A stretch of DNA of 64,000 nt from positions 26,081 through 90,080 of IMG/VR virus record IMGVR_UViG_3300002925_000022; one strand, 5' to 3'. Of the stretch, positions 1 to 64,000 are shown piece by piece; within the stretch, counting starts at the first letter, position 1, and each line of letters starts with the position of its first letter. The notes beneath the pieces are model-generated. The model was not told where the DNA came from. It did not search any database and saw only the letters and a list, made by a program, of their open reading frames with translations. Made by a program: the position numbers and the translations under genes. Origin of the DNA: a virus.

Positions 1-1875
1 TCTGTTCTCTCTGACATTAGAAAGGTACCTAAAGCTAGGCCCTCCAAACTCTCGAATCCTAAAGTTGTTATCAGGTTCAATACCAACCGACCGAATGAAG
101 GTCTTGACCGAGTGGATGGTGCCTTTAGAACGGAGAACATCCTGGAGGTTGAGGAGTACCCTTCTCCAAATTTGGTTCTGAATGTACTGAAGAGAGTAGT
201 CGTTGGTGCTTATTTGGTTATCCAGGTTCTCCGCATTGATGAACTGAACAATTGAAGACCCTGTAAATAACGGGGGCAAAGTAATGCCGAATTTGTCTGC
301 AAAAAGTTGCAGGAAGGAATCAGGGATTGTATCCGTGGAATCATAATCCAGGTGCAACAGATCGCCGAAAGCCTGGATGTACAGTTTCAATTCGTCGAAG
401 AACTTAGCCCAAATATAGAGAAGCATGAGAATGACTTGTGTGTCTCCCAGCTTTGCTGTATCTGGAGTTGTACCCCCTACTGCCAAGGCGTCAATAATCG
501 TTCCTTCCTCGGTAATAAGGCCATCTTGGTCTTGCCCTTGGAGGAGGTAGTGTTTGGGGATAAGTCGATCAATGCGATTGGGGTTTACACGGTCGAATTC
601 TTCAGCCTGTTCAAGCAACTCATTATTCAGTTTTTCCAATTCTGGGTGTAACGGGAAAAGAATGGGGTTGTTTGCCAGCTTCTCGTAGGTCATAGGAGAA
701 GGGCCAGCAACGGAAGCTGTTGGGATATTGCGGATATTCTTACTGAAAGCCCAGTCAGACAAAGTACCGTGCAGAGAGTTTCCAGAGTGATCAAGCACGA
801 GAGGGCTTTGGGAACCTGAAGGTTCATTAAACCGCATATACAGTTTGAGGTTTGGCTGAGCAAAGACATTCTTCCGCATGTATTCGTCCCGTTCCTGTTG
901 AGAACGGTTCACATGCCAGAATCGAAGTTCGTCAATTGCACCAGAAAGAGTATTGGATCCAGTAAAGAAGGGGACGGCTGATCCAGAACCAATGATAAGG
1001 TCGGCCGAATCCATGTTCATCAGACCGATCTCAATACCGGCACTGGAACTGTTGGAAAAAACCCCATTCACATAGCCGAAAACCTTGTTTACGTTTGATC
1101 TTCTGTCCCAAACAAAAGCAATGTGGTTCCACTGTCCTTTTGGCACTACTGCATCAGTCATGACACTATAAGTTCCAGAATGGAACCCAATACTAACTTT
1201 GCCGAGAGTGCTTGACCCGGTTGCTGCCAAATATACACCAAACCCGTGAGTGCCACTGACTGGAGAAGTGGTGAACTTGTGCAGGATAAAAGAACCAGAG
1301 TTCGTTTGAGCGGGCAAATAGAGTTGGAACTCAATGGTCATGTCATTGAGTCCTGGATTCAGGATAGACCGTCCTGTAAGATTACGGGAGATACCAGGAT
1401 AGGCCACACCTGCCACATCCTTGACGGTTACATAAGTACCGCTCAAGCCTGTTTCAGAAGGGGTGGTTCCGCTAAGGAACAGGTACGTCGTACACTTCGG
1501 TAATTGGTCGTAGACGTACTTCTCGAACCCTGTCAAGCTGTCCATAAAAACTTCAAACTCAGCCTGAGTCCCATCAAATGGGAACTGGTCATACATCTTC
1601 CGAAAGGCCACGTTGGTTTTCACATGGGCGCTGTTAAAGAAGGTATGATTTTCAAAGGCTGACCAATCAACATTGAGTTGCTGGGTGCTCTTAATCCCGT
1701 CTCCTAGAAGGTTATACCGGAAAGAACCGGAATGATCAAGGGCGGTAAAAGACAGGGTTTCGTAATCTACCTTATGATAGGTGTTTGAACCCATGTCATT
1801 TTCAGCCACCTGTCGAATTACCGCCGGGGAGAACAAAACAGGTCTATTTTGCCTTAGGTTTCTTGGATTTGCCAT
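1..1875 (-). CDS. Large virion/baseplate protein with LamG (ConA-like) domain; runs off the window edge (3' partial)
   Basis: Not in the ORF track. ATG at 1875 overlaps the upstream TAA (TAATG) and the frame stayed open through the stretches I translated down to base 1 (MANPRNLRQNRPVLF...GQWNHIAFVWDR...LSGAIDELRFWH...). WNHIAFVW and IDELRFW are LamG-type motifs. Confidence 0.75.
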   Translation of the reverse strand, partial: MANPRNLRQNRPVLFSPAVIRQVAENDMGSNTYHKVDYETLSFTALDHSGSFRYNLLGDGIKSTQQLNVDWSAFENHTFFNSAHVKTNVAFRKMYDQFPFDGTQAEFEVFMDSLTGFEKYVYDQLPKCTTYLFLSGTTPSETGLSGTYVTVKDVAGVAYPGISRNLTGRSILNPGLNDMTIEFQLYLPAQTNSGSFILHKFTTSPVSGTHGFGVYLAATGSSTLGKVSIGFHSGTYSVMTDAVVPKGQWNHIAFVWDRRSNVNKVFGYVNGVFSNSSSAGIEIGLMNMDSADLIIGSGSAVPFFTGSNTLSGAIDELRFWHVNRSQQERDEYMRKNVFAQPNLKLYMRFNEPSGSQSPLVLDHSGNSLHGTLSDWAFSKNIRNIPTASVAGPSPMTYEKLANNPILFPLHPELEKLNNELLEQAEEFDRVNPNRIDRLIPKHYLLQGQDQDGLITEEGTIIDALAVGGTTPDTAKLGDTQVILMLLYIWAKFFDELKLYIQAFGDLLHLDYDSTDTIPDSFLQLFADKFGITLPPLFTGSSIVQFINAENLDNQISTNDYSLQYIQNQIWRRVLLNLQDVLRSKGTIHSVKTFIRSVGIEPDNNFRIREFGGPSFRYLSNVRENR

Positions 1876-3410
1876 TATGGAACCACCTTAAACCGGAATC
1901 CTTCACCTGTAATAAGGTAATCCTGCCCATTTTCAGTGATCTTGAACTCCAGTTCATAGACGACCAGAGTGTTCAGGTCGGACATGTACATATCAAAGTA
2001 CATGCCAATTCCATCAGAAGATAGCCTTGTAGCTGTGGAGTGGAATGGAATAACAACCCGCCTGGAGAATGCCTCAATAAGCCTCCAGGTCATCTGTTGG
2101 CAAATGAGCGACTTGATTGGCCTCGGAACGTGCAGGACTGGTAGTTCTGTATTCCTATCCTGGACGAACACTCGCAGCCTAACCACATCCTGCGATCCGT
2201 AATCAGTCTTCAAGTTGGTGACATTCACCACAAAGTTTCTCTCAGCCACTACTTCTTCTTGGCTTTGCGGCAGAGAGAACTCAAGGAAAGCTCCTGAACT
2301 GTACAGAACCGTTCCATCCAAGCTCTTCCAATAGGTCTGGAACGTAGCCGTCTTGTCCGATCCCAGGTAGCTGGCAAGAACAGCATTCGAACCAGGGTCC
2401 AAGATCACTGATGCCTGGTAATACCCCAAAAGTGGGATATTGCCAGGCAGAGTGGATTGAGATCCGGTAAAAGAAGCAGAGTAATAGGCGTAGCTTCCCG
2501 TCTTATAAGTGATGGAACTGGAGAAATTCTGGAAATACGAAGAAGTAGTAATGGTGATGCTCTTAGAGGCCACCATTACCAGCAACAAACAGTTCGACCC
2601 GGTTACCTGATTTACGCCTGACACAAAATTGACGTACTGACCATTTACGGTCTTGTAAGTGCGAACTGTATTTGTTTGCCCAAATACCAACTGGTTTCCA
2701 TCATCCTGAATCGCGTCAGAATATTGAAAAATCAGCTTGGGATGAAGGAGATTGTTCCTGGTGTGGCGACTCCCGAACCTCTTAACAAAGTAGCTGTTGC
2801 TGTCCTCTTCCAGTGAGGAACTAAAAGCCAATCTCCAACCGTAATCTGGTAAAATTCCTGCCAGGGTGGCCGAGACGATGGTGGTAACATCCATCAGGAG
2901 GTCTTCGTCTCCACGGTAGAAGGTTTGCTTCACTTCGTAACCGGTAAAGTAATCAGAACCAGCCCCGCCAGCGCCCGTAATAGCCCAAGGAGAGGGCGTT
3001 CCAGAGGTGACTGATGCCGTAACCCAGTTGGCAGCATCGAGGTCTCTAAAGGCCCTTACATCGCTTCCTCGACCCTCATTCCAGGACTTGGACAATGGAT
3101 TGAGAACAAGAGTGAAGTTGGAGGGTGTTGTCTGTCCTCCATAGACTTCCTTTAGGGAAAGGTAGCACTTAAAAGAAGGGTCGGAAATGCTTACCTTGGA
3201 ACCTGTGAGGGCTTGAATGCCCGAGAGGTCGGCATGAATAAGGGCTCTTGATTTCTCAATGATTGGAGTGGAACCGGAAATTGCCTGAGTCCAAATCTTA
3301 AAAAGGTCAATGGTGCCAGCTTGGCCAACATTGGACGTGATAGAACCAGACCCAGCAACACGCTTATCGGTGATGTAGGTGTCCTTGTCAATGGCCAGGA
3401 GTCTGTACAT
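1875..3410 (-). CDS. Conserved virion structural protein (DNRLRE/CBM96-like N-terminal region)
   Basis: 511 aa. DTYI...SRALIHADLS...W.EG.G...DVT.IV...GWRL...F.SR pattern typical of huge-phage baseplate-region proteins; lies within the baseplate operon. Confidence 0.55.
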   Translation of the reverse strand: MYRLLAIDKDTYITDKRVAGSGSITSNVGQAGTIDLFKIWTQAISGSTPIIEKSRALIHADLSGIQALTGSKVSISDPSFKCYLSLKEVYGGQTTPSNFTLVLNPLSKSWNEGRGSDVRAFRDLDAANWVTASVTSGTPSPWAITGAGGAGSDYFTGYEVKQTFYRGDEDLLMDVTTIVSATLAGILPDYGWRLAFSSSLEEDSNSYFVKRFGSRHTRNNLLHPKLIFQYSDAIQDDGNQLVFGQTNTVRTYKTVNGQYVNFVSGVNQVTGSNCLLLVMVASKSITITTSSYFQNFSSSITYKTGSYAYYSASFTGSQSTLPGNIPLLGYYQASVILDPGSNAVLASYLGSDKTATFQTYWKSLDGTVLYSSGAFLEFSLPQSQEEVVAERNFVVNVTNLKTDYGSQDVVRLRVFVQDRNTELPVLHVPRPIKSLICQQMTWRLIEAFSRRVVIPFHSTATRLSSDGIGMYFDMYMSDLNTLVVYELEFKITENGQDYLITGEGFRFKVVP

Positions 3411-3599
3411 GTCGGTAAATAGCCCGCTATTGCTTCTTGGAAGCTAACATCTGTTCTTTGGTTCCCCCCAGCTTCTTACGGGCTTCTATGGTTTCATGGT
3501 TCTTTTTACGGTCATTTAAATCTTTGTTAAGAACTTCTGTCCCGCCACAGTTCGCCCATACATTGTTGAGGGCGGCACAGATGGAGTGTAGGGTTTGTG

Positions 3600-5444
3600 T
3601 TACAGTACCGAACCAATCAGGTCGTTGTCCTTGTAACGGACTTCAAAGATTGAACCAGGGGGGCCAATCACCAGACCACGATTGATATTGGCTGCCACAT
3701 CAAACTGGACATCGGAGTAGGTTCGAGTTCCAATGGTTCCGGTCACATTTCGGATATTCAAGCTTTGAAGAGAGATGACCCCGGTATTGTTGTAGATGAT
3801 ATTGCGGATATCATCAAGGATGATTGGCTGGTCAATTTCAAAGAACTTGATATTGAAATACTGTTTTAGGCGTGCCAGAACGTTGCTGAGAACCAAAGCT
3901 CGATTGTGGTTGGGGTCAACAACGAGCACGAATTCAACCTGGAGATTGATTACCTGGGCATCCAGGATATCAATGGCATCAGAAATCATCCGATAACCGT
4001 TGAGGTACTGAGCAAGGTTTTTCTTCAGGGAATCAGGTGAAACAATCAATTGTCCGCTTGTGTTCCTGGAAATGATGTACAAGAGTGAGGAAAGCGGGTT
4101 ATTTGGATTAGACCGAATAGAGGCCCTGAACACCCTGCCAAAGTTAGCTGGCATTGTATAAACGCGGGCAAGGAGGTCTTCCTTAGTCACGATACGTGAC
4201 TGCGAAGCTCTTGCACCGCCGACCCTAAGCTTCAGTTCCTCCAGGTTTGGTGCATCTTCTCCACCGGAAGCTGGCTGATCGTTCCTTGCACTGAAACTCT
4301 GCCTGACTCTGGCAGCTACATCCGCTGTTGGAGACCTTGGGAAACCGATGACAAGGTTGATAATGTTTGAGATGGATCCAGCCCCAACATTATGAGATAG
4401 GCCGCCACCATACCTATATTCAACAGTAATCGTAGTGTTGGTCCCAATCACTCCCAAGGTTGTTGTCCGTAGAAGATTGGTTGGGTTCAAGGTGAACCGA
4501 GAGAAGGTCTTCTTGCCGTACAAAGGCAGAGCAAACTCGGAAGGGTCGGGAACAATATCGTTGTCCAGACTCTCAGCATTACCACCCCCGAAGGTCAAGG
4601 TGGTAAGGCGAGTGTCAATGGACATCTCACGGAGAAAACGATAGGGGCATGGAATGATCTGAAGGTTCTCCTTTACCAGATCTCCATCCTCATTCTGGTT
4701 CGCCATGGCTTGATAGATGGTATCCTGGGCCAGGTACCCAACTTCATAGTAGGTGTTGCCTTGGGTGTCCCTTACGGAAATCACTTGGGTCACATTCTCT
4801 TGGCTGAGGGTGAACTTCTTGAAAGCCTCAAAAGTTGTAACTGTGAATGATTCCGTGCCTCTGAATCCTGAAATCCCGACCTCTGTGCGTTCCAGAACGA
4901 AATGAGTCACTTGGTTGTTGGCGTCTCTTTGAGAAATTCGGACGTTGGCCAGAAGAGTGCCTGTGTTGTCAACATCTGCAAAGTCAATGTCCTCCGTCAG
5001 TTCAAACTGAATGCCGTTCTGGGCCTGAACTCTTGTGCCAGCATATATGATAGGCATAGCTGTTTTTGAAGGCACTGGAGGGCTCACAGTGGTATCAGCG
5101 GGCACTTCACAAGAGAAGGTAATGTTGACTACCGCCGGAGAAGCCCCGACGATCTCTACCCCAGCCGAACGGATATGAGCCTGGATATTTCGAGCTTCTA
5201 CAGCTGTTTCTGGATTTAGTTCATGAAACTGATGGTCAAGATAAAAAGATTGTACATCACCAATGTAAGAGGCAAGTTCCAAGAAAAGACCACCCAAACC
5301 GGTTTCAGAGAAATCTTTGATCCGGTCTGGGAAGTGGATACGAGCATATTCGTACAAATCGGCTCGGAACCCATCAAAATCCTTATTCAGATACTTCCGT
5401 TGCTTAACGGTCTTCAGGAGTTGATTGCGGCTGTCTACGGGCAT
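3600..5444 (-). CDS. Baseplate wedge subunit (T4 gp6 / baseplate J-like)
   Basis: 614 aa. YLNKDFDGFRADL...LELASYIGDVQSFYLD...ASGGEDAPNLEEL...RIVTKEDLLAR motifs; adjacent to a gp25-like gene. Confidence 0.8.
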   Translation of the reverse strand: MPVDSRNQLLKTVKQRKYLNKDFDGFRADLYEYARIHFPDRIKDFSETGLGGLFLELASYIGDVQSFYLDHQFHELNPETAVEARNIQAHIRSAGVEIVGASPAVVNITFSCEVPADTTVSPPVPSKTAMPIIYAGTRVQAQNGIQFELTEDIDFADVDNTGTLLANVRISQRDANNQVTHFVLERTEVGISGFRGTESFTVTTFEAFKKFTLSQENVTQVISVRDTQGNTYYEVGYLAQDTIYQAMANQNEDGDLVKENLQIIPCPYRFLREMSIDTRLTTLTFGGGNAESLDNDIVPDPSEFALPLYGKKTFSRFTLNPTNLLRTTTLGVIGTNTTITVEYRYGGGLSHNVGAGSISNIINLVIGFPRSPTADVAARVRQSFSARNDQPASGGEDAPNLEELKLRVGGARASQSRIVTKEDLLARVYTMPANFGRVFRASIRSNPNNPLSSLLYIISRNTSGQLIVSPDSLKKNLAQYLNGYRMISDAIDILDAQVINLQVEFVLVVDPNHNRALVLSNVLARLKQYFNIKFFEIDQPIILDDIRNIIYNNTGVISLQSLNIRNVTGTIGTRTYSDVQFDVAANINRGLVIGPPGSIFEVRYKDNDLIGSVL

Positions 5445-5455
5445 TGAAGTTATCC

Positions 5456-5929
5456 TTAAATAACAAACAAGAGCAGTTCTAGGGCTTTTTCCACAATCCC
5501 TAGTTGAGGCACGCTATAGACTACCAGAATGACAATCCTTCCGGTGTACCGGTTGTCAATGAATTCCGGCCTGCTATCAAACCCCACCAAGGTGATGAAG
5601 GGCATCCACTTTGCCACTGCCGTATTGATCCGAATCATAGCTTCAGCATCAAAATCCTCCTTGGAGGAGAACTCGGTTACAAGCGGCCGTAAATTAGCCC
5701 CCAGATCGTAGTGGACCAGCCTCTCTCCATGATTGGTCAAAAGAAGGTTGCGGAGGTTGTCATGAACCACATCCTGGATGTTGGTGTACATGGCCAGGAT
5801 GCCCTCTCCAGCATCTCCTAATTGCACTGGTGTTTTGATCCCGATCGGCGTAATACTCGCAGGAGTTGTCAGAACGTTCTGAGGCTGAAACTGTCGAATC
5901 CCAACATTTTTGAAGCTCTGGAGCGCCAT
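5456..5929 (-). CDS. Baseplate wedge protein, T4 gp25-like / GPW family
   Basis: DNLRNLLLTNHGERLVHYDLGANL motif (gp25 family). Likely start is the ATG at 5929, preceded by TATTTA-N5. Confidence 0.85.
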   Translation of the reverse strand: MALQSFKNVGIRQFQPQNVLTTPASITPIGIKTPVQLGDAGEGILAMYTNIQDVVHDNLRNLLLTNHGERLVHYDLGANLRPLVTEFSSKEDFDAEAMIRINTAVAKWMPFITLVGFDSRPEFIDNRYTGRIVILVVYSVPQLGIVEKALELLLFVI

Positions 5930-5963
5930 AACGGTAAATATCCCGCTTCCCAAAGCTGTAAGA

Positions 5964-6296
5964 TTAGGTCAGATTGTGACGGGAAAGAATTGCCTGAATA
6001 CGGGCTATTTCTGTTCTAAGTGATGAAATAGAGGCTATAATGCTCTGTCGATCAATCTCATCCTTGCAGGTCTGAGTGATAAGCTGAATCAAAAAGTCAA
6101 ATAGAGCATCCGTTCTCTCTTGAGCTGATTTTTCAGCCACCTCTTGTTGAATACTCTCTAGATTTGGGGGTGGTGGAGGCGTATTTGGATCCGAATGTGA
6201 AGCTAGATTGCCTGAAGGTGGTTGGAACTTTGCAATGTTCAGTTCGGCTGGCCGCAAAACATCCTCCATGTCTCTCTTGGTAATTCTATCTGTCAT
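5964..6296 (-). CDS. Hypothetical protein
   Basis: 110 aa, co-oriented and tightly packed in the operon. Confidence 0.55.
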   Translation of the reverse strand: MTDRITKRDMEDVLRPAELNIAKFQPPSGNLASHSDPNTPPPPPNLESIQQEVAEKSAQERTDALFDFLIQLITQTCKDEIDRQSIIASISSLRTEIARIQAILSRHNLT

Positions 6297-6299
6297 GGC

Positions 6300-7970
6300 T
6301 TAACCCTGATTTTCCTTATTGACAAATACCCACTTGGAACGGCAAGGCGCAATTTTACTCTTGAAATTAACGTCGGTTGCTTTGATTTGAACCTTTGCAA
6401 CGTTGGTTATCACCTTCAAGCTCACGAGAGCTGGAATCGGTGAAAATGGGCCTGCTGCATTCGGGGCCGGTATACCTTGGGATCCCAGGTTCCCAATCTG
6501 ATCTGCAATGGTATCTCGCAATTTTTCAATCTTGTTATATACTTCCTCCATGCACTCCTTGAACCTGGAATACAGGACAATCGGATCGGCGTCATCTGTA
6601 GCAGCAGTCTTGCACCGCAGAAGAACTTTCCCATCCTCATGAGTCTGCATCTGGATATCTTTGCCCACCATGACCACTCTTCCTTCCTTGGTCATGACAA
6701 ACAAAGAAAGATCCTTATCTTCTACTGTTCCTTCTTTGATTAGCCGAATTTGTCCGTTCTCTGAAGGTCCATTGTCATCGTCTTTCTTTGTAGCAATCAT
6801 CCGTAACTGTTCGGATTTGAGAACGATGAAAGGTTGGCCGTTCTCTCCATCTTCTGGAAGGTCTTCAATCTCCTGCATGAGATGATCTCCAGACGATGAA
6901 AAGATCCCATTGTTACCCCCGAAGGTAACATTAAAGTTCTTATCACCCTTTGTCTTCATGGAGATATAGATCCTAGAAAGGTCACGCATGAAGTCGGGGT
7001 CTCCCTCGTTTGGGTTATCCATCTTCTGGCTCTTGTAAGGGGTCTTATAGACCTCCTTCTTGTTCCTGACGTTCTGGATTACCCTAGGAGAAGTAGGGTT
7101 AAAGTTGCCTGCCGTCGGATCAACGTTCTCGTTGGCAGGGAGCTTGCGGATGGATCCAACACCGGCAACAAGATCAATTGTCCCAGCTTTCTCTAGAATA
7201 TCCTGTCCGTTAGAACCAGTCACCGGGACCACCGGCCCTGTACGGTCGGTTCCAAGACGAATCAAAGCATTGTTTGAACCTTGCAAAAGCAAGTCCCCTG
7301 GCCTCTTTTTTACACGTGGTACAGGTTCCCAGGTGAACAATGCCGAAGCACTGGCTTTATTTACAATGTCGTCGTAGGGATTGGTTGAACCTGAAGGCTG
7401 AAGAGAAAAGGACTCCGGCGTTCCGGCTCCATTGGGGAAGGTGGGAGCGGAAGCAGTGAGTCTGCTTAGGATATTAGGGGTCATGTTGCGGGGATGATTG
7501 TAAGGATCAAAGATCCGATCCCCGTGAGTGTAGTTGACATCTTCAATCTGGCGAGCAGCCATTGGCCTAGTCAGCCAATACCCCACTGAGTTCCCTGTTC
7601 TGTAATAATCCTCGTATATAATGAGGACTTGTTCCCCCGGCTTCACCGGAAGTTGGAAATGACTGGGGAACATTGGGTAGAAAATATGAAGGCTAGGATG
7701 ACCGAGGTCTTGTCCGTTGGTAATCACCCTAGCGATGATGGAGTTGTAAGGCATACCCTCCACCATCTCTGGATTGACAACCGTGTCCTCCAAATCATCC
7801 ATCTGTTCATTTGTCAGTGATGTAGGGTCGTAGATAACTTCCACAACCACAGCTCGCTGAAGGGTCGGTGCTTGTCCCCCAAAGAGCTGATCTCTCTGTT
7901 GTTGCGTAGTATCATTTAGGCTAACTCCACCCGTTAGCCCCCGACCAGCATTGAATCCACGATTGTTCAT
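6300..7970 (-). CDS. Baseplate hub/spike protein (gp5/VgrG-like OB-fold N-terminus)
   Basis: 556 aa. PMFPSHFQLPVKPGEQVLII, PGDLLLQGSNNALIRLG and IYISMKT motifs; baseplate context. Confidence 0.6.
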   Translation of the reverse strand: MNNRGFNAGRGLTGGVSLNDTTQQQRDQLFGGQAPTLQRAVVVEVIYDPTSLTNEQMDDLEDTVVNPEMVEGMPYNSIIARVITNGQDLGHPSLHIFYPMFPSHFQLPVKPGEQVLIIYEDYYRTGNSVGYWLTRPMAARQIEDVNYTHGDRIFDPYNHPRNMTPNILSRLTASAPTFPNGAGTPESFSLQPSGSTNPYDDIVNKASASALFTWEPVPRVKKRPGDLLLQGSNNALIRLGTDRTGPVVPVTGSNGQDILEKAGTIDLVAGVGSIRKLPANENVDPTAGNFNPTSPRVIQNVRNKKEVYKTPYKSQKMDNPNEGDPDFMRDLSRIYISMKTKGDKNFNVTFGGNNGIFSSSGDHLMQEIEDLPEDGENGQPFIVLKSEQLRMIATKKDDDNGPSENGQIRLIKEGTVEDKDLSLFVMTKEGRVVMVGKDIQMQTHEDGKVLLRCKTAATDDADPIVLYSRFKECMEEVYNKIEKLRDTIADQIGNLGSQGIPAPNAAGPFSPIPALVSLKVITNVAKVQIKATDVNFKSKIAPCRSKWVFVNKENQG

Positions 7971-8030
7971 GAGGATCTCTTCTCTGAATTACATAGACGA
8001 TGCCTCAAAAATGAGAAAGTGCCCAAGCCA

Positions 8031-8480
8031 TTAGTGCTTGTTCTTGTTCTTGCTTTGGTTGATCTGGTTGTAAATGTCTTCTTCCGACATCTTCTCTTCT
8101 TCAACTTTTGGCGAGTTAGCTTCTGCATTAGCTACCAACTCAGCCAGCTTCAGTAGTTGGTCGGTAGCCTTGGACATCCTCTCCATGTACTTAGAGAGCG
8201 TTTGCCCATGGATGGCATGTTCGGCAGGGCGAGAATGCACAGCTACGTATAAGTCTGCAAACACGAGATAAGCATTTTTACGGTCAGTCACCGCATTCTC
8301 GTAAATCTGTTTCCAGAGCTGCTTCTTTTTGTCAAGGCTTTTATCCAAGGAGTTGAGAAGGTCGCCAAATGCCTTCATTTGTTCCTTAGTCTGCTTGTCC
8401 AACTCTTTAACAGGGATTGGTTTGAACTCAATATCTGGAAGGACGTTCACAGCCGCCTTATCAAAAAAATCGTCACTCAT
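8031..8480 (-). CDS. Conserved hypothetical phage protein (helical)
   Basis: 149 aa, in operon with the sigma factor. Confidence 0.6.
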   Translation of the reverse strand: MSDDFFDKAAVNVLPDIEFKPIPVKELDKQTKEQMKAFGDLLNSLDKSLDKKKQLWKQIYENAVTDRKNAYLVFADLYVAVHSRPAEHAIHGQTLSKYMERMSKATDQLLKLAELVANAEANSPKVEEEKMSEEDIYNQINQSKNKNKH

Positions 8481-8487
8481 CGGTCCT

Positions 8488-9249
8488 CTATTTCGTCATT
8501 TCTTCCTTGACCACTCGATACTGTTTTTTTAAAGAAGAAAGAACAATGGATAGCTGTTTGCTCGACAACCCTGTAATTTCACGAATGTAGAGCATGACAG
8601 CCCTTTTGCTAAGTAGATCAACGTTGTCAATGTTCTTAATCAGGATCTCAATGGCATCCAAACAGGAACGTTCGTTCTCCGTTTTGACTTTCTCCTTGAG
8701 CGCATCCACCAACTGCGGTAGCTTCCTTGAGAGATCTTCATTGATGAGAACATCCTCGGGCGAAGGAAGGATGTTCTGCTTCTCAATCAAGTGAAGATCA
8801 TGTTTGGATAAATCCTCTCGGTTATCAAGAGACACGTAGTTCTGAATCGACTTTACGTTTTGCTTGGAACGAATGGTAAGCCAGTGATTGGCAACCACGT
8901 TGAAATAGGAGAAAGCCTTGGTCCCCCTATCCTTCTTCCACTTATCAATACTCCCATATAAGAACTCCAGACATTCATTCTTTAAGTCATCCCTGGACTC
9001 ATAGAGAACATGATAGCCATAAACATTGATTAGGTTCTCTACCAAGGCAGAGAAAGCAGGTAAGATCTCCATTGCATAGATCTTGTTTCGAACCTCGTGA
9101 TCATAGACCACAGTACCATCAGGTAGTGTCTTTACCGACTCTTGATAGCGGATAATGGCCTCCTGAGCGGCGTCATCAAAGTAATTTCGATAACTCTTCT
9201 CGCCTGGTTTCCTCCGCGATATTTTCTTTTTGGGCGGCGCTGTGGTCAT
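8488..9249 (-). CDS. Phage RNA polymerase sigma factor (sigma-70 region 2 / T4 gp55-like)
   Basis: 253 aa. DDLKNECLEFLYGSIDKWKKDRGTKAFSYFNVVANHW resembles sigma region 2.2-2.4; C-terminal HTH-like IREITGLSSKQLSIVL. Confidence 0.7.
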   Translation of the reverse strand: MTTAPPKKKISRRKPGEKSYRNYFDDAAQEAIIRYQESVKTLPDGTVVYDHEVRNKIYAMEILPAFSALVENLINVYGYHVLYESRDDLKNECLEFLYGSIDKWKKDRGTKAFSYFNVVANHWLTIRSKQNVKSIQNYVSLDNREDLSKHDLHLIEKQNILPSPEDVLINEDLSRKLPQLVDALKEKVKTENERSCLDAIEILIKNIDNVDLLSKRAVMLYIREITGLSSKQLSIVLSSLKKQYRVVKEEMTK

Positions 9250-9581
9250 TAGACTTCTTCCCTGGCAACCTCATGAACTTCAATGTACTTTTGCTTAGAC
9301 CGTTGGGTGAACTTCACCACCATCTTCGCTACAGCCACCTTGGCTGCCTTGACCCCCTCCAAAGCGTTAATGGTTGCCTGTTGAACTTGGGGTGAATCAA
9401 AGAACATTGGAAGAACCAAACAGTCCTCAATTGCCTTCTCTGCTTCCTGAAGCACCTCTGTTGTCTCAGAGAAATCATTCTCTAAAATCAAAATAATGCT
9501 GGCAAACCTCCAAAGGTAAAACCATGAAACTAGGAGCAAGCCAAACAGAAGCAAGCACAGGAGGATCAGAAAGACAACCAT
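9249..9581 (-). CDS. Hypothetical membrane protein
   Basis: 110 aa with a hydrophobic N-terminal helix; start/stop overlaps with neighbours. Confidence 0.55.
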   Translation of the reverse strand: MVVFLILLCLLLFGLLLVSWFYLWRFASIILILENDFSETTEVLQEAEKAIEDCLVLPMFFDSPQVQQATINALEGVKAAKVAVAKMVVKFTQRSKQKYIEVHEVAREEV

Positions 9582-10762
9582 TAACTAGCCTCCAAATGCG
9601 TCAATAGCAGATTGTCATATCGAGCACTAATCGTCTCAAAGTCGTAGAGGATCAGAAGCTTCTTTCGAAGTTCCATAGCCCACTCCTTCGGAATTGAGGG
9701 ACTCTCCGCAAACTTCAGCAATCTTCTCTTGGCATCTTCTTCTGTTGGGTAAGCCCATTGAGCCCCTGGCACAAAGATTTGCCCATCCACTCTGGATTCA
9801 TGAACGGGACCAAGGCGGTGTTCAACCTTCAAGAATCGACCGTGCTTCATAAAATCCATATGCCCCGACCAACCCGTAGCAATTACAGGGAGGCCAGAAG
9901 CAGCAGCTTCCAAGATCGGCAGACCATAGCCTTCGCCATGTGTCAGAGCCACAAGCGCCTTGATCTTAGGGTGGCTATACAGTCCCACCACCTCAGAGTT
10001 GGTCATCGACCCATGCAGAAGGTAGAACTTTGGCCCTGGCCCCTTTTGTACTTGCATAAGAATCTGCATAAGGGCGTTTTGAGTTGCCAATCGGTCGATC
10101 TTGGTGTTCCTCATCATGTTGGTCTTGATTACCACACCAATATCTGGTCGATTGGCGAATACCTCAGCCAACCACTTCAGAGTGTATGGCAGGTTCTTCC
10201 GATCGTTCTCTTGATTGTTTCCGGTAATTTGACCAAAAACTAAAAAGTTGAAATCGGTTGGAATATGACTCAGGTCAATAGAATGCTGTTCCGGGTTCTT
10301 CACCTCGTCAATGAAGCTCTCTGGCACCACCACAATTTCTGTGGTCACTGGACCGGAATTCAGGAAACTCTGCTTGGTGAACTCCGATGGAACAAGCACC
10401 AAGTTCATGTTGTTCACTGCCTCAATCCACTTCGGATTACATCTATCTGCCTCAACCCCTGCTGTCATCCCAATGTTGAAGGCACCCAACATAGGATTCC
10501 ATTCGTTCGGAAGCTGAAGCTGGATGGTCACATCATAAAACGGTTTGGTATTCTCCGTTGCCTGGAGAATCCTTCCAACCAAGCCGTCCTCTGCTTCTAC
10601 ATCCGTCAGCCAGCCCGTGTAACCCCAGTTGAGAGCTTCCACTGCAATGTCCAGGTCTAGTTCTTCTTCCTTGGAAAAGAGCCACTTAGCCACTTGACGA
10701 GCATGAACACCATACCCGGAACATGTCAAAACAGGAGCCCGCAAAAGAACAGTTTTTCCCAT
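9581..10762 (-). CDS. Glycosyltransferase, GT-B fold (GT4-like)
   Basis: SGYGVHARQ N-terminal motif and GEGYGLPILEAAASGLPVIATGWSGH (ExxGxxxxEA). Confidence 0.9.
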   Translation of the reverse strand: MGKTVLLRAPVLTCSGYGVHARQVAKWLFSKEEELDLDIAVEALNWGYTGWLTDVEAEDGLVGRILQATENTKPFYDVTIQLQLPNEWNPMLGAFNIGMTAGVEADRCNPKWIEAVNNMNLVLVPSEFTKQSFLNSGPVTTEIVVVPESFIDEVKNPEQHSIDLSHIPTDFNFLVFGQITGNNQENDRKNLPYTLKWLAEVFANRPDIGVVIKTNMMRNTKIDRLATQNALMQILMQVQKGPGPKFYLLHGSMTNSEVVGLYSHPKIKALVALTHGEGYGLPILEAAASGLPVIATGWSGHMDFMKHGRFLKVEHRLGPVHESRVDGQIFVPGAQWAYPTEEDAKRRLLKFAESPSIPKEWAMELRKKLLILYDFETISARYDNLLLTHLEAS

Positions 10763-10766
10763 GGTA

Positions 10767-12191
10767 TCACTTCCCTTTACCCTTCACGCCCAGCTTTGCC
10801 AGGATTGTCGGATGGATCTTCTTGAACGGATGATTAGCTAGATTTACAGGTGGTTTCGGCTTCACCACTTGTGTTCCTACTCTTTGTGGCATAATCTGAA
10901 CATTAAGCGGTGTGATGCTCCACTGTTTCCTAGACCCCTTCTCGGATTCCCACTTTTCAATAACCTCTGAAAGTGTCCTGGACCAGTCTTCGATCATCTT
11001 GTCATAGCTGAATTCGTAATTCACATATTCAACAGCCTTAGTCTTCAGGGCTGTTTTCTCCTCGACAGTCATCTTATAGATTTTCATCAGGCCGTTAGCT
11101 ACGTCCTCTTTAGAGGCAAAGTCCTCATAGATGTATGGAACCATCTGGGAACCCACAAGCGCACGGATTGCCGGTTCAATAGCAGACCCAAGTTCTGTTC
11201 CGTCTCTATGGTCAATAACCTGACGAGTCAAACCACCTGTCTTCAAAGCAACTATTGGCTTCCCGCACTGTAAGGAAATGAGAGTCGACAGGCCGAATCC
11301 CTCATTTTTTGAAATGTTGATGCAGCAATCCGTCACATTGTGAAGGACATTCATGTGGTCAAAATTCAACTTCTGGACTGAAAACAGAACGTTATTCTGA
11401 AGCCCAAGAAGTTCTTGAACAGCAAGAAGGTTAGGGCCTTCTGGATCACCTGGATCCGTGTGCATCACAAGACATGCCTTCCGGTGCCCCTCTTCTTTTT
11501 CCAACTTATCTAAGAAAAGCTTCCAAGATTCCATCACATCGGACGGAAGCTTTCGAGTTGCATTTCGATTCACCCAAAGAGCTATGAACCAATCCGCCCT
11601 GGGACCAAAATTCTCTTTTCGAAGACGAACAACCTCATTCTCCGGCCCAGGGAAATAAATATGCTTTGGGAAAGCGTGCGGAATATAGTTGGTCTTCTCA
11701 GGGAAATGCGGTTTCACCATCTCGTAGGTTTTATACGAGAGACAGTTGATAAGATCGGTGGACTCATACCACACTTTGTTGAACACGGGGTAAGGATCAT
11801 TATCCCAGACATGCCAATAAGCAATCGGACAAAGCTGGTGAATCTCGTCCTCCACTTCCCAAAGCCAAATGAATTGACGAGGGTCTGTGAAAATGATGAT
11901 CGCATCTGGACGCTCGGTCATCAAAATGTTTCTCACTTGTTCCCGAGTCCCAAACCCATCCACTGGCTTGATAATGAAGTCAGGGTTCACTTGAATCAAC
12001 GAATAGTCAGGATGCTTGATCGCCCCACCAAGACAAAGGAACTTAAACTTGCCCGTTGCAATCAGTCCCTCAATGAGCAACCTTGCCTGCGTTCCTACTC
12101 CAGAAGGAGCAAGTGGATGATCGGACAAAAAAAGAATCTTCTTCTTCTCAAAAGAAGCCGTTACCGGTTCAGCTTGTTTGATCAGTGGCAT
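10767..12191 (-). CDS. Glycosyltransferase, GT-B fold (GT4-like)
   Basis: SDHPLAPSGVGTQ and NEGFGLSTLISLQCGKPIVALKTGGL motifs. Confidence 0.9.
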   Translation of the reverse strand: MPLIKQAEPVTASFEKKKILFLSDHPLAPSGVGTQARLLIEGLIATGKFKFLCLGGAIKHPDYSLIQVNPDFIIKPVDGFGTREQVRNILMTERPDAIIIFTDPRQFIWLWEVEDEIHQLCPIAYWHVWDNDPYPVFNKVWYESTDLINCLSYKTYEMVKPHFPEKTNYIPHAFPKHIYFPGPENEVVRLRKENFGPRADWFIALWVNRNATRKLPSDVMESWKLFLDKLEKEEGHRKACLVMHTDPGDPEGPNLLAVQELLGLQNNVLFSVQKLNFDHMNVLHNVTDCCINISKNEGFGLSTLISLQCGKPIVALKTGGLTRQVIDHRDGTELGSAIEPAIRALVGSQMVPYIYEDFASKEDVANGLMKIYKMTVEEKTALKTKAVEYVNYEFSYDKMIEDWSRTLSEVIEKWESEKGSRKQWSITPLNVQIMPQRVGTQVVKPKPPVNLANHPFKKIHPTILAKLGVKGKGK

Positions 12192-12225
12192 TTCTTACCT
12201 TTTCCACGTCATTGTCGAAAACAGA

Positions 12226-13035
12226 CTATAGGTTGTATCTAACCCTAATGGATTCGGGTAGGTTCTTAGTGTCATACCGAAGAGCCAATGGAATAGTCCA
12301 CTCATACCCCAATGAGATCTCTAAATTCTGATTGTTCTTCTCAAAATCCCAGTTCAACCACTTCTCCTCGTACCAACCCTCATTTGGCGGACTATCCCCA
12401 ATAATCCTGGAAAATGCCAAAGCAGTTAGGTGCTTCCAATACATGTTCTGAGGGGATAAACAGAAACCAAGGTTGTGAACCCTAGCAGGAAGCCTGTGAA
12501 TGTTCTCAGAAGCCCCGTTAAAGCCCGTCTCACCCATCGGTGATCCAAAGATACGATGGAACACCACAGACGTTCTATTGGGCCTCTCAGGCACATAGTA
12601 CTCTGGTGTCTTCCACAGTTCCACCTGTCTGGTGGTTGCCTGGACCCCAGCATAGAGATTCCAAGAGGCAAAAGCCTTCTCAACTTCCACGGCACTGAAC
12701 ACATGATCAGGTTCAATGAAGACCGCAGTATAGGGCTTGCACCTCTTCAAAATGAGATCGTTGATGATATGAGTTAGCTGATTCTTGGGAGTGGGCCAGT
12801 AGTCGTCGATGATTTCAACCTTAGGTTCATTCATTCCCAGAACCTTCTGCCGGGTTTTATCAAACTCTTCTGGCCAAGAGACCCATTCACCCTTGTAGGT
12901 TACCCCTTTGGTGTTTCCCCAAGGCTTCTCAGCTTTGACCACGTAAACACGATCCACATAGGGGAGAATGGAACGTATAGACTCCTGGATGAAATCTTCA
13001 CCGTAAAGGACACGGTAGACAGCTACGGTGTTCAT
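12226..13035 (-). CDS. Glycosyltransferase-like protein (GT-A/GT2-like)
   Basis: GEDFIQESIRSILPYVDRVYVV and FIEPDHV (DxD-like). Start at 13035 inferred from an ATGA overlap with the upstream stop. Confidence 0.65.
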   Translation of the reverse strand: MNTVAVYRVLYGEDFIQESIRSILPYVDRVYVVKAEKPWGNTKGVTYKGEWVSWPEEFDKTRQKVLGMNEPKVEIIDDYWPTPKNQLTHIINDLILKRCKPYTAVFIEPDHVFSAVEVEKAFASWNLYAGVQATTRQVELWKTPEYYVPERPNRTSVVFHRIFGSPMGETGFNGASENIHRLPARVHNLGFCLSPQNMYWKHLTALAFSRIIGDSPPNEGWYEEKWLNWDFEKNNQNLEISLGYEWTIPLALRYDTKNLPESIRVRYNL

Positions 13036-13949
13036 GTTACTGTTGGAATGAAGTTGCACGTTCTTGTTCCGCTGTTGAGGATATTGGAAATTAGGTTGAA
13101 GTTCAGGTTAGCGAGATTATTCCCAAGTGTCTTGTTCCTTGAGTGATCCAATCTCTGAAAGGGTTCAAACACGACCATGGGAACAATCCCTATTCTGGAG
13201 TAGTTCATTAGGTGTTCAGTGTCCTCACCCCAAAACTTCTGGAATCTCTCGTCATACCCATTTTGAATCATGACATGCCTGTTCCCAAAATAGAGGCCAT
13301 TACCAAGATGAGGGTGATTTTTCAGATTCAAAACACCATTGTTGGGAAGTTGCTGGAATTTCTCAATGATATTAGTGAACTGCGAGTAGGTCAGCCTCAC
13401 ATCCACATCCAACAAAAACATATGATCGTAACTTGCATTCTGGAGACACTGGTTCCGGGCATAAGCCATGTGGAACTTCTCCATTGGTTCTTTCTTTACT
13501 CGTATACCTGCTGGCAATTCTGCATCACCAAATAAAACCACACTGATTTCCATGTTATCCAGCAGCCATTCCCTGTAATGGTTGATAGATTCACGGAAAA
13601 GAGAAAGATATGGTTCGTCCGCCGTGCAGATGAACCCAAAGGTAACTCCGGGAATGTACTTAGTTACCGGCTTTTGTGGGAAAAGCAGATGGATATGAGA
13701 ATCCTTCTCTTTCAAAAGAAAGAGATGGAACGAACCATCATCATAAGTGATTGCTTCAATGAGTTTCCCACTTGAAATATCGATTTCCCGTGGAGTGCGG
13801 TAGTCCCAAACCCCTATCATCGAATGAATGGGCATCAAAGAGAAATGCTTCTCGAAGTCTACGACATTCGTGAAGAAATAATGGGGTCCAGCGCAGTAGG
13901 GTGTTGTGCCATTGAACTTGTGAATGGCACTCTCAAGGGTGTGATTCAT
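13032..13949 (-). CDS. Glycosyltransferase (GT-A, GT7 C-terminal-like)
   Basis: AYARNQC...FLLDVD (DxD) ...GYDERFQKFWGEDTE. Confidence 0.75.
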   Translation of the reverse strand: MNHTLESAIHKFNGTTPYCAGPHYFFTNVVDFEKHFSLMPIHSMIGVWDYRTPREIDISSGKLIEAITYDDGSFHLFLLKEKDSHIHLLFPQKPVTKYIPGVTFGFICTADEPYLSLFRESINHYREWLLDNMEISVVLFGDAELPAGIRVKKEPMEKFHMAYARNQCLQNASYDHMFLLDVDVRLTYSQFTNIIEKFQQLPNNGVLNLKNHPHLGNGLYFGNRHVMIQNGYDERFQKFWGEDTEHLMNYSRIGIVPMVVFEPFQRLDHSRNKTLGNNLANLNFNLISNILNSGTRTCNFIPTVT

Positions 13950-13999
13950 TCAACGAATTTACCAAGTCCTGCTTCCTTTGTATGCTAACGATGGGTGCT

Positions 14000-14140
14000 T
14001 CCCTGAAGTCTCCAAATCAAAAACAGACTTGGGAACACACCCAACTGTTCCCCCCAACACTCCTGGATAATCCGGGATCATCCCCAAGGATCAATCACAA
14101 CAGACCCAGACGTAAACTTTTACCCAGTAGTCTCCAGTTA
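14000..14140 (-). pseudogene. Decayed duplicate of the ugd 3' end
   Basis: Reads DY..KFTSGSVVIDPWG(M)IPDYPGV versus ugd DYKFPPGSVVIDPWRMIPEQPGV (about 14880-14950), with a 1-nt deletion and a stop. Confidence 0.7.
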
Positions 14141-14187
14141 TAAGATCATACACCTATTTTGAGTGGTGCTTCCGTTGTTGGAACGGT

Positions 14188-14763
14188 TCACCCCTCTGAG
14201 GGGGGCAATAGCGGAAGCTGGCGCTGGTGCAGCGGTACTCGGCCAACATGTTCCCGCACAATACGATCAACTGCTGGATCGAACGGCAATGCAGCAGGGC
14301 CAATCTCCCACCGGACCTTGCGACCAGGCTGTTGGGCGGGCTTCCGCCGTCGGCTTGGCCGATCGAACTCTCCCCCACGAGATATGGCTGTAGGATGCCA
14401 GCCGCACGCTCGATAGATCGTGCCAGCCTCGCCGAGCAGAGTATACGACACCAACCGTGTCCACCCAAGGGCGAAAGCAGTTCTGGTCAACGCAGCGAGA
14501 GCTTTGGAGGCCGCATGCGGCGTTGACCCGTCGCTGGCAACTCGTGTCACCTCTGCTACATATGCACTTGGAGTAGCGTTTCCTATCAATCTAGCCGTTG
14601 GCCGCCCAAGGATGGCAACGCAGACCAGAGTTCCGGCAGCCTCGACACCGACAGCGAAAAGACCAAACTGCGGTCGATCGAGGTGCGAGTGCTTTGCATG
14701 TACGAATTCCATAGCCTCCTTCAGCGTGACAGGGCGGACTCTTAACAATGGTTCTTTCATCAC
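14188..14763 (-). CDS. XF1762-family / Mom-like GNAT-fold protein (putative DNA modification)
   Basis: AMEFVHAKHSH...VAILGRPTAR...AEVTRVASDG...ALGWTRLVSYTL...GTIYRACGW. Visibly more GC-rich than its flanks. Confidence 0.7.
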   Translation of the reverse strand: MMKEPLLRVRPVTLKEAMEFVHAKHSHLDRPQFGLFAVGVEAAGTLVCVAILGRPTARLIGNATPSAYVAEVTRVASDGSTPHAASKALAALTRTAFALGWTRLVSYTLLGEAGTIYRACGWHPTAISRGGEFDRPSRRRKPAQQPGRKVRWEIGPAALPFDPAVDRIVREHVGRVPLHQRQLPLLPPSEG

Positions 14764-17198
14764 GTTGACCGCTTACCCATGGCTGCCGCCGACTCGGCCT
14801 CTTGAGTCTCCACAGGGGCATCAAAAGGTTTAAAAAAGTGACCCTGCTTGGGTGCGCGACCGATTCCAAAGACAACCACCCCTGGCTGTTCCGGTATCAT
14901 TCTCCAAGGATCAATCACCACAGAACCCGGAGGGAACTTGTAATCTCGAAATACAGCATGACGTGTTCCAATAAAGAAACACTTGGCTGGTCCGTCAGCA
15001 TACGGATTCACTGTTTTGTCAACAGCATTGTCTACCCAGGGATCATACATTTCAGCTTCAATTCCTCTCTCAGCTAGGATGTTCTTCAGCAGGATTGCCG
15101 ATGAACCAACCTCAAGATTGGTCTGTTCCTTGAATGCTTTGCCAAGAATGACAACCGGAAGGGTCTTGTGCCCTTTCAGCGTGTAATCCTCAACAGAATA
15201 GATCGGCACGTTTCGGTGCTTCTCCACCAGATTTGCAAGGAAGTCCGTCTGTTTCTCCCGAGCCATCATAATGGCCTCGTGGAAGTCAAAGGTCATACCG
15301 AGCTTCCTGGAGAGCCAGGAGAGAGCGATATTGTCCCTTGGGTGACAGTTGTGATTGACGCCTGCCTCGGAAACATAGGTATGGGTGCCTTCCACATTCA
15401 TGTTCCAGACTGTTCCCTCATACTCAACCACTTCCATCTTTTCAATGGCGTGATATGAGAGATTGCCGATGAATGGCAATGTGTCGTACCGCCTTGCCTG
15501 CATTTGGTGCTTGATTGGCATTTCAACCAAAGCAGCCAACTGTTCAATGTATTTCGCGTTTCTTACGCTAACTTCCCAGCTTTCACGGTAAAACACATCA
15601 TCAGAACCAGTCCTGGCTGGGTGATATTGAAGTGTATTCAGAATGTCAAACCTTCGAAGCAGAAGAGACACGCCATAAGCGAGATGTCTGGAGATGGTAG
15701 AGAAATTGAATCCTTCAGTATTGGCGGATCCATGTCCTCTCCACAATCCCCTCAAAATGGCCTTGGCATCAGCATCAGAACCAAACATCACCCACTTCGG
15801 AAGCGACTTGTCAACACAGCCTTTTCCAAAGTCTCCCAAAAGACGACGGGCCAAACTGGCGCTGTTATACCGAAGAGTCTCTCCTTGAGACCCTTCTTTA
15901 AGGATCCTGGTGGTGTATGCTTCTGGATCAAGAACCTTGATACACCTGTCAATCTCTGACAGGTAATCCTGTTCATTTGCGTGAAGTTGGAATTCCACAC
16001 GCTTTGGGTTGTCCGGGCTTGCCCCCCAGAGTGTGCCTCCAGAGAGATAATAGCCAGCAATGGTCATGTAGGCCAAATGCTGTTCATCACATTGATAAAA
16101 CACCGTTCCAATGGGCCGTGGGAATACCAAGAAATGAATACCAGAACGAAGGTCTTGAGCCTGCATCCTTATTGGGGGTTGACCCTCTTCTGCTGCCTCA
16201 AAAGGATGCTCTGGAGTCACGTAGGTTTCCGGTAGCCCACGAGCCTTTATCTTAATGATTGGACCCTTGTAAGGGCGCTTGTAGGTCTCCAAAACAGTTC
16301 TCAAGGTGCCATCACCAGAAAGAACCTTCATTCCAGGTTCAATATCTTGAATCTGAACCGGACCATTTTCACCATAAACGATGCCATTCGGAAGCAAGCA
16401 ACCTCCACCATCACCCATACCTGCGGTCAGGTACTTCGGGGAAATCAGTCTCTCCTTAGCCAGTTTCAAGGCATTGGTCACTTCATCAACATCTGCCCCG
16501 GTGTGGTGACAGACTTCCATCAGATTATTCACAAAGGCAATCTTCGTAGAGATAAAGGTGTTATAGGCCACCTTGATCAATTCAGCACTCTTGATGGAAC
16601 ACCGATAGAAGGGCGCATTGTGAATCGTCTTGTAGAAGGCTTCAGCAATGTCTGCTGCCTTCTCATCGCTCATGCCAAACAGAACAAACTCGGGATGTTC
16701 AAAATCATACCGGGTCGTTCCCATAGCAATGAAGAACGGGTTGTAACAGAGCTTGAAGTGAGGTCCAAGAAGAGGAATCACCTTTGAATCCATCGTGCCT
16801 GGAAGGACCGTGGAAATAACCACGACTGGCTTGTCTTTGCCAGTCTTCTCAATGGCATCGTTGAGTTGTTTGCAAGCTTCAATCAGGTAGCTGTAGTCAA
16901 AATCTACACGTTCTTCTGGAATCCGTGTTATCCCCTCGTAACGAGGGTCATGCGGTGTCTGAACAGCCACAAAGATGAGATCCGCAAAATCTACCAACTC
17001 CTGGACAGGTACCACACGAATCTTGGTATTAACCAGGAGTTCTGGCGTTCCTTCCTCACGGTAAGGGATTTTCTTATCTCGGATATACCCGGCGACTGCT
17101 GGATTGGGGTCATACCCAACCACTTCATGACCTGCCGCCTCTGAAGCTAGAGCACATGGCAAACCAAGTTTCCCCAAGCCTACAAAACCTATACGCAT
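14760..17198 (-). CDS. ugd: UDP-glucose/GDP-mannose 6-dehydrogenase, intein-containing
   Basis: Rossmann GLGKLG, AVQTP, STVLPGT, SAELIKVAYNTFISTKI, GGG/CHPRD, LGKAFK and YDP motifs. Confidence 0.92.
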   Translation of the reverse strand: MRIGFVGLGKLGLPCALASEAAGHEVVGYDPNPAVAGYIRDKKIPYREEGTPELLVNTKIRVVPVQELVDFADLIFVAVQTPHDPRYEGITRIPEERVDFDYSYLIEACKQLNDAIEKTGKDKPVVVISTVLPGTMDSKVIPLLGPHFKLCYNPFFIAMGTTRYDFEHPEFVLFGMSDEKAADIAEAFYKTIHNAPFYRCSIKSAELIKVAYNTFISTKIAFVNNLMEVCHHTGADVDEVTNALKLAKERLISPKYLTAGMGDGGGCLLPNGIVYGENGPVQIQDIEPGMKVLSGDGTLRTVLETYKRPYKGPIIKIKARGLPETYVTPEHPFEAAEEGQPPIRMQAQDLRSGIHFLVFPRPIGTVFYQCDEQHLAYMTIAGYYLSGGTLWGASPDNPKRVEFQLHANEQDYLSEIDRCIKVLDPEAYTTRILKEGSQGETLRYNSASLARRLLGDFGKGCVDKSLPKWVMFGSDADAKAILRGLWRGHGSANTEGFNFSTISRHLAYGVSLLLRRFDILNTLQYHPARTGSDDVFYRESWEVSVRNAKYIEQLAALVEMPIKHQMQARRYDTLPFIGNLSYHAIEKMEVVEYEGTVWNMNVEGTHTYVSEAGVNHNCHPRDNIALSWLSRKLGMTFDFHEAIMMAREKQTDFLANLVEKHRNVPIYSVEDYTLKGHKTLPVVILGKAFKEQTNLEVGSSAILLKNILAERGIEAEMYDPWVDNAVDKTVNPYADGPAKCFFIGTRHAVFRDYKFPPGSVVIDPWRMIPEQPGVVVFGIGRAPKQGHFFKPFDAPVETQEAESAAAMGKRST
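15348..16400 (-). mobile_element. Intein (351 aa) with LAGLIDADG-type endonuclease domain, in ugd
   Basis: Begins C-LLPNG, has block B TPEHPF and block F VWNMNVEGTHTY, ends VNHN followed by +1 Cys. Removal restores GGG-CHPRD. Confidence 0.93.
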
Positions 17199-17235
17199 TT
17201 CAATTCTAACCTTTCCTTTATAGTATTAACGAACT

Positions 17236-17470
17236 AAGCTTCTAGTTCAAATCAAAGAACATTGCGACCCGTGTTCTTGGCAGCTACCAAAGTCGTCCCC
17301 GAACCAGCGAATGGGTCCAGAACAAAGTCGCCAAGATTTTAGGATGCCCTAATGATAGTCTATATCATCTGCAAAGGTTTTTGATCTGGATGCCCTACCC
17401 GTTCTTTTGAGAGATGACCAAGCAAAGCGGGAAATTCAAGGACATCCCTTGGAAAAACCACTTTATTAGT
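17236..17470 (-). pseudogene. N4C/N6A DNA methyltransferase C-terminal remnant
   Basis: PRDVLEFP...GHPDQKPLQMI*TIIRAS*NLGDFVLDPFAGSGTTLVAAKNTGRNVL*FEL, with three in-frame stops. Confidence 0.85.
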
Positions 17471-17588
17471 TTGACTTCCTCCCCGGCCTGAGAAGCATTA
17501 TAGGATGGCATCGCCGTCCTCGCTATCCATCCAAGCCCTGAACAGCGTGGATTTCCGAATACCGGGTCAGAAAATAAGTTTTGTTCCT

Positions 17589-18218
17589 CTAGAGGATTAA
17601 CAGACATGTTACTCCAGGGGTGTCGTACACGGTAAAAAGATTGAGCCGAAGGAACGTTTTGTACCCGAATCCCCGGAAGAACTCAATCCACTGTTCCTTG
17701 GTCTTGCAGTTGATATGGGTGGGATCCTGACGAGATATTTCCAGTGCAAAGGTCTTTCCGCCATCCACAGAGGAAGGAATTCTGACCACCATGCACTTGG
17801 GATTTAGGGTGGTAATCACCTCTGAAATCTGTCCATCCGTCATGTGTTCAAACACATCCAAGGCTGTCATGACGTGGGCGGTAAATGGAACAAAGTTATA
17901 GGGGGACCAGTAATAGATGTTGTTCCCCCGTTCTCGCCCATTTTGTATAGCCCATTCGGAAACCTCGTACCCAATTGTGTTCTTGAACCCAAGTTCCTGA
18001 AAGCCTTCCAGGAGGAAACCGACAGCACACCCGTAGTCAATAATGTTGCTTTCCTTTTGTACAAGGTTTAGTTTCCGAAGAAGATCGGCCACTTCGTAAG
18101 CTGTCTTCTTGTACCGGTCGGTTCTTTCCAGGTAGTCAGCGTAGTTCGATGACTGGTAATACTTGGCTGTGTAAGCCGAAGGATCAACAGGGACATCTGG
18201 AGACTTTGGCAGTTCCAT
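17589..18218 (-). CDS. Class I SAM-dependent methyltransferase
   Basis: IIDYGCAVGFLL (motif I), GYEVSEWA, ALDVFEHM. ATG at 18218 with a GGAG RBS. Confidence 0.85.
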   Translation of the reverse strand: MELPKSPDVPVDPSAYTAKYYQSSNYADYLERTDRYKKTAYEVADLLRKLNLVQKESNIIDYGCAVGFLLEGFQELGFKNTIGYEVSEWAIQNGRERGNNIYYWSPYNFVPFTAHVMTALDVFEHMTDGQISEVITTLNPKCMVVRIPSSVDGGKTFALEISRQDPTHINCKTKEQWIEFFRGFGYKTFLRLNLFTVYDTPGVTCLLIL

Positions 18219-18594
18219 AGGAATACTCCACTTCCACCTATTTGAGTGGGCTTTGTGCAATCTTCAGGCCAACTTTTTTTCAACTGCTTATTGACGGCAT
18301 ACAAAACCAGGGCCCACCCTGGAGGGGAACGTAGGATGCAAACAAACATTTCGGTTCCAAAAAGAGTTAACCATCTTCAAGCCCGCCTTTCGGAGCTTTT
18401 TTTCAAGGATTGCAAACTCGACGCTGGCATAGACTGAACCAGATAAGTGGTAATGTCGGTATGTTCCCATAGAACAAGTTCCAGACTGGTTGCACAAGGG
18501 TCCAGCGTAAGAAGAACAAGCCAGTAGGCGAGGTATGGACCCAGAGTGAACGGTAAGAACACCAAACCGACTGTTATTGTGTTGTGACCCTTGT

Positions 18595-18780
18595 CTATAG
18601 GGCGGGAAGTAGACCGAACACGTCATTTGTTTTCATCGACTCCAAGTCTCGCAGGATTTTAGAATCAATGTCTTCCAAAATGCTCTTCGCTAATACTTCT
18701 ACAATTTTACTGTCAGTACTATCAACCTTCAATCCGGCCTTACGCAGTTGTTTTTGAAGCTTTCTATCTTCCATCATCAT
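18595..18780 (-). CDS. Small hypothetical protein
   Basis: 61 aa with upstream GAGAGG. Shares LRKAGLK with the next small ORF (18288-about 18470). Confidence 0.4.
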   Translation of the reverse strand: MMMEDRKLQKQLRKAGLKVDSTDSKIVEVLAKSILEDIDSKILRDLESMKTNDVFGLLPAL

Positions 18781-18856
18781 CCTCTCGTATGCGCCAGGAG
18801 AACCAGTCTAGTTCATTCCTTCAGTGTAAAGCTGGAAAGAAGAGTCCTGGAGGTAG

Positions 18857-19930
18857 CTAGGCGAAGTTCTTGTCGGGGAGTTCAGTGATGACGGAAGCAA
18901 GGATCTGATTGTTGTTATGGTAATAACAATGCCAACACTGTCCCTGGATATCAATGTCATAAGGGTTGCCACCGGCCTTGAATTTGGCGTTCATAGCATC
19001 CCAAGTCTCCTTGATTTTATCCGAGTCGCATAGCTTCCAGGTGTCGTGATAGTTCCGATGCTTCAGCACGTGGGAAGTGCAAATGTACACGCCATTCCAG
19101 ACCCAATAAGGGCGAAGCATTCCCACCCAACAACCGCCTTGGTAGGGATGAAAGGTTTCTCCGATCTCCTTGATGAAAAACTTGGAGTTGATGTCCACAG
19201 CCTTCACAATATCGCCCCAATCCTGTTTGATAGTAATGGAATTCTCGGTGAGGCAGTCGGAAGCAATCCGTACAAACTTGATCTCTGGATTCAACTCCAC
19301 CAACTTGGCAATCTTTTCAATTGACTGGACGGTGGTTCCCTCGTAAATGATGTAGGAGAACCCCATCTTAGAGATGGGAAATCCAGTGAAATCGTAGTCC
19401 TCTGGATTTTTCCCCTCATCAAGCTTAATCAGAGAAATACGAATCCAGGATAGCTTCTCGGCGTTCTCTGTCTTAATGTGCCTGGAGAGCTTCTCGGTAT
19501 TGGTGATGACGCCAATCTCGTAACCAAGCGAATGGGCCAATTCAATGACATGATTAATGTTTTTTCCCCCGTCCTTGTAAAGTAGGGGATTGCCACCACC
19601 AGTGATCTCCACAGACTTGGCACCAAGTTCCCGGAACTCTCGAAGGCCTTTCTCAATCAAAGTAAAAGGGATCTTCTTGTCAACCGGCCTCCAGGACACC
19701 GAACAGAATGGGCAATTTGAGTCGCAAGCCTCAGTAGGTGAAAGTTGAACGGTAATAGGCTTGAACTTCTTTTCATTCTGGATGGAATGCAGAACGTCAG
19801 TATGCTGTAGAAGCTTGCCGCCCCAGGTTGAATAAGCTTGAGTCTGTTGTTCGTAACTCAAGTTTTCCTTGACGGCTGCACCAACAGGCTGCTGACCCGG
19901 TTGAATCACGTTTAGACTTGTTTTAGCCAT
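18857..19930 (-). CDS. Radical SAM protein with C-terminal Cys-rich (SPASM/Twitch-like) region
   Basis: CDSNCPFC (CX3CX2C), VEITGGGNPLL, C-terminal CWVG...YICTS...CWHCYY. Confidence 0.9.
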   Translation of the reverse strand: MAKTSLNVIQPGQQPVGAAVKENLSYEQQTQAYSTWGGKLLQHTDVLHSIQNEKKFKPITVQLSPTEACDSNCPFCSVSWRPVDKKIPFTLIEKGLREFRELGAKSVEITGGGNPLLYKDGGKNINHVIELAHSLGYEIGVITNTEKLSRHIKTENAEKLSWIRISLIKLDEGKNPEDYDFTGFPISKMGFSYIIYEGTTVQSIEKIAKLVELNPEIKFVRIASDCLTENSITIKQDWGDIVKAVDINSKFFIKEIGETFHPYQGGCWVGMLRPYWVWNGVYICTSHVLKHRNYHDTWKLCDSDKIKETWDAMNAKFKAGGNPYDIDIQGQCWHCYYHNNNQILASVITELPDKNFA

Positions 19931-20306
19931 GTTGCCTCACCTGTTGTTCTTCGTCGAAAACTGTTGGACCGCCCATCAAAAGGCCAAAATGGCTTTCATA
20001 GCCGGTATTAGAGAAAACCTCATCTCCTGAAGCCTTGCTTTCAAGTTCACGGAAAACCGCATCAGGTGTACCCAAAGAGGGATTGATGAAGACCTGAACG
20101 TTAAGACCTTTCCGAATGTACTTCCGAAGACTATAGAACTCCACGGCGGTCTTGTGATCATCATTATCAACCCAAAGAAGAATCTCAACCTTGTCAAAGT
20201 TTTGACCGGTCCTTGCCCTCCAAGCTTCGTAGTCAACCACACTGTCGAGAAACTTGAACAGTGTGGCAGGATCTCTAGGGAAATACAAGCAAACGCTGGT
20301 TGACAT
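19923..20306 (-). CDS. Short degenerate paralog of the neighbouring GT2 N-terminus
   Basis: VEILLWVDNDD...SKASGDEVF aligns by eye with LEIVFYMDKDD...KVATGDIF in the 20309-21031 protein. Confidence 0.5.
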   Translation of the reverse strand: MSTSVCLYFPRDPATLFKFLDSVVDYEAWRARTGQNFDKVEILLWVDNDDHKTAVEFYSLRKYIRKGLNVQVFINPSLGTPDAVFRELESKASGDEVFSNTGYESHFGLLMGGPTVFDEEQQVRQHG

Positions 20307-20308
20307 GA

Positions 20309-21031
20309 TTATCCTTCACTGTTATGCCGGAAATTCTTAATGAACTCCAGGAGTTTCCGGGCATCCTCTTGCCGCCTAGGGAACATGTCATTGTACATCT
20401 GGGTCACATTATCCCGTTGGCCGCGCGCCATGGTCTCGGTGTATGTCTGATCCCTTGGCTGCTTTCCTACGGCCCAATGCATATGTTCCGTATAGATACG
20501 AGGTTCATACACTCTCCGACCAATCATGTCGCTTACATCAGTAAGCCATGTGTCGTTGTAGTCACAGGAAAAATACGGTGGAACAAAATAACCTAGGGTA
20601 TTCACCCAATTTCGGTGAAGGAACCCGTGTGTCCCCAACTTTTCATTCTGAATACCATCCATGCCATGGACAAATACGATCTTATCCGGTTGGGCATTGA
20701 TGTGTTCCCTGACCAGGGTATCCCAGCCCTTAGACCGAAAGATAATATCATCCCCACAATGCATGAAAATGTCCCCGGTAGCCACCTTGTGACACTCGTT
20801 CCACATTTGAGAAAGAACAATTCTTTCCCCGCAGATACCAAGGTGCTGTGGAGAGTCCATCTTCTCAAATTGTTCCAATGAATGGATGTCGTCCTTGTCC
20901 ATGTAAAAAACGATTTCTAGATTCACCTTATCGTCTGCCGTGTTCCAAGCTGATTCCCAAAGCCGTTGCATTGCGTGGGGGCGACCTCGTGTTGGCGTCA
21001 AAAGACTGATCTTCGTGCTGTTGTTACTCAT
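20309..21031 (-). CDS. Glycosyltransferase family 2
   Basis: ISLLTPTRGRP, GDIFMHCGDD, YNDTWL. Confidence 0.85.
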   Translation of the reverse strand: MSNNSTKISLLTPTRGRPHAMQRLWESAWNTADDKVNLEIVFYMDKDDIHSLEQFEKMDSPQHLGICGERIVLSQMWNECHKVATGDIFMHCGDDIIFRSKGWDTLVREHINAQPDKIVFVHGMDGIQNEKLGTHGFLHRNWVNTLGYFVPPYFSCDYNDTWLTDVSDMIGRRVYEPRIYTEHMHWAVGKQPRDQTYTETMARGQRDNVTQMYNDMFPRRQEDARKLLEFIKNFRHNSEG

Positions 21032-21144
21032 TACCGAACAAACCTCTTTTGCCCTTTCTCATGAATCCCGTGGTAATTGGAATGATCTATCACCCAAGAC
21101 ACTCCAAAATCGTCTTCATAGAAGACCAAGAACCTGGAGGAATC

Positions 21145-21342
21145 CTAGCCGCTTGTTCGGGAAACACCTTCAGGGAGCTTATCGTAAAGCTTATCAATTG
21201 AAATCTTTCCGTCTCGACACGCTCGGATAGCATCCCGAAGCTCCTGAACTTTTATGGCCATCACATACAGGGATGACTTCATCCAGGATTCAACTCCATA
21301 CCCGGAGAAACTTTTGACGATTTCTTGAAGGTCTTTATCCAT
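21145..21342 (-). CDS. Small hypothetical protein
   Basis: 65 aa; start overlaps the upstream stop. Confidence 0.45.
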   Translation of the reverse strand: MDKDLQEIVKSFSGYGVESWMKSSLYVMAIKVQELRDAIRACRDGKISIDKLYDKLPEGVSRTSG

Positions 21343-22103
21343 TAACGGTTCTCGTTATTTGTGCTCGTCCATCTTCTGTAAAGATACAGTGGTTCAGCCA
21401 ATACAGTGGTGTTTCGGAGAGCCAAAGTTACCCGGATATTGAAGTCCGAATCCTCGGAGTTGGTGATTCTAAGACCCATTCCTGGAGGGTTGAACCGGAA
21501 TCCGACATTCCACAATGCCTTTAGGAACATAGCAGAGGTTCCGGCCGTTTCAAACTCCGCAGTGAAGTAGTGGTTGATGCCTTCAGTCTCAAATCCGTAC
21601 TGGACCATCTGAGAAACGACATCTGCCTCAATACCCTTAAGATCTCCTTCCAAATACTCGTTCTTCCGCTTTTGTACTTCTTCCTCGGAGTAGCAATGAT
21701 AGAAACCACAGAGATTATGAACGCTTTCTGTTGCCCTCATGGCTTGGAACTGTCTCTCAATCCGCTGAGGAAGAGCAATATCATCGGCATCCTGACAGGT
21801 GACAATAAGACCATTACACCGCTCAATAGCTGTATTCAGGCAGAACCACTTTCCCTTGTTTGTTGGAAAGTTAATGTACCGCACCCTCTGGTCTTTCCGG
21901 CACATTCTTTGTGCAACTTCATCTGTCTCATCCTTGGAACCATCATTCACAATAATAATCTCCAAGTTGTTGTAGGTCTGCCCGATGATGCTCTCTACAC
22001 TCTCCTGAAGATACTTACCGTGGTTGTAACAAGGAATAACCACAGTAATCACTGGAAGTTCGGTAACTGATTCTTCTTGACCTGCTGTTGTTTCTTCTGA
22101 CAT
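21342..22103 (-). CDS. Glycosyltransferase family 2
   Basis: VVIPCYNHGKYLQESVESI...IIIVNDGSKD...CQDADDIALPQRIERQ...EDSDFNIR. Confidence 0.95.
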   Translation of the reverse strand: MSEETTAGQEESVTELPVITVVIPCYNHGKYLQESVESIIGQTYNNLEIIIVNDGSKDETDEVAQRMCRKDQRVRYINFPTNKGKWFCLNTAIERCNGLIVTCQDADDIALPQRIERQFQAMRATESVHNLCGFYHCYSEEEVQKRKNEYLEGDLKGIEADVVSQMVQYGFETEGINHYFTAEFETAGTSAMFLKALWNVGFRFNPPGMGLRITNSEDSDFNIRVTLALRNTTVLAEPLYLYRRWTSTNNENR

Positions 22104-22243
22104 ATTTAAAGCCCTGCTTTTCTTAGATTTCGTCTGTTAGGTGGAAAGTAGCCTGCCTGGTACGGAACGAATATATCCTGGAAGAGGATTGAACCTTTGG
22201 CGAATCCCCCGGATCTACGTCTAAAAGCGCCTTTACGTACTTA

Positions 22244-22441
22244 TTATACCCATTCAGGGTCATAATCTTCAGCCTTTGGGGTCAAGTTCAGCCCAGCCTT
22301 GCGTATCTGTTTCAGTAAAGGGAACATCTTGTAATAATCTAGTACTTCTTTGGAATGCGCAGAAATCCAGCTAGATAGAGGTGTTGTTGAAGCAACAACC
22401 GTCTTGTTCACACTGGGATTCTCTGGGGACTGTTCAGCCAT
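22244..22441 (-). CDS. Small hypothetical protein
   Basis: ATG at 22441 overlaps the end of the upstream GT (MAEQSPENP...). Confidence 0.4.
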   Translation of the reverse strand: MAEQSPENPSVNKTVVASTTPLSSWISAHSKEVLDYYKMFPLLKQIRKAGLNLTPKAEDYDPEWV

Positions 22442-23459
22442 GGTTCTTAACCCATTCTTGAATGACAGCCGGATGAGGACGATGAATAGTAACGTGAGGG
22501 GTAACAGTTTTCCCATCCCACCTAGAATGAAAAATATGCCCTCCGGTCTTGGTTTCCAATTCCTCAGCTTTCTGGCGAATCATCTCTTCGGTTACTTCAG
22601 ACCACGGAACCTCAAAGAAGGGATTCCAGTTTGGATCTTTGTTTTGGACACTATCTGGTCCATACATTGCTTTCCAAAAGGTTGTCCAGAAAGAACGGTA
22701 CTGATAGATCTTCCTTTCAATGGAAAACCAAGAATAATGATGAACCCCTGGGAACTCGTTCACAAACTGGTTGAACCACTTCTCATAGGCTGTTACTAGC
22801 TTCGGATTCTTCATAGCCATCTGCCGGAGTCCTTCAATCTCCGAAGGCATAAACCCCATGACAGGAAGAATCTGCCCCGTGCTCTTAGAAATATAATCGC
22901 ATCCATCCGTCCCAGGGGACGCATAGTCCAAACCGTTGAACTTCCTCCTAAGCTGAACCGGAATCCCATGAGTAATATCGGGTAGATTACGAGAAAGACG
23001 AGCCTTCCAAGGATTGATGTCAACTCGCACTTTCCCTTTACTTCCCCAATACTCCATAACTGGCAAAGCAACAATCGAACAATGCCGGAGATAGTTCAGC
23101 TTCTCAATCAACGACCGAACCTTTGGCGCATCCAGTTCGTGAACAATCTCGTCCGTGTCGAACTGCCAGAGAAATTCACCTTTGCAATTCGCTCGCGCAA
23201 GCGCCTTGGCCCGTCCATCAAAAATCCCGTGATTAGGAGCCTTCCAGTCGATCTGATCGGTGTGGATGACCCGTACCCTTGGCTCCTCCCTAGAAATGGA
23301 TTGTAGAGACTCTAGGGTGCCTTCCTGAGGGTCTCCAGAATCAAGGACAACCACTTCATCGGCAAACTGAAGCATGCTCTTGATGGACTCCTGGAAGGGA
23401 TAGTCCATGGTCAAAGCATTTCGAGTAGTGGTGTAAGCTGAAATCGTGAAGGTTGTCAT
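22434..23459 (-). CDS. Glycosyltransferase family 2-like
   Basis: YPFQESIKSMLQFADEVVVLDSG, LWQFDTDEIV (DxD), IHHYSW-like HHYSWF. Confidence 0.85.
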   Translation of the reverse strand: MTTFTISAYTTTRNALTMDYPFQESIKSMLQFADEVVVLDSGDPQEGTLESLQSISREEPRVRVIHTDQIDWKAPNHGIFDGRAKALARANCKGEFLWQFDTDEIVHELDAPKVRSLIEKLNYLRHCSIVALPVMEYWGSKGKVRVDINPWKARLSRNLPDITHGIPVQLRRKFNGLDYASPGTDGCDYISKSTGQILPVMGFMPSEIEGLRQMAMKNPKLVTAYEKWFNQFVNEFPGVHHYSWFSIERKIYQYRSFWTTFWKAMYGPDSVQNKDPNWNPFFEVPWSEVTEEMIRQKAEELETKTGGHIFHSRWDGKTVTPHVTIHRPHPAVIQEWVKNHG

Positions 23460-23462
23460 TGA

Positions 23463-23816
23463 TTATTCTTCTTCGCCCAAAAGTGCATCACAGTCCTTGT
23501 CCTTACCATGAGGTGTGAAACACTCAGAACAAAATTTCTCCTTGGATTTCTTTAGTGAAGACTTAACTGGAATATGCCAAAAACTGGTTCTTTGCTGCCT
23601 TTCTATGATTTTTTGCAGGTCGGTTCGATAACGTGAAACCATCATGATTGCAATGAGTGCTGATCGCATAGCCTTGCCGAGTTCTTTCGTTAGCTTGGCG
23701 TTTGATTGCTGTTGCCACCGAAGCTTATCCAGACTCTCAGCAGTCTCACGCAATACCATAATTGCACCCTTCAACACAACCTCAAGTTCTTTTCTCTCTC
23801 TCATCAAAAACTCCAA
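23463..23816 (-). CDS. Hypothetical protein with C-terminal Cys/His motif
   Basis: 117 aa; CSEC...H...C near the C-terminus. Confidence 0.5.
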   Translation of the reverse strand: MEFLMRERKELEVVLKGAIMVLRETAESLDKLRWQQQSNAKLTKELGKAMRSALIAIMMVSRYRTDLQKIIERQQRTSFWHIPVKSSLKKSKEKFCSECFTPHGKDKDCDALLGEEE

Positions 23817-23865
23817 TTGTAGAGTTGGGAGTCACTTCAGTTTATAGCCTGGAAACCATAAAGTC

Positions 23866-24771
23866 TTATGGACAGAGAGGAGTCGCTCTGAAGTCACAGA
23901 AACGACAGGCTGTTCGATTCTTCAGCCAGTAACGCTTGGCAATGAGGTTCAGCGACAAAGAAATAAGGTCAAGAGCATCTTGCCTCGTCTTGTCTCCAGC
24001 AGAAACCGGGACAAGTTCACAACATTCCTTCTTGGCTGTGCGCTTGAGAAGGACAAAGCCGCAATGGATGGTTTCCATTGCTATGCCTGTCTTAACACTG
24101 AAAAAGTGTTTATAGAGAGCTAGCTGCATCCGCTTGTACTTGTCCTGCTTCCTCTTTTTGTCCCACCCCCAAGAAGTCGTCTTCCAATCAAGAATCCAGT
24201 AGGTGTATTCCGTTGCTATTTCCTTTTTTCCCTTTCGAACTTTAATTGGAACCTTGATCACACAATCAATGAATCCCTTGAACCACTTGTTGGTTTTACC
24301 TTCAATTGGTTCAAACAGTGGAAACTCAGCAGCCACAATTTTCCACCCCGGAAAGGTTGCATCCATCCACACTGGAACCCTTCGGAGAATGCGGTCAATG
24401 GGTTCCAGCCACTCTTCCTGCAATTCTCCGGGGTCTGGTTTGAAATTTGGAAGATTATTGAAGCCTTTCAAAACCTCATTGCAACAGACTTCAATCCGCT
24501 CATCCCAGTCAAAATCCTGGAAGTTCTGGCTAAGAAGCCAATCCTGGAGTGCTGAGTGAATCCCATGACCGTAGATGGTGTGTTCGCTGTCTTGTTCAGT
24601 ATGACCGTCCACATACTTTAGCTTGTGCTTGTACCCGCATTCATTGCATGTGCTAATTTCAGAAAAGGAAATATGATGCTTCCCTGTCGGAAGTATCGTT
24701 GGATCTTTGAAGAGAGGAAGATGAACGACCATCCCATTATAATGGGCCGCTTTATCGTTTCCGTATTCCAA
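23866..24771 (-). CDS. PD-(D/E)XK nuclease (RecB/Cas4-like exonuclease)
   Basis: SFSEISTCNEC, GHGIH, AEFPL, KGFIDCV, ILDWKT, QLALY, CRFCDF...CP (Fe-S cysteines). Confidence 0.9.
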   Translation of the reverse strand: MEYGNDKAAHYNGMVVHLPLFKDPTILPTGKHHISFSEISTCNECGYKHKLKYVDGHTEQDSEHTIYGHGIHSALQDWLLSQNFQDFDWDERIEVCCNEVLKGFNNLPNFKPDPGELQEEWLEPIDRILRRVPVWMDATFPGWKIVAAEFPLFEPIEGKTNKWFKGFIDCVIKVPIKVRKGKKEIATEYTYWILDWKTTSWGWDKKRKQDKYKRMQLALYKHFFSVKTGIAMETIHCGFVLLKRTAKKECCELVPVSAGDKTRQDALDLISLSLNLIAKRYWLKNRTACRFCDFRATPLCP

Positions 24772-25750
24772 ATTTCGCTCTTACCTGAAACTCCGAAAGT
24801 GTTCGGGCATTCGAATAAGAAAAAGCACTTCGGAGCCCCCCAGCAATATCATCCACAATACGCTTCACCGGTCCCTTGTGTTCAACAAGAATCGATGTCC
24901 CCTCTGGTGTTGGAGTACAACTATCATCTACTCTGATAAGATGCATGGCGTCCTCGGACGCCATGCCACGGTAGACCTTCTTACCATCAACCACCCAGTC
25001 CCCTGGGGCCTCATCGGTACCAGCAAAAAGACTGCCTGCCATCACAAGATCGGCACCGGCTGCAATGGCCTTGGCAACATCCCCGTACTCCCTAATGCCT
25101 CCATCAGCAACTAAAAGCACCTTCCTAGAAAGCGACTCAAGCCCCACTGCACAGTCCTCAATAGCTCCAAGCTGGGGAACAGTAACACCCGTAACATTCT
25201 TCGTTAAGCATACAGCACGCGGGCCTATCCCCACCTTCACTGCATCTGCACCCCAGGAAGCCAAAGCAATAGCACCAGAACGGGTAGCCACATTACCAGC
25301 CATGAGAAAGATATCGGTGAAGGTTCCCTTCATCCACTCCATCATATCTCTCATCATTTTTGAGTGCCCATGGGCAATATCAATAATAAAATAACGTGCT
25401 CCAGCCTCGTAAAGAGCTTGAGCACGCTCTTTGCTATCTCGATTTACTCCCACAGAGACAAAACAGTCCAATTGCTGGTTAGGAGTTCTCCTTACGAGCC
25501 TGTATTTTTCAACATTTTCCTTAATTGACCAAAAACGATGAAGTGCTCCAAGAGCACCAGCTTCTCGCATAGAACGAGCCATGCAAACATTGGTCACCGT
25601 GTCCATGTTGGCCGAAATCACTGGAACCGATACATCAAGGTGGCCCACCTTTATTGAGATATCCACCTCCGATCGGGTATTCACCTCGGAGTATTGAGGA
25701 ATCAGGTACACATCCTTATACTCAAGTCCTTCAAACTGCTGTTGTTTCAT
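24752..25750 (-). CDS. IMP dehydrogenase / GMP reductase family (no CBS domains)
   Basis: ISANMDTV, IDIAHGHS, AGNVAT, VKVGIGP.AVC, ADGGIREYGDVAKAIAAGAD, YRGMAS, EG. Confidence 0.9.
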   Translation of the reverse strand: MKQQQFEGLEYKDVYLIPQYSEVNTRSEVDISIKVGHLDVSVPVISANMDTVTNVCMARSMREAGALGALHRFWSIKENVEKYRLVRRTPNQQLDCFVSVGVNRDSKERAQALYEAGARYFIIDIAHGHSKMMRDMMEWMKGTFTDIFLMAGNVATRSGAIALASWGADAVKVGIGPRAVCLTKNVTGVTVPQLGAIEDCAVGLESLSRKVLLVADGGIREYGDVAKAIAAGADLVMAGSLFAGTDEAPGDWVVDGKKVYRGMASEDAMHLIRVDDSCTPTPEGTSILVEHKGPVKRIVDDIAGGLRSAFSYSNARTLSEFQVRAKFGIRKR

Positions 25751-25769
25751 AAGTCTCCTATTTACGGTT

Positions 25770-26135
25770 ATGATTCAAACTGCTGAAAATCTTGCCTTGT
25801 TCAAGAAATTCACTGCCTATGTCATTGAACAACTGGATATCAAGTCCAATGCAAAGATTGTTTTCGTCTTTGGCCACGATCCCAAATATCCTTCGGCCGG
25901 TGGTTACTTCCCAGACGAGAAAACAATCGTTGTTGCAGCCAAGAACAGAGCTATCGCTGACGTAATGAGAACTTTAGCACACGAACTAACCCACCATCGA
26001 CAATATGAACTCCAAATGATTGGTCCTGGGGATACAGATAACCAAAAACTTGAAGACCAAGCCAATGTTTACGCCGGAAGACTGGTCAGATGGTTTGGTA
26101 GGGAACATAAAGAAATTTACAGCGACTTGGCTTAG
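25770..26135 (+). CDS. Small HExxH zinc metallopeptidase-like protein
   Basis: RTLAHELTHHRQ...EDQAN. Preceded by TATTTA-N5-ATG. Confidence 0.7.
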   Translation: MIQTAENLALFKKFTAYVIEQLDIKSNAKIVFVFGHDPKYPSAGGYFPDEKTIVVAAKNRAIADVMRTLAHELTHHRQYELQMIGPGDTDNQKLEDQANVYAGRLVRWFGREHKEIYSDLA

Positions 26136-28972
26136 CAAAGCCCCGCAAACTGCGACCAGAAAACATCCCCCCTAGTTCGAAGGTAGTTCTCACACCCTTC
26201 TGGTGTTCCCTTAAACCAATCATCGTGCTTCTGTAGCACGTTCTCATTGCACATCACTTCCAAGCCCATCAGCTTGGCTTCCAAAGTCACCCTGGGACAT
26301 GTGTCTCGATCCAAAGGCATAAAAATCAGTCCTTTGTACTCAGAGAGTTTCCGAAGGAACTCCTTGTACGGAAGATTCGGAATAGGTTCAAACTGATACC
26401 TCTTCAAGGTACACCACTTCTGTGTCTCTTCCACCCCCTTGATCCAGGAACCAGACCCAAGGGTGGCCCAAAGCGGCTTCCGTTCCGTGCCCCCCTTCCG
26501 GTATGACGCCAAAATATCCAGGGTCTCATCATCAAAAACAGAAGAAAGAACCATGTGCCCTGGGTGAGTAACAAGTTCTGGAACATGCTTAAGCCAGTGA
26601 TCCTTCTGGCCAGAAGACATCCAGAAGATCTTATCGGCCTTCTGGAAAACCCGAGCAACAAACAGTCCGTGTGTCTCCTTCGCACAATTGCAAGGCTGCC
26701 CTGTAGCCTGCTGATGCCGATTGGTAGACCGGTAAGCACAAAACTTAAAATCGTACTCCACAATCGAATACCGAATTCCAGCATCAGGAAGATACCGTAT
26801 CATAGCATCCGACATGGATGCAAAATTGCCGAAAATCCAGTACTTGTCCTTGTTGGCATCCAGAAGTTTCTTGTTCGCCGAGTTTGAGTGAAGCCGGAAC
26901 ACCTTGTAAGGACTCTTCTTGATGATGGCTTCCGAAGTCAATTCGGCGCCTCCAGCAACTTCACGAACAAAATAATCGTTAACAAAAACTACTTTCGTGG
27001 ACTTGGGAATGCTGTACTCAACAGCCATCCCTGTAAAAAAACTACGACCTAAAGTTCCGTTCATGTCTTCTTCTTCTTCTTCTTGTCTTTTGTCTTCTTG
27101 AGGGTTTGAAGCCTCCTCCACATCATGGAGAAGAATAACGTTCATGTCTTTCGTGCCCGGTTCTCCGTAAGGCTTCTTGTCTCTCCAGAGGATATCTAGA
27201 AGATTCAACTCTCGGGCATGGTCCAGTCGTGGAAGTGACAAGTGTTCAACATCCTCACCAACATCACTGAATTCACCAGGATTTCCCTGAACGTGTTTCA
27301 CTTCAACCACACTGATCGCTTGGGTACCTTCAAGCTCGTTGAAACCATTCACACGATACCTTCGGCATAGAACTCCAATGATATCCCCTGGTTTTACGGT
27401 GTTGATCCAGGACAAAGTTTTCTCCTTGTCCATGACCAATTCATTCCGTTCCAAAAGGTCCATTTGTTCTTCAGTAATCCGAGAAAGCAACGCCATCATG
27501 GCCTTGTTGTATTCATAGCCAGTCTGGCCCATGTAAAGATGTTCCCGGGAGTGCTGCTTTACTGGTTCCTGGGACTTGATGACTTCAACGCGAACCTTAC
27601 GCCCATTATGGACAATCACATCGCCGTCTTTAAGTCCCTTCTTGCTGTTACCACTGGAACTTGTTGCACTGTTGTTGCTGTCTTCCTTTTGTTCGTTTCC
27701 CGACATGTTCAGCGTTTCCATTGACCTGGAACGGTCCTTCAGCACAACCTTAGAAGGTTCCGTTGAAGTTTGCACGCCATTCTTGACCATCCAGAAATTT
27801 CCCTTCTTCGTGCGTTTCTTCACAAAGCCAAGTGAAAGTAGCTTTTGTGCTAACATCTGGGGCTTGTAGGTCGCAAACCGATCCAAACCCTGCGATTTCA
27901 TGTATTGTTTTCGCTGGATAGCGATTTCCTTAAGAGTCATCGCTGTTCCAATGTCAGTTGTTTCCTCCAGTGTGCTAAAGAACTTATCGTCGAAAGCCTT
28001 AAGAGTTTTAAGATCATGGGGTGCTTCATACCCCTTCTTTGCAAGCCACCCAAGATATAGTTCGTTCACCTTCTCAAAGGTGTTGTCGTAGGACGGATAC
28101 TTGGCAACTGACTGCACAATCGATTCCAACTCGTTCTTGAAAGAACTGGAATCCTCAAAACATCTGAGATACTCCAAAGCCAATTTCCTCAGCTTTTCCT
28201 CGCTTGCTCCATGAGCCCGTTCCGAAGATAGAAGACGGTGCATTGTCATATTCCGTACCCCACAAGGAATCAAAGTCCCACTCGCCATCTTCTCCCGAAT
28301 CATGGTAATAGACATGTTTTGCCATAGCTTCGCATTCTCTGAAACAGAAGACCTAGTTGAAATAACAGTTCTCTCTTCACCCTTTGCCTTCTTCTCCTTC
28401 TTTTTTGCCGTTATCCTCAGCTTTTTCTCCAGAAATTCTGGAACTTCCTGGATGGTTGTCGACTTTAGATCGCAAGTAAACTCGTACCTCTTTCCGTTCT
28501 TGTGCAAACTGGGGGCAATTACCACAAGCCCTCCAGTCCCACGAATGTCCACCTTCTCATCCACCATCTGACAGGAATTCTTTACAGGAAAATTAGACCA
28601 ATAAAAAGCATGGTCCCCTCCACTCCCGCTCCGTTGAGTCACAGTTGTGCTATGCCTCGCAAGCCTCTGAAGAAATGGATGAGCCACAATATCCCCATCA
28701 ACAACCACAAGAAACTTCCCTGTTACTTTACTCCACCTCCCAGTGCATATTGCCAAATTAACCGGCTTCTTCCCCCGCAACCATTTCATTACCTTCGCCG
28801 GTTCCATTGAAGCAACCTTTTGCCAGTTACTCATCAATGGATGTTTCCCTGGACTTGGGCAAGAAGAACCCCTCTTGCAAGTACACTGTCCCCCGTCAAT
28901 TCCATAACACGGAAGCAATGGAATCCCAAGATCACAAAAGAAAGTAACTATTTCCTGCATGGTGATCGCCAT
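26132..28972 (-). CDS. Bifunctional primase-polymerase (Prim-Pol + PriCT) fused to a C-terminal glycosyltransferase-like domain
   Basis: N-terminal CTC...SPGKHP...NLAICTG...VVVDGD...SGSGGDHAF...VDIRGTGGLVVIAPSLH and GVRNMTMHRL (PriCT). C-terminal VFVNDYF...GGAELT...YKGLIFMPLDRDTCPRVTLEAKLMG (GT-B-like). Confidence 0.8.
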   Translation of the reverse strand: MAITMQEIVTFFCDLGIPLLPCYGIDGGQCTCKRGSSCPSPGKHPLMSNWQKVASMEPAKVMKWLRGKKPVNLAICTGRWSKVTGKFLVVVDGDIVAHPFLQRLARHSTTVTQRSGSGGDHAFYWSNFPVKNSCQMVDEKVDIRGTGGLVVIAPSLHKNGKRYEFTCDLKSTTIQEVPEFLEKKLRITAKKKEKKAKGEERTVISTRSSVSENAKLWQNMSITMIREKMASGTLIPCGVRNMTMHRLLSSERAHGASEEKLRKLALEYLRCFEDSSSFKNELESIVQSVAKYPSYDNTFEKVNELYLGWLAKKGYEAPHDLKTLKAFDDKFFSTLEETTDIGTAMTLKEIAIQRKQYMKSQGLDRFATYKPQMLAQKLLSLGFVKKRTKKGNFWMVKNGVQTSTEPSKVVLKDRSRSMETLNMSGNEQKEDSNNSATSSSGNSKKGLKDGDVIVHNGRKVRVEVIKSQEPVKQHSREHLYMGQTGYEYNKAMMALLSRITEEQMDLLERNELVMDKEKTLSWINTVKPGDIIGVLCRRYRVNGFNELEGTQAISVVEVKHVQGNPGEFSDVGEDVEHLSLPRLDHARELNLLDILWRDKKPYGEPGTKDMNVILLHDVEEASNPQEDKRQEEEEEDMNGTLGRSFFTGMAVEYSIPKSTKVVFVNDYFVREVAGGAELTSEAIIKKSPYKVFRLHSNSANKKLLDANKDKYWIFGNFASMSDAMIRYLPDAGIRYSIVEYDFKFCAYRSTNRHQQATGQPCNCAKETHGLFVARVFQKADKIFWMSSGQKDHWLKHVPELVTHPGHMVLSSVFDDETLDILASYRKGGTERKPLWATLGSGSWIKGVEETQKWCTLKRYQFEPIPNLPYKEFLRKLSEYKGLIFMPLDRDTCPRVTLEAKLMGLEVMCNENVLQKHDDWFKGTPEGCENYLRTRGDVFWSQFAGLC

Positions 28973-28999
28973 CCAAAGCTCCCTAAAGATCCCACATCG

Positions 29000-29225
29000 C
29001 CATTAACTCTTAAACTCTTCTCTCTGTCTTTCTATCTCTTCTCTTTATTCTTATTATACCCCCTACTCTATCCTCTCTTCTTTCTCCTACTTCTACTTTT
29101 AACTCTTAACTGTTAACTGTATTATACTTTAACCTTAACCTTAACTCTTAACCTTAACTCTTTCCCCCTTCCCCCCCCCCCTTTCTTGGTAGTGTTCCAC
29201 CCAATGGGATAAGTGGGCAGAAACA
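29000..29225 (-). repeat. Non-coding element copy 1 (TTAAGAGTTAAGG repeats plus GTGGAACACTACCAAGAA block)
   Basis: + strand ttaaccttaaccttaactcttaaccttaactctt at 29129-29162 and ttcttggtagtgttccac at about 29183-29200. Confidence 0.85.
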
Positions 29226-29311
29226 AAAGACAATTCTCTTTGTCTCTTTTTTCTCCCTCTTTGGCTATTCGCCTTTATTTGCTTAAAAGAGAAGTGAGGG
29301 GGAGATGAGGT

Positions 29312-30670
29312 CTAGATGGAAGTAGAGGCTATCGTAAGGAAGTGACCTACAACGACGCTGTTGTTTATTGGTGTAGTTGTGTAATTGTAGTTATTTCCGT
29401 CCCAGTAGCGGTAGACGGTGAAAGAGGAGGAATTGTAGATGTACCGGTCAAAAAGAAATGATTGAGAGTTTGCTGTAAACCAGGGTTCTGAACCAGAAAG
29501 GTAGGCAGTTCCACTGGTGTAAAATGTTCCGCTAACACTAGAAGGCATTCCGTAGGAGGCCGACCATGGCAGGGAAGCGCTCGTAATAGTAGTGGTAAAT
29601 CCAGTATTAGAACCCCACCCAATGATCATCCTGGAACCGTTGGCAATCACGTCGTAGCACTGGAGAGTTGGGTTGACCATTCGGATGAAGTCAATGTGAC
29701 CAATGTAGCAGTTTGCCGGATAAGTGGCAAAAACCAAGATTGGCGATTCAAGGATGTAGCTTCCAGTTCCAACGGATGACACTTGATGGAAGAGCTCTTG
29801 TTGTGCATCTGTAACCCCAAGATCCCAATCGAGTCCGAATCCAAAAGAACCGGTAAAGGGCTGATTGCCTCCAGGCTGGCTGATCCATACACCACCACCT
29901 ACCGGATCATTCTCCATATCCTTTCGGATCCCTCTTCCAGGTGTAGTGCCAACTCCACTCCAAAAGTTCATCCCTTCTGACATCATCAGGTAGGTCAAGT
30001 CAAAAGAGGCACTGGCTGGATTGATATAGAACACGCCGCCCAGGAAACGAAAGATGCCATCATTGGGTGAAGGGGTCAAAATTGTTCCACCATCTCCAAG
30101 GAGGATGAAATTGTTGTCATCCCCCAAAAAGTGAAAGCTTGCACTTGAAGCGAGATAAGGTTGATTACAGAGAGGAGCTAGGTCGTTCAGCGAAGCGCTT
30201 GCGTACCACCACCAACTGTTTGTTCGTGGTAGAACCGCACTGCCGCCCTTCCAGGGCGTTGTAAAGGAGTCCTGGCCGTTGTTGGCCGTGGTGCCATTCC
30301 AAGGCTCTCCAGAGGGGTGCCAAGCGGCTGCAAAGCCAACTCCAACACTTGCCCCGCCGATGGTGTAAGAACCACTGGGGTCGGTGTTAGTGTTACCCCC
30401 TGCTGATTCGCCGTTGTTCTGTGCGATCATTACATCCAAAGGGTAACCGGTTGTTCTTCGGTAAACAGCCCAACGACAATCCCCAGATGGTCCATCATCC
30501 GATCCATCATTGGGCCCAAGGCCACTTCCACCTTGGCCGTAGTAGGAGGCAATGCGTGTGAATCCAGGATGAGCGTCGAAAGCCTTCCGCATCCAATAGA
30601 AAACGTTCTGGGAAGCAGCTATGCCCGAACCCGTAACGATTGCTGATAGGCGGTAAAGTGGTCCTGACAT
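29312..30670 (-). CDS. Virion/tail-fibre-like protein, paralog 1 of 4
   Basis: FDAHPGFTRIASYYG and WNGTTANNGQDSFTTPW shared with the three neighbours; S/G/T-rich. Confidence 0.6.
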   Translation of the reverse strand: MSGPLYRLSAIVTGSGIAASQNVFYWMRKAFDAHPGFTRIASYYGQGGSGLGPNDGSDDGPSGDCRWAVYRRTTGYPLDVMIAQNNGESAGGNTNTDPSGSYTIGGASVGVGFAAAWHPSGEPWNGTTANNGQDSFTTPWKGGSAVLPRTNSWWWYASASLNDLAPLCNQPYLASSASFHFLGDDNNFILLGDGGTILTPSPNDGIFRFLGGVFYINPASASFDLTYLMMSEGMNFWSGVGTTPGRGIRKDMENDPVGGGVWISQPGGNQPFTGSFGFGLDWDLGVTDAQQELFHQVSSVGTGSYILESPILVFATYPANCYIGHIDFIRMVNPTLQCYDVIANGSRMIIGWGSNTGFTTTITSASLPWSASYGMPSSVSGTFYTSGTAYLSGSEPWFTANSQSFLFDRYIYNSSSFTVYRYWDGNNYNYTTTPINNSVVVGHFLTIASTSI

Positions 30671-30671
30671 C

Positions 30672-31862
30672 TTAGTAAGCCCTGTTATTGAGAGAACCTG
30701 AATCCCAAGGAAGAGTGATTACAACATCAGAGAGGCCAAAGCCGCCACCGGCAGAGAAGCCCAAAGCTATCCTGGTGTTTTTGGCATATCTCCTTGCAAT
30801 GATTCCTTTTTGGTCTCCTACTCTCAAATTAGGAATATAACCGCCGAGAACAAAGTGAGAACCTGTCCAATTGTCATAGTCAAAGCCTCCATTCCATTCA
30901 AGGGCTGCTATCGCAACGGGCCACTCAATCATATATCGGTCTTGGCGATCAGGGGTGGTTGTGCTATAGTAGCCACGTTGAGTTGAAATAGAAGCAACAG
31001 GAGTGGTGTCGTGTGTCATTGCAGTGCTATAATCCGCTGCCACCTTTTTTACTCCAATCTGGCTGAAAGTTGCAATTCCTCCGTCATCTTCGCCAGGCGT
31101 TGTAGAACCAACTGGGATCCAAGGAGACGTGATGGAAGCCCCCCAGCGAAAGTTCATCAAAGGGACATCCATTGAGGCTGTGAGTCTTTGATATCCACCA
31201 AAAGCTATTACCTTGTTCACTTGAGCATTTGGACCGTTGTTCGGAGGACTCCTAAAGGCCACAAAGATGGTATCGTTGTCACCGGTGATCCAACCATCAG
31301 CAGGCGGCAAAGCGTCTCCGTAGTCAAGCCGACTTAAAGCATTCAAAGATACCGAAGCTATTGACCCCGAACCGTTGGCTCTGCAAAGGACAATAGAACC
31401 GGATTTCCAGGGTGTTCCAGTCCAATTGTCTTGACCGTTGTTAGCTGTGGTCCCATTCCAGGCGGCGCTCGAGGAGTGGTATGCTATTGTATACCAAATC
31501 CCAATCTGTCCTCCAGGAAGCCATGAACTTGTAGCATCAATGGCATTAGTGGTGGTCCCTAGAACCATACAGAAGTCAAAAGCAGGTACACTCACAGGTT
31601 CACCTGAAAGACCGCTCTGAAGGCTGCTGGAGACGTTTCTCCATACTCCAAAAGCACCGCCTCTGGGTGTTGGTCCATTTGACCTAAACCCGAAACCAGA
31701 ACCGTTTACGCCATAGTTTGAAGCGATTCGGACGTAACCCGGATGACTGTCAAAGTAACCAGCAATCCAAGCAAAAATAGAACTAAAGTTTGCCGACTCA
31801 TATCCTAGAGGTGTGTAAGTTTGCCCGAATCTGGCCCAAGATGATCTGATTGGTCCTGTCAT
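30672..31862 (-). CDS. Virion/tail-fibre-like protein, paralog 2 of 4
   Basis: FDSHPGYVRIASNYG, WNGTTANNGQDNWTGTPWKSGS. Confidence 0.6.
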   Translation of the reverse strand: MTGPIRSSWARFGQTYTPLGYESANFSSIFAWIAGYFDSHPGYVRIASNYGVNGSGFGFRSNGPTPRGGAFGVWRNVSSSLQSGLSGEPVSVPAFDFCMVLGTTTNAIDATSSWLPGGQIGIWYTIAYHSSSAAWNGTTANNGQDNWTGTPWKSGSIVLCRANGSGSIASVSLNALSRLDYGDALPPADGWITGDNDTIFVAFRSPPNNGPNAQVNKVIAFGGYQRLTASMDVPLMNFRWGASITSPWIPVGSTTPGEDDGGIATFSQIGVKKVAADYSTAMTHDTTPVASISTQRGYYSTTTPDRQDRYMIEWPVAIAALEWNGGFDYDNWTGSHFVLGGYIPNLRVGDQKGIIARRYAKNTRIALGFSAGGGFGLSDVVITLPWDSGSLNNRAY

Positions 31863-31865
31863 GGC

Positions 31866-33260
31866 TTAGATCCCCGAGAAAAGGGTGTTGGTAAACAGAA
31901 TCACTGGGTCGGTAGAACCCGAAGGAGGACTGTTAACGTTTCCTACATAGACAGTACCAACCCTTCCCCGATAGGGCACGATTATATTGTTTTCGACAAT
32001 GACATCTTCGAAGAGGTTAGACATAGTAACGGGCATGTAAGCAATACCGCCAAAGCTGGAAGTATGCCATAGCGCTTCATAATCAAGGTTTGAACTGCTC
32101 GGATGGGCTGTCCATAAGGGATTCCATGGAATTGACCCGGAAGCCCATGTTGCATCCGTTCCACCTTCAAATGCGAGAGCATAACGGGTTTGATGGCCAT
32201 AGCGAGTATTTGAAGGCATTTCCCATGATATAGCCCTGAAAAGGTTAAGGATTCCAGCATATCGAATGGCAGGTGGCCCTGCTCCAAGGTGAACGGGAAA
32301 TTCAGAGATTGATGACTTGTTTGTAGAGGATGAAGTGTAGAAATAGCCGAAATGTTGATTGAGTACTTGGTTTAAGCCAGCATGGGAAAGAAAACGTGGA
32401 TATTCTTGCTTAGGACAGTAAGTACCTGAAAGACCGACTCGACCAGCAATTGGTTTTTGTAGGGTGATTCCAACGGAATGGTTGAATCCGTATTGGTAGT
32501 AGTCACGCATCAGCTTGTTGTTGTTGATAACGTTTTGCCGACCCAGCATCACATAGGGCAAATCATAGTCTTCCTGATAGGGGACGTACCGTTCCAAGAT
32601 AATTCCATTGTTGTATTGTTCATTTGCTTGATCCCAGAAGATGTTAAACCCATCGTTATCTCCGACACAAACCAGGAAAGATTGGCCTGTTACACTCCAA
32701 ATGGCAGGTGTCAGAGCGGCTGCCATATTCCTGGAACCTGTGACATTCACAGTGTAAGAACCACCAGCCGGAGAATCCTTTTCATTTGCAGCGGGCATCA
32801 AGAGGGCTGAACTGAGCCAAGGTGTAGAAAAAGTATCAGTACCGTCATTGAAAGTGGTTCCTTGCCATGGTTCCCCAGACTCGTCCCAAGCCCACATCAT
32901 TCCAATTCCACCATTTCCATAATAACCACAGTGCCAACTACCGCTTGGAGAAGTTGAAGGATCAATGCCGACACTGAACCCGATAAAGAGGTCATATGGT
33001 TCTTCACCGCCTGTATTTCTGTAAACAGCCCATGCGCCGTTTCCAACAGCAGAATCGGATCCAGACAAGCCAAATCCCAGACCAGCTACCTGCTTTGGCC
33101 CTGGCATGCTGTATTCTGGTGTTCCATAGTTTGAGGCAATTCGAGTGAAAGCCGGGTGAGAATCAAAGAAGGAAATGATAGACGAGAAAATATTTCTAGG
33201 TAGTCCTTCTGATCCTGTACCTGGAACAACCAAACTGTAGTTTACTAATGGGCCTGCCAT
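31866..33260 (-). CDS. Virion/tail-fibre-like protein, paralog 3 of 4
   Basis: FDSHPAFTRIASNYG, WQGTTFNDGTDTFSTPW. Confidence 0.6.
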   Translation of the reverse strand: MAGPLVNYSLVVPGTGSEGLPRNIFSSIISFFDSHPAFTRIASNYGTPEYSMPGPKQVAGLGFGLSGSDSAVGNGAWAVYRNTGGEEPYDLFIGFSVGIDPSTSPSGSWHCGYYGNGGIGMMWAWDESGEPWQGTTFNDGTDTFSTPWLSSALLMPAANEKDSPAGGSYTVNVTGSRNMAAALTPAIWSVTGQSFLVCVGDNDGFNIFWDQANEQYNNGIILERYVPYQEDYDLPYVMLGRQNVINNNKLMRDYYQYGFNHSVGITLQKPIAGRVGLSGTYCPKQEYPRFLSHAGLNQVLNQHFGYFYTSSSTNKSSISEFPVHLGAGPPAIRYAGILNLFRAISWEMPSNTRYGHQTRYALAFEGGTDATWASGSIPWNPLWTAHPSSSNLDYEALWHTSSFGGIAYMPVTMSNLFEDVIVENNIIVPYRGRVGTVYVGNVNSPPSGSTDPVILFTNTLFSGI

Positions 33261-33266
33261 GCGTCC

Positions 33267-34394
33267 TTACCACTCCACAGGCTTAAGTAAGCCATTCCAT
33301 GGAAGTGTGACGACACCAAAAAAGTTCAAAGAAGTCTCAAGCAATATCGGTAGCAGAATTCTGGTGTTTGCTTTGTAAAACCTGTGTGAACCGCCAGCAG
33401 AAAAAGCGCCGAAACGCAAATGAGAAAGAGTGCCAACTAACTTCATTTGCCCTGGTTCATAAGAGTAGAGCTTGTTACCAAACTCCCAAAATCTGTCTTC
33501 ATCGAACACTCTCGATTGTTTGGAGGCATCTGTCAGTATGAAGTCGGGATATTCCAATCGCAACCGATGAGGTTTTATATCTGTTGTTTTGGTAATCAAA
33601 CCACCGCCGCCGCTGTTTGCTGCAATCTCGCCAATGGTTATGCCACGATAAGCACTCCTGTAGTCCCCACCAAGTTTTAACAGGCAAAGCGGTAAGTCAA
33701 AAGAGGAGTCAAATGCCTTGTACTTCCCAATTACAGCAAGATTGAAGTTGTAAGTCGCTCCAAGCCTCAAATTGGAAATGGCAATGTAGGTTGTCTCATT
33801 GTCTCCTGTTATAAAAATGTCCATTGCTACATTGTCCGTTGAAAACTGCCCTACTACATCCGTTAGACGAACTGTGGCATCTAGGTTTGTATTGCCACCA
33901 TCTAAAGCATTGCAACGAACAGTCGTCAGAGAACCAGACTTCCATGGGGTAGTAAAAGTGTCTTTGCCATTGTTGGCGATAGTTCCATTCCAAGCACCGC
34001 TTGGATGGTATGCTGCAACAGCGTAAATACCAATACCAGAACCCAGATTTTCTGGTTGCCAAGGTGAAGTACCATAGTTGTTGATTGGAGTAACGTCAGA
34101 AGCAATTACAACCACATCGTACTGCATAGAGGCACTTACCGCCCTCCAAACACCCCAGCAACCATCCCAGGGGTTTTGTGTCCAATCACGCATAGTTCCA
34201 AGACCACTTCCGCTAACGAACATGTAAGTGTTCTCATAGCCATAGTTGGAAGCAATTCGCTGGAATCCAGGATGCTGATCATAGTAGTTGGCTAGAGCAC
34301 CGAAGGCATGCTTATAGAACTGTTGGCCAACTACCGGGAAAGTGGGGGAACTGATACGGTACCAGCGAGAATGGAATGAACCAGACATGAACAA
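33267..34394 (-). CDS. Virion/tail-fibre-like protein, paralog 4 of 4
   Basis: YDQHPGFQRIASNYG, WNGTIANNGKDTFTTPWKSGS. Confidence 0.6.
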   Translation of the reverse strand: MFMSGSFHSRWYRISSPTFPVVGQQFYKHAFGALANYYDQHPGFQRIASNYGYENTYMFVSGSGLGTMRDWTQNPWDGCWGVWRAVSASMQYDVVVIASDVTPINNYGTSPWQPENLGSGIGIYAVAAYHPSGAWNGTIANNGKDTFTTPWKSGSLTTVRCNALDGGNTNLDATVRLTDVVGQFSTDNVAMDIFITGDNETTYIAISNLRLGATYNFNLAVIGKYKAFDSSFDLPLCLLKLGGDYRSAYRGITIGEIAANSGGGGLITKTTDIKPHRLRLEYPDFILTDASKQSRVFDEDRFWEFGNKLYSYEPGQMKLVGTLSHLRFGAFSAGGSHRFYKANTRILLPILLETSLNFFGVVTLPWNGLLKPVEW

Positions 34395-34567
34395 GAACCT
34401 CTCCAGGTAGTAGATAGGTTGTCAACAACTAGGCTGATAACCTTGCCAGGAGGATCCGTCAGTATAAACTACAATCACACTCAATCTCGCACAAAACCTT
34501 GGCGAACAGTTGCAATGTTCGACATGCTTCTGTTGTAGGCACTAACGACTGCGATTTCTTATGGACA

Positions 34568-35692
34568 CTACACCTGTGTCAGAAGTTCGCAGGATCCAAG
34601 GAAGCATTTGCTGGTATTTACAGAAGTGTAAATTTGTACTTCGTATACCTGTGCTGAACTTGTCACGAAGTTGAGTGCTCCCGTTAGATTGACTGAAAGA
34701 AGTCTGGTTGGGGTTGTTTGTGAAGTTGAAATTTCTGTCACCCCTGGCCCTCCAATCTCCACGTATGCACCAACTGTAGCGTTCCAAAGTCTCACGAAAG
34801 AAGAAGCGCTTCCGGTCTGAGCCGAGAGGATTGCTTGCAGGAACACTGACGAAGAACCAGAGACAAAACCCCAATCGGTTGGATCCCAATAGTTCTGGCC
34901 ACACACTTCTGGACTTAAAGAAGTACTGGTTGTACTGGTATACCTTCCAATAAAGAGTCTTCCGTACTTACCGGCCGTTCCTTGTGGTCCTTGTGGTCCT
35001 TGTGGTCCTTGAATCCCAGCGCCAGTGACGGCGAAGTTCCAACCTCCAACGTAACCCACATAGGAACCATTGGATACGGAAGCGTGCAGTTCATAAATGG
35101 CCGGGCTAGAAGAAAACCCTGAGGCACTGATGAGGTTTACAGACTGAAAGAAGGTAGGTGTTGTCCCTGAGACAACAAAGTGTGTGATTCCTGGACCTCC
35201 GATTTCCACATAGGTTCCAGAGGTAACATTCCAAAGACGTACACTCAGTTTCGCTGCAACGTTTGAAACGGCAAGAGTTCCACGGAGATAAATTGGTCTA
35301 TTCAAATAGTCTGTAGGATCAAGCCTGTGTTGACCCACAATTGTACTGAAAGTGTTGCTCGTTGCGGCATAGTCTGACAGCCCAATCTCAATACTTGATC
35401 CAGAGGAAAAGAGAAGAGTCCCCTCGACTCTCAGGTTCCCTGAAACATGAAGATCACCTCCAGTGACGGCAGCTCCATTTCCAGTCCCGTCAAGACTGCC
35501 AACTGTCCCTGAGATGTACAGGAAGATATCCTTGCCAATTGAACCTGTTCCGAAGGCGGAAGGGTTAATGGCGCCCGACAGATTCAGGGCAGAACTAAAG
35601 GGATAGAATAGCAGTTTTGCGTTGGTTCCAGTAGAACCAGACGCAATCAATTTGCTGGTTCTGGTTTGGCTGGCTCGAAAGTCTAGTGCCAC
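34568..35692 (-). CDS. Fibre-like virion protein with duplicated domain and short collagen (GPQ) linker
   Basis: VRLWN..G.YVEIGGPG occurs twice, separated by GIQGPQGPQGPQG (9-nt ccttgtggt repeat at about 34980-35010). Confidence 0.65.
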   Translation of the reverse strand: MALDFRASQTRTSKLIASGSTGTNAKLLFYPFSSALNLSGAINPSAFGTGSIGKDIFLYISGTVGSLDGTGNGAAVTGGDLHVSGNLRVEGTLLFSSGSSIEIGLSDYAATSNTFSTIVGQHRLDPTDYLNRPIYLRGTLAVSNVAAKLSVRLWNVTSGTYVEIGGPGITHFVVSGTTPTFFQSVNLISASGFSSSPAIYELHASVSNGSYVGYVGGWNFAVTGAGIQGPQGPQGPQGTAGKYGRLFIGRYTSTTSTSLSPEVCGQNYWDPTDWGFVSGSSSVFLQAILSAQTGSASSFVRLWNATVGAYVEIGGPGVTEISTSQTTPTRLLSVNLTGALNFVTSSAQVYEVQIYTSVNTSKCFLGSCELLTQV

Positions 35693-35724
35693 TGTCGATT
35701 ACCTCAGTGGTAATTAGGTTGTCA

Positions 35725-36519
35725 TTACAGACCTGGGACACCAGTGTCAGGGTTTGCCTGAAAATAAGGACCAGGTGTATTGCTTAGAACAAGGAACTGA
35801 ATGGAACCACTGAAAACAATAGAAAGGTCATTTACGGCATAGCTGGAAGACACCGCAGAGATGGTTTGCCCAATATTCAAGGTCAAATCTGAATTGACTC
35901 CAACAGGGTTATAGTTGACAAACACTGGATTATCAGGCAATGGAGCCCAAGACATTGTAACAAAAGAAGCCCCACCAACATTTACTTCCCCCGCTGAACA
36001 CCAAGCAAATGTTCCTGATAGATCTGTAACTCTGTTGACATACACAGGGTATGGCGCTGTGGTGTAAACGGCTCGATAGGTGAGCTTCCCGGTGAACGGA
36101 GCCGAGAAATTGGCTCTAAACCCGGTCACTCCCAAGTTAGTAACCCACCAAGCGACTGAAGGTGTTTCTTCCCCGTCCATACCTGTAAACTGACTTTGTG
36201 AGGTCTCAAAGGCAAGATAAGGGACACCAGTGAAAGGCGTTGGAAATGTTATGTCCTGGTAAAGAGAGGATGAAAAAGGGCCAACTGTTACCTCTAGGTA
36301 CTCTACAATAGGTGGGTTGGGTGGAGGTAATGGTTGCTCTTGGTGTTGAATAATAAGGAAGAAATCTCGGTCTCGGATAATCTTCTGAAAATCAAAAGAC
36401 CGAGTTGTTTCTGTGAGAGGATCAACAAAAGAACGAATGTCCGGCCTTCTAGACATTCCATATCCATAGGCCTTACGGTATTTTGACCGGTTTTTCGCAA
36501 ATTTGTCTTCAATACTCAC
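35725..36519 (-). CDS. Putative virion protein (H-type lectin/gp53-like beta domain)
   Basis: ITFPTPFTGVPYL...VTNLGVTGFRANFS. Confidence 0.45.
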   Translation of the reverse strand: MSIEDKFAKNRSKYRKAYGYGMSRRPDIRSFVDPLTETTRSFDFQKIIRDRDFFLIIQHQEQPLPPPNPPIVEYLEVTVGPFSSSLYQDITFPTPFTGVPYLAFETSQSQFTGMDGEETPSVAWWVTNLGVTGFRANFSAPFTGKLTYRAVYTTAPYPVYVNRVTDLSGTFAWCSAGEVNVGGASFVTMSWAPLPDNPVFVNYNPVGVNSDLTLNIGQTISAVSSSYAVNDLSIVFSGSIQFLVLSNTPGPYFQANPDTGVPGL

Positions 36520-36546
36520 AACTTGTAAGTATCGCGGCCCTTATTG

Positions 36547-37902
36547 TTACAGAATGCTCGCTGCCAGAGTCGCCAACTTGCTTCGTTCACCCTTTGTCAG
36601 AGTCACGTGACCGGAGATGTCATAGGATTTGAACTTTTCAATTGCAACCGTGAGCCCGTTGGACACACTGTCCACATACATGTTGTCAATCTGTTCAATA
36701 TCACCAGTTAGGACAATCTTGGTGCCCTCTCCAACACGAGTGATGATGGTCTTCAATTCGTGTGCATTGAGGTTCTGAGCCTCGTCAATGATCATAAAGG
36801 CATTAGCAATTGACCTGCCACGAATGTAAGTCATAGCCTCAACCTCAATCGTGCCATTCTCAAAAAGCATCTCAAGAGTCTCTTCCCCTCGCTTGCTTTT
36901 CTTTCCATCGGCTGATAGCAGGAACCTGAGATTATCCTTGATTGGAGCAACCCACGGTTCCATCTTCTCTTCCATGGTTCCTGGGAGAAATCCAATATCT
37001 TTCCCAAGAGGCTGGATTGGACGGCACACAATCAAGCTCTTGTACCGCTTCTGGTCAATCACCTGATGAATCCCAGCCGCAATAGCCAACAGGGTCTTCC
37101 CAGTACCAGCAGAACCCACAATAGTTACCAAGGAAATAGAAGGGTCCATTAACAAGTCAATGGCAAACTTCTGTTCCTTGTTTCTGCCTTCAATCTTGGA
37201 AGGTGCAAAATCTGTAATCTTCTGAACCTTCCCGTCTCCCTTGTACCGCATAATAGCGGAGCACTCTGTTCCCTCTTGTTTGACCACCAAGAACTGGTTC
37301 TCGCAAAGAGTGCTTTTCACTTCCACTGGAAGTTCCAACACGCCTTCACGGTAGAATTTGTCTAGATCATAATCCCCAACAAGCGTGGATACTCCCGTGT
37401 AAAGTCCCTGGACAGACTTGGCAACATGAAGCTTCTTGTAGTCATCAGCCGGAATCCCCAAGGCATGAGCCTTAAGACGAAGCAGGATGTCTCTGGTGAC
37501 AAGACCCATCTCAACTTCCGGGTGCTTCCTCTTGAAAGCAATGCATACTGCAAGAATCTGGTTGTCTCCAGACTTCCCTTCCAATTCTGAGGGGATCAAT
37601 TCCTTCAGGTCTGAATACCCAAGAGAATTGAACGACAGAATCCTTAGCGTTCCATGACCCTCTCCAAGCGGTATCGGTTCATCAAAGGCCTTGTGGCCTT
37701 TGGTGATTTCTGTTAGCTTTCGAGATGTCTCCCGAGCATGCCGTCCAACTTCATCTTGCCTATCCTTGTGCCTGTCTAACTCCTCCAGCACAATCATTGG
37801 TATAACCACGTTGTGTTCCTTGAAGGAGAACAAAGCATTTGAATCTGATAGAAGAACGTTTGTGTCAAGAACGAAAGTTTTGTTGACGATCATGCGCTTC
37901 AT
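36547..37902 (-). CDS. phoH: PhoH-family protein (PIN domain + PhoH ATPase)
   Basis: FVLDTNVLL (PIN), GSAGTGKT, YIRGRSI, IIDEAQNL, LTGDIEQID, RSKLA. Confidence 0.95.
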   Translation of the reverse strand: MKRMIVNKTFVLDTNVLLSDSNALFSFKEHNVVIPMIVLEELDRHKDRQDEVGRHARETSRKLTEITKGHKAFDEPIPLGEGHGTLRILSFNSLGYSDLKELIPSELEGKSGDNQILAVCIAFKRKHPEVEMGLVTRDILLRLKAHALGIPADDYKKLHVAKSVQGLYTGVSTLVGDYDLDKFYREGVLELPVEVKSTLCENQFLVVKQEGTECSAIMRYKGDGKVQKITDFAPSKIEGRNKEQKFAIDLLMDPSISLVTIVGSAGTGKTLLAIAAGIHQVIDQKRYKSLIVCRPIQPLGKDIGFLPGTMEEKMEPWVAPIKDNLRFLLSADGKKSKRGEETLEMLFENGTIEVEAMTYIRGRSIANAFMIIDEAQNLNAHELKTIITRVGEGTKIVLTGDIEQIDNMYVDSVSNGLTVAIEKFKSYDISGHVTLTKGERSKLATLAASIL

Positions 37903-37972
37903 TTCTAAGCTGTGGTACTAACAAGCATAATGGATTATGCATGAATACAAAAGGCATTCACGTCCAAATCGC

Positions 37973-38332
37973 TTACGAAGCGTTCTTCAGCCCTTTTGTT
38001 TGCTTGCCAACAGCCTTTGTTGTCTTAGAAGCTTCAACAGGAACCGTTACTTCCGGTTCCACTTCCTTTGCCTTCTCTTCAACTACTGTCGTTGAATTCA
38101 TTGTCGTTTTCGTTCGTTCAGAGACCAAACCAACCTCTTCGACGGTAACCAACTCCAGCTTATTATCAGCCTCAAAAATGGCAACGACGGCAGATGCTTT
38201 TCCCTGTACTTCAGGAACAGCAAGCATGCCGTCGGGTCCAAGTTTACTGTGTGGAATAGTTCGGTCTAATCCCTTAGCAATTACATCAGCAGCGATATGC
38301 AGCTTCATACTCATAAATATGAACCGAAACAA
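37973..38332 (-). CDS. Hypothetical protein
   Basis: 119 aa, co-oriented in the operon. Confidence 0.5.
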   Translation of the reverse strand: MFRFIFMSMKLHIAADVIAKGLDRTIPHSKLGPDGMLAVPEVQGKASAVVAIFEADNKLELVTVEEVGLVSERTKTTMNSTTVVEEKAKEVEPEVTVPVEASKTTKAVGKQTKGLKNAS

Positions 38333-38334
38333 GT

Positions 38335-38595
38335 TTACTCTGTTGGTGTCTCGGTCTTCGATGCCTTCTTGACCTTCCGAGTCTCAATTGCACTTTTGTC
38401 TGTGGCCATTGACTCCTTGAGAATCAAGGTAGCTTGCTTTCGCAGCACCCGCAATCCCTTGCGGACACGGACGCCAGCGGCAATGTTTTGCTTCCGAACA
38501 TTCTTCTCAATATCCTGTTGAAGATCCGTAATGATCTGACAGAGATCCGTCCACAAAGCCATTACCTTTGAACTACTCATCGTTCCATCACTCAT
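38335..38595 (-). CDS. Histone H1-like protein (Hc1 family)
   Basis: DIEKNVRKQNIAAGVRVRKGLRVLRKQA matches the Hc1 AAG.R.RK pattern; basic tail. Confidence 0.65.
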   Translation of the reverse strand: MSDGTMSSSKVMALWTDLCQIITDLQQDIEKNVRKQNIAAGVRVRKGLRVLRKQATLILKESMATDKSAIETRKVKKASKTETPTE

Positions 38596-38677
38596 TGACT
38601 TTACTCCTATGTGCTAGTGCTTTGTCGTAGCAAGTAATCTTTCTGGTGTTAACGGAATTGTATCGACAAATATACCT

Positions 38678-39220
38678 TTATTTATGGCCAACGACTTCCC
38701 AAATGGCTTTCCCGGCAGCAGCGAGAATCCCACCGACAATCAGCCAAAAGGCTTTGCCCCACCACTCAGACCAGGCAGACTTGACTTTGATCACTGATTC
38801 AAGCTTCTCCAAGTCATCTCCAGCAATCCTCTTGAGTTTGGAAGTGGTTTCCAGTTTCTTGTTCAAGTCTTCGTCTGTGGAACTCAGTTTCTTCAGGGAT
38901 TCATTGATTTCCTTTATGTTTTTCTCGTCTGTTGCAAGGTGAACAGCCTGAGACTTGGCCATTTGTTCAGTCATAGTTTCCACCATCTTTACACGAGCGT
39001 AGAGACCATCGTCCGGGTCATAGAGACCATCATGGATTTTATCTACTTTTTTACTGGTTTCCTCTTGCTTCTCTTGGATGTGTTCAACAATAATCATCAT
39101 TTTGTCGAACCCGCCATTTAGAACGGGTGAAGTGCTAATCTTCTGTGCAATGTTCTCTACCATAAGCTGGAACTGTTTGTTATTATCGGATTTGATATCA
39201 GACATGAACTCCCCCTTCAC
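38678..39220 (-). CDS. Coiled-coil protein with C-terminal transmembrane helix (holin/XhlA-like)
   Basis: Heptad-rich body and a C-terminal AFWLIVGGILAAAG helix. Confidence 0.45.
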   Translation of the reverse strand: MKGEFMSDIKSDNNKQFQLMVENIAQKISTSPVLNGGFDKMMIIVEHIQEKQEETSKKVDKIHDGLYDPDDGLYARVKMVETMTEQMAKSQAVHLATDEKNIKEINESLKKLSSTDEDLNKKLETTSKLKRIAGDDLEKLESVIKVKSAWSEWWGKAFWLIVGGILAAAGKAIWEVVGHK

Positions 39221-39313
39221 CTAAGAATTTCCGATGCAACCAAAGGCCAACCGACTTACAATAAGTATGAAATGGCTAAGCCATTTCAATAAGTTTCAGG
39301 GATACACTGAGAC

Positions 39314-40717
39314 ATGACCTACAGTTCCTTTCGTGAAAGATCAGACTTTTTGGCCGAAATCCAACGGGCGAATGACAAAATGAAGGGTTTGCTAAGCCGA
39401 ATCAAAGTGGCTTTGAACGAACAGGGGTACCCTCTTCAAAAGGATACATACCACTTTTTGACTAGGATCCTAGAACCCTCTAATCGGTCTGAGAGGACTC
39501 TGTTTATGCTTCTGTTTCAGTCTGTTTACAAGAGTGAACTCTTGTCGGCTGGAAGTTCTTACCTTGCAGTTCGGTTCGCCAATGAGTTCATCGAAGAACT
39601 CCTGAAGCACCCGGAACTCACTGCAAAGAACGAGGTGGAACTGATGAATGAGTTTGAGGAATTGGTTCTCAACCTAAACAGGCAGGTAACCTCAATGTCT
39701 TCTCCAGTCACAGAAGAGTGGTTGCGACAAGAAATCCAGAGAATCTGTGAAGACAATACCCTGGCAGAAGCAGTCTGGCAAGCCATTTCAGTGTCAGGAC
39801 TGGAAGGTAAGATCCACGTAGAAGATGGAAGCCTGGCCAACTATGTTGTCGAACAGAAATCGGGTTACTACTTCAACGCAATCAAACCATTCAAGTTCAT
39901 GCTTCCTAAGAGTGGTTTCTGGGAAGCTCAAAACGTCAAGGTGATGCTTGTGGACGGCATTTTGGAGAGAGTGTCCGAATTGGACAAAATCCTAAACGGT
40001 GCCATGCAAACCCAAATCCCCCTGTTCTTGATCGCTCATGGGTTTTCGGAGGAAATTATAGCCACCATCAAGGTGAATGTTGACTGCAACAAGTTCAACG
40101 TCATGCCAGTTCGTCTTTCTTCAGACCTGGAATCCCTCAACGTCCTCAATGATATTGCCGTTGTTTCTGGTTCTGATGTGGTATCAACCCTCAAAGGCCA
40201 GATGGTTTGTTTCACCCAGTTTGATACACTTCCAATTGTTGAAAAAGTGCGGCTTACCTCACAAGAACTGGCAATCGAAAATGCAAAAACGAGAAGATCT
40301 GTCTCCAATCACCTTCGAATGCTCCTTGAGAAAAGACAAGACCAGTCTCATTTCTTTGATATCTCCGACCTGATTGACCGAAGAATTCAAAGCCTAATCT
40401 CGGCCGCCGTCACTCTTCGTCTCCCCAATATGCCAGCTTCCAAACGAGATAACACCAAGGTCAAAATCGACGTCGCTCTCCGTAGCGCCAAAACCTTGCT
40501 CAATCACGGTAAGGTCAATCTTCAGAACCTAAAAGGTTCCCCAGCACCCCCTGGAAGCCTCCAGAAGACGTTCTGGAAGGCTCTGGAGAAGGTCCAAGGT
40601 GAAATTACTATCCTGCCTGCTCTCAGCGCTTATACGGGCGTTTACTTCGCCGGAAAGACCATTCTATCCATGCTGACAACAGGCGGCCTTGTCGTTCTGG
40701 AATCTGCCTCTTATTAG
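39314..40717 (+). CDS. Divergent chaperonin (Cpn60/GroEL-like)
   Basis: Apical-domain pattern GYYF...KVMLVDGILERVSELDKIL...PLFLIAHGFSEEIIAT...LNDIAVVSG and IDRRIQSL. No GDGTTT motif. Confidence 0.7.
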   Translation: MTYSSFRERSDFLAEIQRANDKMKGLLSRIKVALNEQGYPLQKDTYHFLTRILEPSNRSERTLFMLLFQSVYKSELLSAGSSYLAVRFANEFIEELLKHPELTAKNEVELMNEFEELVLNLNRQVTSMSSPVTEEWLRQEIQRICEDNTLAEAVWQAISVSGLEGKIHVEDGSLANYVVEQKSGYYFNAIKPFKFMLPKSGFWEAQNVKVMLVDGILERVSELDKILNGAMQTQIPLFLIAHGFSEEIIATIKVNVDCNKFNVMPVRLSSDLESLNVLNDIAVVSGSDVVSTLKGQMVCFTQFDTLPIVEKVRLTSQELAIENAKTRRSVSNHLRMLLEKRQDQSHFFDISDLIDRRIQSLISAAVTLRLPNMPASKRDNTKVKIDVALRSAKTLLNHGKVNLQNLKGSPAPPGSLQKTFWKALEKVQGEITILPALSAYTGVYFAGKTILSMLTTGGLVVLESASY

Positions 40718-41511
40718 AGCAAAGCCTTCATAACAGCTGCCACCGCTTGCGGGTCTTTGACCCAGGGAGCCAAAGCTCTGGCAACCTTCGCTTTGATAAT
40801 TTGCCCCGCTTCTGTCCCAGTTAATGGAACTGAAGAGGTTGATGGGACTGATGGAATTGCTGTTGTACCAACAGCCTGAGCAGCTGCTTGATCAATCTGA
40901 GCTTGCGGCATAACGGCTGGAACCTTACCAACCTTTGATAGCCTTTCCAGTTCGTCATAGGTTAGGGTACACAATTCCTTAGCCAGTTGAACGTTGTCAA
41001 TGTACGGAATGTTTGAACTGGAGAACAACCTCTTCAAAAATCCGCCGGTCTTCTCCTGTTCAAGTGCCTGTTGGAAAGCAGGCATGGCTTTGGTCCCCAC
41101 TGGTTGATCTGGATTTGTCCTGGCACTAGCAAAGATCCTGGACCGGAGCAAAACCGGAAGGTCTTGCCGCAGGAAGGCTGTGAGGTGCTGATAGAAAGCC
41201 ATCGCTTTCCCCAGCATAACGCTGGTCTTATTTGGGTTATTTCCGGCCTTCCCGGAAACAAGTTTGATCAATTCGGCTTCAGCAGCATCCAAGCCTGCTT
41301 GAACACTTCTCAACTTGGGCAAAAACTCCGAAAGAGCTTCCTCAACACCGTTCATGGAGTCCACAATTCGAGAAATTGTGGCCGTATCCAATTTTTCCGC
41401 AATCAGGTAGTAGGACTCAAGGAGTTGTTTTGCCTCCATGAAAGCAGTCGCTTGTTCTTTGACCTTCCTTCTCATATACTCTTCTTTGAGGGTTAAACTC
41501 TTCTCGGTCAT
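40714..41511 (-). CDS. Hypothetical protein
   Basis: 265 aa; upstream TATTTA at 41548-41553. Confidence 0.55.
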   Translation of the reverse strand: MTEKSLTLKEEYMRRKVKEQATAFMEAKQLLESYYLIAEKLDTATISRIVDSMNGVEEALSEFLPKLRSVQAGLDAAEAELIKLVSGKAGNNPNKTSVMLGKAMAFYQHLTAFLRQDLPVLLRSRIFASARTNPDQPVGTKAMPAFQQALEQEKTGGFLKRLFSSSNIPYIDNVQLAKELCTLTYDELERLSKVGKVPAVMPQAQIDQAAAQAVGTTAIPSVPSTSSVPLTGTEAGQIIKAKVARALAPWVKDPQAVAAVMKALL

Positions 41512-41578
41512 GGTGGTGTATTCCCGCCTTCGTTTGTGTTACCCTGATAAATAGACCCCGGAAAGGAAACTTGCGTTT

Positions 41579-42286
41579 ATGCCGTTGGAAATCAAGGTTA
41601 GACCAGCTCTTACTGTTGAAGAATTGGAAAATCTCAAAAAAGAACGTGAGTCCGTCGATAATGCTGCAAAGAAGAAGGAGATGTCACGGATCGTCAAAGG
41701 CAACCTCCAGGCCAAGGTTGATGCAGCCAAAGCTAAAACTGATCGGTTCCACCTTCCCGTTCTTCATATCAACGACCCAACCCAATGGCCATCTCAGCCA
41801 ACCGAAAACCGCCCAAGGTTCACAGATGATGTCGCTTACAAGACCTGCCTTGGAAACTGTTGTGGTGTAGAAGGACTCAAAGCTGGCTGTTGTCAAATGG
41901 ACCCGGACGACATGGAACATGTCCTGGGCCCTCTTGATGAAGAGTGGATTAAAGATATCGTCGCTTGGTTGCGGCGAAAAGGAATCGCTGCATCCAGAGC
42001 TGATGTGGTCATTGATTGGGAAGAAGGTAAAATCATTGGTGAAAAGTTCTTCAACGGCGAAAGGAAAGCTGTCTTCTTGGCTAAAGAAAGTTATCCCATT
42101 TTGCGGTTCCAAGTGTTTGGTCCAAGATTTGCTTGTAAGTTTTTAAACCCTACAAATGGGAAATGTTCTATCTATGAAAAGAGGCCCAATATGTGTCGCG
42201 GGTACCTCTGTCAGTACGTCAAAGCCAATTTCCTGATACGAATGGATCCTGTAAATCACCCGCACACATACACCAAGTTTCGATGA
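41579..42286 (+). CDS. YkgJ-family cysteine-cluster protein
   Basis: CLGNC...AGCC...CKFLNPTNGKCSIYEKRPNMCRGYLC. Confidence 0.85.
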   Translation: MPLEIKVRPALTVEELENLKKERESVDNAAKKKEMSRIVKGNLQAKVDAAKAKTDRFHLPVLHINDPTQWPSQPTENRPRFTDDVAYKTCLGNCCGVEGLKAGCCQMDPDDMEHVLGPLDEEWIKDIVAWLRRKGIAASRADVVIDWEEGKIIGEKFFNGERKAVFLAKESYPILRFQVFGPRFACKFLNPTNGKCSIYEKRPNMCRGYLCQYVKANFLIRMDPVNHPHTYTKFR

Positions 42287-42313
42287 TGCTAAGAGGAAAC
42301 CAAGGATGTCATC

Positions 42314-42841
42314 ATGAACGAAATCGCAAAAGGAGTCCCTCCATTATGGAAGAACGCCATTGGCGAAAGTTTTACCCAGGAACACGTCTTCAACTGGGCG
42401 GCCAACACAAAGAGAAACCTTGAGGCCGATTGCCAAGTGATCATTGGCACCGATTCGCACATGCACGGATGGTTCTTTCGGTTCATCACCGTCATCTGTG
42501 TCTATCGGGTCGGTAAGGGTGGAAACTACTATTACCTGGAAACATCTGAACCTCGTGGCAACTACATCCAAGTCACTCGTGGCAAGAAATTCAAAGGCAA
42601 CCAGAAACTCCGTATGTTCAATGAGGTAGCAAAATCTGTTGAACTCGCCATAAATCTCTTTGACCATACTGGAATACTCCCTGTAATCCATATCGATGCT
42701 TCCCCCGCTCACCGGAAAAAGTTTACCTCCGAATTCAGTGACCAACTCAAGGGTTACGTCACAAACAACGGCTTTGAATGCGTCCTAAAACCTAATTCAT
42801 TTGTCGCTAATGCTATAGCCGATAAACACTCAAAAGGTTGA
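42314..42841 (+). CDS. RNase H-like protein (YkuK/DUF458)
   Basis: IIGTDSH...ITVICVYRVGKGG...RMFNEVAKS...IHID...KPNSFVANAIADKH. Confidence 0.85.
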   Translation: MNEIAKGVPPLWKNAIGESFTQEHVFNWAANTKRNLEADCQVIIGTDSHMHGWFFRFITVICVYRVGKGGNYYYLETSEPRGNYIQVTRGKKFKGNQKLRMFNEVAKSVELAINLFDHTGILPVIHIDASPAHRKKFTSEFSDQLKGYVTNNGFECVLKPNSFVANAIADKHSKG

Positions 42842-42943
42842 TCCTGGACACACTTCAACCCTTCCTAGGAAAATAAAGAATTCTCTTCATCCAATTCCAG
42901 AAATCTATAAACACAATCAAATACCTGAAAGAAGGAACCATTC

Positions 42944-43252
42944 ATGCCAACAGAAACAGATGCACGGGCAAAACTGGAAACCGCCATTGAACGTGAAGTC
43001 TACAAATTCGTATCCCAGCTGAAAGAACACATGTACGACTACACCATGATCTACCTCAATCGAACCCAGTCCGACATTGATCGTGTAGTCGCCGACCGGA
43101 TCCTACAGGTCGCCAAGAATGCCGTCGAAGACGGTTTCATGACTAAGGTGGACTTCTTCAAAAAGGCTATCGATGAACCCTTGGACCATTTCACGGAGAC
43201 CGATTCAAACCCTTTGCCACTTGGAGAGTCAGGGAAGAAGGAGAAAAGATAA
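42944..43252 (+). CDS. Hypothetical protein
   Basis: 102 aa with an AGAAGGAA RBS. Confidence 0.55.
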   Translation: MPTETDARAKLETAIEREVYKFVSQLKEHMYDYTMIYLNRTQSDIDRVVADRILQVAKNAVEDGFMTKVDFFKKAIDEPLDHFTETDSNPLPLGESGKKEKR

Positions 43253-43346
43253 CCAAAACTCTCCAAACCAAAAAAACTATCAAAAAAGCTAAACTGGCCC
43301 TTTCAGGTGGCTTGATGATGGTTTTCATAATGATTGCCTCTCTCTT

Positions 43347-43853
43347 GTGGGTAAGGAACTGAGAATGGCTCCCCCTCCTACTGCTGTTGGGTACATAAAG
43401 CACCTCGTCGAGTGCAATTGCCTTCTCCCACAGTTCAAACACTCCGACCCCCCAAAATGGCATCACTTCGTTGTCTTTTCAGAACTTGACCAAAATGGTA
43501 ATGTAATCCCTTCGTTTGTTCAGTGCAATAACTGCGGAATCATTCATAAGGTGGTCGAAGTCTGTGTGTCCTCCATCTTAAAGCGAGATAACCTCCCAAG
43601 CTTGGTGACCCGTGAGGAGTTGCTGGACCTACTCCCAGAAAAGCTCCAGAAAGACTTGGAAAAATACAAACTAGACCTCCCTACCCTCCAGGAAATTGCC
43701 TGGATTCGAAACCATCAAGCCTGGGGTAAATCCGTCCTCCTTACCAAGGATGAAGTAGATGGAATCATCGTCGGAAAATACCTCCTGTTGCTCGGTGATA
43801 CTCTCTGGAAAATAAACTCTTTCCAGGACGGTGGAGAAGAAGAAAATGAATGA
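43347..43853 (+). CDS. Hypothetical Zn-binding protein
   Basis: HLVECNC...QCNNCGIIHKVVEVC. Confidence 0.55.
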   Translation: MGKELRMAPPPTAVGYIKHLVECNCLLPQFKHSDPPKWHHFVVFSELDQNGNVIPSFVQCNNCGIIHKVVEVCVSSILKRDNLPSLVTREELLDLLPEKLQKDLEKYKLDLPTLQEIAWIRNHQAWGKSVLLTKDEVDGIIVGKYLLLLGDTLWKINSFQDGGEEENE

Positions 43854-44181
43854 CAAAGATCAAATCCCCGAAGAAAATGATACCCCTTATATCCAACCCA
43901 ATATCGATATTGAACTCCCTAAGGAGAAAAGACAAACTTGTCGGGAAATTGTAGCCGAAATCAAAAACTTCGGCGTCAACCAACGCCAAATCCTTTTCCT
44001 CATTCAACTCCTCGCAATGGAACTGGAAAATAATGAGGCAATGAAAACAATCGTTCGTGCCGTCGGTTCCGTTCGAAACAATATCCCCCCCGGAAATAAA
44101 CTCATTGTCCCTTCTGATCCAAAACAACAACGCCTAACTGCTTTCAACCCGCCACCCCCATCTGCCCTCATCAAACCATAA
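43831..44181 (+). CDS. Hypothetical protein
   Basis: 116 aa, overlapping the upstream ORF (likely start at 43846). Confidence 0.55.
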   Translation: MEKKKMNDKDQIPEENDTPYIQPNIDIELPKEKRQTCREIVAEIKNFGVNQRQILFLIQLLAMELENNEAMKTIVRAVGSVRNNIPPGNKLIVPSDPKQQRLTAFNPPPPSALIKP

Positions 44182-44404
44182 TCAATTGCCCCCCTCCTTT
44201 TCTCACCCCCTCTTCCAATTCCTAACCATTCCCGTTCTGGTCATACTGCTATCCCACCACACTCAAACCATACTCCTGTCCTTCCCCAAATCCCCTAAGT
44301 GATTCATATACCCAAAACATGCCGGGCAAATAATACACTTTTACCTTCAAAACGTAACCAACCCCCTCTTCTCTTCTCTGAAATACCCATAACAGGACCG
44401 TTCC

Positions 44405-44689
44405 CTATCTCTTCTTAATGCAAATCAACCGTACCGGCTTCTCGTACTCTGGAACCACCCACATAACCTCCCCATAAATCGATCGTTCCCCATCCCGGGC
44501 AACCCTCCATAGATCCAAATGCCGTTCATAATCTAACTTCTGACTCCGAAGAGAACCGTCTTCATTCAGGAATTGAATGAAATGCATGTCCACCTCCAGG
44601 TAAAATCCCTCTGGTGTCCTGCGGAATGTCTTCTGAACCGAAGTCGTCATCTTGCCAAGTGTTCGAGGTAGCTTAAGGGTCGCCATCAT
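44405..44689 (-). CDS. Hypothetical protein
   Basis: 94 aa with an upstream AGAGG RBS. Confidence 0.45.
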   Translation of the reverse strand: MMATLKLPRTLGKMTTSVQKTFRRTPEGFYLEVDMHFIQFLNEDGSLRSQKLDYERHLDLWRVARDGERSIYGEVMWVVPEYEKPVRLICIKKR

Positions 44690-44698
44690 CCTCTATTT

Positions 44699-45058
44699 CT
44701 ACCTTTTATCTTGCGGAATGTCCAAAACAGAACTCACTCGATTCCATGGAAACCAAAGAATAGGTGCATCCGCAACAAGCAAAACCCGGTAGATCAAGTA
44801 ACACTCTTGACCCCCATTATCCTCCATGCAAAAGTTCCCTAAAGTCGAAGCGTCCATGTGTTCTAATACCATACCGTATAGTTCCTCCCCCCCGTCATGT
44901 GCTGGTACCAAAGTCATTAAGTCCAAACTAGCTAGCCCCCTCGGCCAATAAACCTGTTCCGGCCTCCTATGCCCAGCCGCTTCCCATCGCCCTCCTTTAT
45001 TCATCAAAACAGTTTCAACCCTCACCAATGTCCCAACCGGTATTGGATGAACCATCAA
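44699..45058 (-). CDS. Hypothetical small beta-barrel (KOW/SH3-like) protein
   Basis: PVGTLVRV...YGMVLE...YRVLL...WFP pattern. Confidence 0.45.
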   Translation of the reverse strand: MMVHPIPVGTLVRVETVLMNKGGRWEAAGHRRPEQVYWPRGLASLDLMTLVPAHDGGEELYGMVLEHMDASTLGNFCMEDNGGQECYLIYRVLLVADAPILWFPWNRVSSVLDIPQDKR

Positions 45059-45145
45059 TTTCTACCCTTCATAAAATAAATACACCATTCTTGGCCATTC
45101 TTTGCCCCTTCTACCATAACCACACTCTGGTTACCTACCCCCACC

Positions 45146-45730
45146 ATGGCCCCTCCACCCAAACCCCATAAATGCAATTTCTGCGGCATAGAAGACCCTT
45201 CCGCCTTCTACCCTCGCCTCAAATCTAAATGCATCAAATGCATGAAAATCACCCGGCAAGCCCGCTATATCCTCGAATTTGAAGAAAACCAATCCCTCCT
45301 CGGCCAATCCAAAATCTGTGCCTCCTGCAAAATGGAACTCCCTATCTCTATGTTCAAACCACAAAACAATAACTGTAAACCCTGCATCTCCCAAAAACAG
45401 AAAATAAGACGAATGCAAAACTACACCTATCATATGTGGAAAAATGCCAAATATCGGGCCGCCAAAAAAGGAATCGAGTTCACCATTACCCCAGATGATA
45501 TCCGTATCCCCCAAACTTGCCCCGTCCTCGGTATCCCCCTCTCTATCTCCTCCTCTACCCCCGGTAGACACCCCAATTCCCCTTCCCTTGATCGCATCGA
45601 TAACTCTAAAGGCTATACCCCCTCCAATATCCAAGTCATCTCCTGGAGAGCTAATAGCATTAAAACCGATGCCACCCCCGCCGAAATCCGTAAAGTCCTC
45701 GCTTACATGGAAGGTAACCCCCTCTTCTAA
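45146..45730 (+). CDS. HNH-type homing endonuclease with N-terminal Zn-finger repeats
   Basis: CNFC...CIKC, CASC...CKPC, CPVLGIPL...SLDRIDNSKGYTPSNIQVISWRANSIK. Confidence 0.8.
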   Translation: MAPPPKPHKCNFCGIEDPSAFYPRLKSKCIKCMKITRQARYILEFEENQSLLGQSKICASCKMELPISMFKPQNNNCKPCISQKQKIRRMQNYTYHMWKNAKYRAAKKGIEFTITPDDIRIPQTCPVLGIPLSISSSTPGRHPNSPSLDRIDNSKGYTPSNIQVISWRANSIKTDATPAEIRKVLAYMEGNPLF

Positions 45731-46120
45731 AAACATCCCCCCACCCACCACACACACATACCCTTCATCTTCCCCCTGCCTGCTTTTCTAGTCTACCTCC
45801 CCTTATCTTCCCCAATCCCCAACAATACCCTCCCCCTAACCCACGTTTGCCCAAATCCCCCAAAATTTTCCCAAAATTTTCTTCCCCCTGCATAGGGGTC
45901 TGCCCTGCAAATCTCGTGCCGGACCCCCCACACATGTTGGCGGGCCTGGGGGAGCTGGTAGGGCCCCCCTACCCCCCCCATGGGCAAATAATCCCCCCTA
46001 CTGTTAGCCCCCAGTATAAACAGCTATCCCCCCTTGTCAATGGGGGGGGACAAAATAAAATGTCAAGAGAAATCCGCCCCCCTAAACGGGGGCTTGACAG
46101 TTATCCCCCCCCCCTGGCCC

Positions 46121-46594
46121 TCAGAGCCCCGCCTCGCGCAGGGCCTCTGCGATCACACCGCACAGACGGCGGTGCTCGGCGTCGCGCGCGATCCGCCAGG
46201 CGTTGGTATAACCGGCGGCGGCCGCGTAGGCCGCCGCGTAGGCGGTGTCGACGGCCGCAAAGGTGGCGTATGCGCCGTCGCCGCAAGCGTTTGCAGCAAC
46301 GTCGACGGCCGCTGCGGCGGCCGCAGCGTAGGCGTCTGCGGCAACGTTGGCCTCGTCAGCGGCGGACTTGCACTCCTCCACCGTCGCCTCTCCTCGCACC
46401 AAACGTTCGGCGGCCTCGATAGCCTGGAGGGGCCGAGCATCACCCTCGGGCACGAAGCGAAGGGCCTCTCGCGCCACCTTGCATGATAGGACCAACCCCA
46501 ATCGGGGAGACTTCTTTGTGATCGATCGAAGCACCATCCCCGCATCCGACTGGCCCAGGACACAGTCAGGACCAAAATTGGTAATGTGGTACAT
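46121..46594 (-). CDS. Imm5-like Ala-rich helical protein, copy 1
   Basis: CKVAREALRFVPEGDARPLQAIEAAERLVRGE followed by Ala/Tyr-rich helices; has its own promoter and RBS. Confidence 0.65.
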   Translation of the reverse strand: MYHITNFGPDCVLGQSDAGMVLRSITKKSPRLGLVLSCKVAREALRFVPEGDARPLQAIEAAERLVRGEATVEECKSAADEANVAADAYAAAAAAAVDVAANACGDGAYATFAAVDTAYAAAYAAAAGYTNAWRIARDAEHRRLCGVIAEALREAGL

Positions 46595-46684
46595 CTTTAT
46601 TCCTTCCTTTCTTCCTTCCTTTATAGGACATCTGCCTTTTAATCATGGTACACCGGGCGTCAACCCGGTGCGCCTGATCACAGA

Positions 46685-47263
46685 TCACAGGGCCTCTGCG
46701 ATCACACCGCACAGACGGCGGTGCTCGGCGCGACGGAAGGCCAGGGCCGCAGAACCGGAACAATCCGCATCGTCGTACCGGCGCACGGCTGTCGCGGCCC
46801 GTGCGGCCACAATACGATCGATCAGGTTCTCGGCGCTCCTGGCCGCCTGGTCGGCATAGATCTTGCGGCCGACCTCATCGGCCGCAAGCTCGCCGCTGAC
46901 AACCTCGTAGGCGAGCGCCGAGGCCGCCGCAGCGGCATAGGCGGCTTGTCCGGCCGCCAAGAGCGCGGTGCGCCGCCGATCCTTCGCCCGGCGGCAAAAC
47001 CCGTAAGCGATTGCGGCCGCCGCGTTAGCGGCGAGCATACCACCGTAGGGGGTCTCGCCACCGCCGAGCAAGCTCTCGGCGGCCTCGATTGCCCGGAGGG
47101 GCCGCTGCTCGTCCCCGGGGACGAGGGGCAGAAGCTCGCGTGCAAGGCTGCACGCGATTTGTGCCCCCAGACGGGGGCTTTGGGCCACGATGGCCCTCAA
47201 GGCCATCCCCGCATCCGACTGGCCCAGGGCCCAGTCAGGACCAAAATTGGTAATGTGGTTCAT
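46685..47263 (-). CDS. Imm5-like Ala-rich helical protein, copy 2
   Basis: RPLRAIEAAE motif; 5' and 3' ends nearly identical to copy 1. Confidence 0.65.
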   Translation of the reverse strand: MNHITNFGPDWALGQSDAGMALRAIVAQSPRLGAQIACSLARELLPLVPGDEQRPLRAIEAAESLLGGGETPYGGMLAANAAAAIAYGFCRRAKDRRRTALLAAGQAAYAAAAASALAYEVVSGELAADEVGRKIYADQAARSAENLIDRIVAARAATAVRRYDDADCSGSAALAFRRAEHRRLCGVIAEAL

Positions 47264-47379
47264 CGTTCTTCCTTTCTTCCTTTCTTGGACGTCTACCTTT
47301 TAATCACGGTACGCCGGGCGTCAACTGGGTCCGAGGACAAATTTCGCTGGCGGGCGTCAATGAAGGGGTTATGCCCCCG

Positions 47380-47480
47380 CCCCTAAATCGTCCCCTAATC
47401 CCCACCCCTTCCCCCACTCTAATCCCCTATAAAGAGGGTAAAATCCCCTCTTTAATCCCCCGCTTACCCCCTGTCAATCC
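47380..47480. repeat. (T/A)AATCCCC repeats and hairpin
   Basis: Motif at 47396, 47420, 47441 and 47453; AAAGAGGG-N7-CCCTCTTT stem at 47431-47453 (possible terminator). Confidence 0.55.
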
Positions 47481-47536
47481 CTCCTACTAGGTGATCCCCC
47501 AGTAGTAGGGGGGTTGTCCCCTCCACTAGTCCCCCG

Positions 47537-48562
47537 TCAGTCGGGGAGCGCAGCGGCGATGCGGGCGCGGAAATACTGACGATCGTCAGTGGACAGCCCC
47601 GCGAACGGTCCCTGGTCCTCAGGGTAAATCGCATCATAGCTAACTACCGGCTCTGGAAGGCCTGTGAGTTCGGCAAGGGGCTGGTACGTATTTCGCATAT
47701 AGCCCTTACCCCTCAGGGTGGTGAGGGTAGCCGCCGGGTACCGGCGGCGGAAATCGGAAATCAGCACCGGGACGGCGCTCAGCGCACACCCGACGGCGTT
47801 GGCGATTTCGCCAACCGAAACCGGTCGACCGAGCTTTGCTCGCTCGTCGAGGAGACGAGCGAGCAAAGCGTATTTAAGTTCCGCTGCATTTTTGCGGTAC
47901 CCCTGGACGGGCGCGACCGTCCGGGTGACCTGGACTCGGCTAGTCTCAACAAAGTTGAGACAAAATCGAACCCAGGGCAAAATCTGCTCGGGTTCGATCG
48001 TACCGTGGTGGTGGCGGTACTCCACGGTTCCGTGACGCTCGTAAGCGAGCAAATTAAGTTTATAGTATCGCTCGGGCATGCGGCGCGCGATCGCTGCGGC
48101 GGAATCTGTAGGGGCGGTACGGCAAAATGTCTCCTCCAAGGAGATGAGGCTCTTGCAAAATCGATTGCAAGATTGCCGCCGCGACGGCGTCATCAACTGG
48201 TCGAGTTCGATTTCATGTCGGGCGTAGCGCCCGACCAAGTGTGCAAGTGTAGGACCATTGAGGTCCTCCGCGTCCACATGCACGTGGAGGCCACACTGTT
48301 CGTCCGGGCGGGCTCCAACCGCCCGGAGGGCAACAAGGGCCTTGAGGAGGGCCGTAAAGCCCTCCTCCCCACGGATCGGCGGGGAGACCAGCTCGTACCC
48401 CCCATCAACAGAGGAATCAGGCACCACTTTCCAGTGGTGCCGGGATTTGTGGTTATAGCTCTCGACCTCGCAGTCGAGGTCGAATTGTTTGAGGGTCGCG
48501 GCGACAGCGGCCGCCTGCGCCCCCTTGAACTCGATTTCGACCCCGAACTTCCGATTGTTCAT
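47537..48562 (-). CDS. Amidoligase (Amidoligase_2 / COOH-NH2 ligase) with C-terminal winged HTH
   Basis: RKFGVEIEF, WKVVPDSSV..GYELVSPP, CGLHVHV, RYYKLNL..GTVEYRHH; C-terminal VSVGEIANAVG...ISDFRR...TLRGKGY. Confidence 0.85.
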   Translation of the reverse strand: MNNRKFGVEIEFKGAQAAAVAATLKQFDLDCEVESYNHKSRHHWKVVPDSSVDGGYELVSPPIRGEEGFTALLKALVALRAVGARPDEQCGLHVHVDAEDLNGPTLAHLVGRYARHEIELDQLMTPSRRQSCNRFCKSLISLEETFCRTAPTDSAAAIARRMPERYYKLNLLAYERHGTVEYRHHHGTIEPEQILPWVRFCLNFVETSRVQVTRTVAPVQGYRKNAAELKYALLARLLDERAKLGRPVSVGEIANAVGCALSAVPVLISDFRRRYPAATLTTLRGKGYMRNTYQPLAELTGLPEPVVSYDAIYPEDQGPFAGLSTDDRQYFRARIAAALPD

Positions 48563-48588
48563 CCTCTTTCTTCCTTTCTTCGAGGGGG

Positions 48589-48617
48589 AATCTAACCCAG
48601 CGGGGGGGGACCGTCAA
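48589..48617 (-). promoter_or_regulatory. sigma70-type early promoter (TTGACG-17-TAGATT)
   Basis: Poly-C spacer; followed by an AAGAAAGGAAGAAAGAGG RBS upstream of the amidoligase. Confidence 0.75.
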
Positions 48618-48635
48618 GCCCCCGACAGGGGGGGA

Positions 48636-48986
48636 TCAACCGCAGGCGATCAGCCGGGTGACCCCGGCCACCCGGCCTTGTGCGTCACGGATGGCCCCGT
48701 CTCCGGGGCCTGTCGCTGGGGCGAAAACATCGCCCCGTCCCGATCCCCGGAGCGCCTCAAGGACCACCCCCGAGACGAGGTAAATCATCCCCTCCACCGG
48801 GGAGGGGAGGCCCTCAACCTGGCCCCAGACAGGGGCCGAGAGGACCGGGACGGGCAGTCCCGGGAACGACTGCTCCTCCCGGGGGAGCGTCGCCACTCGT
48901 GCGACACCCGAGCTTGGGAGGGTAAGCACCTCCCCAGTGGGGAGGTGGAGGGCAATCGAGTGGGGGGTGAGATTGACCAACTTCAT
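48636..48986 (-). CDS. NLTPH-motif phage protein of unknown function
   Basis: MKLVNLTPH...PSSGVARV...LVSGVVL...DVFAPATG...RDAQGRV; has its own promoter and RBS. Confidence 0.65.
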   Translation of the reverse strand: MKLVNLTPHSIALHLPTGEVLTLPSSGVARVATLPREEQSFPGLPVPVLSAPVWGQVEGLPSPVEGMIYLVSGVVLEALRGSGRGDVFAPATGPGDGAIRDAQGRVAGVTRLIACG

Positions 48987-49018
48987 TTTTCCTTCCTTTC
49001 TTTCTTTCTTCGAGGGGG

Positions 49019-49047
49019 ATTCTAAACAGCGGGGGGGGGACCGTCAA
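49019..49047 (-). promoter_or_regulatory. sigma70-type early promoter (TTGACG-17-TAGAAT)
   Basis: Near-identical to the 48589-48617 promoter, including the downstream CCCCCTCGAAGAAAG. Confidence 0.75.
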
Positions 49048-49109
49048 GCCCCCGCTGTTTTTTGGGGGGGCTGGTATCCAGCCCTCTCACGGGGGGAGGA
49101 TACACTCTC

Positions 49110-49138
49110 AAGCTAACCAGCGGGGGGGGGACCGTCAA
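49110..49138 (-). promoter_or_regulatory. Third copy of the same promoter (TTGACG-17-TAGCTT)
   Basis: GGCTTGACGGTCCCCCCCCCGCTGGTTAG; no ORF between it and the next promoter. Confidence 0.55.
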
Positions 49139-49502
49139 GCCCCTAAAGGGCCCTGGAGGCCCGCCTCCGGGCCGGGATCGAAACCACTGTCCGGGGGTGC
49201 GAACTACCTCGCTGATTTTGGGGCTATGATTTTTTTTCATAGCTGAGGCTGTGGTTAAGACCGGGCGGCAAAACCTTTAACCATTGGGGGGGTTGGCATG
49301 AGATTTGCATATGTTTGAGAAATGCCCTTAAGAAATGGAATAATTATTTATTTTAGAAACAAGAAAGGTTGGGGGAGGGTGGGTGTGTGAGAGTGAGAGG
49401 GGACGGAGGGGAAAGTGGAAGAGGGAGGGGGCGAACGGGGGGGAATAGGGGATAGAGAAAATGGGGGCGTTTTGAACGCCCCCCTTTATTGGGTTGTATT
49501 GG

Positions 49503-49973
49503 TTAGGAGGAGGTTGGGGGGTTCCAGTGCTTCTGGAAGAAGGCGGGGCCCTTGATTTGGACGAAGGCGGTCGGGCCTTTGAAATCGCCATTTTGGAGGG
49601 TGGAAGCGATGGCGAGGGCTTCATCTTTTCTGCCGCAGATTTTCTTGAATACGGGGGCATCGTCCCCGCAGCAACCGTCGGGGCAAGTGAAACCGGCCTC
49701 GACCCTCCAAGAGAAAGCGGGCTCGGTTCCGGTGATGCGGAGGGGACGGCGAGAGGGAATTGGGAGGCCTTGGGAGTTTCGGAGAGTCTTGACTCTGACT
49801 TTGGCTTGGTCGAGTGTCATGATGGTGAAGTCGTTGTCGCTGAGGGCGACAACGAAAACATCGTTCCATCGAGCAACATGAACATTTTGCCCGACCTGAA
49901 CCATTTGCCGACCAAGGGCAAAGCGTGCGATGGCTGTTGCGGAGAAGAACTTGAGGTCGGTGCTGTTGCCCAT
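49503..49973 (-). CDS. Hypothetical protein
   Basis: 156 aa; TTGACT-16-TAGATT promoter at 50001-50028 and a GAAAGGGA RBS. Confidence 0.55.
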   Translation of the reverse strand: MGNSTDLKFFSATAIARFALGRQMVQVGQNVHVARWNDVFVVALSDNDFTIMTLDQAKVRVKTLRNSQGLPIPSRRPLRITGTEPAFSWRVEAGFTCPDGCCGDDAPVFKKICGRKDEALAIASTLQNGDFKGPTAFVQIKGPAFFQKHWNPPTSS

Positions 49974-50223
49974 GTTGATCGTTCCCTTTCAGCGATCAAC
50001 AATCTAACCGGTTCGAATAGGAAGTCAAGAGGGGAGAATGTTTTCTGAGGGGGTGGAAATGGGGGTGTACCTGCCCACCGGGGCATGTGGGATAAATTTA
50101 TGGCTTGGCCGCAATTATTGAAAATAGATGACGACTCCCCCCCCGGGGGGCTGAGGGGGGGAGGGTAAGGGGAGATAGGTGATGTTCTTGAACGAAAGGG
50201 GAAGAGTTCCCTCTTTCTTCCAT

Positions 50224-50499
50224 TCAGCTTTCGGGGAGAGTCTTCGGAAGCCGAACTTTGGCGTTTGTGAAGTCGGGGATCCAGCCTGACTGGGTTTCGC
50301 CCCAAAGGGCGTCGTCAAGCCCGTTGGAGGTGAGGTTGGGCCGGATATTGGTCACCTGCCAGGCGGTCCACTTCCAGCCGTAGAACGGGTCACGGACCCG
50401 ACGGCGATGGTAGTAAGTCTCACCGTCACGGGTGGCGAGCTGTGCCTCAACAGAAGAACCAACGCTCCGCCAGATTTTTGTATTGTTCGCTTTGTTCAT
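50224..50499 (-). CDS. Hypothetical protein
   Basis: 91 aa; TTGACC-16-TATCTT promoter at 50522-50549 and a GGAGG RBS. Confidence 0.6.
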   Translation of the reverse strand: MNKANNTKIWRSVGSSVEAQLATRDGETYYHRRRVRDPFYGWKWTAWQVTNIRPNLTSNGLDDALWGETQSGWIPDFTNAKVRLPKTLPES

Positions 50500-50606
50500 T
50501 CGTTACCTCCGTTCGAGTCTCAAGATAAGGAACCTGTATCCCAGGTCAAGGGGGATTTGAGATTTGAGAACAAATGGAGACAGGGGTAAAGGTACTGTTC
50601 AAGTGT

Positions 50607-50906
50607 TTAGGTATTTTCTGTTTGGATTTCGCCCTGGGGGGAGGAAATGCAGGCATAGATTTGGACGGGGGTTTCGGGATTTGAATCAATTTGGTTATAG
50701 AGGACATAGATCTCCTCTTTGGAGGAGGAGAAAATGAAGGCGCGGCCACACATAACCGCTTCTTGAAATTGTTTTTGTTGCAAGAAAGGGGCGGCCTGAA
50801 AGAGTTCCTCGGTGTTGATTTCGTTGAAGGAAATCAACATTCCCCATTGGCTTAGGGCCTGACAGAGGAAGCGAAGGATTTCGAGGTTGGAAGTGATGAT
50901 TTCCAT
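50607..50906 (-). CDS. Hypothetical protein
   Basis: 99 aa, co-oriented with neighbours. Confidence 0.45.
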   Translation of the reverse strand: MEIITSNLEILRFLCQALSQWGMLISFNEINTEELFQAAPFLQQKQFQEAVMCGRAFIFSSSKEEIYVLYNQIDSNPETPVQIYACISSPQGEIQTENT

Positions 50907-50921
50907 TGAGTTGAGGTGTTC

Positions 50922-51266
50922 CTATAGTTCGAGGCCGGTTTCGGGTTCGACTCGAAGGAGGAACTGATGGAATGGGATTTGCCCATTGTAGACAATTCCC
51001 GTCATTTCGGAGTGGACAACGTAGAACCAGACCCTTTTGATTTGGCCTGAGATTTTTTGTTCATGGGCTACTCCAGCGAACATGAACGAGGTTCCCTTAG
51101 GGATGGAAGCACAAGGCTTTGGAAGGGGTTCTCTGTCATAGTAGTCTTCATCCTCGTCAAGGAGGAGTTCCTCTAGGGTTTTGTATACCTCAAGAGGGTG
51201 GTTCTTGCAAAGATAGAACTTCCCAGGTTGGGGGATTTCCCCGATGTCCATTTTGATAATTCTCAT
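50922..51266 (-). CDS. Hypothetical SH3-like protein (distant relative of the 54-56 kb array)
   Basis: PGKFY...LEVY...IPKGTSFMF...FYVVHSEMTGIV resembles GKLY...IVMF...VKVIHGE.IGYL. Confidence 0.45.
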   Translation of the reverse strand: MRIIKMDIGEIPQPGKFYLCKNHPLEVYKTLEELLLDEDEDYYDREPLPKPCASIPKGTSFMFAGVAHEQKISGQIKRVWFYVVHSEMTGIVYNGQIPFHQFLLRVEPETGLEL

Positions 51267-51309
51267 TTATTGCCCTTTCCAGGAAAGGGGGTTTTAATGA
51301 GTTGGAGTT

Positions 51310-51859
51310 TTAGTGAGTTACCTTGAAGATTTCACCCTTGAAGGTGATGGTGAAGATGTTCTCCAGGGCGATAGTGCGCCAAGGCACCGGATTTTCGCAC
51401 TCCTGGCGCTTGCTACCGTTGGACACTGGAGGAAGGTATGGTTCAATAACCGAAATATCAAATGTCAACAAGATCTTGGCCGTCAACTGTCCACACGTCG
51501 GACAGAATGGAATTTTTGAGTGTGTAGAACACGAGGTAGACCTTACCTGTGCCCTTGTGACGAGAGAGGGAATTGTTAAGGTGTTCGCCTGCACCATTCC
51601 AGAGGGCTTCGGCCCTGAACTCCCCAGCCTGGGGGTGCCCTTCGGCTTCACGGCGATTGTTTACTGCATTCTCGTAGGAAGCTCCCACGAGCCCCAAGCG
51701 GACTGTGGTTCGGACGACCGTGGTATAAGGGCAGGGGGGGTTGGTTACACGGTGCCGCTTGTTGAGCTTGGGGGTGGTAACCGTTGTGACGGTAGCAAAT
51801 CCGGTGTAACCCGTCAAGAGAACTTGGAGTTCTGCTTCGGTCAGAACGTTGGTATTCAT
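51310..51859 (-). pseudogene. Phage protein split by a 7-nt duplication frameshift
   Basis: ORF 51859-51458 ends ...GQDLVDI*; an overlapping frame continues DISVIEPYLP...; GACATTT/GATATTT tandem at 51453-51466. Confidence 0.65.
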
Positions 51860-52035
51860 GTTCCACCTGTCCTTTCTTGCAGGCAGCACAATAAGCACGT
51901 TTTCAAAGTCGTCAAGGACTTGTCGTCAGGGACTCGCCGCCAATTTTGTATTTTGTGTTTGGGTTTTGCCGTTGGCCCGGTACCGAGCCCAGAAACCCGC
52001 CAAAGCGATGGTGCAAACGGCGTGAGGGAAGTGGG

Positions 52036-52063
52036 TTGACAACCAGGGATCCCTGGTTAGATA
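52036..52063 (+). promoter_or_regulatory. Promoter TTGACA-16-TAGATA containing an 18-bp perfect palindrome
   Basis: AACCAGGGATCCCTGGTT at 52041-52058. Confidence 0.65.
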
Positions 52064-52097
52064 AAGGGTGTCCCAGGGAGGGGAAAGGAGAACAGTC

Positions 52098-52607
52098 ATG
52101 AGCGTCAACAGCGATTGGGTTCGGGAACAGACGAATGCGGCGATGGCCCTCAAGGCCATCGCAAAACAGTCTCCCCGGTTGGCGGTGTTTCTTGCTTGCA
52201 AGGTGGCGCGAGAGGCCCTTCCCCACGTCCCCAGGGACGAGCAGCGGCCCCTCCGGGCAATCGAGGCCGCCGAGCGCTGGGTGTTCGGCGAGGCGACGGT
52301 GGAGGAGTGCAAGTCCGCCGCTGACGGCGCGCGACTTGCCACAGCCGTTGCTGACACTGCCGCCGCCGCATATGCAGCCGAGGGGGCCGATGAGGTGGCT
52401 GCCGCCGCCGCATATGCAGCCGAGGGGGCCGATGAGGTGGCTGCCGCCGCCGCATATGCGGCCGAGGGGGCCGCATATGCGGCCGCCTACGCGGCCGCCG
52501 CCGAGGATGCCGCCGCTTGGCGGCGCGTGCGAGACACTGAACTCCACCGCCTCTGTGGTGTGATTGGCGAAGAATTGCAATCGGATCGATGCGCTATGTT
52601 GCTATAG
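52098..52607 (+). CDS. Imm5-like Ala-rich helical protein, copy 3, with internal 42-nt tandem repeat
   Basis: RPLRAIEAAERWVFGE; AAAAAYAAEGADEV repeat at 52357-52472; AAAGGAG RBS. Confidence 0.65.
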   Translation: MSVNSDWVREQTNAAMALKAIAKQSPRLAVFLACKVAREALPHVPRDEQRPLRAIEAAERWVFGEATVEECKSAADGARLATAVADTAAAAYAAEGADEVAAAAAYAAEGADEVAAAAAYAAEGAAYAAAYAAAAEDAAAWRRVRDTELHRLCGVIGEELQSDRCAMLL

Positions 52608-52749
52608 AACACGACGGCCCCCGAACCCGCCGAAAAGGCTCGGGGCGGTTCCATGTCACCCTGAGCGACGGTCTTCGGGCCGGGTAGGTAATCAGGAGTG
52701 GATAACACACGGCAGTGCAAGGAGGACTCTTCTGCAAAGAGGAAGTGAC

Positions 52750-53211
52750 ATGAAAGGCAAGATTTTGCTAGCAAAGAAATTAAATACGGCTTACTCGACG
52801 AGGAAAAGCGAGGAAGAACAACAGTATATTGTGGAAGGGAGGGACAGGTGTGACATCCAGGCCGGGACACTTGTATTGTGCATCGAAATGGGGTGCTATC
52901 ATACGATTTACATCATTCACAGAGACCAGATTTGGGCGGTAGACAGGCGCGGATATGCGGTGGCAAAACCGTCTGGGAAACTGAAAGGGAAAAGGGTGTG
53001 TTTCACGGGTGCGCTGATTAACGATCGAAGTTTTTATAAGGTTTTGGTGGAGCTACATGGTGGAATTTTTGCCGTGAATGTCACTAGGCGTCTCAACTAC
53101 CTTGTGGTTGGGTACCAGAGGTGGAGTGACAGAATCGAGATAGCAAAGAGTTATGGGGTGCCCTGCATTAGTGAGACTGAATTCTTAAAGATGCTGAATG
53201 CTAACAGCTAA
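52750..53211 (+). CDS. Stand-alone BRCT-domain protein
   Basis: LKGKRVCFTGAL...HGG...VTRRLNYLVVG...AKSYGVPCISETEFLKML (ligase-type BRCT). Confidence 0.75.
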   Translation: MKGKILLAKKLNTAYSTRKSEEEQQYIVEGRDRCDIQAGTLVLCIEMGCYHTIYIIHRDQIWAVDRRGYAVAKPSGKLKGKRVCFTGALINDRSFYKVLVELHGGIFAVNVTRRLNYLVVGYQRWSDRIEIAKSYGVPCISETEFLKMLNANS

Positions 53212-53834
53212 ATCAATTTCCGCCGTTGTTTTGCTGTTCGGAATGATGTTCCCAATGCCGTTCTAGCAACTGATTCCCTTGGGATCCATTGCTTCGGGGC
53301 AAGAATTGTGCCAGCAACATCTTGGTGTTGGAATCCAAAGTCCTCTTCTTCTGGAACGATTGGGTCTGGAAGGGTGTTCTTTTGGTAACCTGGAGGAAGT
53401 TCTTCTGGGGCGGGTGGTGCTGGTTCGAAGTTTGGCCCGTACCCGTTAGGGGGTGGCAGAACAGCGCCTGTAAAGAGGGATCTTCCCAGGACTGAAGTTC
53501 CAAAGTCGGGAGTGATCAAGCCCTCTTCGATATTTTCAAGGGAGGTTAGTTCCGCTTTGAGCTTGAGAAGTCTATCCTTTAGTTGCTGGATTTGCTGATT
53601 ATTTTTATTCTGCTTCTTATCATTCCCAGGGATAAACTTTGCCTTCTTTCCCTGAGTATTCTGGCCGGAAATTAGGCTATTCACCCGGTCCTGTTTTCGC
53701 AGAACCGTCAGTGGCCGGTTGTAGTTTACAACCCCCTTTCCTGTTGGGCCCGCATTCCCCAATTTAAGCTTTCCGCCTTCATTATCTGAGGCTTCCCAAA
53801 GGTGAAATACGTCCTGGAGTGTTTTTGCTTTCAT
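53208..53834 (-). CDS. Hypothetical protein
   Basis: 208 aa; TACTTA motif upstream at 53846-53851. Confidence 0.5.
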   Translation of the reverse strand: MKAKTLQDVFHLWEASDNEGGKLKLGNAGPTGKGVVNYNRPLTVLRKQDRVNSLISGQNTQGKKAKFIPGNDKKQNKNNQQIQQLKDRLLKLKAELTSLENIEEGLITPDFGTSVLGRSLFTGAVLPPPNGYGPNFEPAPPAPEELPPGYQKNTLPDPIVPEEEDFGFQHQDVAGTILAPKQWIPRESVARTALGTSFRTAKQRRKLI

Positions 53835-53992
53835 GTTTTATTTCTTAAGTAATAGTTCGATGTGGGTAGCCTGAATTTTTACATAATCAACATTAATTTC
53901 CTTGGAAGTCGGCTTGAACACAGGGGATTGTGCTATGCTAGGTGGATAGAAGTAGTTATAACAAGGTAAATAAAATGGGGGTGGAATGTTCT

Positions 53993-54337
53993 CTACAGAT
54001 TGACATGCATAAAGAACTTATGCGCTTGGAAGGTCTCCTCCTTGCGGCTATAATGAAAACCAAGATAACCGATCGTTTCCCCGTGGATGACCTTGACCAT
54101 CATCCGGTCATAGTTACCCCCACCTTTCGGGTTCAACCAGGGAGTAGCCTCGACAAACATCACGATAGAATAAGTTGTAACTCTACCGATTATTCGACTG
54201 AGAGGGCTTGGTTCCGCATAAAGCTCTGACAAATAGCTCTCCCCGTGGAAGATATAAAGCTTGCCCCTTTGCAGATTGTTGGTTCGACGCTTCCTTCGTT
54301 CTTCTTGTAAGTTCTTCTTCTTTATCATCATATCCAT
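53993..54337 (-). CDS. SH3b-like small protein, array copy 1
   Basis: LYAEPSPLSRIIGRVTTYSIVMFVE...MMVKVIHGETIGYL...FQAHKFF. Confidence 0.65.
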   Translation of the reverse strand: MDMMIKKKNLQEERRKRRTNNLQRGKLYIFHGESYLSELYAEPSPLSRIIGRVTTYSIVMFVEATPWLNPKGGGNYDRMMVKVIHGETIGYLGFHYSRKEETFQAHKFFMHVNL

Positions 54338-54500
54338 TTTAGAACTTCACAACATCGAGTTTGAACAATGGTGCCTCGTTCACACCAATCAAGGTTCGGA
54401 TGTTGGCAAGGGTGTTGCCCTACCACCCACCCCCAGGGGGTAGAAAGCCGCTTCTGTGCGCTATAGCGTGAGGAAAGGGCAAAACAAGATGGAATAGGTT

Positions 54501-54821
54501 CTAATGGTTGTCTTTCCTGAAGAACTTATGCGCTTGGAAAGGCTGTTCGGGGCCATAGTAGCAAGCAAGATAACCGATCAGTTCCCCGTAGATGACCTTG
54601 ACCATCATGCAATGGTTTTGGCGGGAGGACCAAGGAGTAGCCTCGATAAAGATCACGTGGGAATGGCCGTTAATGTTGTCGATTATTCGACTGAGGGGGC
54701 TTGGCCCTGAAAAAATGGGGGTTATATCGGTTGCCCCAATGAACATGTAAAGTTCCCCCGTTCGTAGTTCTTCGATCTTCAGTTCCATGTGTTTCTCTTG
54801 CATGTTTTTCTCCTTCATCAA
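54501..54821 (-). CDS. SH3b-like small protein, array copy 2
   Basis: IFSGPSPLSRIIDNI...MMVKVIYGELIGYL...PFQAHKFF. Confidence 0.65.
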   Translation of the reverse strand: MMKEKNMQEKHMELKIEELRTGELYMFIGATDITPIFSGPSPLSRIIDNINGHSHVIFIEATPWSSRQNHCMMVKVIYGELIGYLACYYGPEQPFQAHKFFRKDNH

Positions 54822-54942
54822 AGTTCCACAACATCGAGCTTGTAGCGTTCACACTAACCAAAGTACGGGTGTTGGCGAGGGTGTTACCCTATCTGGGGGG
54901 ACAGAAAGCTTCTCCAGGGTGCTATAGCGCATGGTTTAGACT

Positions 54943-55275
54943 CTAAATGTCGACCCGTATGAAGAACTTGTCCGCTTGGAAAGGACGTTTGGAACTATAG
55001 TGGTAAGCAAGGTAACCGATCGTTTCCCCGTGGAGGACTTTCGCCATCATGCATTTATCATCCTTACTGTACAAGTTCCGCCAGTGGACGGCTTTGACAA
55101 ACATCACGATCGAATTGCCCGAAACGTAACCGATGGTCTCACTGCGGGGGCTCGCTTTCGCAAGAAGGTTAAACGGATAGTATCCCCTGGGGACAAGCAT
55201 ATAGAGCTTGCCTCTTTGCAGCTTGTTGTTGATCTTCAGTTCCATGCGTTTCTCTTGCATGTTTTTCTTCATCAT
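54943..55275 (-). CDS. SH3b-like small protein, array copy 3
   Basis: LLAKASPRSETIGYV...MMAKVLHGETIGYL...PFQADKFF. Confidence 0.65.
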   Translation of the reverse strand: MMKKNMQEKRMELKINNKLQRGKLYMLVPRGYYPFNLLAKASPRSETIGYVSGNSIVMFVKAVHWRNLYSKDDKCMMAKVLHGETIGYLAYHYSSKRPFQADKFFIRVDI

Positions 55276-55407
55276 CAGAACTCCACAACGTCAAGCTTGT
55301 GGCACTCACGCTAACCAAGGTTCGGGTGTTGGCAAGGGTGTTACCCTACCCCCCACCCCCAGGGGGTAGAAAGCCACTCCTGAACGCCATAACGCATGTT
55401 TTGGGTT

Positions 55408-55752
55408 CTAATGGTTGTCAACTTTAAAGAACTTATGCGCTTGGAAGGGGTTTTGGATACCATAGTAGTAATGGCGTTTGATCTCACAACAGCAAGTAAG
55501 ATAACCAATCAATTCACCGCAGATGACCTTGACCATCATGCAATGGCCTAGGTCGGAACTCCAGGGAACAGCCTCTATAAACATCGCAATCGAAGGACTC
55601 GAAACGTAACCAATGATCCGACTGAAGGGGTCTGGGGCCGAATAAATGTGGAACAAAATGTTTTCTCCAAGGAACTGGTAAAGTTCTCCCGTTCGTAGTT
55701 CGTTGATCTTCAGTTCCATGCGGTTCTCTCGCATGTTCTTCACCTTCATCAT
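55408..55752 (-). CDS. SH3b-like small protein, array copy 4
   Basis: Start inferred from paralogs (MMKVKNM); IYSAPDPFSRIIGYV...MMVKVICGELIGYL. Confidence 0.65.
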   Translation of the reverse strand: MMKVKNMRENRMELKINELRTGELYQFLGENILFHIYSAPDPFSRIIGYVSSPSIAMFIEAVPWSSDLGHCMMVKVICGELIGYLTCCCEIKRHYYYGIQNPFQAHKFFKVDNH

Positions 55753-55915
55753 ATCCGTCTTTGTTCTCGCCAACCAAAATTTGGGCGTTAGATCGACGAA
55801 GCGTCTATTAGCCTCTCCAGCGGATTCTTGGGTGCCGGGAAGGGTATTCCCCCATCCGGCGGATAGAAGGCCTCTCCTGGACGTTATAGAGCGAGGAAAG
55901 GGCAAACAAGATGGT

Positions 55916-56278
55916 TTAGGGGTTGGGGGGGGGTGACACTTTAAAGAACTTATGCGCTTGGAAAGGCTGTTCAGGGTCATAGTAGCAAGCAAGATAGCCG
56001 ATCAACTCACCGTGGATGACCTTGACCATCATGCAAAGGCTTTGGTAGGAGGACCAGGGGGTAGCCTCGACAAACATCACGATAGAATAAGTTGTAACTC
56101 TACCGATTATTCGACTGAGGGGGCTTGGGCCTGAAAAAATGGGAGCTATATCGGTTGCCCCAAGGAATGTGTAAAGTTTCCCGGTTTGGAGTCTGTTGGC
56201 TTTCCGTTGCCTCCGTTCTTCACGCAAATTCAATTTTTTGCCTCTTTTCAAAACCCCGCGACTGACCTTAGCAGACAT
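55916..56278 (-). CDS. SH3b-like small protein, array copy 5
   Basis: Start inferred; IFSGPSPLSRIIGRVTTYSIVMFVE...GELIGYL. Confidence 0.6.
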   Translation of the reverse strand: MSAKVSRGVLKRGKKLNLREERRQRKANRLQTGKLYTFLGATDIAPIFSGPSPLSRIIGRVTTYSIVMFVEATPWSSYQSLCMMVKVIHGELIGYLACYYDPEQPFQAHKFFKVSPPPNP

Positions 56279-56679
56279 TGGAATAAAGGTAACAACCCCC
56301 CAGCTTTTGCAATCCCCATTTTTTCTTGCTTTGGTAAGCCTCCAGGTTGAACCTGTATCCCCCAAGAAATCATCCAGGAGCCCTTTTAGAGCCCTTGCCG
56401 GGCTGGAACATACCAAGGGCCTTCCTCAAGGACAAAACGCCTAGAAACCCCCTTCTAGGCTCTTGGAGAGGGCATCTTGGGAGGGTGGTGGCAGTGGCGT
56501 CTTCCCTGAAGTTGTTCCCAAGCCGTAAGAAGACCTTCTTTCACCCCTAGTTGTTTTGGAAATGGGCAAGCGGAAAATGATGGAAGATAACCAATGGGCG
56601 GGAAAAAAAGGGGAGTAGAGAAAAGAGAAAAGAAGGAGGGTGGGGGAGGAAAAACAGGGGAAGAAAAAGGTTTTCTTGT

Positions 56680-56830
56680 ATTTCTGAACACTTATCCCGG
56701 CATGGTGGAACACTACCAAGAAGGAGGAAAAAAGGGGGAGAGAAAGGGGAGTTAACTCTTAATCTTAAGAGTTAAGGTTAAGAGTTAAGGTTAAGAGTTA
56801 AGATATAAAGGAGAAAAGAGGGGATAGGAG
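56680..56830 (+). repeat. Non-coding element copy 2 (inverted relative to 29.1 kb)
   Basis: CACTTATCCC...GGTGGAACACTACCAAGAA, hairpin TTAACTCTTAA-TC-TTAAGAGTTAA (56752-56775), and the 13-mer TTAAGAGTTAAGG about three times (56765-56803). Confidence 0.85.
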
Positions 56831-56849
56831 ATAGAAGTAAAAGAGGGGG

Positions 56850-57410
56850 TTAGGAGGGGTTTGATGTTTCTGGAGCTATGATTTTCTTTACGATGAAGCT
56901 TTTCCAAGGGTCACAGGAGGGGCTCCATATTTCCACTATTATTCCCTCTTCGCCCAGGAGGATTTGGAGCAATTGTGATTGTCCGTGGATGATGTTTGTT
57001 TTGGGGGTATCGATTTGCCAGTTGGTTTGCCAGTTGATATGTTCTTTATAAAATTCCCTTGAGTCCACCTGGAGTTTCTTTACCACCAGCCCTTTCCTTA
57101 TTTGGTTCAATCTGAACATTTCTTTGCGGCTAGCGGCAATTAGCGAATTGTTAACCACTGGGAGATAAGGGTAGAGAGAATGGTTCTGGGCGGTTGGGAT
57201 TAGTTCTACTAACTCCCCGACCTTAAAATCTTTAAAATTTTGCCCTTCCAAGTCATACAGTTTCGCTTGAGTGTCTGTTCCACCCTTTAAGGAAGGGCTT
57301 ATGGAAGTATTCTTGACTGTTCTACCGCCGCCTACCAGTTCTTGCAGCAGTTCACGGATTTCCTGTTTCCATTTTTTCTCTGTCCCATGTTTTTTCTCTT
57401 TTTCAACCAT
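56850..57410 (-). CDS. Hypothetical protein (KOW/SH3-like core)
   Basis: FKVGELVELIP...GLVVKK...LQILLGEEGII. Confidence 0.5.
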   Translation of the reverse strand: MVEKEKKHGTEKKWKQEIRELLQELVGGGRTVKNTSISPSLKGGTDTQAKLYDLEGQNFKDFKVGELVELIPTAQNHSLYPYLPVVNNSLIAASRKEMFRLNQIRKGLVVKKLQVDSREFYKEHINWQTNWQIDTPKTNIIHGQSQLLQILLGEEGIIVEIWSPSCDPWKSFIVKKIIAPETSNPS

Positions 57411-57583
57411 TGACGTTTGCCTCTTTTTGATTATGGTTCTTTCATTGGGGAGTTCTTTTCTTTTCTGTATTTCTGGTGAGATTCTTTGTTGTTTTCTCCC
57501 AGGATGATTTCCCCCTTTACAACGTGGGAAGTCTGTTATAATGGTGGTGTGAGGGTGGGATCAAACCATGGAGAAGAGGTGAA

Positions 57584-57985
57584 ATGGGAAACGATGGAAA
57601 GCATTTGGTTTTTGTCTATGGGAGTTTGAAGAGGGGACTGTGGAACCACAGTTACCTTTCAGGTGCTACGTTTCTGGGGGAAACACGAACTCTTTCCAGG
57701 GAATTTCGAATGGAGAGTTTGGGTTCTTTCCCGGCGGTATACAAAGTTCAACGGGGAGGGGAAAGGTACGGCATCCAGGGAGAACTGTACGAGGTAACGA
57801 ACAAGGTGTTGGAAAAGCTAGATATCCTGGAGAACAATGGACGCTTTTACAATCGAGAGCTTGTGAAGCTGGCAAATGGGAAGGAAGCCTGGATGTATGT
57901 TTGTCTATACCGGTGGAGTTTAAAGAACCTAAAAGGGGTAAAGAAAGGAGGAAACAACACTTTGATTTGGCAACCAGAAACCTGA
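57584..57985 (+). CDS. Gamma-glutamylcyclotransferase (AIG2-like)
   Basis: LVFVYGSLKRGLWNH...IQGELYEV...LDILE...YNR...AWMY; TTTACA-17-TATAAT promoter at about 57516-57543. Confidence 0.92.
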   Translation: MGNDGKHLVFVYGSLKRGLWNHSYLSGATFLGETRTLSREFRMESLGSFPAVYKVQRGGERYGIQGELYEVTNKVLEKLDILENNGRFYNRELVKLANGKEAWMYVCLYRWSLKNLKGVKKGGNNTLIWQPET

Positions 57986-58091
57986 AAAGAAACGACGGAA
58001 GAGACACTGATAAGGGGGTAGGAGTTGTTCCATGTTTCAGGCATGGTACTAAACAAAACATCTGAGGCTAAGGTTATAACGTTCATTCACC

Positions 58092-58340
58092 ATGAATCAT
58101 CTGTTTACCTTTTATGTGATTTTCGTTAACATCTTTCTGAACGGATGTATGTATACTGTGCCGGATGTATCAAGGCGAACAGTACAACCGAAGGTCTGGT
58201 GCTGGAGAACCATGCAGCGAAAGCTTAACTGTTCGTCCTCCAGGGAACTTTGCGATCGGGATGAACAAGAGCACGATCAGGTGTCTTTTGCGCCTTGCCG
58301 TCCCTTTTATGGGGTTTCTGAGATTGCCCGGCAAGAATAA
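58092..58340 (+). CDS. Small Cys-containing secreted/lipoprotein-like protein
   Basis: Hydrophobic N-terminus ending LNGC, plus four further Cys. Confidence 0.4.
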   Translation: MNHLFTFYVIFVNIFLNGCMYTVPDVSRRTVQPKVWCWRTMQRKLNCSSSRELCDRDEQEHDQVSFAPCRPFYGVSEIARQE

Positions 58341-58770
58341 GGTAAAGGTATGCGGGGGAGTGTGCTAGAAGGACTATTACAAGAGATAACAAAGGCAAGG
58401 AGCGAAACAAATGCAATTGAACAAGCGTGTAAAGGTTATCGGTGGTTTCTACGATAATGAAGGGGGTGGAGAATTGGCCGTCTTCATCGAGAAGAAGTCG
58501 GTGGTGGTGGAAGAACAGAATCTTGGTGTTCTTTTCCGGCGTGATGCAGCTCTGTGCGGGATGCCGATCATCAAGATCCAGGAAACTCTGGAGAGATGTA
58601 CACCTGGATTGTTCTTCTCAAACAGTCTAGGAGGTTGATCACGGGGCAAGAGACCTGAAAGAAGATTGCGTGAGAACCATTTCGGGTTATCCGCCATTCG
58701 CCTCTAAACCATCCTGAGTAAGTTCTAAGGCATTTCTCTTATTTTTCCGAATGATAGGGAGGAGGACAGC

Positions 58771-59034
58771 ATGTTTCAGATAGAAAACTCTATCCCGTTT
58801 CGGAACGGCGTTCTTGTGCAGGGGCATTTCAGCGTTCAAAGTCCGCAGCTGTTCCCAGGGGAACAGCTTTTGGCGGAAAAGGATGGGGAAAGAGTTGGGA
58901 TCGTGAGGTTTATTGGCATTTTGAGTGCCAACTTTACTCATAATCCCGCAAATCCTCGTTATCACATTTCGGTGGCGTTCCAGGGGCCTTATCAGGTTCT
59001 TATTGGGGCCACACTCCGCAAAATGGGGAAGTAG
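58771..59034 (+). CDS. Hypothetical protein
   Basis: 87 aa with a GGAGGA RBS. Confidence 0.5.
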   Translation: MFQIENSIPFRNGVLVQGHFSVQSPQLFPGEQLLAEKDGERVGIVRFIGILSANFTHNPANPRYHISVAFQGPYQVLIGATLRKMGK

Positions 59035-59109
59035 TTGCCATTTGAAGAGAACAAGGTTCTTGACCCTGTGCGCGGCAATACCGGCCATTTAGGCCGGGGT
59101 GGATGTCAA

Positions 59110-59883
59110 ATGAAACTGACGATTTACCAGGAAGATAACGCATTGGTTCTCCCTTCCATCCCTTCGGAGACCGTTAGATTGATCTATACTGATCCTCCCT
59201 TTAACACCGGGAAGGTTCAGGCTTCGCACCGTGGTTCCTACAGGGATTCCTTTGAGGATTTTGAAAATTGGATCAAGCCTAAACTGGAAGAAATCAAGCG
59301 TATTTTAAAGGATGACGGTTCTTTGTTTGTTCACCTAGATTATCGAGAAGTCCATTATGTGAAGGTGCTCTTGGACAAGATATTTGGCCGTGAGAATTTC
59401 CAGAACGAAATCATCTGGAGCTACGACTATGGGGGTAGGTCAAAGACAAAATGGCCTTGTAAGCACAATACGATCCTTTGGTATACAAAGGATCCGAATA
59501 GGTATGTCTTTAATTACACTGAGATAGATCGTATCCCCTACATGGCTCCTGGCTTGGTAGGGCCTGCCAAGGCTGCCAGGGGGAAGGTGCCAACGGATGT
59601 CTGGTGGCAGACGATTGTCCCGACTCAAGGAAAGGAAAGAACGGGATATCCTAGCCAGAAACCGTTAGTTCTCCTAGAGAGGATTGTAAAGGTCCACAGT
59701 AGCCATGGGGATCTTATTTTGGACTGCTTTGCCGGGTCGGGGACAACAGGGGAGGCTGCCCTCAAGAACAACAGGGAAGCAATTTTGATTGATAGCAACC
59801 CGGAAGCCGTCCGAATTATGCAAAAGAGACTGGGGGCTTATAACCCAATTTTGGTCCGTACCAAAAGTACGGGGATTGCATAA
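59110..59883 (+). CDS. N6-adenine/N4-cytosine DNA methyltransferase (beta class)
   Basis: LIYTDPPFNTG, NEIIWSY, YPSQKPLVLLERI, LDCFAGSGTTG. Confidence 0.93.
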   Translation: MKLTIYQEDNALVLPSIPSETVRLIYTDPPFNTGKVQASHRGSYRDSFEDFENWIKPKLEEIKRILKDDGSLFVHLDYREVHYVKVLLDKIFGRENFQNEIIWSYDYGGRSKTKWPCKHNTILWYTKDPNRYVFNYTEIDRIPYMAPGLVGPAKAARGKVPTDVWWQTIVPTQGKERTGYPSQKPLVLLERIVKVHSSHGDLILDCFAGSGTTGEAALKNNREAILIDSNPEAVRIMQKRLGAYNPILVRTKSTGIA

Positions 59884-59968
59884 AATAATTTGGAAGGACA
59901 AAAATATGAGTGTTCGACTTGACGCAATCGAGAGGGGGGTTATAGTGCCCTCAGAAGGAGACGACGAG

Positions 59969-60277
59969 ATGAACAAAACGCTGATCACCGGCAATACATA
60001 CCCTGTTCGTGAGTCTCTTCGGGCCCTCGGGGCCAAGTGGGATCCCGGCCTGAAGGGCTGGTGGGTTCCTAACGACCGGGCTGAGGAGGCCCGGAAGCTT
60101 GTGGCCAACGCTCCGAGCGCGCCCAAGTCCCGTTACTCGTACTCAGGAACTTCCACTTTCCGCCGATTTGGTTCCTCCTCCAAGAGGAACTGGCGAAACA
60201 ACGCTCCGTGCGGGTATCCTGGGTGCCGTGGGTACGGTGACCCTCTGTGCGACGATTGCAGCGAGGGGGGATACTGA
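59969..60277 (+). CDS. Hypothetical phage protein with C-terminal Cys cluster
   Basis: GNTYPVRESLRALGAKWDP...WWVP; TTGACG-16-TATAGT promoter at 59919-59946 and an AGAAGGAG RBS. Confidence 0.7.
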   Translation: MNKTLITGNTYPVRESLRALGAKWDPGLKGWWVPNDRAEEARKLVANAPSAPKSRYSYSGTSTFRRFGSSSKRNWRNNAPCGYPGCRGYGDPLCDDCSEGGY

Positions 60278-60348
60278 AGAGGGGGACACGCTCCTGAAGA
60301 GGGGGGATTTAGTAATTTAAGAATTGCATCAATCCATGGTTTCAGCTT

Positions 60349-60606
60349 GTGCTTGCTACATCAGGGAATTTGCAGTTGACTGAATTTGGGAGTGTAGCTA
60401 TGCTGGAAAACGTTATGCAAGTTTTGCATTTTGTTTCTGATACTTCAGGTTCGATTCGCTGTGAACGGTGTGGGGGGAAGAGTGTCCTGAAGTTAAGGAC
60501 ACACAAATGGACTGATAAAGAAGAGATATTTCTGAACCCTCCCGAGGGTTTCATTCGTTGTGATACCCCTGCTTCAGAGCTAGCATCTTGGTGGCAAAAG
60601 AAATGA
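60349..60606 (+). CDS. Small Zn-ribbon-like hypothetical protein
   Basis: CERCGG motif; overlaps the start of the ligase. Confidence 0.35.
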   Translation: MLATSGNLQLTEFGSVAMLENVMQVLHFVSDTSGSIRCERCGGKSVLKLRTHKWTDKEEIFLNPPEGFIRCDTPASELASWWQKK

Positions 60607-61220
60607 AACAATACCCTTCCATCAGCAGAGAAATTTCATCAGCAGGTTCCTACCATGTTTTCGACAAATTAGACGGAAGCAATATGCGAGCGGAATGGAC
60701 GCCAAAGAAAGGATTTTGGAAATTTGGTTCGAGGACACAGCTCGTAGACATTTCCAGTCCTCTTGGTGCCAAATCTATCCCACTGATGCAGGCCCAAGAG
60801 GATCAGATCGGTTCAATCCTCAGGGATATGCGGGTCGAAGAAGCGACCTGTTACTTTGAATTCTATGGTCCTTCTTCCTTTGCAGGTGTCCACAATTGGG
60901 ACGAGGAAGGGTTTCAAGTTACCCTGTTTGATGTAGCCTTGTTCAAGAAAGGCTTCATGAGTCCGAAGGAGTTTGTTAAAGCCTTTTCCGGGAAGGTACC
61001 GACTCCTTCCCTTCTGTACGTCGGGAGCGTAACCAAAGAACTGGAAGAAAGAGTTAGGAACGGTACTCTCCCAGGGATGACATTTGAAGGTGTGGTATGC
61101 AAGGGAGCTCCGCTGAAGAAAGGCTATCCTCCACACATGTTCAAAATCAAGTCCCAAGCCTGGATTGATCGTGTGAAAACAAAGTACACTGATCCTGTTG
61201 AACTTGAAATGCTTTTATGA
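60603..61220 (+). CDS. RNA ligase-like nucleotidyltransferase (Rnl2-type adenylation domain)
   Basis: Motif I KLDGSN, III EFYG, IIIa LFDV, IV EGVV, V KIK. Confidence 0.8.
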   Translation: MKQYPSISREISSAGSYHVFDKLDGSNMRAEWTPKKGFWKFGSRTQLVDISSPLGAKSIPLMQAQEDQIGSILRDMRVEEATCYFEFYGPSSFAGVHNWDEEGFQVTLFDVALFKKGFMSPKEFVKAFSGKVPTPSLLYVGSVTKELEERVRNGTLPGMTFEGVVCKGAPLKKGYPPHMFKIKSQAWIDRVKTKYTDPVELEMLL

Positions 61221-62132
61221 ACCGTTTGGTTCATACGAGAACACGCCAGTAAATTGCGGGCGAGCAAAGAAGAAATTGTTATCAACCTGGAATGATTCTT
61301 GCATCCCCCTTCACCCATGGGGAAAAATAAAAGAAAGAAAGAAAGAAAGTGAGAGAAATTTATTGAAACCTTCCACACTTTGCTATGCCTACCCTTAAAA
61401 GAAAATAAACTCTTCCAGTTGGCGAGTCACAACCTGTGGAAGACAAGAACTGAACTGGAACCTCTGAATTCAATATAACAGTGCTAGTCTGTATTCGGGC
61501 AAATAGATAAGCCTTCCTTCTTTGCTTGATCTCAATTATCTTGGAACCCCTGAACCTCAATCATGATCGATTCTACGAGTCAAACAACATGCACCACATA
61601 GAACTTTCTAAGAGTGGGTTCTGTCAGAGAACCTGTACTTGAATTCATTTTAAACTGCGTAAGCCATCTCTTCACTCACTAAAAGAAGCCCCAGAAAGGG
61701 AGGTTTTGAAGGCCCCCAGTATCTTCCTATCTCCAGCCTGCTTCCGGGCTCTGTAAGGGCTTCTGGAGGTTTCCATGAGTGAGTTGGGGTAAATTCCCTG
61801 TAGCCCTTGTTCCTAAGGGGAGAATTTTGGCTATCATCTTTAAGAACTTTTCACTGGAACGGATGATAGTCTTTCCCCCGGGGGGAGGAGGGGGGAGGGG
61901 CTTTATTCTGTTGTTTCAACAAGAGTTCTATGGTTTTGTGTTAAGATCAAGAATGGCGCAAGGAAGGAATGAAGCAAAGGACAACAGGGGGAATTGATAG
62001 GAACACTCGGGGACTACGCTTTGTTCTTTATTGACTTCCACCCCGGCCTAAAGGCCAGCGTTGAAACGGTATTGAACCGCTTCGGCGGGTTCCTATTCTT
62101 CCTCCCCCTAAACGGCGGGGCTTCGCTGTGAC

Positions 62133-63461
62133 CTAGTAAGAGAGTGTCTGTTTGACGTTCTTGGCTTCCTTTCGGAGTTGGACAAGCAGATCGCCAGGAC
62201 GTGTTACATCTGCTGAACCTGTGGGGGTGATAACCCACAAGACTTTGGCACCATTTACATGGCCCATGATTGGAGCGTATCCGTCTGTGAGGATAATCAC
62301 TCCAGACCATCGCCCACGGTTCTTTGGAGAGTTTACAAAACTTGCAACGGCATTGAAGTCAGTGCCACCACAACGAGTTCGTCTCCAAGGGAAAGTCTTG
62401 CCTCGTTTCCAGACCTTGTGACTGTTCTCGTCAATCGACGTGTCGAAATTGAACACGTCGATTTCAGTCTCTTTTGAGGCTTTCTCGACCTCTGCGAAGG
62501 CCAACGCCACATCTTGATCGGACATTGAACCAGATTGGTCAACAAACGCTGCAAATCGAGCGATTGTGCCACGCTTTACCCCCGGGAGGAGACCCGGGGC
62601 TTTTTTGCTCACCTTTTTGATGGTGCTGATACGCTGCATGCTGCGGGCCGTTCCAAAAAACATCCTAAGGATGGACCTCCAGTCAACTTCGTGCTGGAGG
62701 GCTTTACGGATTTCGGCCTGCATTGAAGCGGGAACTGTACCCCAGGAATTCCTGGAGTCTGCTCGGTTTACGGCATTCGCGATGATCCCACGGACTTTAT
62801 CCTTGATTTGGTCTTTGATGCTTTCAGGCAGGTTTCCCCAGCCACCATGGTCGTCCAGAGTCCCAAGACCGTCACCAGTTCCACCATTTTTCTCCATTTC
62901 GTCCAGGAGTTGCTTGATCCCTTCAAAGTAGAATTCTGATGCAAGCATCGGCTTCGAATTCTTGATGAATTCCGCGACTTTCTGGTCCCTCACCTTTGAT
63001 GGAATCTTCCCAGGGATCAGAGCAAAGTTTGGAAGGACTCGTCCGCCGGACTGAACAATGATTGAGTTGATGGCCAGGTCAGTGCTAATGTTCCAGGCCA
63101 TTCCGTATCTCTCGTCCGTCACGTTCCTCTCGAAGAGGTGCTGGAGGACGACGTGGTACAGTTCATGGATGATCACTCCCTCCCGTTCGGTCGGTCGCAA
63201 AGAACGGAAGAAGTAAGGGTTGTATCCCATGAAAAGCTCGTTGGTGTCTTTGTTGACACCAACGTAAGCTGTTGAACAATTTGGATCTGGCCCCTTGGAA
63301 ATTCCTAGAGACACCCCACCCAGAAAGGGTTCGTGCATGTAGACCTGAAGAAAGTCATGCTCGAACTCCCGAGCATCGAATGTCTCCCCATCGTAGTGAG
63401 GTTGCCCCCAGAACCGGTCTTCGATGTTGGTTGTTTCTGTTGTTTCTCTTTTGTTGGCCAT
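62133..63461 (-). CDS. DUF2201-type metallopeptidase + VWA domain protein
   Basis: IIHELYHVVLQH, DLAINS, LDDHGGW, FVDQSGSM (MIDAS), CGGTDF, ILTDGY. Confidence 0.9.
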   Translation of the reverse strand: MANKRETTETTNIEDRFWGQPHYDGETFDAREFEHDFLQVYMHEPFLGGVSLGISKGPDPNCSTAYVGVNKDTNELFMGYNPYFFRSLRPTEREGVIIHELYHVVLQHLFERNVTDERYGMAWNISTDLAINSIIVQSGGRVLPNFALIPGKIPSKVRDQKVAEFIKNSKPMLASEFYFEGIKQLLDEMEKNGGTGDGLGTLDDHGGWGNLPESIKDQIKDKVRGIIANAVNRADSRNSWGTVPASMQAEIRKALQHEVDWRSILRMFFGTARSMQRISTIKKVSKKAPGLLPGVKRGTIARFAAFVDQSGSMSDQDVALAFAEVEKASKETEIDVFNFDTSIDENSHKVWKRGKTFPWRRTRCGGTDFNAVASFVNSPKNRGRWSGVIILTDGYAPIMGHVNGAKVLWVITPTGSADVTRPGDLLVQLRKEAKNVKQTLSY

Positions 63462-63651
63462 TTCTTTGAACTCCAGGAACGGTTGAACTTGCTGGAATGT
63501 CCTACCTTCTGGCAGGGTAATCTCCTTCCCAAGGATGTCAACAGAGGGAAAAAATGAACGAACCGGGTTGACGGCATTCTTCGCTTGGATATGATGACCT
63601 CACCGCTTGGTCGGGAAGGGCCCCGAAGCCAGAACCGGAGGCCAAAAGCCC

Positions 63652-63680
63652 TTGACAGGGCAATCTGTGAGTTCGATTCT
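63652..63680 (+). promoter_or_regulatory. Putative promoter TTGACA-17-GATTCT
   Basis: Upstream of the AAA gene RBS (AAAGGAG). Confidence 0.45.
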
Positions 63681-63739
63681 CACCCTTGCGGTTCAGTTGA
63701 CTGTTTTACGACTAAAACAAACACCAAAGGAGAATTGAG

Positions 63740-64000
63740 ATGGCAGCACTTGCACCGGCAGTTCAGGTTGAAATGAAGAGTTTGCAAAGGCTTCTTACAG
63801 CTTTTGGCCCGGAGATTTCCGTCTGCATCCGTGGACGGCACGCTGTGGGAAAGTCCGAGGGAACCTACCAAGCGGCCGCCGCGATGCGGTCGGACTTTTA
63901 CAAGGACGAAGGAAACTGCCGAAGGTATAACTGGACATACGAACAGGGGCTTCCAGTGGTGGAACGACGACTCTCCCAGCTCACCGAGGGTGACCTGACG
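63740..64000 (+). CDS. AAA+ ATPase (MoxR-like partner of DUF2201/VWA), partial
   Basis: Not in the ORF track. MAALAPAVQVEMKSL...CIRGRHAVGKS (Walker A variant)...VVERRLSQLTEGDLT; runs off the window. Confidence 0.8.
   Translation, partial: MAALAPAVQVEMKSLQRLLTAFGPEISVCIRGRHAVGKSEGTYQAAAAMRSDFYKDEGNCRRYNWTYEQGLPVVERRLSQLTEGDLT

Follow-up and report, generated by a model that had tools for sequence, protein, structure and literature searches.

A conserved gene island of a huge uncultured phage encodes a glycan-building module whose product may decorate virion proteins

The stretch of DNA that we analyzed (the window; 64,000 nucleotides, positions 26,081 to 90,080 of IMG/VR record IMGVR_UViG_3300002925_000022) carries a sugar-chain gene island at positions 9581-28972, in which all genes lie on the minus strand and are tightly packed, several of them overlapping by 1-28 nt (cf. 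Table 1). The island holds seven glycosyltransferase (GT) genes and one GT-B-like domain fused to a primase. It also encodes an intein-split Ugd-like 6-dehydrogenase, a radical SAM enzyme, and a class I SAM methyltransferase. Genes unrelated to glycans account for about 5-6 kb; they encode the Prim-Pol primase, a PD-(D/E)XK nuclease, and proteins of the GMP-reductase-like and Mom/XF1762-like types. A preliminary description of this DNA had proposed eight to nine GT domains, together with the three tailoring enzymes, all co-oriented. Pfam matches and the common strand bore out the latter part, and eight GT domains of the GT-A and GT-B folds were indeed counted, but the 946-aa ORF at 26132-28972 was rejected as a GT, being a primase with a GT-like tail.

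Table 1. Window coordinates of the island genes and domains and of the adjoining 110-aa gene
Feature	Position	Strand	Evidence
110-aa protein, one strongly hydrophobic N-terminal segment	9249..9581	-	hydropathy scan
GT4 (GT-B) glycosyltransferase, 393 aa, core member	9581..10762	-	PF00534/PF13692 above cut-off; phrog_2170, E 8e-22
GT4 (GT-B) glycosyltransferase, 474 aa, core member	10767..12191	-	PF00534/PF13692 above cut-off
Probable GT-A-fold transferase, 277 aa	12226..13059	-	Atlas feature search, GT-A/GT2/CgtA-like clusters
Weak GT2-like protein, 305 aa, accessory member	13032..13949	-	PF00535, 22.3 bits vs cut-off 23.3
Mom/XF1762-family gene	14188..14763	-	PF25680, 30.3 bits; phrog_1384, E 6e-24; NF045478, 106 bits
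Ugd-like nucleotide-sugar 6-dehydrogenase, intein-interrupted	14760..17198	-	PF03721/PF00984/PF03720, Intein_splicing, LAGLIDADG_3
Class I SAM methyltransferase (Methyltransf_23)	17589..18260	-	PF13489, E 9e-8
Radical SAM enzyme, uncharacterised family	18857..19930	-	PF04055
127-aa protein	19923..20306	-	8-nt overlap with radical SAM gene
GT-A-type glycosyltransferase, 240 aa	20309..21031	-	phrog_14945 'glycosyltransferase', E 3e-42
GT2-family glycosyltransferase, 253 aa	21342..22103	-	PF00535, E 5e-35
GT2-family glycosyltransferase, 341 aa, core member	22434..23459	-	PF00535, E 9e-7
PD-(D/E)XK nuclease, head of GT block	23866..24771	-	PF12705, E 1e-14
GMP reductase/IMPDH-like gene	24752..25750	-	PF00478, E 2.5e-89
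GT-B-like domain, about 310 aa	26132..27064	-	Atlas structure matches to viral GT1/GT9/GT2-fusion clusters, TM 0.69-0.88
Prim-Pol primase, replication gene	27065..28972	-	PF09250, E 1.7e-21; PHROG DNA primase

The two GT4 enzymes, which matched the small-molecule GTs BshA and MshA weakly in a profile comparison, and the 341-aa GT2 have homologues in distant large-phage contigs (393-aa GT4 in L032, E 5e-60; 474-aa GT4 in L032, E 2e-106; 341-aa GT2 in L031, E 3e-123). NCBIfam matches of the 253-aa GT2 were to PgaC/TuaG/EpsE-type enzymes, every one under its equivalog cut-off. The family of the 240-aa protein is annotated as a GT in 71 isolate phages; Pelagibacter phage HTVC008M and 63 Streptomyces phages carry such GTs at 30-33% identity to it. 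The 277-aa protein had no Pfam match and shares 48% identity with a protein of locus L014 whose gene lies immediately upstream of that for the radical SAM enzyme. The 305-aa gene was present among related loci only in L001, L002, and L008. The GT-B-like domain corresponds to residues ~640-946 of the 946-aa ORF and has 200 homologues, many of them fused to PF00535; its AF2 model was of low confidence (pLDDT 45).

As to the tailoring enzymes, the Ugd-like gene is free of the intein in six relatives, and an intein-free orthologue passed the NDP-sugar dehydrogenase model TIGR03026 (210 bits against a cut-off of 190). The radical SAM enzyme, for which 481 homologues were found, has the CxxxCxxC motif and five more invariant cysteines, which suggest an auxiliary cluster. 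The best PDB match of its AF2 model (pLDDT 88.7) was DesII (Foldseek E 2e-10; VIA Z 20.5 over 312 residues, rmsd 4.3), whereas BlsE ranked sixth (Z 17.2). The nearest folds include the antibiotic-pathway enzymes DesII, BlsE, and BtrN; however, since SkfB and SuiB scored almost equal to DesII, the match assigns a fold class only and no reaction. DesII (PDB 8HZV/8HZY) is a radical SAM TDP-4-amino-4,6-dideoxy-D-glucose deaminase and BlsE (PDB 7VOB) a cytosylglucuronate decarboxylase, both acting on sugar nucleotides or nucleosides, and in the case of BlsE on a glucuronic acid moiety. Identity of the island enzyme to either is just 14-16%, and the cluster has no DesI-type aminotransferase partner, unlike the DesII pathway. 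To our knowledge, DesII has no auxiliary cluster.

The methyltransferase gene is an obligate companion of that for the radical SAM enzyme, and its homologues adjoin the latter in L009, L014, L017, L019, and L021 (44-50% identity). This pair recurs at about 50% identity in unrelated phages, in every case in a GT-rich setting. SynMITS9220M01 has the pair within a heptose/GT cluster, and it is also present in a CPR-labelled glycan locus; Ugd lies near it in three of seven lineages. The 127-aa protein gave no match in family searches and is kept in relatives. Since the Ugd-like enzyme passes the NDP-sugar dehydrogenase cut-off and the radical SAM enzyme is closest to the DesII fold, the island may plausibly yield a sugar that is methylated, contains a uronic acid, and is unusual in other ways, much as the preliminary description had put it.

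The remaining genes are of a different character. The primase stands outside the glycan chemistry and delimits the island on its upstream side. The GT-B-like gene, in-frame with it here, is a separate ORF in L001, L003, L005, and L024 and is translationally coupled to the primase across all relatives; the fusion, absent from the relatives, arose by loss of a stop codon in a GAA repeat. Of the nine related IMG/VR loci, seven keep the nuclease (L001-L003, L005-L008), which also occurs in L024/25, L031, and L032. On the other hand, the GMP reductase/IMPDH-like gene, found among close relatives only in L003 and also in the 471-kb contig L031, is a variable passenger of its slot, and the Mom/XF1762-family gene, found in none of the nine related loci, is an insertion unique to this record and probably lies outside the glycan pathway.

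At least ten uncultured relatives, comprising two contigs of 219-224 kb and all but one of the nine related IMG/VR loci, share the gene order of the island at 50-90% identity; the exception is L009, which has the radical SAM/methyltransferase pair only. This order runs from the nuclease through GT2, GT2, GT-A, the 127-aa gene, radical SAM, and methyltransferase to Ugd, the 277-aa gene, GT4, GT4, and genes for 110, 253, 149, and 556 aa, followed by the baseplate. The island ORFs are all full length and their GC content equals that of the flanks, and since the island is thus intact and conserved in relatives, a decaying host import, which would be absent from them, was ruled out. More distant large-phage contigs (L031, 471 kb, and L032) keep the core GTs, namely both GT4s, the 341-aa GT2, and the GT-B-like domain, whereas their tailoring genes differ: L031 has an SDR epimerase and a GT11, and L032 a CMP-sugar synthetase, a GT29, and a GXM-like methyltransferase. 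A constant GT core with variable outer tailoring is the pattern expected for an exposed glycan. Together, these data support the assignment of the block as a phage-encoded module of a huge uncultured phage that builds a complex sugar chain.

The flanks agreed in part with the earlier claim that the island lies between baseplate and fibre genes. Toward the baseplate, the stop of the last GT gene (393-aa GT4) overlaps the start of the 110-aa gene, which is the first of a run of four (110, 253, 149, and 556 aa) that leads to a weak gp25-like match (5456-5953) and a gp6-like wedge gene (3600-5444); the 110-aa gene also follows the GT4 pair in L002-L007. On the other side, the island is bounded by the primase and nuclease and not directly by fibre genes. 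Beyond them, four true paralogs (29312-34394; mutual identity 27-39%) are rich in Ser and Thr (15-20%, compared with ~10-13% in the island enzymes) and in Gly (11-13%, compared with 6-8%). Weak tail-fibre PHROG matches were confined to 34568-35692, and 'fibre' is otherwise a putative label for the neighbouring genes.

A hydropathy scan indicated no transmembrane segment in any enzyme of the island, nor any ORF with at least four such segments in the 129-kb record. Bac_transf, WecA-type, and Wzx families were likewise missing from this record and from four relatives. The lack of a flippase and polymerase noted previously was therefore borne out, and it extends to priming transferases and polytopic membrane proteins in the same five records; all records are fragments, 14-48% complete.

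In our opinion, the best reading of the island, albeit a tentative one, is a cytoplasmic pathway that decorates virion proteins. We infer its substrates, step order, and acceptor as follows: the Ugd-like dehydrogenase, active only after intein splicing, would supply a nucleotide-uronic acid; the radical SAM enzyme with its DesII-like fold would act together with the methyltransferase to turn a sugar, or a nucleotide-sugar, into a residue that is unusual and methylated; and about eight soluble GT-A/GT-B transferases would assemble the oligosaccharide directly on an acceptor that is itself soluble, with neither priming on a lipid carrier nor export, most likely on one or more virion proteins encoded by the adjoining late/baseplate genes. 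The particle would then bear a glycan coat, the outer part of which differs among related phages. Chloroviruses and mimiviruses are giant viruses that glycosylate their capsids and fibrils autonomously: in the cytoplasm, virus-encoded nucleotide-sugar synthesis, many GTs, and methyltransferases furnish virion proteins with glycans that are complex and methylated. These are viruses of eukaryotes, and the likeness is one of general description; we know of no radical SAM tailoring in their glycan pathways. Among phages, virion glycosylation in mycobacteriophages is an established precedent, as far as it is described in PMC12619734 (citing Freeman et al. 2023): soluble phage GTs adjoin structural genes, with methyltransferases in some clusters, and virion proteins are glycosylated in the cytoplasm without export machinery. 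According to that description, mycobacteriophages use a few GTs, and their acceptors are known, being C-terminal tails of capsid and tail-tube proteins, whereas the island combines eight GT domains with nucleotide-sugar synthesis and a radical SAM enzyme, and its acceptor is a candidate only.

Several observations count against a virion acceptor. The upstream neighbours, primase and nuclease, are replication genes, and the GT-B-like gene is coupled to the former; replication rather than structural genes surround the radical SAM/methyltransferase pair in other lineages, and the Streptomyces homologues of the 240-aa GT lie among DNA-metabolism genes; and the large proteins encoded nearby showed no tails rich in Ser and Thr. 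Furthermore, soluble GT2/GT4 enzymes can also use host lipid-linked intermediates. A somewhat less likely alternative is that, during infection, the phage GTs and tailoring enzymes use intermediates of the host envelope, undecaprenyl-linked or other, while priming enzyme, flippase, and ligase are supplied by the host. An altered LPS, capsule, or surface glycoprotein would result, which could block superinfection or keep progeny off debris. Homologous GT/Ugd/radical-SAM cassettes, in the hypervariable region adjoining the tail-fibre genes of pelagimyophages and cyanomyophages, have been read in this way, with host O-chain modification proposed for the pelagimyophages (PMC7029224). Like the island, these sets belong to large myophage-type genomes with many GTs, and HTVC008M (gp156-162) even shows the order GT, radical SAM, methyltransferase, Ugd, although in a distant version (32% identity for the 240-aa GT and 24% for the radical SAM enzyme, both low). 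The SynMITS9220M01 setting, the cassette in the CPR-labelled cellular locus, and the similarity of the strongest GT2 to the polysaccharide enzymes PgaC, TuaG, and EpsE point the same way. However, the membrane machinery listed above was found neither in this record nor in those of four relatives, all 14-48% complete, the block is a conserved lineage core set between replication and baseplate genes of an unrelated huge-phage group, unlike a loose accessory island, and there is no tested precedent for an apparently lytic huge phage that invests eight GTs only in the editing of a host polymer.

Glycosylation of phage DNA bases after replication, by some or all of the GTs, would shield the genome from host nucleases, and the nearby PD-(D/E)XK nuclease would leave such DNA uncut. 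Phage clusters with several GT-A/GT-B enzymes of LPS/teichoic-acid-type ancestry, situated near replication or structural genes, do place mono- to trisaccharides on 5hmC, using a C5-MT and 5mYOX/TET (bioRxiv 10.1101/2023.12.21.572611), or, in RB69 and DLP3, poly-arabinosylate 5-hydroxycytosine with a ThyA homologue and arabinosyltransferases (PMC13326640); T4 has its alpha/beta-GT. The coupling to the primase in every relative, the conserved nuclease, the Streptomyces neighbourhoods, and the inserted Mom-family gene would fit such a role. We nevertheless regard it as improbable, because the base-modifying enzymes that are required partners in known clusters were missing: thymidylate-synthase homologues, ThyX, TET/JBP, and C5-cytosine methylases from the cluster and the whole 129-kb record, and, among relatives, ThyA-type enzymes (five records) and TET/JBP and C5-methylases (four of these), with ThyX sought in this record only and all records 14-48% complete. 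In addition, no Pfam match to the T4 alpha-/beta-GT families was obtained, the Mom-like gene is missing in all relatives, the primase fusion is a non-conserved stop-codon loss, and the radical SAM/methyltransferase/277-aa/Ugd set occurs also in an ordinary-looking cellular polysaccharide locus. The cluster is also much larger than the known ones and carries sugar-tailoring enzymes not known from them; eight GTs with uronic-acid, radical SAM, and methyl tailoring go well beyond any known DNA glycan.

Least probable of all, in our view, is a different product, be it an oligosaccharide that is soluble or secreted or a small molecule or lipid that carries sugars (e.g., a methylated storage-type or signalling glycan), or an island that is partly inactive cargo. 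The BshA/MshA matches, the antibiotic-pathway folds near the radical SAM enzyme, and a search for an acceptor that identified none are consistent with it, yet the genes are intact and strongly conserved across many relatives, no exporter was found in the 129-kb record, and phages offer no precedent.

Beside the systems discussed above, the phage resembles the Moraphages (PMC12619734), an uncultured lineage of large phages from aquatic settings that have chaperone genes and whose core genome includes several GTs, falling into four orthogroups. Radical SAM enzymes are not mentioned in that paper (0 occurrences), which lists the same three possible targets for the Moraphage GTs.

The window covers bases 26081-90080 of a linear IMG/VR viral record of 129,319 bp. 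With a completeness of 32% according to CheckV, the record is thus one piece of a far longer phage genome; contigs sharing its gene order measure 189, 219 and 224 kb, and that of a more remote relative 471 kb. All records searched, including those of the relatives, are fragments with a completeness of 14-48%. The structural proteins mostly fall outside PHROG families, and isolate-phage databases contained no close relative (megablast of the whole interval gave 0 matches, and tblastn of the primase against isolate phages only distant N-terminal ones). Genes were identified by Pfam, PHROG and NCBIfam scans and are listed in the table.

Features of the glycosyltransferase (GT) island and its surroundings, in window coordinates; numbered genes are in transcription order
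Feature	Position	Strand	Details
gp6-like baseplate wedge	3600-5444		
gp25-like	5456-5953		weak match
110-aa protein	9249-9581		
1 Prim-Pol primase	26132-28972	minus	~310-aa C-terminal extension
2 GMP reductase/IMPDH-like		minus	
3 PD-(D/E)XK nuclease		minus	
4 117-aa protein		minus	no function given
5 GT2		minus	341 aa
6 GT2		minus	253 aa, E 5e-35
7 GT-A-type		minus	240 aa, PHROG 14945, E 3e-42
8 127-aa protein		minus	no function given
9 Radical SAM enzyme	18857-19930	minus	357 aa
10 112-aa protein		minus	no function given
11 Methyltransf_23 methyltransferase	17589-18260	minus	
12 Nucleotide-sugar dehydrogenase	14760-17198	minus	intein/LAGLIDADG insert
13 Mom/XF1762-family protein	14188-14763	minus	NF045478, 106 bits
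14 Weak GT2		minus	305 aa
15 277-aa protein		minus	no Pfam family
16 GT4		minus	474 aa
17 GT4		minus	393 aa
Small ORF	25770-26135	plus	
Non-coding stretch	28972-29312		
Four paralogs	29312-34394		

The genes between 9581 and 28972 are closely packed, with several start/stop overlaps, and their co-orientation, asserted in the preliminary description, holds throughout except for the small plus-strand ORF. Of the eight to nine GT domains counted there, eight were recovered, a figure that includes the 277-aa protein and the primase extension, for which the evidence is weaker than for the other GTs. About a quarter of the interval serves replication or nucleotide metabolism, which that account had left out. 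The supposed Ser/Thr/Gly-rich fibre paralogs are indeed four true paralogs (27-39% identity) and moderately rich in these residues, but nothing marks them as fibres, and an Atlas search with one of them returned unnamed viral clusters only. The 277-aa protein led, in an Atlas feature search, to GT-A/GT2/CgtA-like viral clusters, and in its alignment the N-terminus is GT-A-like and an E-x-D-H motif is invariant.

The primase extension matched viral GT1/GT9-type and GT2-fusion clusters in an Atlas structure search (TM 0.69-0.88), and its 200 homologues are mostly free-standing viral proteins of ~300 aa, often fused to GT2. An AF2 model of this GT-B-like domain, built from 4 sequences, had a pLDDT of 45, too low for use, and hhalign against the GT4 family gave no signal. 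An in-frame fusion joins the GT-B-like gene to the primase at 27040-27130 (minus strand), the primase stop being lost within a run of GAA codons. Because the GT-B-like gene is separate in four relatives (L001, L003, L005 and L024), where its start abuts or overlaps the primase stop, and the stop is missing here inside a GAA repeat, the fusion is idiosyncratic; a true slip and an error of assembly are both conceivable causes. As a sign of coupling to replication it was rejected as weak, the stop codon being lost in this record only.

A search with the radical SAM protein retrieved nine related viral loci. Protein-by-protein comparison revealed a common order (nuclease, GT2, GT2, GT-A, 127-aa protein, radical SAM enzyme, methyltransferase, Ugd, 277-aa protein, GT4, GT4), after which genes for 110-, 253-, 149- and 556-aa proteins lead to the baseplate. 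Eight of the nine loci keep this order, with identities of 50-90%; the ninth, L009, shares only the radical SAM/methyltransferase pair. The order is repeated in two contigs of 219-224 kb. The GC content of the island equals that of its flanks, save around the Mom-like gene and the intein. Given this even GC and conserved synteny, we rejected a recently acquired host island, and the decaying host locus that the preliminary description had named as fatal to its proposal was not what the synteny check found. GMP reductase occurs in one close relative only. Two distant large-phage contigs are more divergent: in the 471-kb L031 the GT-B-like gene, GMP reductase, the nuclease and the 341-aa GT2 are present, with an SDR epimerase/dehydratase and a GT11 behind them; L032 has PhoH, the nuclease and both GT4s as well as a fusion of GT2 with the GT-B-like domain, and further sugar genes come next. 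As both retain a part and replace the rest, the slot combines four conserved core GTs with a variable portion for sugar supply and tailoring. The genes that follow in L032 (L032:13239-15176) are a CMP-sugar synthetase, a GT29 sialyltransferase-family gene and a plant-type GXM/IRX15-like methyltransferase, which suggests that the glycan of that phage is sialic- or Kdo-like and methylated.

The radical SAM/METHYLTRANSFERASE pair recurs in unrelated phages. There are 481 radical SAM homologues at E<=1e-5, and the best 120 of the 481 are 49-90% identical to the query. In every context examined, the gene is followed by one for a Methyltransf_23 protein of ~200 aa, 44-50% identical to that of the window, and the pair, conserved at ~50% identity across unrelated phages, lies within a GT-rich cluster. 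In a CPR-labelled glycan locus, the pair is accompanied by three dehydrogenase genes, a sugar epimerase, a nucleotidyltransferase and a copy of the 277-aa protein at 48% identity. Its companions are GT25, LicD and a cytidylyltransferase on a PolB phage contig of 168 kb, heptose-type genes and GT9 on a marine contig, and numerous Methyltransf_24, GT17 and GT2 genes on a contig of 143 kb. Distant cassettes are found in Synechococcus phage SynMITS9220M01 (gp209-212, 24% identity, inside a heptose/GT cluster) and in the cultured Pelagibacter phage HTVC008M (gp156-162; by tblastn the radical SAM enzyme is 24% and the GT 32% identical), the latter in the order GT, hypothetical protein, radical SAM enzyme, methyltransferase, carbamoyltransferase, NAD synthetase, UDP-glucose dehydrogenase. 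Three of seven lineages have a dehydrogenase near the pair and two of seven have heptose genes there, which points to a sugar or nucleotide-sugar, not necessarily glucuronate, as its probable substrate.

A confident AlphaFold model of the radical SAM enzyme (38 sequences, pLDDT 88.7) had DesII as its best solved match (Foldseek E 2e-10; VIA-align Z 20.5, rmsd 4.3 over 312 residues), ahead of SkfB (Z 18.4), SuiB (17.5), BlsE (17.2), the viperins (15.5) and MoaA (15). The core and the overall fold agree with DesII at a structural-alignment identity of 15-16%; DesII was absent from the profile-to-PDB sequence matches, and Pfam scans of the island found no aminotransferase, the class to which DesI, the partner of DesII in the desosamine pathway, belongs. 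The CxxxCxxC cysteines (C69/C73/C76) are invariant in the 38 sequences, and five further invariant cysteines suggest an auxiliary cluster. Viperin (ddhNTP synthase) identity was rejected: NF038283 scored 47.5 bits against a cut-off of 180, the PADLOC pVip models cover only residues ~63-168 (the N-terminal radical SAM core), and the viperins ranked below DesII. Single-sequence PDB searches with the radical SAM enzyme, the 240-aa GT and the primase gave nothing useful, and a profile search with the methyltransferase returned generic class I methyltransferases only.

The dehydrogenase retains all three Pfam domains around one intein with a LAGLIDADG domain, and is intein-free in six relatives. 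An intein-free orthologue scored 210 bits with TIGR03026 (cut-off 190); UDP-glucose is only a putative substrate, because the best equivalogs, the Ugd proteins AglM and TuaD, scored below their cut-offs. In L001 (L001:13645-17199) and L008 the gene encodes 1184 aa and may carry more or larger insertions. None of the nine related loci has the Mom-like gene, which is flanked by the dehydrogenase and the 305-aa GT, with a 4-nt overlap, where GC is locally higher.

The product of the island is almost certainly a complex, tailored oligosaccharide, assembled in the cytoplasm. As its acceptor we tentatively favor a virion protein, at somewhat less than an even chance. The run of genes toward the gp25-like and gp6-like baseplate genes begins with one that the last GT overlaps, a junction conserved in six relatives (L002-L007). 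In virion glycosylation of the mycobacteriophage type, which is proven (as cited in PMC12619734), GT genes likewise lie within the structural operon or adjoin it. That first gene encodes the 110-aa protein, which is translationally coupled to the last GT, has ~30 very hydrophobic N-terminal residues and is kept after the GT pair in six relatives. The neighboring proteins displayed neither an acceptor motif nor a Ser/Thr-rich tail; a k-mer search found no promoter motif common to GT and structural genes, its sole find being the recurrent non-coding element ahead of the primase, and a scan for sigma-70 promoters and terminators gave sites no more numerous than in shuffled sequence. It is possible, though rather doubtful, that a huge phage of an uncultured lineage would glycosylate its own virion without host glycan machinery, using eight soluble transferases and a so far uncharacterised DesII-like radical SAM/methyltransferase pair making a modified sugar of a new type, possibly derived from uronic acid; the self-glycosylated virions of giant eukaryotic viruses offer a parallel.

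Alternatively, the enzymes might act on host-envelope intermediates and rely on host machinery, which we regard as possible but on balance unlikely; this is the published guess for the homologous pelagimyophage genes (PMC7029224). Wzx/Wzy- or Gtr-type O-antigen or capsule conversion cassettes have a priming transferase and a flippase, polymerase or other polytopic membrane proteins, none of which was found in these fragment records: PF02397 (Bac_transf) and PF00953 (WecA-type), whose controls were positive, and PF01943 (Wzx) had no match in this record or those of four relatives, no ORF of the 129-kb record has at least four hydrophobic segments, and the island enzymes carry no transmembrane or hydrophobic segments. 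The lack of a flippase and polymerase noted in the preliminary description was confirmed by the PF01943 and hydropathy searches, and without membrane machinery the pathway can, on its own, neither initiate a lipid-linked polymer nor export one. DNA as the acceptor is improbable, even though the GT-B-like gene is kept beside the primase, the nuclease is kept inside the island, and homologues of the 240-aa GT have a DNA-metabolism context in Streptomyces phages. Clusters for DNA glycans have been reported (bioRxiv 10.1101/2023.12.21.572611; PMC13326640). Known DNA-glycosylation clusters contain a ThyA homologue, or a C5-methylase with TET/JBP, as required and normally clustered GT partners, but PF00303 (ThyA), PF12851 (TET/JBP) and PF00145 (C5-cytosine methylase) had no match in the island, the 129-kb record or relatives' records of up to 189 kb, nor had PF02511 (ThyX) in this record. 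The T4 GT families gave no Pfam match at E<0.01; the sole fold model of a GT domain is the one with a pLDDT of 45. The missing hydroxylation partners lower the probability of a DNA acceptor and do not remove it, because all records are incomplete and a distant locus could carry them. Some other acceptor has a slim chance.

GT-rich regions that adjoin tail genes are known from pelagi- and cyanomyophages (PMC7029224), and four core GT orthogroups from the 'moraphage' lineage of large aquatic phages (PMC12619734). The large myophages HTVC008M and SynMITS9220M01 carry a cassette of GT, radical SAM and methyltransferase genes (and Ugd) that is homologous to that of the island. Beyond prior reports are the eight GT domains, the core-plus-variable architecture across huge-phage relatives and the very conserved DesII-like pair, which no paper that we found addresses. 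GT clusters are common in large phages, and their targets are almost never known; this island is a tractable case, since it combines a four-GT core with swappable tailoring genes, no membrane machinery and a conserved pair also present in HTVC008M. The product of the pair and its acceptor would tell whether big phages of Gram-negative or aquatic hosts wear custom glycan coats, or whether such genes serve host remodeling or DNA modification. Such coats, if real, would have consequences for host range, grazing, immune recognition and phage therapy, and if the phage does glycosylate its virion autonomously, the pair, present in hundreds of phage contigs, would mark a widespread, unstudied phage sugar chemistry.

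Several further observations were made. In 63 Streptomyces phages, replication and nucleotide-metabolism genes surround a pair of homologues of the 240-aa GT, followed, as in Moab (58867-60600), by a nucleotidyltransferase; an unstudied DNA or nucleotide modification may be involved. The non-coding stretch upstream of the primase shares the 9-mers AAGGGGGAA and TTAAGAGTT with 3-4 other intergenic sites of the record, including genome ~4.4-5.1 kb and window ~56.4-56.9 kb, and may be a promoter, regulatory or origin-type element at the head of the long minus-strand gene run. Outside the window, at L013:11412-16394 (genome 120812-125794), three consecutive ORFs of 662, 576 and 361 aa match successive parts of a single PHROG DNA polymerase family (phrog_405, 1190 positions); the polymerase gene may be split or broken up by mobile elements. 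Finally, at 44000-50000 the GC content rises to 0.60-0.63 and the GC skew swings from -0.46 to +0.18.
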